Below, in pieces: positions 1-28,950 of a DNA stretch of 28,950 nt. Under the pieces are notes generated by a model, which saw only the letters and a list, made by a program, of their open reading frames with translations, had not been told where the DNA came from and ran no database searches. Made by a program: the position numbers and the translations under genes. Location: positions 1-28,950 of the IMG/VR virus record IMGVR_UViG_3300043442_000670. One strand, written 5' to 3'. Source of the DNA: a virus (Duplodnaviria; Caudoviricetes). The first letter of the stretch is position 1, and each line of letters begins with the position of its first letter.

Positions 1-38
1 GCTCGGGGACCCGCACCCCTTGAGCCCCAGAAGGACCC
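1..38 (-). other. possible cos-like packaging site (cosQ-like GGGTCCT followed by a candidate cohesive-end sequence)
   Basis: Minus strand reads GGGTCCT(38-32)-TCTGGGGCTCAAGGGGTGC-GGGTCCCCGAGC(12-1); GGGTCCT equals the lambda cosQ heptamer; intergenic, at the window edge. Confidence 0.4.
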
Positions 39-77
39 AAAGGGATGGGGGGTGGGGGGTGGCGTGAGGGGTGGGGC

Positions 78-635
78 TCAGGCCCTGCCAAAGCCCCTGC
101 CCATGGCCCCCAGGGCCCGCAGGATGCCGTTCTCCAGGGCCTCCTCGATCCGCACCTCAGTGCGCGCCTGAAGGGCTGGAGCCCACTTGCCTCCGGTGTA
201 GATGGCGTGGATGGAGGGGCCATGGATCACGTCCAGGGGCATCCGCTCCTTGCCGCGGCGGCGGAAGGGCAGGCCCTTGGCCATGAAGCCCGACTTCACG
301 ACGGTGCGCTGCCCTCGGTAGATGCTCATGCTCAGGCCCGTGCTGGTCTGCTTGGGCTTGAACTGCATGGCGGTGATGGGCTTGCGGTTGGTGCGGATGA
401 TCGCGGTCTGGCCCCCGTCCCTGAACTGCGCCTGGGAGACGTCCTGCTTGATGCGTCCTGCGGTGAGTGCGTAGCGCTGACCGATCGACTTGGCCATGGT
501 GGTGCGCCCTGCCCGGGCAGCGTCACGCACGCCTGCCTTGATGGCCTTGGGGATGTCCTGGGCCGAGAGCTTGGCGAGGGTCTGAGCCAGCTCTCGGTCA
601 CCCAGGATGCGGGCGTTGATGTCGATGACGGCCAT
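78..635 (-). CDS. phage minor tail protein Z (gpZ)-like / tail completion protein
   Basis: 185 aa basic protein (AIKAGVRDAARAGRT...RYAL...IK, C-terminal RRRGKERMPLDVIHGPSI) resembling gpZ family; AGGAGG RBS upstream. Confidence 0.6.
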   Translation of the reverse strand: MAVIDINARILGDRELAQTLAKLSAQDIPKAIKAGVRDAARAGRTTMAKSIGQRYALTAGRIKQDVSQAQFRDGGQTAIIRTNRKPITAMQFKPKQTSTGLSMSIYRGQRTVVKSGFMAKGLPFRRRGKERMPLDVIHGPSIHAIYTGGKWAPALQARTEVRIEEALENGILRALGAMGRGFGRA

Positions 636-684
636 GGGGGAGTCCTCCTGGGTTCAGGGTAGGCGCGATGGGTTTCCAACGGTC

Positions 685-979
685 CTCACGGTCGTCTCAC
701 GGTCGGCGTGAGACCGGAACCCTTTGCGCTGCAAGGGGTTTGCCCCTCTTCTCACACTCTCACACCCTTTACAGAGATACAGATACATACAAGCAGTCTC
801 TCTCTCATTCATTTCTCTCTCTCTCTATAGGGGGCTCTCTCTCGGGGGTGAGCGTGAGAACGTGAGAAAGCCCCAAACCCCTTGTGTCGTAAGGAATTTG
901 GGGCTCACACGCTTCTCACGCTTTGGGCTCTTCTCACGGTGGATCAGCCCGATCGACGGCATCGAGGGGGATTCTCACG
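685..979. repeat. putative replication origin: about 12 copies of (T)CTCAC(G/A) in both orientations around a lower-GC, (CT)n-rich core
   Basis: Forward copies near 685, 695, 750, 759, 904, 914, 932, 973; reverse copies near 707, 847, 853, 861; immediately downstream of the primase-helicase gene. Confidence 0.6.
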
Positions 980-3609
980 GCGCGGCTGGTTGCGCCGGCG
1001 CCCTTGAAGTAGATCGAGCCTGCTTTGGTCGCGCCGGGCAGTCGCGTGAGGACAGTGGGCCAGCAATTCGACCATGCGGTGTCGCGAAGGATGGCGGCGA
1101 TCGCTTCGGCGTTGTTGCTGATGACGACGTAGCCGTCGCCCTCCGCCTTGATGCCGTTGCGGCCGAGGGTGGACTGAGCCAGGCCGGCTTCGATGTGGAA
1201 ATCGTGCTCACGGTGCAGAGCCAGCTCGACGAGCTCACCGATCGAGCGGGTCACGGTCTTCTCGCCCTCAACGCGCACCTGGTGCTGGAGGATGCGCTGG
1301 ATGCAGCGGCGCTCGTCCGGCACCTCGGTGGCCTGGCTGTAGGGCTCCCAGTTGTTGTCGTCGATCAGCTGCTGCGCCTGCTGCGGCGTGACGATCTCCG
1401 AGCTGTGAAGCGACCATGCGCCAGCCAGCAGGGTGCCGTACTGATCACCGAGGCGCTGGCTGTCGAAGCGCTCGGCGGCGACGCGGGTGAAGACGCGGAT
1501 CGAGGCGCGAATGGTGGGGATGAGGCTGACTGTGCGCGCCTGGAGGCGGCGGCCGATTTCTTCGCTGATGAAGCGATCGAGGTCGCGGTCGAGGGCCTCC
1601 CAGTGCGCCTGGCGCTGCTCTTTGGGGAGCTCTGATGGGTTGCGGAGGGTGAGCTGCGCGAAGCGGCTCTTGTCTGCGCCCTGCTTGAGGCTGGTGGCGA
1701 TCGAGCTCATCAGGAACATGGAGCGGATCGTGAAGCGCTGCGTGTCGCCCTCGGGCGTGCCCTTGAGGGTGTGGGCCTTGCTCTCGGATGAGGCGACCCG
1801 GGCGAGGCCCAGGATGGCTTGCATCCGCTGCTGATCGGTGCGCTCGTTCGACTCGGCCTCGTCGAAGACGACGGGGAGAGCGTCTGCGCGAAGCGCCTGG
1901 CGGATGCCGGGCTCTGTGGTGTTGCCCGCGACGATCAGGCCCATGTCGCCCAGCAGTGGGGTGACGTAGCGATCGAGGATGGCGGACTTGCCGGAGCCTG
2001 CTGCAGCGGTGAGCCAGGTGTGGGGCCGCCATGGCAGCGCGCCGCAGATCGGCGCCAGGGTGACCCAGCCAGCGAGCAGGAGGCCTGATGCTGGCACCTC
2101 CCAGTGGAAGCGCTCGGCGATCTCGGCCAGAACGTAGGCCTCAGCATCGGTGAGCGGGGTGGCGTTTGCGGGGCCCTGCAGTGAGCTGAGGCGCTGGTAG
2201 AGGTAGGTGCTGTCCTTGAGGCGGTCGGTGATGGAGCGATCGGCACCATCGACCACCAGGCGATCGCCGAGGTGAAGGACAGAGCGGCCGCCATCCCACC
2301 AGGCGCCGCGGCCGCGGATCCGATCGGGGCTGTAGATGCCGACCCGGGCCTGTTGCTCGAACAGATCTGAGGCTGCAGCAGTCCAGTTGGGGCCCGACTT
2401 GCCGGGGTAGAGGGTCTCCCAATAGCCGAGCGGTGCGAGAGCAACGAGGTTGGTGCCGGTGTGGCTGCTACGCGAGAGGCGCAGGACCTGCCCGGTGCGA
2501 TGAGGCTGGTAGTAGAAGGCGTCGTGATCGAAGCCAAGGCAGGTGAAGTAACCGCCAGCTGATGGTTGGATGGGTGGCGGATCGGGGGGAGCTGTGTCCT
2601 CGATCGAGGGGAGCTCCGGCGGATCGAGGGGGGCTCCAGTGCCCCAAGACGTCATTACCGCCTCGATTGGCTTGAGGTTCTCGCGCACGAAGGCGGCAGC
2701 CTCGGTAACGGTCCAGGTGGCGTCGGCCACATCCCAGCCCTCTGGTGCGTCGGGCGGGTTGTTGATGACGCGGACGGATCCGCCAGTGGTGATGAGCTTC
2801 TCAGCAACGCGGGCCATGGCCTGGCGGCCCGTTTCGTCGTTGTCGGGCCAGAGGACGACATCACGGCCATGAAGTGGCCGCCAGTCGATCAGGTCGACGA
2901 CCTTGGATCCGTTGGGCCAGCTGACGACAACAGCGTGAGGGAAGAGCAGCTGCGCGACCTCGGCGGTCTTCTCGCCCTCAACCACAAGCACCTTTGCGTC
3001 AGGGCGAGCTGCGACTTGATGGAGGTTGTAAAGCGGGCGCGGGGTGGGCCATTCGCAGGTGAACGGATCAGCGTTCTCGCCACGGCTGCGTGGGTAGTGC
3101 CAGCGGCCGTCGAGCCAGACGCGGTGGACGAACACCTTGCGCGCTGCTTTGCCGTCTTTGGCAGGCAGGTCGAGGCGCTGAATCCAGAACAGCTGATTGC
3201 CATCAGCATCGCGGTAGCACCACTGTGCGCTTGCGCGGCCGAGGTTGGGCGGCGCGGCATCGGCCGGGGGATGCTCAGGGATGCGGTGCGGCTTCGTGCG
3301 GCGCTTGCCGGTGCTGCTGTGCAGGCCCAGGTGCTGCTCGACACGCTTGGCGGCATCAGCGAACGACAAGCCAGTGCGGCGCAGGAGCATGTCCCAGCCA
3401 TTGCCGGCGCCGCCGGAGCGGTTCTTGCCGCCGCACTGGTTGCAGAACCAGGTGCCATCACCATCGAGGTCATCGAAGCGGTAGCGGTCCTCGCCACCAC
3501 AGAGCGGGCAAGGCTGATGTTCGTCGGTGAGCTGCTGAGTGCTCAGGCCTGCAAGCGCGGAGAGGATCTCAGGCCACCTGCCGCGGGTGGCCTCGTTGAT
3601 GTCCGCCAT
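934..3609 (-). CDS. P4-alpha-like primase-helicase (Zn ribbon + TOPRIM + P-loop NTPase)
   Basis: 891 aa; CPLCGGEDRYRFDD...WFCNQCGG Zn ribbon, VVEGEKTA and PDND TOPRIM motifs, Walker A AAAGSGKS, Walker B VVFDE. Confidence 0.9.
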   Translation of the reverse strand: MADINEATRGRWPEILSALAGLSTQQLTDEHQPCPLCGGEDRYRFDDLDGDGTWFCNQCGGKNRSGGAGNGWDMLLRRTGLSFADAAKRVEQHLGLHSSTGKRRTKPHRIPEHPPADAAPPNLGRASAQWCYRDADGNQLFWIQRLDLPAKDGKAARKVFVHRVWLDGRWHYPRSRGENADPFTCEWPTPRPLYNLHQVAARPDAKVLVVEGEKTAEVAQLLFPHAVVVSWPNGSKVVDLIDWRPLHGRDVVLWPDNDETGRQAMARVAEKLITTGGSVRVINNPPDAPEGWDVADATWTVTEAAAFVRENLKPIEAVMTSWGTGAPLDPPELPSIEDTAPPDPPPIQPSAGGYFTCLGFDHDAFYYQPHRTGQVLRLSRSSHTGTNLVALAPLGYWETLYPGKSGPNWTAAASDLFEQQARVGIYSPDRIRGRGAWWDGGRSVLHLGDRLVVDGADRSITDRLKDSTYLYQRLSSLQGPANATPLTDAEAYVLAEIAERFHWEVPASGLLLAGWVTLAPICGALPWRPHTWLTAAAGSGKSAILDRYVTPLLGDMGLIVAGNTTEPGIRQALRADALPVVFDEAESNERTDQQRMQAILGLARVASSESKAHTLKGTPEGDTQRFTIRSMFLMSSIATSLKQGADKSRFAQLTLRNPSELPKEQRQAHWEALDRDLDRFISEEIGRRLQARTVSLIPTIRASIRVFTRVAAERFDSQRLGDQYGTLLAGAWSLHSSEIVTPQQAQQLIDDNNWEPYSQATEVPDERRCIQRILQHQVRVEGEKTVTRSIGELVELALHREHDFHIEAGLAQSTLGRNGIKAEGDGYVVISNNAEAIAAILRDTAWSNCWPTVLTRLPGATKAGSIYFKGAGATSRAVRIPLDAVDRADPP

Positions 3610-3612
3610 GCG

Positions 3613-3840
3613 TCAGACAGCCTCCTCGATCACGGAGGTGAGCCGTCGGAGCTCGGCGATGACAGCGCGGATCGCGCGCTGCGAAGGCTGCCGGTGATCA
3701 GCGATGCCCTCAAGCATCTGCAGCGAGCTGATGCGCTGCCGGAGGATCTCGCCGACGCGGCGGCGCTCATAGGAGGTGCCTGCGCACCAGGCCACGGAGT
3801 CGCGCAGCTCCAGGATGCGCAGTTCGGTGTCGGTCGTCAT
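3613..3840 (-). CDS. hypothetical protein (75 aa)
   Basis: ATG at 3840 overlaps upstream stop (ATGA); ends 3 nt before the primase start. Confidence 0.7.
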   Translation of the reverse strand: MTTDTELRILELRDSVAWCAGTSYERRRVGEILRQRISSLQMLEGIADHRQPSQRAIRAVIAELRRLTSVIEEAV

Positions 3841-4010
3841 GCTGGGCCGTCCTGCCACATCGGCGCTGCGGTTGGAGTGCTGATGAGGTAGCCGGGCAGC
3901 AGCTCCAGTGCGGCTGTGATGGCCTGCTGCTGAGTGAAGGCGATGAGATCGAGGTGCCTGGGGCACTCGCCGCGGCGGTGCGCGGTGACGCGGAAGTGAC
4001 GGACCTGCAT
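3837..4010 (-). CDS. hypothetical protein (57 aa, MQVRHFRVTAHRRGECPRHLDLIAF...), not in ORF track
   Basis: Manually translated; start and stop overlap both neighbours, filling the gap in the operon. Confidence 0.6.
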   Translation of the reverse strand: MQVRHFRVTAHRRGECPRHLDLIAFTQQQAITAALELLPGYLISTPTAAPMWQDGPA

Positions 4011-4255
4011 CACTGGGCCTCCTGTTGCAGGGGAAGTTTGGCGGCAGTGATGCGGTTGTGGAGGCGGCGGGCCTCGCGCACGGTGGCTTCAGTGGCGTGC
4101 CATGACCAGTTGCGGAAGCGAATCTGATGTTCGGCCCAGAGCTCTGGTTTGGCGGCCCAGGTGATGGCGTGATCGTCGGTTGCCGGATCGCAGTGATGTG
4201 CGTCGCGGTAGAGCTTGCGGAGACGGTGAAGCGCAGTTTCGGGTGAGAGTGTCAT
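4010..4255 (-). CDS. hypothetical protein (81 aa, MTLSPETALHRLRKLY...)
   Basis: 3' part of the 4010..5074 ORF; ATG just downstream of predicted promoter at 4279-4330. Confidence 0.7.
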   Translation of the reverse strand: MTLSPETALHRLRKLYRDAHHCDPATDDHAITWAAKPELWAEHQIRFRNWSWHATEATVREARRLHNRITAAKLPLQQEAQ

Positions 4256-4278
4256 GGCCGTGGCCAGAGTGCTCCCGG

Positions 4279-4330
4279 ACGCTACGGGTGCCGCAGCGCT
4301 GCGGCAGGGGTGGTGTAACGCATCGTCACA
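4279..4330 (-). promoter_or_regulatory. direct-repeat promoter (HLR1-like): TGTGAC-gatg-CGTTAC-N30-TAGCGT
   Basis: Same motif and spacing as six other sites; oriented toward ORF starting at 4255. Confidence 0.65.
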
Positions 4331-4670
4331 ACCGCAGGATGGCGCGCGCCTCTTCGTCGTTGTGGGCGATGCCGGCCAGGCCGCCGTGGCGGTGCACCAT
4401 GGCGATGAAGGCGAGCTGCTCAGGCGTGGGCCTGCTGCGGTCTTTGACCTCGATGGCGGTGAAGACGGCGAGCTGCTGGCCCACCATGTCGGGCGTGACG
4501 GTGATGGTGCGCAGTCCGATGAGATCGGATGAACCGGTGCAGAGGCCGTAGCGCACCAGGCGGCCGGTGGCGTCCTTGAGGGCCCCAGTGTTGTTGCGGA
4601 AAAGGCGTACTGGGCCGCGACTGAGCAAGCGGATGGTCTGTTGGATCCGGTTCTCATCGGAACGCGCCAT
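4326..4670 (-). CDS. VRR-NUC family PD-(D/E)XK nuclease
   Basis: 114 aa; E..IQ..I, FRNNTG, GSSDLIG, AIEVK, TPEQLAF motifs; next to helicase. Confidence 0.85.
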   Translation of the reverse strand: MARSDENRIQQTIRLLSRGPVRLFRNNTGALKDATGRLVRYGLCTGSSDLIGLRTITVTPDMVGQQLAVFTAIEVKDRSRPTPEQLAFIAMVHRHGGLAGIAHNDEEARAILRL

Positions 4671-6054
4671 GTTGTGTCCTGGCCCTGAGGATGTGATCGG
4701 TCCAGCCGCGAGAGTAGCCACGCTCCAGGCGGATGACTTCGAGCTCTTCGCGTGTGCGGGCCTTGCCGACCTGCTGCCGCTTGCGTTGTGCGATCACGGT
4801 GGCGGGGAGCTCCAGGAGGTTGCCATCGACGACGGTCAGCTCGCGGCGCTGAGTGGCGGGGAAGTCGAAGCCGCAGTCGACGCAGCTGGCGACGGTGGCG
4901 AGCATGGCTGCGAAGCACTGGGGGCAGACCTTGACGGGGAGAGCGTCTGAGGCTGCGCGCTTGCCGCGCTTGGTGCGGCCTTCGAGGCTCCAGTCGCGCG
5001 GGTCGGTGGGCCGGCCGTGGCGAAGCGTGTTGCCGACGTGATCGTTGACGATCGCGTGGCCCTTGCCGGGGCATGGGCGGAGCACGCGGCCGACCTGCTG
5101 GAGGTGCAGGCCCAGGCTGTCGGTGGGGCGGAGCAGGATCGCGCCGGTGACCGATGGGATGTCGGTGCCCTCGCTGATGATGTCGCAGGAGGTGAGCACC
5201 TTCAGCACGCCAGCGCCGAGGTCGTTGATGAGGCGGCGGCGTTCGCCGCGGTCGATCGAGCCATCGAGCATGGCGGCGCTGATGCCCTGAGCGCGGAAGG
5301 CCTCGGCAACGGCGTCGGCGTGAGCGACGGAGACGCAGAAGGCGATGGCGGTGCCGTTGTGCACCGGCTCGATGGTGCGGCGGTAGTGCGAGACGGCGTC
5401 GCCCATGGCCTGGCCCTGGCGCAGGCGGGCTTCGGCTTCTTCGTGGCCCTTGCGGGTGTCGAAGCGCTTGATGCCGTCGAGGTCGATGCCAGGCGGGGCG
5501 AAGATGCGCGCGGGCACGAGAAAGTCGTTGGCGGTGAGCCAGGCGGCGTCGGGGCCCTCGACCAGGGTCTCGAACTGATCGCCCAAACCGCGGCCGTCGA
5601 GGCGCTCTGGAGTCGCGGTGACACCCAGGACGTGAGCGCGGGGCATGGCGGCGAGCACCTTGGCCCAGGTGCCGGCGACCGCATGGTGGGCCTCGTCGAC
5701 GATCAGCAGCTGGAAGAAGTCGGCCGGGATGGTGTGGATCCGCCGAGCGAGGGTCTGGACGCTGGCGACCTGCACGCCCTGCGAGAGGTCCTGGCGGTAG
5801 GCGGCGGCGATGATGCCGTGGTTGCAGCCGATGGCGTGCAGCGAGCGGGATGCCTGATCGACGAGCTCCTGGCGGTGGACAAGGATGCAGACGCGGTTGC
5901 CGCGGATCGCGGCCTGCTCGGCGATGTAGACGAAGGTGTAGGTCTTGCCGCCGCCGGTCGGGAGGACAAACAGCACGCGGCGGTGGCCTGACTGATAAGC
6001 GCCGCGGATCTCAGCGACAGCAGCGGCTTGGAAGGGGCGGAGAGAGACAGCCAT
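4654..6054 (-). CDS. superfamily 2 DEAD/DEAH-box helicase with C-terminal Zn finger
   Basis: 466 aa; LPTGGGKT, DEAHH, TAT, SEGTDIP, QQVGRVLR, CPQC..CVDC. Confidence 0.92.
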   Translation of the reverse strand: MAVSLRPFQAAAVAEIRGAYQSGHRRVLFVLPTGGGKTYTFVYIAEQAAIRGNRVCILVHRQELVDQASRSLHAIGCNHGIIAAAYRQDLSQGVQVASVQTLARRIHTIPADFFQLLIVDEAHHAVAGTWAKVLAAMPRAHVLGVTATPERLDGRGLGDQFETLVEGPDAAWLTANDFLVPARIFAPPGIDLDGIKRFDTRKGHEEAEARLRQGQAMGDAVSHYRRTIEPVHNGTAIAFCVSVAHADAVAEAFRAQGISAAMLDGSIDRGERRRLINDLGAGVLKVLTSCDIISEGTDIPSVTGAILLRPTDSLGLHLQQVGRVLRPCPGKGHAIVNDHVGNTLRHGRPTDPRDWSLEGRTKRGKRAASDALPVKVCPQCFAAMLATVASCVDCGFDFPATQRRELTVVDGNLLELPATVIAQRKRQQVGKARTREELEVIRLERGYSRGWTDHILRARTQHGAFR

Positions 6055-6120
6055 GCAGGGGCCTGGGGGTGGGTTGACCGTGGCAGAAAGATCGCAGATT
6101 ATCCCGTGAAATCAATTAGT

Positions 6121-6182
6121 TGTAACAGTATGTGACGGTATGAAGCGGGAGGCGGAGTGATGTTCCGGGAGGCTTTTAGGGT
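6121..6182 (+). promoter_or_regulatory. direct-repeat promoter (HLR1-like, three repeats) in divergent intergenic region: TGTAAC-agta-TGTGAC-ggta-TGAAGC-N30-TAGGGT
   Basis: AT-richer gap between divergent operons; 30 nt from third (degenerate) hexamer to -10-like hexamer. Confidence 0.65.
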
Positions 6183-6214
6183 CAGGCCTGACCACCACTA
6201 TTCACAGGTGCCCC

Positions 6215-7024
6215 ATGCCTGACCTGACCCATCATCCGGGTCTGACGAACGAGGACTACCACCGGCTCAAGGCGGTCAGTCCCAGCCAGATCAAGGTGCT
6301 CGGGCGCAGCCCGCTGCACTACTTCGACCAGTTCCTGGCGGAGGACCGCGAGAAGCGTGAGCCGACGCCGGCGATGCTGATGGGCACCGCGCTGCACACG
6401 GCGGTGCTGGAGCCGGAGCTGTGGGACAGCACGATCGCTGTGCCGCCGCATTCGTTCGATCGCCGCAGCAAAGCCGGCCGCGAGCTGGCCGCCGAGTTCG
6501 AGCGCGAGAGCGCCGGGAAGGTCGTGCTCAGCCCCGAGGATGCCGACCAGGTGCGGCGGATGGCGGATGCTGTGCGCAGCCACCCGGCTGCCGGCTTCCT
6601 GCTGGAGCTGCCGGGTCGCCGCGAGGCGTCCTACACCTGGAAGGATCCAGCGACGGGGCTGGAGTGCAAGACGCGGCCGGATTGGCACAGCGAGGATCGG
6701 CGCATCGTCGTGGACGTCAAGACCACGCGCGACGCCAGCCGGGCTGAGTTCGCCAAGAGCATCGCCAACCTGGACTACCACGTCCAGGCGGCATGGAACC
6801 AGGACGCGATCGGCGCCGAGCAGTTCATCACGATCGCAGTCGAGAACACGCGGCCGTATGCGGTGGCGGTCTATCCCGCCAGTGGTGGGATGATCGCAGC
6901 CGGAATGCGGCGGATCGAGGCGGCGATGCTGCTGCTGGCCGAGTGCCATGCGAGCGGCCGGTGGCCGGGCTACGGCGACCTGGTGGCCGAGCCGATCGAG
7001 CTCCCTGGGTGGTGCCGTGACTGA
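6215..7024 (+). CDS. RecE/exonuclease VIII-like PD-(D/E)XK exonuclease (DUF3799-like)
   Basis: 269 aa; NEDYH..SPSQIK, GTALHTAVLEP, KTRPD, IVVDVKTT, YHVQAA motifs; upstream of RecT-like gene. Confidence 0.88.
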   Translation: MPDLTHHPGLTNEDYHRLKAVSPSQIKVLGRSPLHYFDQFLAEDREKREPTPAMLMGTALHTAVLEPELWDSTIAVPPHSFDRRSKAGRELAAEFERESAGKVVLSPEDADQVRRMADAVRSHPAAGFLLELPGRREASYTWKDPATGLECKTRPDWHSEDRRIVVDVKTTRDASRAEFAKSIANLDYHVQAAWNQDAIGAEQFITIAVENTRPYAVAVYPASGGMIAAGMRRIEAAMLLLAECHASGRWPGYGDLVAEPIELPGWCRD

Positions 7025-7211
7025 AGGCCGCTGGCTCACCACCCAGCAGCTGATCAAGCTGCACCGCGAGTCGTTCGCCGATGGCGGCCGCACGGTGGTG
7101 CAGATGCTCCGGCTCACTGCCGAGCAATACGACGAGGCAACGATGCCTCACCCCCGCCTCGACCAGATCGCTGATCAGATCAAGGCCATCCTCAACGAAC
7201 GACAGCAATGA
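7017..7211 (+). CDS. hypothetical protein (64 aa)
   Basis: GTG start overlapping exonuclease end; stop overlaps next ATG. Confidence 0.6.
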   Translation: MTEGRWLTTQQLIKLHRESFADGGRTVVQMLRLTAEQYDEATMPHPRLDQIADQIKAILNERQQ

Positions 7212-7951
7212 CTGAATCGACAGCACTCACGACGACCAGCCAGCAGCAGAGCCCCGGCGCGCTGGCGTTCCTTCACGATGGGGCCGCCTTCGAGCACCTG
7301 TGGAGGGTGGCGAAGGCGTTCAGCATGAGCGGGATGGTGCCACCGCACTTTCAGGGCAAGCCTGAGAGCTGCATGGTGGCGCTGATGTACGCCGAGCAGC
7401 TGGGCGAGCATCCGATGGTGATGTTCCAGGAGACGGGCGTGATCAACGGCCGGCCGAGCACCAGCGCCCGGTTCGCCATCGCCCGCGCCAACAAGTCGGG
7501 CCTGCTCCAGAGCCCGATCACCTGGACTGAGAAGGGCCAAGGCGACGCGCTGGAGGTGACGGCGAGCGCAACGCTGCGCGAGACGGGCGAGGTCGTGCAG
7601 GCCAGGGTCTCGATGAAGGAGGCCGCGGCTGACGGCTGGACGCGCAACCCGAAGTACAAGTCGATCCCTGGCCAGATGCTGCGTTGGCGGTCTGCGACAC
7701 GGCTGATCAACCTTTACCTGCCAGAGGTGTTGTTCGGTCTCGGCGTGCGCGAGGAAGTTGAGCAGGTAACGGTGCGCGACGCATCGCCGGCGCCGCAGAC
7801 TGATGGTTCGGTATTGGCGGATCTCAACCGCCAGATCGCTGCTGCAGCCCAGGAGCCGCCGGTGTCTGGCGAAGCCGAGGCTGTTCAAGAGACAGCGCCG
7901 GCTGACAATTCCATCCAAGCAGAAGTCGTCGATGCAGACGACCCGTTCTAA
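7208..7951 (+). CDS. RecT-like single-strand annealing recombinase
   Basis: 247 aa; AKAFSMSGMVPPHFQGKPESCMVAL..LG..P, VINGRP, KYKSIPGQMLRWRS..FPEVL-like motifs; RecE-SSAP-SSB synteny. Confidence 0.75.
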   Translation: MTESTALTTTSQQQSPGALAFLHDGAAFEHLWRVAKAFSMSGMVPPHFQGKPESCMVALMYAEQLGEHPMVMFQETGVINGRPSTSARFAIARANKSGLLQSPITWTEKGQGDALEVTASATLRETGEVVQARVSMKEAAADGWTRNPKYKSIPGQMLRWRSATRLINLYLPEVLFGLGVREEVEQVTVRDASPAPQTDGSVLADLNRQIAAAAQEPPVSGEAEAVQETAPADNSIQAEVVDADDPF

Positions 7952-7963
7952 GGAGTTCGGCCT

Positions 7964-8179
7964 ATGGGCAGTGCAGTATCAGCGTTCCTGACCTCGAAGG
8001 AGGTCGCAGACCGTTGGCGGCTGAGCGATCAGACGCTGGCGAACTGGCGATCAGCGGGCAAGGGCCCGCCATTCATCCGGGTTGGATCTCGGGTTCTCTA
8101 TCCCATCGAGGGGATCCACGCTTACGAGAAGCTCAGCCAGCAATGGCTGAGCAACGAACAACCACAACCATCAACATGA
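7964..8179 (+). CDS. excisionase/AlpA-like HTH DNA-binding protein
   Basis: 71 aa; FLTSKEVADRW.LS..TLANWRS.GKGPPFIRVGSRVLY. Confidence 0.85.
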   Translation: MGSAVSAFLTSKEVADRWRLSDQTLANWRSAGKGPPFIRVGSRVLYPIEGIHAYEKLSQQWLSNEQPQPST

Positions 8180-8697
8180 GCGAAATCATCAACACGCTGC
8201 TCCGCGCGAGCTCGCATCATTTCATCGGCCGCCTGGGCCGTGACCCTGAGGCGAAGTTCCTGCAGAACGGCAACAGCGTCTGCAACGCGAGCATCGGCAT
8301 CAACCGGCCGGGGTCGAAGAAAGACGACGGCCAGGATGCTGACTGGATCAAGCTGGAGATCTGGGGGGAGGACGGCCAGCGGTTCGCGGACACCTGCCGC
8401 AAGGGCCAGGAAGTGCATGTGGTGGGTCGTGTAAAGACTGACCGCTGGACTGATCGGAACACCGGCGCTGAGCGTGTGGCGCTGGTGTGCATCGTGCGGC
8501 AGTGGCAGCTGATCCAGCAGCCGCCTGCTGCTCCTGCTGCTCCGGCCGCCGCGCCTGCACCTGCTGCGCAGCCCGCGCACCTGGCCGCGGCCGGCTGGGC
8601 GCCGAACCCAGCGAACGGCACCGTGGCCGCCCAGCAGCCGCCGGCGTGGAACAGCGCACCGCTGGATCCGCCGGACGACGACGGCATCCCCTTCTGA
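8176..8697 (+). CDS. ssb: single-stranded DNA-binding protein
   Basis: GRLGRDPE, DWIKLEIWG, KGQEVHVVGRVKTDRWTD, Ala/Pro linker, acidic tail DDDGIPF. Confidence 0.92.
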   Translation: MSEIINTLLRASSHHFIGRLGRDPEAKFLQNGNSVCNASIGINRPGSKKDDGQDADWIKLEIWGEDGQRFADTCRKGQEVHVVGRVKTDRWTDRNTGAERVALVCIVRQWQLIQQPPAAPAAPAAAPAPAAQPAHLAAAGWAPNPANGTVAAQQPPAWNSAPLDPPDDDGIPF

Positions 8698-8698
8698 G

Positions 8699-9163
8699 GT
8701 GATCGAGCCTGAGTTCCTGGCGTCGCTGCGGCGGCGCCATCGGGCCGAGCTCGTGCTCGTGCTGGTGCAGCTGGAACAGTTGGCGCCCGGCTGGTGGCTG
8801 ACTCTTCAGGAGTTGGCCGACCAGCTGGGCACCGACCGGGCGACGCTGAACCGCAGCATCCGCAAGCTGGAGGACCTGGGCCTGCTGCGGCGGGCCTCGA
8901 TCAGCAACTGCGGCGGGACGTAGATCTGGTGGGCGCAGCGGTCTGAGGATGATGCGCCGCGGCCGGAGGATGAGCCGGCCTGGGTGCTGCGCGATGTGAA
9001 GCGGCGGCTCCAGCAGCGGGTGACGATCAGCGAGCGGTGGGAGTGGGCCAGGCGGGAGGGGATTCCGCGTCAGACGATGCGGAGCTTCCTGGCTGGCCAC
9101 CAGCGAGTGCTGCGTGAGCGGTGGGAGCTGGTGGCCACACCGCTCGATTGTTACAGTGTGTGA
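8699..9163 (+). pseudogene. MarR-like winged-HTH protein interrupted by in-frame TAG at 8921-8923
   Basis: TLQELADQLGTDRATLNRSIRKLEDLGLL HTH; frame stays open and coding-like for 79 more codons after TAG until TGA 9161-9163. Confidence 0.65.
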
Positions 9164-9199
9164 ACGACGCTAGGCGCTGCCGCGGTGGCGCCTGATGAT
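9149..9199 (+). promoter_or_regulatory. direct-repeat promoter (HLR1-like): TGTTAC-agtg-TGTGAA-N29-GATGAT
   Basis: Shared motif and spacing; followed by GGGAG-GCGA-CTCCC hairpin at 9208-9221. Confidence 0.6.
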
Positions 9200-9254
9200 G
9201 ACCTCACGGGAGGCGACTCCCACCACCCCGCCCGGCCCCGAGCCGGTTTCAGCA

Positions 9255-9488
9255 ATGGATCTCCTTCAGCAGATCGGCAGCGACATCGAGACCCAGATTC
9301 GCAACGGCTGCGGCGCTGCGATCGAGTGGACCTTCCGCACGGCGGATCGCTTCACGATCAGCGGCGACTGCGTGGCTGTCAGCCGCGCGGTGCTGTTCTG
9401 CATCGAGCACGATCTCTGCCGGATCGAGGACGACACGGTGTACGACGCCGAGCTGGACATGAGCTTCGCCTACATGAAGGCGGCCTGA
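9255..9488 (+). CDS. hypothetical protein (77 aa)
   Basis: GC3-rich ORF downstream of predicted promoter. Confidence 0.7.
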   Translation: MDLLQQIGSDIETQIRNGCGAAIEWTFRTADRFTISGDCVAVSRAVLFCIEHDLCRIEDDTVYDAELDMSFAYMKAA

Positions 9489-9498
9489 TCAGCACACA

Positions 9499-9519
9499 GC
9501 CCCGGGCAACCGGGGCCAT
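9499..9519 (+). repeat. GNRA-loop hairpin GCCCCGG-GCAA-CCGGGGC, copy 1
   Basis: 21-nt identity with 17623-17643; 10 nt after a stop codon. Confidence 0.75.
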
Positions 9520-9535
9520 TCATTTCATCACCGAC

Positions 9536-9784
9536 ATGACCAACGACAACACCCTGCTCGGCCGCTGCCTGGTGGCCTACGAGGAAGCCTTCGAAGAGGC
9601 CATCACCAGCCAGACGGTCAACCCAATGAGCCGCCGCCGTGGCGTCGCTGCGGTGCTGGAGCACCTGGCGGCCGAGATCATCGTGATGCACCAGCGCGAG
9701 CCGCGCCTGACCGTCCACGAGCTGGCGCGGCGGCTGACGCTCGAAGCGGCCGGCGAGCTGGCTGGATGGGAGGTGGACGCGTGA
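9536..9784 (+). CDS. hypothetical protein (82 aa)
   Basis: ATG 9536; stop overlaps GTG of next gene. Confidence 0.7.
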   Translation: MTNDNTLLGRCLVAYEEAFEEAITSQTVNPMSRRRGVAAVLEHLAAEIIVMHQREPRLTVHELARRLTLEAAGELAGWEVDA

Positions 9785-12051
9785 AGTATTCCGCCTTCCT
9801 CGCTTCGAAATCAACCAGCTGCCCCGCTGTTGGTTTTGACCCGCAGCAGTTCACCGCGCCGCTGTTTCCCTTTCAGCGCGACATCGTGACCATGGCCTGC
9901 CGTGTTGGCAGGTTTTGCATCTGGGCTGACTGCGGCATGGGCAAGACCGCCATGCAGCTTGAGTGGGCCCATCAGGTGCATCAGCACACCGGCGGCAACG
10001 TGCTGGTGCTGGCGCCACTGGCCGTGGCGCACCAGACCGTGCGCGAAGGCATCAAGTTCGGCATCCCATGCGCGTTCGCCGCAACGCAAGCCGACGTGCA
10101 GTCCGGCATCACGATCACCAACTACGAAAAGCTCAGTCATTTCGACCCAGCTGTCTTCGATGGCGTGGTGCTGGACGAGAGCAGCATCCTCAAGGCGTAC
10201 ACCGGCAAGATCCGCAACCAGATCATCGAGTCGTTCGCGCAGACGCCATTCCGCCTGGCCTGCTCAGCAACGCCAGCACCGAATGACCACATGGAGCTCG
10301 GCAACCATGCTGAGTTCATCGGCGTCATGACCCGCACCGAGATGCTGGCCATGTTCTTCGTGCATGACGGCGGTGACACCAGCAAGTGGCGGCTCAAAGG
10401 CCACGCGCAGTCCAAGTTCTGGGAGTGGGTCTGCAGTTGGGCGGTCACCATCCGCAAGCCGTCAGACCTGGGCTACGACGACGGCAGCTTCATCCTGCCT
10501 GAACTGCAGATCAGTGACTGCACGGTTGAGACACCACGCGATGCGATAGCAGACGATGCCGGCCAGATGGCGCTGTTTGCCATGGAAGCCCGCACGCTCA
10601 ACGATCAGCGGCAGGTGCGGAAGGCATCGCTGCAGATGCGCGTCGATGCTGCGGCGGCATTGGCCAACGACATTATTGAGCAGTGGCTGATCTGGTGCGA
10701 CCTGAACGATGAATCAAAGGCGCTCACTGCTGCCATTGATGGCGCGGTCGAGGTCAGCGGGTCCGATTCAGATGATCACAAGCAGCAAGCTGCAATCGAC
10801 TTCCAGGATGGCAAAATCCGCGTCCTGGTCAGCAAGCCGAGCATCTTCGGCTTTGGCCTCAACTTCCAGGGCTGCCACAACGTCGCATTCGTTGGCCTCT
10901 CACACAGCTACGAGGCGTTCTATCAGGCGATCCGTCGCTGCTGGCGATTCGGTCAACAGCAGCCCGTCAACGCTCACATCATCTACGACGTGGCAGAAGG
11001 CCGCGTAATCGACAACATCCGCCGCAAAGAGGCGGACAGCATCGCCATGGCTGAATCAATGGTCGCCATCATGAAGCAATCCACCATGGAGCAACTCAAA
11101 AAGATCCAGCGCCAGGTTGCCCCACACGTCACTGAACACAAGTCAGGCGAAAACTGGGACATGTACATGGGTGACTGCGTTGAAAGCATCAAGCAGCTCG
11201 ACTCAGACAGCGTGCACTACAGCATCTTCAGTCCGCCGTTCGCGTCGCTCTACACCTACTCGAACAGCGACCGCGACATGGGCAACAGCCGCAACGATCA
11301 GGAGTTCTTTGATCACTTCGTCTTTCTGGCCAAAGAGCTGCATCGCGTGATGATGCCCGGCCGGCTGATCAGTTTCCACTGCATGAACCTGCCCAGCAGC
11401 AAAGAGCGCGACGGCTTCATTGGCGTGAAGGACTTCCGCGGTGACATGCTGCGCATCTTCCAGGCTGCTGGCTTCGTCTTCCATAGCGAGGTGTGCATCT
11501 GGAAGGATCCCGTCACCGCCATGCAGCGCACCAAGGCGATCGGGCTGCTCCACAAGCAGATCCGCAAGGACTCAGCCCTGAGCCGCCAGGGCATCCCTGA
11601 CTACCTGGTGACCGTGCGCAAACTGGGCGACAACCCTGAGCCATGCGCTGGCCCATTCACTGAGTTTGCCGGTGAGAATCCGCCAGCCAAGACTGGTGAT
11701 CCGATCAAAGACAGCATCAACATCTGGCAGCGTTACGCCAGCCCCGTGTGGATGGACATCAACCCATCCGACACGCTGCAATACCGCAGCGCGCGCGCCA
11801 ATGAAGACGAGCGGCACATCTGCCCGCTGCAGCTTGAAGTGATCCGTCGCGGCCTTCAGCTGTGGAGCAACCCGGATGATCTGGTGCTCAGTCCGTTTGC
11901 CGGAATTGGAAGCGAAGGCTACGTCAGCCTTGAGATGGGCCGTCGGTTCGTTGGATTCGAGCTGAAGCCCAGCTACTTCAACTGCGCAGTCAACAACCTG
12001 CGAGCAGCTGAAGATACGAAGCAAACCACTCTGCTGAGCATGGCCGCATGA
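9781..12051 (+). CDS. SNF2-like helicase fused to beta-class N4-cytosine/N6-adenine DNA methyltransferase
   Basis: ADCGMGKT, DESS, SAT, FGLNFQ, QAIRRCWRFGQ helicase motifs, then GDCVE, SPPF (motif IV) and SPFAGIGS (motif I). Confidence 0.88.
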   Translation: MKYSAFLASKSTSCPAVGFDPQQFTAPLFPFQRDIVTMACRVGRFCIWADCGMGKTAMQLEWAHQVHQHTGGNVLVLAPLAVAHQTVREGIKFGIPCAFAATQADVQSGITITNYEKLSHFDPAVFDGVVLDESSILKAYTGKIRNQIIESFAQTPFRLACSATPAPNDHMELGNHAEFIGVMTRTEMLAMFFVHDGGDTSKWRLKGHAQSKFWEWVCSWAVTIRKPSDLGYDDGSFILPELQISDCTVETPRDAIADDAGQMALFAMEARTLNDQRQVRKASLQMRVDAAAALANDIIEQWLIWCDLNDESKALTAAIDGAVEVSGSDSDDHKQQAAIDFQDGKIRVLVSKPSIFGFGLNFQGCHNVAFVGLSHSYEAFYQAIRRCWRFGQQQPVNAHIIYDVAEGRVIDNIRRKEADSIAMAESMVAIMKQSTMEQLKKIQRQVAPHVTEHKSGENWDMYMGDCVESIKQLDSDSVHYSIFSPPFASLYTYSNSDRDMGNSRNDQEFFDHFVFLAKELHRVMMPGRLISFHCMNLPSSKERDGFIGVKDFRGDMLRIFQAAGFVFHSEVCIWKDPVTAMQRTKAIGLLHKQIRKDSALSRQGIPDYLVTVRKLGDNPEPCAGPFTEFAGENPPAKTGDPIKDSINIWQRYASPVWMDINPSDTLQYRSARANEDERHICPLQLEVIRRGLQLWSNPDDLVLSPFAGIGSEGYVSLEMGRRFVGFELKPSYFNCAVNNLRAAEDTKQTTLLSMAA

Positions 12052-12323
12052 ACGACGTCACCAGCACCATCGAAGAGCGCGGCAGCCGCTACGGCCGCTT
12101 CATCGGCAATTCCTTCATCACCCAGCAGCTCAAGTGCGTCATCCGTCATGCGCTGGAAGCACGCGAAAGGCGCCTGGCTGACGATCAGCAGGAAGCGCTC
12201 GACATGATCTGCCACAAGATCGGCCGGATCATCAACGGCGACCCCGATTATGCCGACAGCTGGCACGACATCGCTGGCTATGCGCAGCTGGTGGCAGATC
12301 GACTGAACGGCGAGGAGCGATGA
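12048..12323 (+). CDS. DUF6378-like phage protein
   Basis: 91 aa; ERGSRYG, EALDMICHKIGRIINGDPDYADSWHDIAGYA. Confidence 0.75.
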   Translation: MNDVTSTIEERGSRYGRFIGNSFITQQLKCVIRHALEARERRLADDQQEALDMICHKIGRIINGDPDYADSWHDIAGYAQLVADRLNGEER

Positions 12324-12544
12324 CCACCGACCACTGCGTCGTGGATCTCACTAGCCAGCCGCCGCGGTTCCGCTGCGAGCTGTGCGGCGCTGAGCAGATG
12401 CTGCAGCTGCCAATCTCACTGCACGAAGCCGCATGGCTGGGTGAGCAATGGATCGAGGATCACGCCGCTTGCGCTGAGCCAGAAGACGACTGGGACAGCC
12501 ACCCATCACTGACCGCTGAACAACGCAACCCGACCCTGCAATGA
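12320..12544 (+). CDS. hypothetical protein (CxxC, possible Zn-binding)
   Basis: 74 aa; ATGA overlaps at both ends; CELC...H..C. Confidence 0.65.
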   Translation: MTTDHCVVDLTSQPPRFRCELCGAEQMLQLPISLHEAAWLGEQWIEDHAACAEPEDDWDSHPSLTAEQRNPTLQ

Positions 12545-12873
12545 AGCGCATCTTTCTCCTCATCGCGCTGCTCCACCAGCTCACGCCGCCTGCTGATGCT
12601 GGTGGCCGCGCTGTGACCGCGACGGTGTACGACGGCTGGTTTCACGGCCGCACCACCTACTGCGGCGGCACGTACCGGCACTGGGGCGTGTCGGCGGCTC
12701 ATCCTTGGCTGCCGTGCGGCACACGCGTCAGGGTCAGCCACCAGGGCCGCGTGCTCACGGTGCCGGTGACCGATCGCTGCGACTGCAGCTCGATCGACCT
12801 GAGCGCCGGTGCTGCCCATCGCCTGGGTGTGCCGCTCGACGGCATCGCAACTGTTCGCATCTCGCACCAATGA
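12541..12873 (+). CDS. RlpA-like double-psi beta-barrel protein (lytic transglycosylase family) with signal peptide
   Basis: ATVY..WFHGRTT.CG, SAAHPWLPCGTRVRV, VPVTDR, IDLS..AA..LG motifs; hydrophobic N-terminus. Confidence 0.85.
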   Translation: MKRIFLLIALLHQLTPPADAGGRAVTATVYDGWFHGRTTYCGGTYRHWGVSAAHPWLPCGTRVRVSHQGRVLTVPVTDRCDCSSIDLSAGAAHRLGVPLDGIATVRISHQ

Positions 12874-13376
12874 CTGATCACAAAGCAACGCCTGAGCAGT
12901 GGGCCATGCTCGAAGAGCGGAGCGCCCCTGAATACGACAACACCATCCTCGAACTGCGCGCCAGGGTCGAGGCGCTGGAGAGCAAATACGAAACCATGCG
13001 CCTGGCCACGCTGGAATGGGGCAAGGACGTAGACAAGCTGATGTGCTGGAGCGATCAGCACCTGCAGCGGATCATGGCGCTGGAAGCTGCGCAACAGCAG
13101 CCTGAGCCGATTGACGAGGAAGAGAACGACCGCCGGTTTCATGCGTGCATGGACCTGATCCGCAACGCCACGCCGGAGCAGATCCGTGCGGCGGCCGGGT
13201 TGCCCGAGCGCAGCTCGCTGTTGGAGCGGGTGGCTGACGCCATCAACAGTGAAGCCGGGTCGTGCTTCGCCACGATTGAAGCCCGCGCCGCGATCGGCGA
13301 GGTGGCGGCAACGCTCAAAGCCCAGTGCTTCGAGCACGCCGCCAACTGGCTTGAGCAGGAAGCCGATCGTGGCTGA
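12870..13376 (+). CDS. hypothetical protein (168 aa, coiled-coil)
   Basis: ATGA overlap; ILELRARVEALE heptads. Confidence 0.7.
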   Translation: MTDHKATPEQWAMLEERSAPEYDNTILELRARVEALESKYETMRLATLEWGKDVDKLMCWSDQHLQRIMALEAAQQQPEPIDEEENDRRFHACMDLIRNATPEQIRAAAGLPERSSLLERVADAINSEAGSCFATIEARAAIGEVAATLKAQCFEHAANWLEQEADRG

Positions 13377-13593
13377 TCTCTCCCCCGCTGCCCGCGCCAT
13401 TGTGGAAGCGTTCCGCGAGCGCCACGCGGAGACCATGCGTCCAGGCCCGTTCCCCGACCGCTGGATGGAAGCCTGCCTAGCGGCCGCTCTCACCGCCCTG
13501 GCGGTCCGCATCAAGGGCGCTCCTGACATCCGCCAAGACGTGCTCGACATCGTCAACGAGCTCGAGGAGCTCGATCTCTACGACCTAACCTGA
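13369..13593 (+). CDS. hypothetical protein (74 aa)
   Basis: GTG start overlapping upstream gene; GC3-rich. Confidence 0.65.
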   Translation: MADLSPAARAIVEAFRERHAETMRPGPFPDRWMEACLAAALTALAVRIKGAPDIRQDVLDIVNELEELDLYDLT

Positions 13594-13701
13594 CCCCCAG
13601 CCGGGTCGGCTCCACCCGTAAGGGCGAGCGCCGCCGCAGTCGAGCCTGGGGTCTCGGCTGACGCAGTGTGCGGTATCGGAGGCCCGGCCCTTCTTCTCCT
13701 G

Positions 13702-14202
13702 ATGACCATTGACTGCCCGAGCTGCAGAAGCAGCCACACGCAGATGATCGAAACTCGCCCCGTTCGCACTGGCGGCCGCCGGCGCCGCCATCACTGCCAC
13801 GAGTGCTCCCACCGCTGGACGACATGGGTCGGCGAGCGACCGTTTCAGGGCCGCGACCCCAACGCCCGCAAGGGCTACCGCTCGAAGCCGCCAATGACCG
13901 AGGACGAAGTGCGCCTGGTGCTCACGTCGCCGCTCAGCAGCGTCAAGCTCGCCCGCGAGATCGGCCGATCGAAGGAGGCGGTCGCCGCGATCCGACGCGG
14001 CACTTTGCACGCGCGCATACTGCCCGAGCTGCCGCGTCGCCAGGTGCAACAACGCCCCGATCCAAGTGTGTCGTGCCATGCCTGCGAGCACTGGGAAGGC
14101 GATCGCTGCGGGATGGGCTTCCCGGATCCGCTCGAAGAGGGTCCAGCGTTCGCTGCTGACTGCAGCCTCTATGAGGTGAGCCAGTCGAGCAGCTTGGCTT
14201 GA
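13702..14202 (+). CDS. NrdR-like Zn-ribbon protein with HTH-like middle and Cys-rich C-terminus
   Basis: CPSC...IETR...RRRRHHCHECSHRWTT resembles the NrdR N-terminal ribbon; no ATP-cone; SSVKLAREIGRSKEAVAAIRRG; CHAC..C..C. Confidence 0.7.
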   Translation: MTIDCPSCRSSHTQMIETRPVRTGGRRRRHHCHECSHRWTTWVGERPFQGRDPNARKGYRSKPPMTEDEVRLVLTSPLSSVKLAREIGRSKEAVAAIRRGTLHARILPELPRRQVQQRPDPSVSCHACEHWEGDRCGMGFPDPLEEGPAFAADCSLYEVSQSSSLA

Positions 14203-14456
14203 CCGATCTCGCTCCAGTAGGGCTGCTCACGCCACCAGCTGAACACCTCGCGGTGCCCCTTCTGCCTGTTACAAACAAGGCACGCAGGCGCCAGATTGGA
14301 GCGCACCGTGAGGCCGCCTTTGCACTTCGGCCAGATGTGATCGAGGGATTGCGCCGGCGCGCCGCAGTAGGCGCACCGGTGATCCCAGGCCTCGAAGATG
14401 CGTTGCCTCCAGCTGCGGCGGGTGACGAGCTCTGCGCCCTCGATCCGCGCCTGCAT
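14169..14456 (-). CDS. HNH endonuclease
   Basis: 95 aa; CAYCG...LDHIWPKCKGG....NLAPACLVCNRQKG. Confidence 0.88.
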   Translation of the reverse strand: MQARIEGAELVTRRSWRQRIFEAWDHRCAYCGAPAQSLDHIWPKCKGGLTVRSNLAPACLVCNRQKGHREVFSWWREQPYWSEIGQAKLLDWLTS

Positions 14457-14496
14457 GGGCTGCGTGCTGCTGCGGCCAGCCTAGGGGATTCCGTGG

Positions 14497-14548
14497 TGTG
14501 AACGATTGTGACAACGGCATCGCCATCAGCTGCTGCAGTGCCGATGAT
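14497..14548 (+). promoter_or_regulatory. direct-repeat promoter (HLR1-like): TGTGAA-cgat-TGTGAC-N30-GATGAT
   Basis: Shared motif and spacing; restarts the plus-strand operon after the antisense HNH gene. Confidence 0.65.
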
Positions 14549-14572
14549 TGGCCCGTCCGCATCCCACTTACC

Positions 14573-14731
14573 ATGCGATCGACTATTGCCGCCGCCGCCC
14601 TATGGGCAGCGATCATCAGCGGGTTCTGGTTCGCGTTGACCAGCCGCCTCACCGACATGACGCGGCGCGACTGCCGCGCCGGAGCCGAGCTGGCCTGCAA
14701 GCAACTGCAGCGCGACGGAGTGAAGCTGTGA
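14573..14731 (+). CDS. small membrane/secreted hypothetical protein (52 aa)
   Basis: N-terminal hydrophobic helix, DCRAG..LAC motif; stop overlaps next start. Confidence 0.65.
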   Translation: MRSTIAAAALWAAIISGFWFALTSRLTDMTRRDCRAGAELACKQLQRDGVKL

Positions 14732-14928
14732 GCTACGCACTCATGCGCGGCGGCCGCTGGATCACAGCGCCTCAGGGCGATGGCGATCCGATCCCGCCGG
14801 TGCTCGCCATCGACAACGATCAGGCCCAAGCCTGGCGCGCGCCGAACATCGACGTCGCCATCGAGCGCCAGCAGCTGCTTCGGCGGTGCTGGGGCTGGGC
14901 CACTGAAATCCGCGTCATCCGACCATGA
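14728..14928 (+). CDS. hypothetical protein (66 aa)
   Basis: GTGA/ATGA overlaps with both neighbours. Confidence 0.6.
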   Translation: MSYALMRGGRWITAPQGDGDPIPPVLAIDNDQAQAWRAPNIDVAIERQQLLRRCWGWATEIRVIRP

Positions 14929-15143
14929 GCCGCGTCTACCTGCTCAACTACCAGCCCTGGCGCTTCGAGCCAGGTGATCACGTCTACGTCCGCACCTGGC
15001 CCCAGGATGAGCGCGCCGTCGTGCTCTGTCAGCTCGCTGCTCACAGCTGGCCTCACTACCTGGTGATGGACAGCGTGGGCATTGAGTGGCGAGTGAGCCA
15101 GCTGGAGCTCTCAAGCCGGCCGATCGTCACGCTGTCGACATGA
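14925..15143 (+). CDS. hypothetical protein (72 aa)
   Basis: ATGA overlaps both ends; beta-rich FEPGDHVYV. Confidence 0.7.
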   Translation: MSRVYLLNYQPWRFEPGDHVYVRTWPQDERAVVLCQLAAHSWPHYLVMDSVGIEWRVSQLELSSRPIVTLST

Positions 15144-15463
15144 AGCGCGAGCGCCTCCATGCCCGTGGCCTCTGCATCGAGACCGGGCGCGACTGGAACG
15201 GCCGCTGGTTTATCGCCTGGAAGCCGGACGTGAGCCAGCTGTTCCGCGACACCAGGGCCATGCTGCGCTGGTTGGCGTGGCCGGTGAAAACGCCAACAGG
15301 CGACAGCATCCGCTCCTGGATCGCCAGCCTGGAGGCGGCCGACGCCGAACACGTGGCCGGCTCTGCAGGGCCAGCAAGAGAGGAGGTGCTCGCCACCGGC
15401 TTCGGGCCCGAGTGCCACCACGACGAGACCGACCCCAACCACAACACCCGCACGATCATCTGA
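15140..15463 (+). CDS. hypothetical protein (107 aa)
   Basis: ATGA overlap at start, TGATG at end. Confidence 0.7.
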   Translation: MKRERLHARGLCIETGRDWNGRWFIAWKPDVSQLFRDTRAMLRWLAWPVKTPTGDSIRSWIASLEAADAEHVAGSAGPAREEVLATGFGPECHHDETDPNHNTRTII

Positions 15464-15621
15464 TGACCAACCGCGACTGCGACCCCGCTGAGCAGCAGGC
15501 TCGGCAGGACGAACTGGAGCGCCTCTACGCCAAGGACGGCCGCCACAACCACGATCACCCGATGCACTGCTTCTACACCGGGCTGGCCGTCGAACACGCC
15601 CAGCAGGAGGCGAGCAAGTGA
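15463..15621 (+). CDS. hypothetical protein (52 aa)
   Basis: TGATG coupling; RQDELERLY..DGR...HP....YTGL. Confidence 0.65.
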   Translation: MTNRDCDPAEQQARQDELERLYAKDGRHNHDHPMHCFYTGLAVEHAQQEASK

Positions 15622-16136
15622 CCATCCTTGCCGACTGGGAGATCGTCGCTCTTTGCGAAGGCGGCATGGTGACGCCGTTCGAGCGCGAGCTCGTGAACCC
15701 GGCCAGCCTCGACGTGCGTCTTGGTGGCACGCTGTTGATCGAGAGCGTCTCCAGCCCCGAGGCCTGGTGCCCCTACCCGCTGCACCAGCACACCGAAGCG
15801 AAGCCCTACCTGCTGGTGCCCGGGCAGTTCGTGCTGGCCCAGACGGTCGAGACCTTCCACCTGCCGACGAACATCGCCGCGCAGTTCATGCTCAAGTCGA
15901 GCCGGGCCCGCTCCGGCCTTGAGCACCTGATGGCGGGCTACTGCGACCCAGGCTGGAGCGGCTCGGTGCTGACACTGGAACTGCACAACAGCCGCCAGCT
16001 GCACCCTGTCGCCCTCTGGCCCGGCATGAAGATCGGCCAGATGGTGTTCCACCGGATGAGCGCCACGCCGCTGCGCGACTACCGCATCACCGGCCGCTAC
16101 AACGGGGACCAGCAGGTGACCGCCAGCAAGGGGTGA
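15618..16136 (+). CDS. dcd: dCTP deaminase
   Basis: 172 aa; ILADWEI, NPASLDVRLG, PGQFVLAQT.E, KSSRARSGL, AGYCDPGW.G..LTLEL.N, PGMKIGQMVF. Confidence 0.92.
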   Translation: MTILADWEIVALCEGGMVTPFERELVNPASLDVRLGGTLLIESVSSPEAWCPYPLHQHTEAKPYLLVPGQFVLAQTVETFHLPTNIAAQFMLKSSRARSGLEHLMAGYCDPGWSGSVLTLELHNSRQLHPVALWPGMKIGQMVFHRMSATPLRDYRITGRYNGDQQVTASKG

Positions 16137-16140
16137 GATC

Positions 16141-16338
16141 GTGTCGCGGCGCGAGTGGAACACGCCGGTGCGGGAACCTTGGAACCCGCTCATCCACCAG
16201 CTGCTCCAGGCGGTCGATCGCCACAACCGTCAGCTGTTCATCACAGGTGATCCGTGGCACGCGGACAAGGCGGAGCAGCTGCGTCAGTATGTGCGCGATC
16301 TCAAAAGCTGGATCCACCAGCAGGAGGGACGCGAGTGA
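16141..16338 (+). CDS. hypothetical protein (65 aa)
   Basis: REWNTPVREPWNPLIH..L.A.D.H...LR.YV..LK.WI. Confidence 0.7.
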   Translation: MSRREWNTPVREPWNPLIHQLLQAVDRHNRQLFITGDPWHADKAEQLRQYVRDLKSWIHQQEGRE

Positions 16339-16424
16339 GCCTGCATCAGTTCGTGCTCCTGGCGCTCAGCTACTCGATCATGTGCGCCATCATTCTGTGG
16401 ATGGCGTCGCGTGTGCTGCCATGA
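16335..16424 (+). CDS. 29-aa single-pass membrane peptide (MSLHQFVLLALSYSIMCAIILWMASRVLP), not in ORF track
   Basis: GTGA and ATGA overlaps with both neighbours; GGAGG upstream. Confidence 0.55.
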   Translation: MSLHQFVLLALSYSIMCAIILWMASRVLP

Positions 16425-16594
16425 CTGACGACCCGAAGGTGATCGGCCGCTGGGAGATCAACGGCGGCGCGATCGAGCAGCTGGAGAACGCAGAGGGCCA
16501 GCTCTACTACCGCGCCTGCGCGCACGGCTACTGCCGTTATGCGGAAGATCTGTGGTGCGCCGAGCTCTACTTGTCGCAGCTGCTGGCGCGCTGA
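16421..16594 (+). CDS. hypothetical protein (57 aa)
   Basis: MTDDPKVIG...YYRACAHGYCRYAEDLW; ATGA overlap. Confidence 0.65.
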   Translation: MTDDPKVIGRWEINGGAIEQLENAEGQLYYRACAHGYCRYAEDLWCAELYLSQLLAR

Positions 16595-16671
16595 GCGAGG
16601 ATCTCGGCCGCCCAGGCTTCGTGCTCGGCGGTAACGGGGTAGCCGGCGGCGCACTCGATCTCGGCCACCTG

Positions 16672-16920
16672 GGCGACCAGCTGGTGGGCTACCGGCGGAT
16701 GTGGCTGGCCCTGCTGAGCGACGCCGGGGTGAGCGACCTGCGGATCCACGACTTGCGGCACACGTTCGCCAGCTATGCGCTGAGCGGCGGGCAGACGCTC
16801 GGCACGGTGGGCCAGCTGCTGGGGCACAGGAGTGCGCAGACGACGACGCGCTACGCCCACCTGATCGACGACGCAGCGCGGCGCGCGGTGGCGCAGCTCA
16901 GCGACGATCTGGGTGTGTGA
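16672..16920 (+). pseudogene. C-terminal remnant of a tyrosine integrase
   Basis: LRIHDLRHTFAS, LLGH, TTTRYAHL catalytic motifs in only about 80 codons; N-terminal domains and first catalytic Arg absent. Confidence 0.85.
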
Positions 16921-16966
16921 AGAGATGTGACATTCACGCAGCGTGGCGCCTGCTGGCCCTTAATGT
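16916..16966 (+). promoter_or_regulatory. direct-repeat promoter (HLR1-like): TGTGAA-gaga-TGTGAC-N29-TAATGT
   Basis: Shared motif and spacing; followed by GGGCG-GCGA-CGCCC hairpin 16975-16988. Confidence 0.7.
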
Positions 16967-17008
16967 GTGGTCATGGGCGGCGACGCCCTGTACCCCGCAC
17001 CTGGACAA

Positions 17009-17203
17009 ATGAATACCCGCACCGCCATCGAGGCGCTTGGCCAGATGGCCACAGTGATCGGCTCCGCCGAATCAGTTGTGGCTGCCTTGCAGGCACTGCG
17101 TGACGGCACCACTGAAGATCAGTGGGATCAGCTCTGCGACAACGAGCTGATCGACGCCCTCATCTGTGCCTGCATGGATCTGGAAGACGAACTCGATGAC
17201 TGA
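17009..17203 (+). CDS. small acidic hypothetical protein (64 aa)
   Basis: Own predicted promoter and terminator; very acidic C-terminus. Confidence 0.7.
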   Translation: MNTRTAIEALGQMATVIGSAESVVAALQALRDGTTEDQWDQLCDNELIDALICACMDLEDELDD

Positions 17204-17208
17204 GCACC

Positions 17209-17233
17209 GGGGGCCTGCGGGCCCCCTTTTTTT
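17209..17233 (+). terminator. intrinsic terminator
   Basis: GGGGGCC-TGCG-GGCCCCC stem-loop followed by T7. Confidence 0.9.
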
Positions 17234-17248
17234 GTGCCTGATCGAGAT

Positions 17249-17300
17249 TGTTACGGATTGCGACATGCACGCGGCGTGACGCAGTGGCTTGGGGCATGAT
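17249..17300 (+). promoter_or_regulatory. direct-repeat promoter (HLR1-like): TGTTAC-ggat-TGCGAC-N30-CATGAT
   Basis: Shared motif and spacing; directly after a terminator. Confidence 0.7.
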
Positions 17301-17434
17301 GGATGCATCGGGCCGAGAGCCCAGAACCTGGACAACCGCATATTCGCGGGGCATCGACCCCGATCCCGGTGGTGGCCCTCACCCAGGCACCGCTGAGTCC
17401 CGCCTGGGGGCTCAACCACACACCGGAGATCGAC

Positions 17435-17614
17435 ATGGACGATGCAACCCGCGCCCTCCTCGCTGAGATCGAGGCGGACCGCCAGGAGACCGAACAGGTA
17501 CTCGCTGAGCTGGACGCCGCGATTGAGGCGTACGGACGCTCGATCGAGCGGGGCCTGGCACTGGCCGCTGAAATGCGGAACGTGGCTGCCCAGCTCGAAG
17601 AGTGGTTCTGCTGA
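17435..17614 (+). CDS. small acidic coiled-coil protein (59 aa)
   Basis: GGAG RBS before ATG 17435; helical, E/D-rich. Confidence 0.7.
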   Translation: MDDATRALLAEIEADRQETEQVLAELDAAIEAYGRSIERGLALAAEMRNVAAQLEEWFC

Positions 17615-17622
17615 GGGCACCG

Positions 17623-17643
17623 GCCCCGGGCAACCGGGGCCAT
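17623..17643 (+). repeat. GNRA-loop hairpin GCCCCGG-GCAA-CCGGGGC, copy 2
   Basis: 21-nt identity with 9499-9519; 8 nt after a stop codon. Confidence 0.75.
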
Positions 17644-17648
17644 CAGTT

Positions 17649-17700
17649 TGTGAAGGATTGCAACATGCCCACGGCGTTGCATCACTCGCGCCTCTACCTT
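17649..17700 (+). promoter_or_regulatory. direct-repeat promoter (HLR1-like): TGTGAA-ggat-TGCAAC-N30-TACCTT
   Basis: Shared motif and spacing; followed by leader hairpin 17708-17731. Confidence 0.7.
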
Positions 17701-17768
17701 GGCTCCATCGGCAGGCCGAGCGCGCCGCCGACAACCACCACATCGCCCGGCACTGGCCGGTTCCATTC

Positions 17769-18182
17769 ATGTCCATCAACACCATCGCTGGCACCGCTGG
17801 CCGCATCGCTGGCACCATCACCCGTGGCCTGATCTGGGCTCACCGCACGATCGACTGGGCCGAGGTGGCCGCCATCGTGCTCCACGGCCTCCAGGTGCTG
17901 ATCGTGCTCACCCTGTTGGGCGGCCGCGCCACGCGTCGCCTCTGGGATGCGCTGCTGCAGCTCAGCGAGCGCATGGGCCGCTGCTACAGCCGCCTGCTGC
18001 TGCCCGGCACAGCGTCCACCGCAGCACCCACCGCACCACCCACCGCACCACCCGCTGTGCATCCTCTGCAGGCCCTGGCCACTGAGCTGGAGCAGCTCAG
18101 CCGCTCTGATCTCCAGCGGCTCGCTGGCAGCCGCCGCCGGCTGGCCAAGGCGCAACTCATCAACATGGCGCTGGCCTGCTGA
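17769..18182 (+). CDS. membrane-anchored hypothetical protein (137 aa) with Pro/Thr linker and short C-terminal helical domain
   Basis: Hydrophobic segment VAAIVLHGLQVLIVLTLLG; TAAP-TAPP-TAPP 12-bp tandem repeats; LEQLSRSDLQRLAG..LAKAQLI. Confidence 0.7.
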   Translation: MSINTIAGTAGRIAGTITRGLIWAHRTIDWAEVAAIVLHGLQVLIVLTLLGGRATRRLWDALLQLSERMGRCYSRLLLPGTASTAAPTAPPTAPPAVHPLQALATELEQLSRSDLQRLAGSRRRLAKAQLINMALAC

Positions 18183-18253
18183 CCGCATCCGCTGACGCGC
18201 GGCCTGGTGCCCCTTCAGGGCCGCGTACCGTCAGCGTGTGGAACATGAGCACC

Positions 18254-18284
18254 GCCCCGGGAGGTCGCAGCCCCGGGGTTTTTT
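18254..18284 (+). terminator. intrinsic terminator at convergence of early and late blocks
   Basis: GCCCCGGG...CCCGGGGT stem followed by T6. Confidence 0.75.
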
Positions 18285-18574
18285 CATGGGCCGCAGAACA
18301 CATCCGGGCTACCGGCCGCCACGCTGGTGCAGCCGCTGATCGCATCACCCACCCGCCCAGCGCCGCGGCCGTTCACGAACACCGTGGTGGACCCCACGGC
18401 GATCGGTGCCGTGTGCGTCGGGCACGGCTCACCCGGCAGCAGGTGCGGCGTGTTCACGTCGCCCTGGCGGCTCCAGGGGATGCCGTTCACGAAGACGTTG
18501 GGCGAGCCCTCCGCCCGGACCATGCCCGAGCAGTGAGCCACATCCGCATCACCGACGCGCGTTGCTGCGGGCAC
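18284..18574 (-). CDS. PAAR-repeat spike tip protein (T4 gp5.4-like)
   Basis: MPAATRVGD..HC, GSPNVFVNG, H..H, GS.TVFVNGRGAGRVGD..C..VAAGSPDVF. Confidence 0.93.
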   Translation of the reverse strand: MPAATRVGDADVAHCSGMVRAEGSPNVFVNGIPWSRQGDVNTPHLLPGEPCPTHTAPIAVGSTTVFVNGRGAGRVGDAISGCTSVAAGSPDVFCGP

Positions 18575-18770
18575 GCTCCATCTCCATCAGTTCCTGCAGT
18601 CGATCATTCCACAGGGTCGCCTCGGCGTGCTGCTCCGGCGTGTGCGGCGGCGGCGGGATCGCCGGCTCAAACCGCACGACGTGATCGAACACCGCCGGCA
18701 GGTCCTCCCACCGGCGGTAGGAACGCAGCACGCCGCCGACGATCAGATCGAACCGGCCCTCGGTGTTCAT
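18549..18770 (-). CDS. conserved hypothetical protein upstream of PAAR (73 aa)
   Basis: Y..WEDLP..FDHVVRFEPAIPPPPHT.EQH.....WNDRLQELM; ATGA overlap with lysozyme stop. Confidence 0.75.
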   Translation of the reverse strand: MNTEGRFDLIVGGVLRSYRRWEDLPAVFDHVVRFEPAIPPPPHTPEQHAEATLWNDRLQELMEMERARSNARR

Positions 18771-19210
18771 GGCTTCGGCCACAGCTCGCGCGGATCCTTG
18801 CCGGTCGCCATCATGCGGCTCAAGCGCTCGGCGCGCTGGCCGACCTGCTTCGCCCAGAGCGAGTCGAGCATCATCGACGCGGCCTTGGTGTAGTCGCCGG
18901 CCCTGATGGTCGCCAGGGTGTTCTTGAAGCCCAGCAGCCCGACGATGCCGAGGTTAAAGCTCATGTCGAGCAGCACCCGCTGCCGCACCTCATCGAGCTG
19001 CGCCACCCAGGGGAGCGCGCGCAGCAGCTCGCGCTCCTCGTTGGCGATGTCGTTGGCCAGGAGGTAGGCCGACTCCTCGCGCGTGATGCCACGGTCTTCG
19101 AGGTTCCGGCCGACGCCGATGGTCAGCTTGCCAGCGGTGCAGCGGTAGGGTTTGAGCCGCTCGCCTTCGTGGAGGCGGAGCTGGCTCACCATTGCAGCGC
19201 GGTCGATCAT
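18767..19210 (-). CDS. glycoside hydrolase family 24 (T4-type) lysozyme
   Basis: LRLHEG.RLKPYRCTAGKLTIGVGRNL, VLLDMSFNLG..GLLGFKN, MLDS.WAKQVG.RA.RL. Confidence 0.92.
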   Translation of the reverse strand: MIDRAAMVSQLRLHEGERLKPYRCTAGKLTIGVGRNLEDRGITREESAYLLANDIANEERELLRALPWVAQLDEVRQRVLLDMSFNLGIVGLLGFKNTLATIRAGDYTKAASMMLDSLWAKQVGQRAERLSRMMATGKDPRELWPKP

Positions 19211-19362
19211 CAGCGCCGGCCGTAGGGGAAAGCACGGCGGCCCGCAGCGAGCAGCAGCTGCAGCAGGCTGTTCGAGCGCAGCTTGCTCATGCCGACAATC
19301 TCGCTGGCGACAAACAGGGCCAGGCCCAGGTATTCGGCGAAGTGTGCGTCCATGGTGTCCAT
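19210..19362 (-). CDS. small holin-like membrane protein (50 aa)
   Basis: LGLALFVASEIVGMSKLRSNSLLQLLL, basic C-terminus; TGATG coupling to lysozyme. Confidence 0.55.
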   Translation of the reverse strand: MDTMDAHFAEYLGLALFVASEIVGMSKLRSNSLLQLLLAAGRRAFPYGRR

Positions 19363-19379
19363 TGGAATATCCTTCCAGG

Positions 19380-19931
19380 CTAGGTGTAGTGAAGGTAGGT
19401 GCTGAGGATGTACTTGGGCCCTGAGACCGGCGGCCGGCCTGCGTGCAGCCAGGGCCACAGCGGCGGGAACACCATCACCGAGCCAGCGCGAGGCTGGATC
19501 TGCTGGCCCCAGAGCGGGAACTCAGTGGCGCCGCCCTCCTCGACATCGTTGAGATAGAGCAGCGCGGCGAGGAACCGGCGTGCGCTGGCGTGATCGCCGA
19601 CATCGACATGATCGGGGAACTCGTCGCCACCATCGGGCCAGTAGCGCTTCATGCGCAGCTCCTCGAAGGCCAGCTCAGCCGGCCACTGCACGGTGTTGAT
19701 CTGCAGGTCGCGGCTGTAGGCCTCAAACACCGGCAGGATCGCGCCGAACGCCAGCTCATGGCCCTCCGGCCAGCACTGCGTCAGGTTGAGCTCGGTGAAG
19801 CGCGGCGCGTTGCCCTCGCCCTGGCGGATCACCTGATCTGTGACGCGCTCCTCGAAGCCCTCGATCAGCTCCCGGCATTGCGCCGCCGGCAGTCGATCGG
19901 GATAGAGCATCACGAGATCAGCCAGGCGCAT
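19380..19931 (-). CDS. 2OG-Fe(II) oxygenase (prolyl-4-hydroxylase-like)
   Basis: MKRY, HVD, RFL..LLYLNDVEEGGATEF, FPP.W.W.H.G, KYILSTYLHY. Confidence 0.92.
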   Translation of the reverse strand: MRLADLVMLYPDRLPAAQCRELIEGFEERVTDQVIRQGEGNAPRFTELNLTQCWPEGHELAFGAILPVFEAYSRDLQINTVQWPAELAFEELRMKRYWPDGGDEFPDHVDVGDHASARRFLAALLYLNDVEEGGATEFPLWGQQIQPRAGSVMVFPPLWPWLHAGRPPVSGPKYILSTYLHYT

Positions 19932-19944
19932 GGGGTGAACCTTC

Positions 19945-20658
19945 TCAGGGTTCGGCCACTATGGCCCAGCCGGTTGCGGGCCCTTCGACCATCCACCGCG
20001 GGCCGAGGTTGCGGCGGCTGTAACGCAGACGAGCGCCCCAGTTGTTGAGGTAGCGACCGTTGACCAGATCGAGGTCGCCGAACGGGTCGTGGACGATGAT
20101 CGCGTCGTCGGTGTAGCCGATGGCGCAGATCCAGTGGCCGCCGCCCGTGGGGCTGCCGACGGGGCCCTTGTGCAGGATGCCGAGCGGCACCGGGATGCCC
20201 TTGTCGATCTGGCCCTCGATCGTCTTCCAGGTGGCGTTGCGCACGAAGTGTGCCTCGACGCCGTAGGACTGAAGCGCCTTGATCTGGCTCGTCGCCTCGG
20301 TGGTGTCGCCGTAGCGCAGCACGCGGCCGAGGTAGGCGTCGTCACCGTTGGGGCCGGTGAGCGTGCCGGGCTTGAGCGCTTCGAGCAGCATGGCGCAGGA
20401 GCTGCTGAAGCACATCCGCAGAGCGTGCTCAGTCGCGCTGTCGCGCTGGCTGAAGTAGCGGACCTGGATCGGGTTGCTCTTGCTGCGCGGCTCCTCTTGC
20501 TTGCCGGCTGCTCGCCAGGTCTGCACCCAAGCGCTGTCGGTCTTCTTGAGGCTGGCGGGCACCGCCTCCCACAACTGCTGAATGGCGGCTCGCTGATGCG
20601 GCAGATCCTTCCAATGCTGGAAGTAAGGGATCAGATCGCCGATCAGCTCCTGGCTCAT
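19945..20658 (-). CDS. C39-like cysteine peptidase (putative endolysin) with short N-terminal helical domain
   Basis: VRYFSQRD, CFSSSCAM, GGGHW, IIVHDPFG; N-terminal LPHQ.AAIQQL...W...WR. Confidence 0.85.
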   Translation of the reverse strand: MSQELIGDLIPYFQHWKDLPHQRAAIQQLWEAVPASLKKTDSAWVQTWRAAGKQEEPRSKSNPIQVRYFSQRDSATEHALRMCFSSSCAMLLEALKPGTLTGPNGDDAYLGRVLRYGDTTEATSQIKALQSYGVEAHFVRNATWKTIEGQIDKGIPVPLGILHKGPVGSPTGGGHWICAIGYTDDAIIVHDPFGDLDLVNGRYLNNWGARLRYSRRNLGPRWMVEGPATGWAIVAEP

Positions 20659-20921
20659 CGCGGGCGCGCCTCGACCGGCGGTTCTGGCCCAAAGTGTAGG
20701 CGCGGATTCATCGTTGTCACCGCCAAGGGCATCACCAGGCTCAGCGCGATAGCGAGGATGACGCCCTGGGCGACGCGCTTCTCGACTTCGCCGAGCCGTT
20801 TGAATGCGTCAGCGATGTCGGTGTGCTTCTGGGCGAGCGACTGGTGCATGGCGTCGAGCTTGCCCTCCATGACGCCGAGCTTGTGCAGGATGTCTCCGTG
20901 TGAGACTTCGGATTCAGCCAT
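20655..20921 (-). CDS. coiled-coil plus transmembrane protein, holin-like (88 aa)
   Basis: LG.MEGKLD coiled coil then GVILAIALSLVMPLAV; ATGA overlap with peptidase. Confidence 0.6.
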   Translation of the reverse strand: MAESEVSHGDILHKLGVMEGKLDAMHQSLAQKHTDIADAFKRLGEVEKRVAQGVILAIALSLVMPLAVTTMNPRLHFGPEPPVEARPR

Positions 20922-20960
20922 ACGAGACGCCCTGTCTTGCAAAGTCTACCGACGCCGCCA

Positions 20961-22355
20961 TCAGCGGGCAGAGCCAGCTTGCAGGTGCAGCAGTTTCATC
21001 GGTCCTTCGGGGGTGTTGATCTGCACGGCATAACCGCCGGCGCCTGTGTAGCCGAGGTTGCGTGCGTAGCTTGCGCCGTTGATCAGGGTGATAGATGAGC
21101 CGCTCGGTGTGCCGAAGTCAATGCCGTAGTGGAAGCTCCGGCCGAAGAGATTCCGCGGACCGTAACTGCTGGTGACGCCATAGGAACTCGGCGCACGGCC
21201 GTTGATGCGCAGGTAACGATCAGCATCGGCGGCGCTGATGCGACGCCCATCGGCCCAGCGCGCGTCGAGGTGCGGGCCGGTGCTGTCGCCGCTGCTGCCG
21301 GTGCGCGCGATCACGCCCTTCGTGCCGCCTGCACTGGTGCGGCCCTGGCCGTCGCGGCCGGTGCTCCAGTCGCTGCTCTCCTCGCCCTGCGTGCCGCACT
21401 CGACCGTCGTCACGTAGCCCGAGCTGCTGAGGTCGTGCGTGACGCTCTTCACGTTCCAGGTGCCGTCGACGTATTCCCGGAAGCCGGTGAGCGTCACCAG
21501 GCCCTCGGCGTTCACATCCGGCCGGCCGGGCATCTGCAGGCTGATGCGCACCTCGCCCGCGCGCAGCGACTGCAGGCGGCTGTCGGCGGCCTTCTGCGCT
21601 TCGGCCTGGGTCTTAAACAGCTGCTTCTCCTCGAACGCCGGCAGCGCGCCGCCAGATTCGCCAGCGGTGTAGAGCTTCTCCTTGTTGACCGATCGGTCGA
21701 GCCACTTCGCCTTCACCGCGCCATAGGCGCCGCGGTTCTTGAGCGTCGCGCGCCAGCTGGTGACGTCCTCCTGCTTGATGGTGACGCTGCCCGCGTTGTC
21801 TTTGTCGCCCCGAGGCACGACCACAAGCCGACCGTCGGAAGGCTTGATGGTCGCGCGGTACTTCTCAGCCAAGCGCGTGAGGAAGCCCTGGTCGCTCTCG
21901 TTGGTCTGGTCCTCGTGCTTGATCTGCGTGCTGGCCAGGTTGCCCTTGATGACCGTGGTGAGGTTGTTGCGCTGGGCGATCTCCTGCACGATCTGGCCGA
22001 GCGTGGTGTTGTGCCAGCTCTTCGTCTTCTGCTCCTTGACGAGCGTCGGCGCGGTGTTGCTCGCGGTCGCCTTGATGACCATCGAGCGCGGGCCCATGCT
22101 GAGCTCCACCTCGTCGACGGCGAAGGCGCCCATGTAGACGGGCGTGCGGCCGCCGGTGCTGTAGCCCAGCCAGACGCGGATCCAGGTGCCGCTGTTGGCG
22201 ACGGGGATGCGCTTGTCGCGGTCGTCGAGGGTGATCTCCAGGCTGTCGCTCTGCTGCCCCGCCTGGTCGGTGATGCGCAAGCTGACGAGCCGGTCGGCGA
22301 TCAGCCGGGTGATGTCGCCGCCGTTCGCCTCGATCCTGAAGCCTGGCGTGCTCAT
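20961..22355 (-). CDS. P2 gpD-like baseplate hub (late control D) with C-terminal circularly permuted M23 peptidase
   Basis: RLVSLRITD..GQQSD.LEITLDD, LGY, MG.F.VDEVE, QTNESD..FLTRLA; C-terminus has TG.SGDSTGPHLD before HYGIDF. Confidence 0.9.
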   Translation of the reverse strand: MSTPGFRIEANGGDITRLIADRLVSLRITDQAGQQSDSLEITLDDRDKRIPVANSGTWIRVWLGYSTGGRTPVYMGAFAVDEVELSMGPRSMVIKATASNTAPTLVKEQKTKSWHNTTLGQIVQEIAQRNNLTTVIKGNLASTQIKHEDQTNESDQGFLTRLAEKYRATIKPSDGRLVVVPRGDKDNAGSVTIKQEDVTSWRATLKNRGAYGAVKAKWLDRSVNKEKLYTAGESGGALPAFEEKQLFKTQAEAQKAADSRLQSLRAGEVRISLQMPGRPDVNAEGLVTLTGFREYVDGTWNVKSVTHDLSSSGYVTTVECGTQGEESSDWSTGRDGQGRTSAGGTKGVIARTGSSGDSTGPHLDARWADGRRISAADADRYLRINGRAPSSYGVTSSYGPRNLFGRSFHYGIDFGTPSGSSITLINGASYARNLGYTGAGGYAVQINTPEGPMKLLHLQAGSAR

Positions 22356-22597
22356 GCTGCTCCGGTGCCAGGCGTTGCAGTGACCGGCTGATCCCAGATG
22401 CGGACCGTTTTGCTGGTGCTCGGGGCCGGCAAATCAGGGAGCAGAATCGTCACGCCTTCGGGAAGGACGGGCATGAGCTCGGCGATGTTTAGGTTCGCCA
22501 GCATCACCGCTTCGACGGTCTGCTGCGTGCGGCCGTAGTAGCGCCAGCAGATCTCATCGAGCTCATCGAACTGGCGAGTGATGTAGAGCTGACTCAT
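22352..22597 (-). CDS. P2 gpX-like tail protein (LysM-like)
   Basis: D.LDEICWRYYG....VEAVM.AN....LPEG..I.LP...VRIWD. Confidence 0.9.
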   Translation of the reverse strand: MSQLYITRQFDELDEICWRYYGRTQQTVEAVMLANLNIAELMPVLPEGVTILLPDLPAPSTSKTVRIWDQPVTATPGTGAA

Positions 22598-22598
22598 C

Positions 22599-23552
22599 TC
22601 ATCCTCCGGTCAAAACGATCAATGGCCTCAGCGACTCTGTGACTGCAGGGTCTACCTTCAGGATCTCCGTGACTGTTGCGGTGCTCTCCAGCAGCGAATT
22701 GATGGATTGCAGATCTTCTGGTGCAACTATCCCGAGTTGCTGCAGCGCCGGGGCTCCGATTGATGATGCGACCTCCATCGCCAAAGCCATGCCGGTTGGG
22801 CCGTTGCCGTTTGCGTAGGACTCGGCCAGTCTGGCGGCGCTGATGCCGATCTGAGTCCACGCATCAGATTGGTCGACCGGGATTCCAAGCGCCCCGAAGG
22901 CGCCCAAGGCCGCGTTGACATACTGGCCAGAGCTGACCTGCTGCGCGATTCTGGCGCCAGTGGTAGCGATGGTTGCGAGCTGACCCAGGCTGAAGCCGCC
23001 TTGCTGCGCCTGAGTCGTCATCGCGCTGAACTGCGGGTCACTCGCCCAATCGAGTGCTTTGAACGCGGAGTCAGCTTCAGTAAAGCTGGGCAACTCCGAA
23101 CCGAGGCCGAACGCGGCGGTGCTGTTGAAGGCCAACGCAAGCGGGCTCGCGGCGTCGCCCGGATTGTCCTCGACGTAGCGAACCAGGCTGATGCTGAAGC
23201 CGATCTGCCGGGCGCCGCCGCCGGGCGCGAAGGTCGAGAGGCCCTCGCGGATCTGCTTGATCGCCCACTTGCCGTAGACGCGGCCGAGGCCGTCGGTGAG
23301 CATCTGCGGCTCGCCCCTGGTCGCAAGCTCGCGCAGCGTCTCCACCGTGCTCTGGCGGCCGGAGAAGCCCGGGAACAGCTGGCCGTCGAGGGTGATCTCC
23401 TGGCTGCCGGGGCCGAGGAACTGCACCGCCGGGTCGCGGAGCAGCCGGTCCTGGCCTTCCCAGCGATACTCGGCCGTGCGGTCGAGCGTCTGCGGGACGC
23501 CGTTCGGCAGGTCGAACTGGAAGCTGCCGAGTTGGAAGAGCGGCCTAGTCAT
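22599..23552 (-). CDS. P2 gpU-like tail tube initiator with long C-terminal extension
   Basis: LG.FQF, Y.W..QDR....A.QFLGPG.Q.ITLDG, L.DG.GRVYG.W.I, F.ISL..Y in first ~130 aa; 317 aa total. Confidence 0.85.
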   Translation of the reverse strand: MTRPLFQLGSFQFDLPNGVPQTLDRTAEYRWEGQDRLLRDPAVQFLGPGSQEITLDGQLFPGFSGRQSTVETLRELATRGEPQMLTDGLGRVYGKWAIKQIREGLSTFAPGGGARQIGFSISLVRYVEDNPGDAASPLALAFNSTAAFGLGSELPSFTEADSAFKALDWASDPQFSAMTTQAQQGGFSLGQLATIATTGARIAQQVSSGQYVNAALGAFGALGIPVDQSDAWTQIGISAARLAESYANGNGPTGMALAMEVASSIGAPALQQLGIVAPEDLQSINSLLESTATVTEILKVDPAVTESLRPLIVLTGG

Positions 23553-25779
23553 TGAGCGCCACCCGGTAGTCGCCGTAAGCGCGGGCGATCAGATCCTCGA
23601 ACGCCATGCGCACCTGATCGCGGATCGCCATCGCGTCGCCTCCCGCTGCGTTGATCGTAACGGGGGCGTGGATGGTGACACCGCCGCCGCCTGCAACGGG
23701 CCGGGCGACGCGCGGGATGATCGCCCCATCCATGCCAGGCACGAACAGCTCACGACGCCGCTCGCCGACGATGTAGGGCTGCCCCGCGCGCACGGGCCCG
23801 CCCGAAGCCCGCCCGGGCGGCTGCGCACCTGCAGGGGCGCCTCCGCCGCCGCCGCCGCCGACGATGCTCTTGATCCGCGCCCAGGCGCCGGAGATCCAGC
23901 CGAACAGCGCGGAGGCCCTGGCCTTGAGGCCGTTGATGATCGTCTGCACAATCTGCTGGCCAATCTGCGCCTGCGTGAAGAAGCGGTAGATCGCGGCGGG
24001 GATCGGGAACATCACCGAGAGGATCGCCGGGCCGACGCGCTGGAAGGCGCTGAAGATGTTCTGCGTCACCAGCTGGATAGCGGTCGCCAGGCCCCGGAAG
24101 GCATTGCCCACGGCGTTCGGCACCGCCGCGAGCGTTGCGCCGACGCCGCGGAAGACGCTCGTCACCCAGCCGGCCCAGGCGCTGAAGATCGTACGCAGGC
24201 CGCTGAACGCCTGCGTGAAGCCCTGCTGGATCCGCTGGGTGTCGCCGGTGAGGATGCCGGTGAAGACCTTCCACGCGCCGCCGATGTAGGTGACGAGGCC
24301 GCCGAAGGCCTGCCGCACTGAAGCGGCGAAGGTGTTCACGCCATCGCGGAACCAGCCCAACTTGTCGTAGGCCGCCTTGAACGCGAGGCCCAGGCCGATG
24401 ACGGCGAGCACGGCGATGCCGATGGGGCCGGTTGCCGCGGCCGCGATGCCGCCGAGCGCAGGGCCGATCGTGGTGATCACGCCGATCAGGCCGGAAACGA
24501 ACGGCGCCACAGCGACGAGCCCAGCAAAGGCGCCAGCGACGGCGACGATGCCGGTCGTGATGCGCGGGTTCTCCTCGGCGAAGGCTGCGAACTTCTCGAC
24601 GAGCGGCGTGATCGCCTCAGCGATGCGCGTGAGCGACGGCAGCAGCGCATTGCCCAGCGTGATACCAAGCCGCTGGCTGGTGTTCTGGAAGCTCGTCAGC
24701 GTGCCCGCGAAGGTCTGGACCTGGCGCTGGTAGTCCTTGTCGACGGTGCCGGCCGCGGCCGATCCGCCCGCCTCGGCCTTCAGTTTTTCGTACTCCTTGC
24801 GGTATTTCATCAGCGACATCAGGCCGAGCTTGGCCTCCTTATCGCCGAAGATCTGGCCGAGCTTGAAGGCGTCGCCGCCTGTGATGCGCTGCAGCTCGTT
24901 GAGCGCAGCCTCCATCGGGTTGATGCCCTTGGCCTTGGCGTTCTTCAGCACCTGCTCGATGTTGACGCCGAACTTCTTGAAGTTCTTCACCGCGTCCGGC
25001 GCGGTCATCTTCAGCATCGCGTCGGTGAGGCGCGTCGATGCCTGGCCTGCATCGGGCGCATCCTTCCGCACCATCTGCATCATGCTCGCCAGGGCGATGG
25101 CGCCCTGCTTGCCGGTGATGCCGAGCGTCCCTGCCGCTGCAGCGATCGTCGGCATGAATTGCGCCATGTCCTTCAGCTCGAAGGCGCCCTGCTTGCCGGC
25201 GAAGGCCAGCGCATCGAAGGTGGCCTTGAGCTCTGTGGGGCGGATTTTCAGCGCGTTCTGCAGCTGGAAGCCGGTCTTGGTGACGTCGAGGAGGTCGGAG
25301 TTGGTGGCGGTCGCCACACGGCCGAGCGCCTCGATCGACGCAACGGCGTCCTTAAGGTCGAGGCCCTGGGCGACGAGATCCTGCACGCCCTCGGCCAGGA
25401 TCTTCGGGCCGAGGTTGGTGCGGTTACGGCCGGAGAGCGACAGCAGATCCTTGCTGATACCTTTGATCTCCACGCTCGTGGCGCCGGAGGTCTTGCCGAT
25501 CTCGCTCAGCACCTGCTCGAACTGCGCGGCCGCCTTGACGCTGGCCACCATGCCCACGCCAATCGCTGCAGCGCCGGCTGCGGCCTGCTGCCACAGCGCG
25601 TTGTCGAACATCCCCTTGAAGCCCTTCTTGCCCGCGGAGGCGGCGTCATTCATCGTCCGGCTGACGTTCCGCCCGAACGACGACACCTGCATCTGCGCGC
25701 CGCGCAGAGCCGATCCGAGACTGGCGCCGATCTTCCCGCCGATCTCGACCGTGATCTTCTGGGGGCCGCCGCCGATCAT
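23545..25779 (-). CDS. tail tape measure protein
   Basis: 744 aa Ala/Gly-rich; AGKQGAFELKDMA core, hydrophobic segments, RASGGPV..G..YIVGE..ELFVP C-terminal motif; follows chaperones. Confidence 0.92.
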   Translation of the reverse strand: MIGGGPQKITVEIGGKIGASLGSALRGAQMQVSSFGRNVSRTMNDAASAGKKGFKGMFDNALWQQAAAGAAAIGVGMVASVKAAAQFEQVLSEIGKTSGATSVEIKGISKDLLSLSGRNRTNLGPKILAEGVQDLVAQGLDLKDAVASIEALGRVATATNSDLLDVTKTGFQLQNALKIRPTELKATFDALAFAGKQGAFELKDMAQFMPTIAAAAGTLGITGKQGAIALASMMQMVRKDAPDAGQASTRLTDAMLKMTAPDAVKNFKKFGVNIEQVLKNAKAKGINPMEAALNELQRITGGDAFKLGQIFGDKEAKLGLMSLMKYRKEYEKLKAEAGGSAAAGTVDKDYQRQVQTFAGTLTSFQNTSQRLGITLGNALLPSLTRIAEAITPLVEKFAAFAEENPRITTGIVAVAGAFAGLVAVAPFVSGLIGVITTIGPALGGIAAAATGPIGIAVLAVIGLGLAFKAAYDKLGWFRDGVNTFAASVRQAFGGLVTYIGGAWKVFTGILTGDTQRIQQGFTQAFSGLRTIFSAWAGWVTSVFRGVGATLAAVPNAVGNAFRGLATAIQLVTQNIFSAFQRVGPAILSVMFPIPAAIYRFFTQAQIGQQIVQTIINGLKARASALFGWISGAWARIKSIVGGGGGGGAPAGAQPPGRASGGPVRAGQPYIVGERRRELFVPGMDGAIIPRVARPVAGGGGVTIHAPVTINAAGGDAMAIRDQVRMAFEDLIARAYGDYRVALND

Positions 25780-25955
25780 TTGGGCCTCAGTTGCTTGGCA
25801 ATCTCATTCTCAACGATCTGGGCCTGCTTGAAGTAAGCCCAGAACTCGTCAGCCTCCAGGTCCAGCACCTCGGCCAGGCCCCAGTTGGTCAGCTTCGACA
25901 AGACGATGATCGCTTGCCTCAGCTGGTCTTCTGAGACCTGGCCGACTTGAAAGCC
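25776..25955 (-). CDS. gpE' tail chaperone extension (-1 frame, probably reached by ribosomal frameshift)
   Basis: LRQAIIVLSKLTNWGLAEVLDL...EFWAY; overlaps gpE end in the -1 frame; stop overlaps tape-measure ATG. Confidence 0.7.
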   Translation of the reverse strand, partial: GFQVGQVSEDQLRQAIIVLSKLTNWGLAEVLDLEADEFWAYFKQAQIVENEIAKQLRPK

Positions 25956-26206
25956 TGGACCTGCGCCTCGCACTTGTCCCAGTCGAGGCTGTCGAGCTCC
26001 ATCACGTCATCGGGCGTGATCTCGCACAGGTTCGCCACCAGCGTGACGCCCATGTCGGCCTCGCTGCCGCCGCTCTTCTGCGCCGCCATGATGTCGCGCA
26101 CCTTGGGGCGGCGCATGATGAGGTGAGAGACCTCGACGCCCGACACGGTGATCGGGAAGTCGAGGTCGATCTTGGCGGTGTTGGGGTGGGGGTTCTTACC
26201 AGCCAT
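25919..26206 (-). CDS. tail assembly chaperone (P2 gpE / FluMu gp41-like)
   Basis: L.FPI...G.....L.MRRPKVRD, LVANLCE......LD..D. Confidence 0.88.
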   Translation of the reverse strand: MAGKNPHPNTAKIDLDFPITVSGVEVSHLIMRRPKVRDIMAAQKSGGSEADMGVTLVANLCEITPDDVMELDSLDWDKCEAQVQAFKSARSQKTS

Positions 26207-26211
26207 TCAGA

Positions 26212-26721
26212 TCAGACGCCGATTGCGTTGCGGATGGATTCAAGCTGATCGGCGCCGTTGATGCGGCGGATCATGTTCACCTTGTCGATCTCGACAACCT
26301 CGCGGCCGCCGATGGTGATCTTGAGGTAGCGGAGCGACATCGAGCAGGTCATCGAGGTCTGATCGCCCGACACCCAGTCGCCGGGATCCATCTCCTTGAT
26401 GACGCCGGTCATGTTCACGACCATCGGCACAGCGGCCTCGCCGTCACGACGCAGAGCGCCGCGAGCGGTCACCTGGGTGGCGGCGCCATCGGCCAGGCCG
26501 TAGAGGCTGAGGACGTTCTCTTCGTAGTCGAACAGCTCGAAGCTGGTCTCCAGCTTCTCCATGCCCATGTCGATGTCCACGGGGGCGTCCATGCCGCCGC
26601 CGCGGAACTCCTCCATCTTGGTGGTGAGGGTGGGCAGGGTCAGCGTCGAGATGGTGCCGGCGAGGCCGCGACCATCAACGAACAGGCTGAAGTTCTTCAG
26701 AACGCGGGGGATTTGGGCCAT
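26212..26721 (-). CDS. major tail tube protein (P2 FII-like)
   Basis: PRVLKNF.LFVDG, LP.L..KMEEFRGGGMD, MGMEKLE, EID..NMIR.ING.D.L. Confidence 0.93.
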   Translation of the reverse strand: MAQIPRVLKNFSLFVDGRGLAGTISTLTLPTLTTKMEEFRGGGMDAPVDIDMGMEKLETSFELFDYEENVLSLYGLADGAATQVTARGALRRDGEAAVPMVVNMTGVIKEMDPGDWVSGDQTSMTCSMSLRYLKITIGGREVVEIDKVNMIRRINGADQLESIRNAIGV

Positions 26722-26732
26722 GGGTCAGGTCC

Positions 26733-28145
26733 TCAAGCGAAGAGATCAACGACGTAGCTGTTGACCAGGTGGCTGCGGAAGGTCACGCGCTCCGCGGGAT
26801 AGGGAGGCGTGAACTCGAAGTCGAAGAAGACCTGGCCGTTGGCGATGCTGGTCGGGCTGTTGAGATCAGGATCCACCCAGACGTCGCCGCCGAGGATTGC
26901 GCCCCGGGCCTTGAGGCTGCGCAGGTAGCCGCGCACGCTCTCCTGCACCTCCTCCAGGTAGGTGGCGGTGATGCAGCGATCGACGGCCCACAGGTGGCCG
27001 CGCAGGATGCTCTCGTTGACCATGTCGGCGGTGCGCCGCACGCTCAGGAAGGCGTAGAGCGGATCCATCGCCAGGGTGCGGTTGCCCCAGAGGCGGAAGC
27101 CCTGCTCGCGCACGATCGTGGCGATCTTGGCCTCGTTGAGCAGGTTCGCCCGGCTGGTGTAGTCGCCCAGGGTGAAGTCGATGGCGCGCGAGGTGCCCTC
27201 GATGCCGGCGATCTCGTTGTTGGAGGGGCTCCACCAGAAGCCGCGCTCGTTGTCGACCTTGTTGATCAGGCCAGCGACGGCGGAGGAAGCGGGGACGCTC
27301 TCGCCATTGCGGAGCACCCAGGGGTCGATCACGTAGATGCGATCGGAGCCGAAGTCGTCAGCGATCTGGATGGCTGCAGCGTCGGTGGTGTTCGGGCCGT
27401 CGGCGATGATCACCGCGCGGAGGCGGTTGGCGATGCCGAGTAGCTCGGCCAGCACCTCGGAGCGGACGGTGCCGCGGTTGACGGTCCCAGCCACGGCCTG
27501 CACGCCGCCCTCGGGGGGAGCAGCGATGGCGACGGTGGGGTTGGTGGTGTAGCCCTTGCCGGGGTTGGTGATGGTGAAGCTCACCACCTTGCCAGCGTTG
27601 GCGCCGGTGCCGAGCACCGCGACTGCAGTGGCGCCGGAGCCCCCGCCGCCGCTGATGGTGACGGCCGGGGCGGTGGTGTAGCCGCTGCCCTGGGTCTGGA
27701 CGGCAATCGAGAGGATGCCGTTGCTGGTGCGCTGGTGGGTGAAGCCAGGGGCGAGCAGGATGCGGGGGCTGAAGCCGACTTCGTTCTCAGCAGCGAGGAA
27801 GGCGTGAACGCCTTCGTAGGCGCCGGTGGTGTTGTTGATGCCGCCGCGCACGTTGTCGATGGTGGCGGCTTCGTTCGCGCCCTCGTCGACGCGAACCACG
27901 ACAACGACAGCGCCGGCCTGGTCGTAGATCAGGTCGAGCGCCGACTGAAGGGTGCCGGCTTCGCCGAGGCCCGCCATCTCGCTGCGACGAGCAATCAGGA
28001 CGGGGGTGTTGAGAGGGAACTTGGCGGCGTCCGCATCAGGTGCGGTGCCGATGAGGCCGATCACAGAGGATCGGACGGTCTGGATCGGCCGGGCCCCAGT
28101 GTCGATCTGGAGGACCTCTACGCCGTGCAGAAAGGTCGTTGTCAT
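26733..28145 (-). CDS. tail sheath protein (P2 FI-like) with Gly/Thr-rich insertion
   Basis: FLHGVEV, VIGLIGTAPDAD, PRILLAPGF, GFWWSPSN, GFRLWGNRT, PAERVTF. Confidence 0.95.
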   Translation of the reverse strand: MTTTFLHGVEVLQIDTGARPIQTVRSSVIGLIGTAPDADAAKFPLNTPVLIARRSEMAGLGEAGTLQSALDLIYDQAGAVVVVVRVDEGANEAATIDNVRGGINNTTGAYEGVHAFLAAENEVGFSPRILLAPGFTHQRTSNGILSIAVQTQGSGYTTAPAVTISGGGGSGATAVAVLGTGANAGKVVSFTITNPGKGYTTNPTVAIAAPPEGGVQAVAGTVNRGTVRSEVLAELLGIANRLRAVIIADGPNTTDAAAIQIADDFGSDRIYVIDPWVLRNGESVPASSAVAGLINKVDNERGFWWSPSNNEIAGIEGTSRAIDFTLGDYTSRANLLNEAKIATIVREQGFRLWGNRTLAMDPLYAFLSVRRTADMVNESILRGHLWAVDRCITATYLEEVQESVRGYLRSLKARGAILGGDVWVDPDLNSPTSIANGQVFFDFEFTPPYPAERVTFRSHLVNSYVVDLFA

Positions 28146-28175
28146 GGGTAGGAGAGTCCTCCTGTCGGGTTGAGT

Positions 28176-28313
28176 CTAGCGGCCTTGGCCGCGCAGCTTT
28201 TTGCGGCCGCGACGGCGCGGGCGTGAACGCTGGCCCTGGCCCTGGGATGTGGTCTTGGGCGGGCCGGGCTGGTGGTCGATGCGGGCGACGCCGGTCTTGC
28301 TGCGGACTGCCAT
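28176..28313 (-). CDS. 45-aa basic peptide MAVRSKTGVARIDHQPGPPKTTSQGQGQRSRPRRRGRKKLRGQGR, not in ORF track
   Basis: Manually translated; TGATG coupling to fibre gene; TAG stop at 28176-28178. Confidence 0.75.
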   Translation of the reverse strand: MAVRSKTGVARIDHQPGPPKTTSQGQGQRSRPRRRGRKKLRGQGR

Positions 28314-28950
28314 CACTCGTAGAGGACGTTGATCGAGCCTGCGTCGAAAGCGTCGGTGCCGTTGGCGGTCACGACGCGGAGATAGTTCAGAACGCCGGCA
28401 AGGGTGACGGCGCCACTGGAGATCGTCGAGCCCTGCGTTCCGGCGGTGGCGAATTGCCCCGACGCCACCCAGGTGTTGCCGCTGATGTTCGTCAGCACCA
28501 GCTCGCCGTAGTGGTTATAGCTGGCGGCGTTGTTGAACACTGGAATGCCAGCCGTGGACGTGACAGGCACGATGCCGCTGGCCCAGGAGAAGACGCTGTA
28601 GCCGGCATAGCCCGACGTTGTGGGTGCGCCGCCAGTGCCGAGCTGCACGAGGATGTTGGTTGCGCCGTTGGTCGAAACGCCGTTGAAAAGCACGGTGATC
28701 CGCCGGGCCCAGGAGGGGATGCCGGTGAACTCCACGGCAACACCTGACGTTGAAGCCTTGGCGGTGTCGCGCGCGATCGCCGTAGCGCCAGCAGCAAGAT
28801 CAGCGCCTTGAATGCTTGCGTCTTGAATGTCTGTTCCGGTCAGCGTGCCGTCCTGGACGTCAGCGCCGGTGAGCGATGCGTCTTGCACATCAGCGCCTGT
28901 GAGGCTGCCGTCTTAAACGTCGGCTGAGGTGATTGTCGAATCCGACACCA
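28313..28950 (-). CDS. tail fibre/appendage protein, 5' truncated by window edge, with decapeptide repeats and an in-frame TAA at 28913-28915
   Basis: Repeats DVQDASLTGA/DVQDGTLTGT/DIQDASIQGA; C-terminal FTGIPSW..RITV...FDAGSINVLYE beta domain; upstream of sheath. Confidence 0.7.

Follow-up and report, generated by a model that had tools for sequence, protein, structure and literature searches.

Seven Repeat Sites and the Genes Behind Them

The window (the whole 28,950-nt stretch analysed here, DNA of an uncultured lake phage) raises the question of what switches on the genes that lie behind its seven tandem repeats, and which protein reads these repeats. The initial annotation listed seven hexamer-N4-hexamer sites accompanied by -10-like hexamers, and all of them were located at the coordinates and on the strands it gave. 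Site 1 (4315..4330, minus strand, TGTGAC-N4-CGTTAC) overlaps the stop codon of the VRR-NUC gene and has an orthologous site in relatives. It is near-palindromic and also scores on the plus strand, at 4314. The hexamer TAGCGT (4279..4284, minus strand) lies 30 nt from it, with a predicted +1 at G4272, and the putative promoter faces ORF 4010-4255, ORF 3613-3966 and the primase gene (934-3609).

Site 2 (6121..6146, plus strand) consists of three half-sites with a 10-bp period, TGTAAC, TGTGAC and TGAAGC, at positions 6121, 6131 and 6141. The spacing to TAGGGT (6177..6182, plus strand) had been counted from the third repeat; the 30 nt stand for pair 2+3, but pair 1+2, which is the stronger of the two, sits at 40 nt. 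Across 12 aligned relatives (a thirteenth, L024, was omitted because of poor alignment), pair 1+2 is kept in eight, pair 2+3 in three and all three half-sites in one. This promoter faces the genes for exonuclease VIII, RecT, an HTH_17 protein, SSB and a winged HTH protein (6215-8923).

The remaining sites are all on the plus strand. Site 3 (9149..9199, TGTTAC-N4-TGTGAA, 29 nt, GATGAT; predicted +1 A9206) faces small ORFs, a helicase-methyltransferase gene and accessory genes (9255-14202), and site 4 (14497..14548, TGTGAA-N4-TGTGAC, 30 nt, GATGAT; predicted +1 G14555) faces small ORFs and a dCTP deaminase gene (14573-16594). Site 5 (16916..16966, TGTGAA-N4-TGTGAC, 29 nt, TAATGT; predicted +1 A16973) overlaps the stop codon of an integrase remnant and faces ORF 17009-17203. 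Site 6 (17249..17300, TGTTAC-N4-TGCGAC, 30 nt, CATGAT; predicted +1 A17307) faces ORF 17435-17614. Directly upstream of it is an intrinsic-terminator-like hairpin with a T run (17209..17233, plus strand); a terminator scan of the whole window gave five such structures against a mean of 5.6 in shuffles, i.e., no excess. Site 7 (17649..17700, TGTGAA-N4-TGCAAC, 30 nt, TACCTT; predicted +1 A17707) follows a GC hairpin at about 17625-17642 and faces ORF 17769-18182.

Statistical Support and Conservation

A pattern drawn from the seven sites matched the window exactly seven times; 600 Markov simulations averaged 0.29-0.53 matches and never reached seven, a comparison that is circular given the origin of the pattern. 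For a non-circular set, 32 other loci (527 kb; 29 IMG/VR relatives and three cultured phages) were used. Conservation in related phages had been proposed as a check, and it was borne out: hexamer pairs with a distance of 10 bp numbered 69, no other distance between 6 and 40 had more than nine, and the repeat is conserved while the spacer varies freely. Among 56 held-out non-redundant sites, a -10-like hexamer (TANNNT, GATGAT, CATGAT or GAAGAT) was found at 29 or 30 nt in 39 and at 40 nt in four, 43 in total, and four further distances had single counts. At the predicted +1, a position that entered no search pattern, A stands in 32 of the 50 sites and in 28 of the 43 that were held out.

The absence of a -35 consensus and of sites in the late block, both remarked on in the initial annotation, was confirmed. 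No conserved columns were found between -41 and -18 (below 0.4 bits per column), and the best match to TTGACA in 35 sites was 4/6. The late/structural block (18.3-28.9 kb) had no matrix match of 6 bits or more. In six relatives that are 90-100% complete, the exact pattern is confined to one 9-14 kb arm around RecT. Since contigs from other runs carry the same sites, the seven sites are not an assembly artefact: these contigs are identical or near-identical over six sites, and the site at 6121 is covered by an other-run contig with 12 differences in 606 bases.

The counts also distinguish the repeat from familiar promoter elements. The TTGACA-like -35 at 16-18 nt before the -10 of an ordinary sigma70 promoter is lacking at the repeat sites. 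The Pho box bound by PhoB/SphR is a direct repeat with an 11-bp period, and only three pairs were found at 11 bp versus 69 at 10 bp. CRP-type sites are inverted repeats (TGTGA-N6-TCACA) and NtcA-type sites have the form GTA-N8-TAC, whereas the second half of the phage element is a direct repeat, as seen in the seven sequences and in the column counts.

Similarity to HLR1

In the RpaB regulon, HLR1 is formed by two imperfect octamer direct repeats two nt apart (PMC6525291). The phage sites differ from the HLR1 consensus by 1-3 mismatches per half-site, a recount that agrees with the figure first given, and favour TGTGAA/TGYGAC, which is more G-rich than the published consensus. As a check against known RpaB sites, published Synechocystis HLR1 18-mers were scored in reverse complement on a matrix built from phage sites only. 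All ten that were tried scored 15-22 bits, like the phage sites (15-27 bits), and shuffles scored about -18.

The position of the repeat points in the same direction. Activating-class HLR1 sites are expected to centre 45-66 nt upstream of a mapped transcription start; counted from the predicted starts, the phage sites centre at about -51 or -61. Published activating RpaB sites centre near -51 (PMC6525291, section 8); the Synechocystis psaA site occupies -59..-42 and those of isiA and psaM -60..-43 (PMC6525291, Table S3), and the predicted phage registers equal these three. The far register of the phage, -70..-53, is that of psaD in the host genus, and in Synechocystis the corresponding sites lie at -67..-50 and -69..-52 (PMC6525291). 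With the gene strand taken from the slr/sll convention, seven of 11 activating rows examined in Table S3 run against the direction of transcription, like the phage sites, three are in the forward orientation and psaD has both (PMC6525291). In 10-bp repeat, sequence and predicted centre near -51, the sites resemble the activating HLR1 of psaA, psaK1, psaM, psaF and isiA in Synechocystis 6803 (Riediger et al. 2019, PMC6525291). They differ in belonging to a phage genome, in preceding replication, recombination and small unknown genes, and in their more G-rich half-sites.

The Likely Host and Its Photosystem I and Phycobilisome Promoters

The protein matches indicate that the host is likely a Cyanobium-type picocyanobacterium. 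The primase matches Synechococcus phage S-H1 at 65% and the helicase-methyltransferase matches S-CBS3 gp40 at 85%, the best RecT matches in the genome collection are in Synechococcaceae MAGs (88% and 72%), and the runs with this phage type are from freshwater and an estuary. Against a cyanobacterial host, one Rhodobacteraceae MAG also has a RecT relative and a site-bearing contig. RpaB is encoded in all six candidate-host genomes examined, namely G018 (388.6 bits, cut-off 330), which is simply one member of the candidate host genus, and five of five further genomes.

The same layout was found in the host genus at psaC, psaD, psaE, psaF, psaK, psaM (in G018 alone), apcA, apcE and cpcB. For psaD, the best site lies exactly 40 nt from TAGCTT in 28 of 28 host-genus genomes, and for psaK a site lies at 30 nt in 19 of 23. 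When G018 was scanned with the phage matrix and phage spacings, nine of 11 photosystem I (PSI) and phycobilisome promoters, a list fixed after those promoters had been inspected, ranked in the top 2% of 2351 genes and ten in the top 5%. The corresponding top-2% counts were 0/11 for the opposite strand, 0-2/11 for seven shifted spacer sets and 0-1/11 for six permuted matrices, one of which reached a rank-test P of 0.002. A weak psaA site of G018, 30 nt from TATACT, is just beyond the scanned window. The opposite orientation near the gene start, i.e., the repressing class, was found in G018 at high-light genes, namely three hli units, two psbA copies, an RpaB paralogue and a sigma factor.

The host signal is considerably weaker than that of the phage. 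Scores at host PSI sites are 4-12 bits, well short of those at phage sites, and the matrix had fewer matches in G018 than permuted matrices did (35 vs 54-156). None of the three highest-scoring G018 sites belongs to a recognised RpaB target, four of seven hli-motif genes ranked low, three of five psbA copies and petF scored poorly, and psbB-like cases were weak. The strict phage pattern showed no excess over its reversed control in 61 cyanobacterial genomes, and three TANNNT matches of it in MAG G001 resemble phage cassettes, not host promoters. A plain matrix ranking placed psb30, psbU, psaD, psaF, two hli genes, the RpaB paralogue and the sigma factor in the G018 top 75; because a permuted matrix brought up that sigma factor too, along with psbO, rubredoxin and ndhC, only the spacing-aware test was used as evidence. 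An nblA label for a small G018 gene behind a high-scoring site was rejected, as the Pfam NblA search was empty in 26 genomes and the NCBIfam search was empty on the protein.

The seven repeats are conserved promoter-like elements that copy the sequence, orientation and spacing of picocyanobacterial PSI and phycobilisome promoters.

Proposed Regulation by Host RpaB

The initial annotation read the repeats as plausible RpaB sites. Host, HLR1 match and PSI-like spacing make this putative identity well supported by the sequence, but a paralogue of RpaB is also a candidate binder. On balance, we consider it probable that the seven repeats act as activating-class HLR1 promoters run by host RpaB.

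We suggest the following scheme. An RpaB dimer would bind head-to-tail at -60..-43 or so, or at -70..-53, a helical turn upstream of that, and recruit the host RNA polymerase to phage promoters with a -10 box and without a -35 box, transcription starting at the predicted position 7 nt after each -10. In this way, RpaB would activate the primase operon, a second exo-recT-ssb promoter and five accessory blocks. From what is known of RpaB in Synechocystis and S. elongatus (PMC6525291), the promoters are predicted to be active under low to moderate light and as dusk approaches, and to drop once high light releases RpaB. We infer that the phage promoters may be gated by light in this manner.

The proposal that replication, recombination and accessory genes form one regulon is not supported in that form: primase, exo-recT-ssb and the accessory blocks have sites, but a conserved promoter of the ordinary -35/-10 kind precedes the helicase-VRR-NUC operon. 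An ordinary, sigma70-like -35/-10 pair was found only in two extra promoters at 6074-6115. The first, TTGACC-17-GATTAT (6074..6102, plus strand), is missing from the initial list, faces exo from upstream of the repeat array and is conserved in 13 of 14 aligned sequences. The second, TTGATT-16-GATCTT (6088..6115, minus strand), overlaps it and faces the helicase (4654-6054) and VRR-NUC (4326-4721) genes; it was taken from the alignment, not listed by the promoter scan, and its -35 plus the A and T of its -10 are invariant or nearly so. Since both the helicase-VRR-NUC and the exo operons have ordinary promoters of their own, the regulon is not all-inclusive. Helicase expression and basal exo-recT-ssb expression from these promoters would provide a basal layer, with an RpaB-boosted layer above it. 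Transcription from the upstream exo promoter would pass through the array at 6121-6146, which might serve as a switch from one exo promoter to the other.

Other Candidate Readers of the Sites

It is unlikely that the paralogue, an SrrA-like protein, reads the sites alone or in turn with RpaB, in which case the promoters could stay or come on in high light. A second G018 protein does pass the RpaB cut-off (363.7 bits), four of the five further genomes have one 64-69% identical to RpaB, and the upstream region of the G018 paralogue gene has a site in the repressing position. The G-rich TGTGAA/TGYGAC of the phage might also suit another protein, but host psaD itself uses TGTGAA, the layout equals that of PSI promoters, a class that RpaB targets in Synechocystis (PMC6525291), and none of the matches listed for G002, an incomplete MAG, is in the 64-69% range.

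A phage-encoded protein acting on the repeats as a middle-gene activator is less likely still. Three candidate DNA-binding proteins, HTH_17 (7964-8179), winged HTH (8699-8923) and a zinc-ribbon protein (13702-14202), are encoded in the window, and the phage sites exceed the host ones in strength and uniformity. Nevertheless, all three genes are downstream of site-bearing promoters, the host PSI promoters share the layout, and HTH_17 was found in two and winged HTH in one of five site-bearing records and neither in the second phage lineage described below. No HTH gene is common to all site carriers, and both an OmpR-type DNA-binding domain and sigma-70 region 2 are absent from all five near-complete phage records.

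There is slightly less again to be said for direct contact of the repeat by RNA polymerase, through the alpha subunit or a group 2 sigma factor, as a general strong-promoter element working without a separate activator. Its helical-phase registers would fit, as would the common -10 variants GATGAT and GAAGAT (20 of 45 sites), but the repeat agrees with a sequence-specific site of the OmpR family for which RpaB binding has been published, and the reversed copies near high-light gene starts would be left unexplained. Least probable of all, in our opinion, are decoys that mainly titrate RpaB from host PSI and antenna promoters as phage DNA multiplies: each genome carries seven high-scoring sites, above host sites on the phage matrix, but a decoy needs no fixed orientation, fixed -10 spacing or A at +1. 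The phage sites may nonetheless have a side effect on host genes when promoters run by RpaB are their main role.

Relation to Known Systems and Other Phages

The HLR1 sites noted earlier in cyanophages are reportedly repressing hli-gene sites, carried with host-derived hli genes, whereas the seven described here precede core early genes and, by their predicted starts, have the activating register. The occurrence of HLR1 in cyanophage genomes is mentioned, with reference to Riediger et al. 2018, in PMC6525291. We found no paper on an activating HLR1 regulon over phage replication genes. The host PhoB, also an OmpR-family two-component regulator, controls cyanophage genes, with DNA polymerase responding (Rihtman et al. 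2024, PMC10976474); that case concerns another signal (phosphate) and selected genes of a T4-like phage and is experimental, whereas ours is known from sequence. If RpaB control is true, the host two-component control acting on cyanophages would include, besides phosphate (PhoB), the master regulator for light, and its reach would go beyond accessory genes to those for primase and recombination.

Cyanophage transcripts follow light and host photosynthesis (Liu et al. 2019, PMC6628666). These authors tie light dependence to photosynthetic activity, and their main text does not contain the words "promoter" or "transcription factor" (PMC6628666). Such transcription is usually put down to host energy. 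A copied PSI promoter design would offer a concrete regulatory route: it names one host protein, gives the sites to the exact base and predicts the direction of the response, the promoters being on under low light and falling within minutes under high light. For high-GC picocyanobacteria, a working RpaB matrix can also be built from the phage sites.

A collection scan with one exact variant gave 79 loci, of which 16 share window proteins, nine belong to a second lineage and 54 are unclassified and possibly due to chance. The nine loci have clusters of such promoters at 28-29 nt; the one locus tested has DNA similarity to S-CBS4, and this S-CBS4-like lineage is the one without the HTH_17 and winged HTH genes. 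Among cultured phages, S-CBS2 and S-CRES3 being covered only in part, counts at the true spacings with a 6-bit threshold were not clearly above those at control spacings, and S-CBS3, S-H1, KBS-S-2A and S-CBP1 had no convincing site. In S-CBS1, S-CBS4 and S-SRP01, single top-scoring sites head early operons, only the places of these top matches being suggestive. It is conceivable, if rather doubtful, that several unrelated cyanophage lineages have independently put their first promoters under host RpaB, with a light/redox signal then gating the start of infection, beyond energy supply; were this so, the sites in these three phages would make the idea testable now. In RNA runs X19 and X20 (share 0.11 and 0.09), a relative about 90% alike was found, and contigs span the divergent region.

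Conservation of the Repeat Sites

All seven sites proposed by the initial annotation, in which two hexamers separated by 4 nt precede a -10-like hexamer, were found at 4330 (minus strand), 6121, 9149, 14497, 16916, 17249 and 17649 (sites 1-7), and these repeats are real and conserved. The pattern derived from them matches these seven sites alone, with 0.3-0.5 matches expected, a count that is circular because the pattern was taken from those same sites. In 32 other loci, which were held out, 69 hexamer pairs occurred at 10 bp, and none of the other distances between 6 and 40 accounted for more than nine. Among the non-redundant held-out sites, the -10-like hexamer followed at 29 or 30 nt in 39 of 56 and at 40 nt in four. 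Between -41 and -18 the spacer was unconstrained, each column carrying less than 0.4 bits, and it contained no -35 element, in line with the earlier remark that no -35 consensus is evident. The seventh base past the -10 hexamer, a base not selected by any pattern, was A in 32 of 50 sites. As had also been noted, no such site was seen in the late block: no matrix score reached 6 bits among the structural genes, and in each of six near-complete relatives the exact pattern was confined to one 9-14 kb arm. Other runs yielded the same sequence at the sites.

Gene Content, Relatives and Host

The window, a virus record of 28,950 bases, encodes a primase, a VRR-NUC nuclease, a helicase, exonuclease VIII, RecT, an HTH_17 protein, SSB and a winged-HTH protein, together with a helicase-methyltransferase, a dCTP deaminase, an integrase remnant, lysis genes and a contractile P2-like tail. 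Among the best named relatives, the primase was 65% identical to that of Synechococcus phage S-H1, the exonuclease 41-46% to those of Synechococcus phages S-H1, KBS-S-2A and S-CBS1, and the helicase-methyltransferase 85% to that of Synechococcus phage S-CBS3; the nearest relatives of the tail sheath were from proteobacterial phages. The best RecT matches in the genome collection, all on short contigs, came from two Synechococcaceae MAGs (88% and 72%) and one Rhodobacteraceae MAG (70%). The sequencing runs containing this DNA were for the most part freshwater and estuarine. Based on the named phage relatives, the RecT-bearing MAGs and the habitat, we infer that the host is a Cyanobium-type picocyanobacterium.

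Only the C-terminal ~70 residues are left of a tyrosine integrase (16552-16920). Full integrase frames of 415-425 aa were present in three of five near-complete relatives and none in the other two; therefore, the family seems to comprise both temperate and integrase-less members. The winged-HTH frame (8699-8923) stops at TAG, and coding-style sequence carries on beyond it (8923-9100). Since the counterpart in a relative (G076) is a longer open frame of 286 aa, this gene may be truncated in the window. The end of the tail operon (18284-20658) includes genes for PAAR, lysozyme, 2OG-Fe(II) oxygenase and C39-peptidase endolysin proteins.

Comparison with Cyanobacterial HLR1 Sites

The seven elements are best read as activating-class HLR1 promoters, HLR1 being the DNA site of the cyanobacterial light/redox regulator RpaB. 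On a scoring matrix built from 50 sites, exclusively from phages, published HLR1 18-mers scored 15-22 bits in 10/10 tried, and the phage sites themselves 15-27. For 11 published activating elements, we assumed that the gene strand follows the slr/sll-type locus-tag convention. Of these rows of Table S3 (PMC6525291), seven are reversed with respect to transcription, like the phage sites, one is present in both orientations and three are forward. The passages of that paper dealing with HLR1 positions place activating elements around -51 and repressing ones close to the start (Riediger et al. 2019, PMC6525291). The positions of the psaA element (-59 to -42) and of those of isiA and psaM (-60 to -43) given there coincide with the phage registers of 29 and 30 nt, assuming a -10 hexamer at -12 to -7.

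Judging from sequence, a host RpaB dimer probably binds each repeat and recruits the host polymerase to a promoter with a -10 element only. The RpaB-boosted layer would consist of the primase, the second exonuclease promoter and the accessory blocks, lying over a basal layer. We infer RpaB binding, the start sites and the direction of light control, the last of these from the behavior of RpaB in two model species, where, in the relevant passages of PMC6525291, its binding drops in high light and it activates dusk genes. Given RpaB binding, real light gating has about an even chance, the alternative being that RpaB merely serves as a handy strong activator.

HLR1 occurrences in cyanophage genomes have already been reported, as stated in PMC6525291, and the portions considered of two further papers describe cyanophage genes under host PhoB control (PMC10976474) and light-dependent cyanophage transcription, the latter with no promoter mechanism in the relevant passages (PMC6628666). 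Among the listed papers, drawn from a literature with few subscription titles, none described a phage regulon activated by RpaB. Activating-class HLR1 promoters on a phage would add to the known control of phage genes by host regulators.

Probable RpaB Targets in Candidate Host Genomes

Upstream of psaD, the best matrix site lay exactly 40 nt from TAGCTT in 28/28 genomes of the candidate host genus (that of the MAG G001), and upstream of psaK it lay 30 nt from the -10 hexamer in 19/23. In G018, a genome of the candidate genus, 2,400,000 of 2,415,533 bases were covered and 2351 genes, predicted by an in-house caller, were scored with the phage matrix, spacers of 29, 30 and 40 and a [TG]ANNNT hexamer. 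The top 0.8% included psaC, psaD, psaE, psaF, psaK, psaM, apcA, apcE and cpcB; psaI/L ranked at 2.4%, and psaA was missed, its weak site lying 2 nt outside the scanned region. Out of a test list of 11 promoters, which was set after those promoters had been inspected, the control runs brought none into the top 2% on the opposite strand, 0-2 with seven sets of shifted spacers and 0-1 with six permuted matrices. Three hli units and two psbA copies had the motif in reverse and near the gene, as did the RpaB paralogue and a sigma factor.

Other results speak against this match: host sites were far weaker than phage sites on the phage matrix, total matches in G018 were fewer than with permuted matrices, and the strict phage pattern showed no enrichment across 61 genomes. 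None of the three top matches in G018 was at a known target, and low scores were obtained for 4/7 hli-motif genes and 3/5 psbA copies. In G018, the phage matrix scored highest (21-23 bits) at two sites (L124:6801-6953 and L124:9787-9939) that lie upstream of similar 51-aa genes, which had no match in Pfam or NCBIfam and are possibly unrecognised RpaB targets or island genes.

It is unlikely that the paralogue of RpaB, by itself or alternating with RpaB, reads the phage sites. Both proteins scored above the same cut-off in G018, and among five further genomes RpaB was found in all five and the paralogue in four.

Other Phages and Phage-Encoded Factors

A collection-wide scan with one exact variant gave 79 loci: 16 with proteins common to the window, nine of a second lineage and 54 unclassified. 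The second lineage comprises contigs of up to 75 kb with 51-55% GC, and the one member tested showed DNA similarity to S-CBS4. In its promoters, several per locus, the repeat lies 28-29 nt ahead of TATTGT or TACATT. In the loci L137, L139, L146, L152, L180, L209, L210 and L215 of this lineage, a GC hairpin plus a run of Ts often falls inside the spacer between repeat and -10 hexamer, forming a terminator nested within the promoter.

An activator encoded by the phage is a still less probable reader of the sites. HTH_17 was found in 2/5 site-bearing records and a winged HTH in 1/5, neither of them in the second-lineage records tested. Searches of five records each for an OmpR-type domain and for a sigma factor found neither. 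A host factor accounts for all of these results and for the second lineage, but a phage factor does not. Slightly less probable again is direct contact of the repeat by the polymerase itself, and least probable of all is a role of the sites as decoys for RpaB.

The frame at 13702-14202 encodes a zinc-ribbon protein that belongs to the NrdR N-terminal type in Pfam and possibly carries an HTH after the ribbon. Since relatives lack a sigma factor, it is a candidate late-gene activator; it presumably resembles P2 Ogr, and a Pfam search gave no Ogr match.

In cultured phages, site counts at true spacings were not above those at control spacings. The top sites of S-CBS1 (26292, minus strand; 11.1 bits, 30 nt), S-SRP01 (4028, plus strand; 12.7 bits, 30 nt) and S-CBS4 (68656, plus strand; 20.5 bits, 41 nt) precede an early or small-gene operon, and no convincing site was found in S-CBS3, S-H1, KBS-S-2A and S-CBP1. 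Four matrix matches of 12-20 bits cluster in S-CRES3 where converging gene blocks leave a non-coding gap (L367:30132-30375); two of these matches lie 41-42 nt from -10-like hexamers.

Promoter Layout and Cassettes

Site 6121 is an array of three half-sites. Among 12 relatives, the pair at 40 nt from TAGGGT persists in eight, the pair at 30 nt in three and the full set of half-sites in one; thus, lineages shift between two registers that differ by one helical turn. The intergenic gap around the array also contains a conserved rightward ordinary promoter (TTGACC-17-GATTAT, 6074-6102) and, overlapping it, a conserved leftward one (TTGATT-16-GATCTT, 6115-6088). Their predicted transcription starts are near 6109 (plus strand) and 6081 (minus strand), and those of the repeat-bearing promoters are G4272, about 6189, A9206, G14555, A16973, A17307 and A17707. 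Because of these two ordinary promoters, the single regulon proposed earlier for the replication and recombination genes holds only in part: helicase-VRR-NUC has no site in the activating register, and an ordinary promoter gives exo-recT-ssb another entry. The whole ~110-bp gap between the helicase and exonuclease genes (6074-6182), with its two opposed overlapping promoters, array and activator-type promoter, is kept in relatives and has the look of a switch.

Sites 1 and 5 each overlap the end of the preceding gene at its stop codon, and sites 6 and 7 are each preceded by a hairpin. Contigs of two runs fuse the site 6 repeat to the site 7 -10 hexamer with exactly 30 nt kept between them (joints 17282-17686, 17282-17687 and 17268-17698, with short flanks), a hint of portable cassettes selected for spacing.

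In contigs from other runs, the gene flanked by sites 6 and 7 is missing (17268-17698) with the 30-nt spacing intact, and one contig carries a different gene directly after the site 3 leader (9221), both pointing to cassette exchange. An identical GC hairpin, CCCCGGGCAACCGGGG, stands 3' of two small genes (9499-9516 and about 17625-17642) and is possibly a cassette terminator or processing site.
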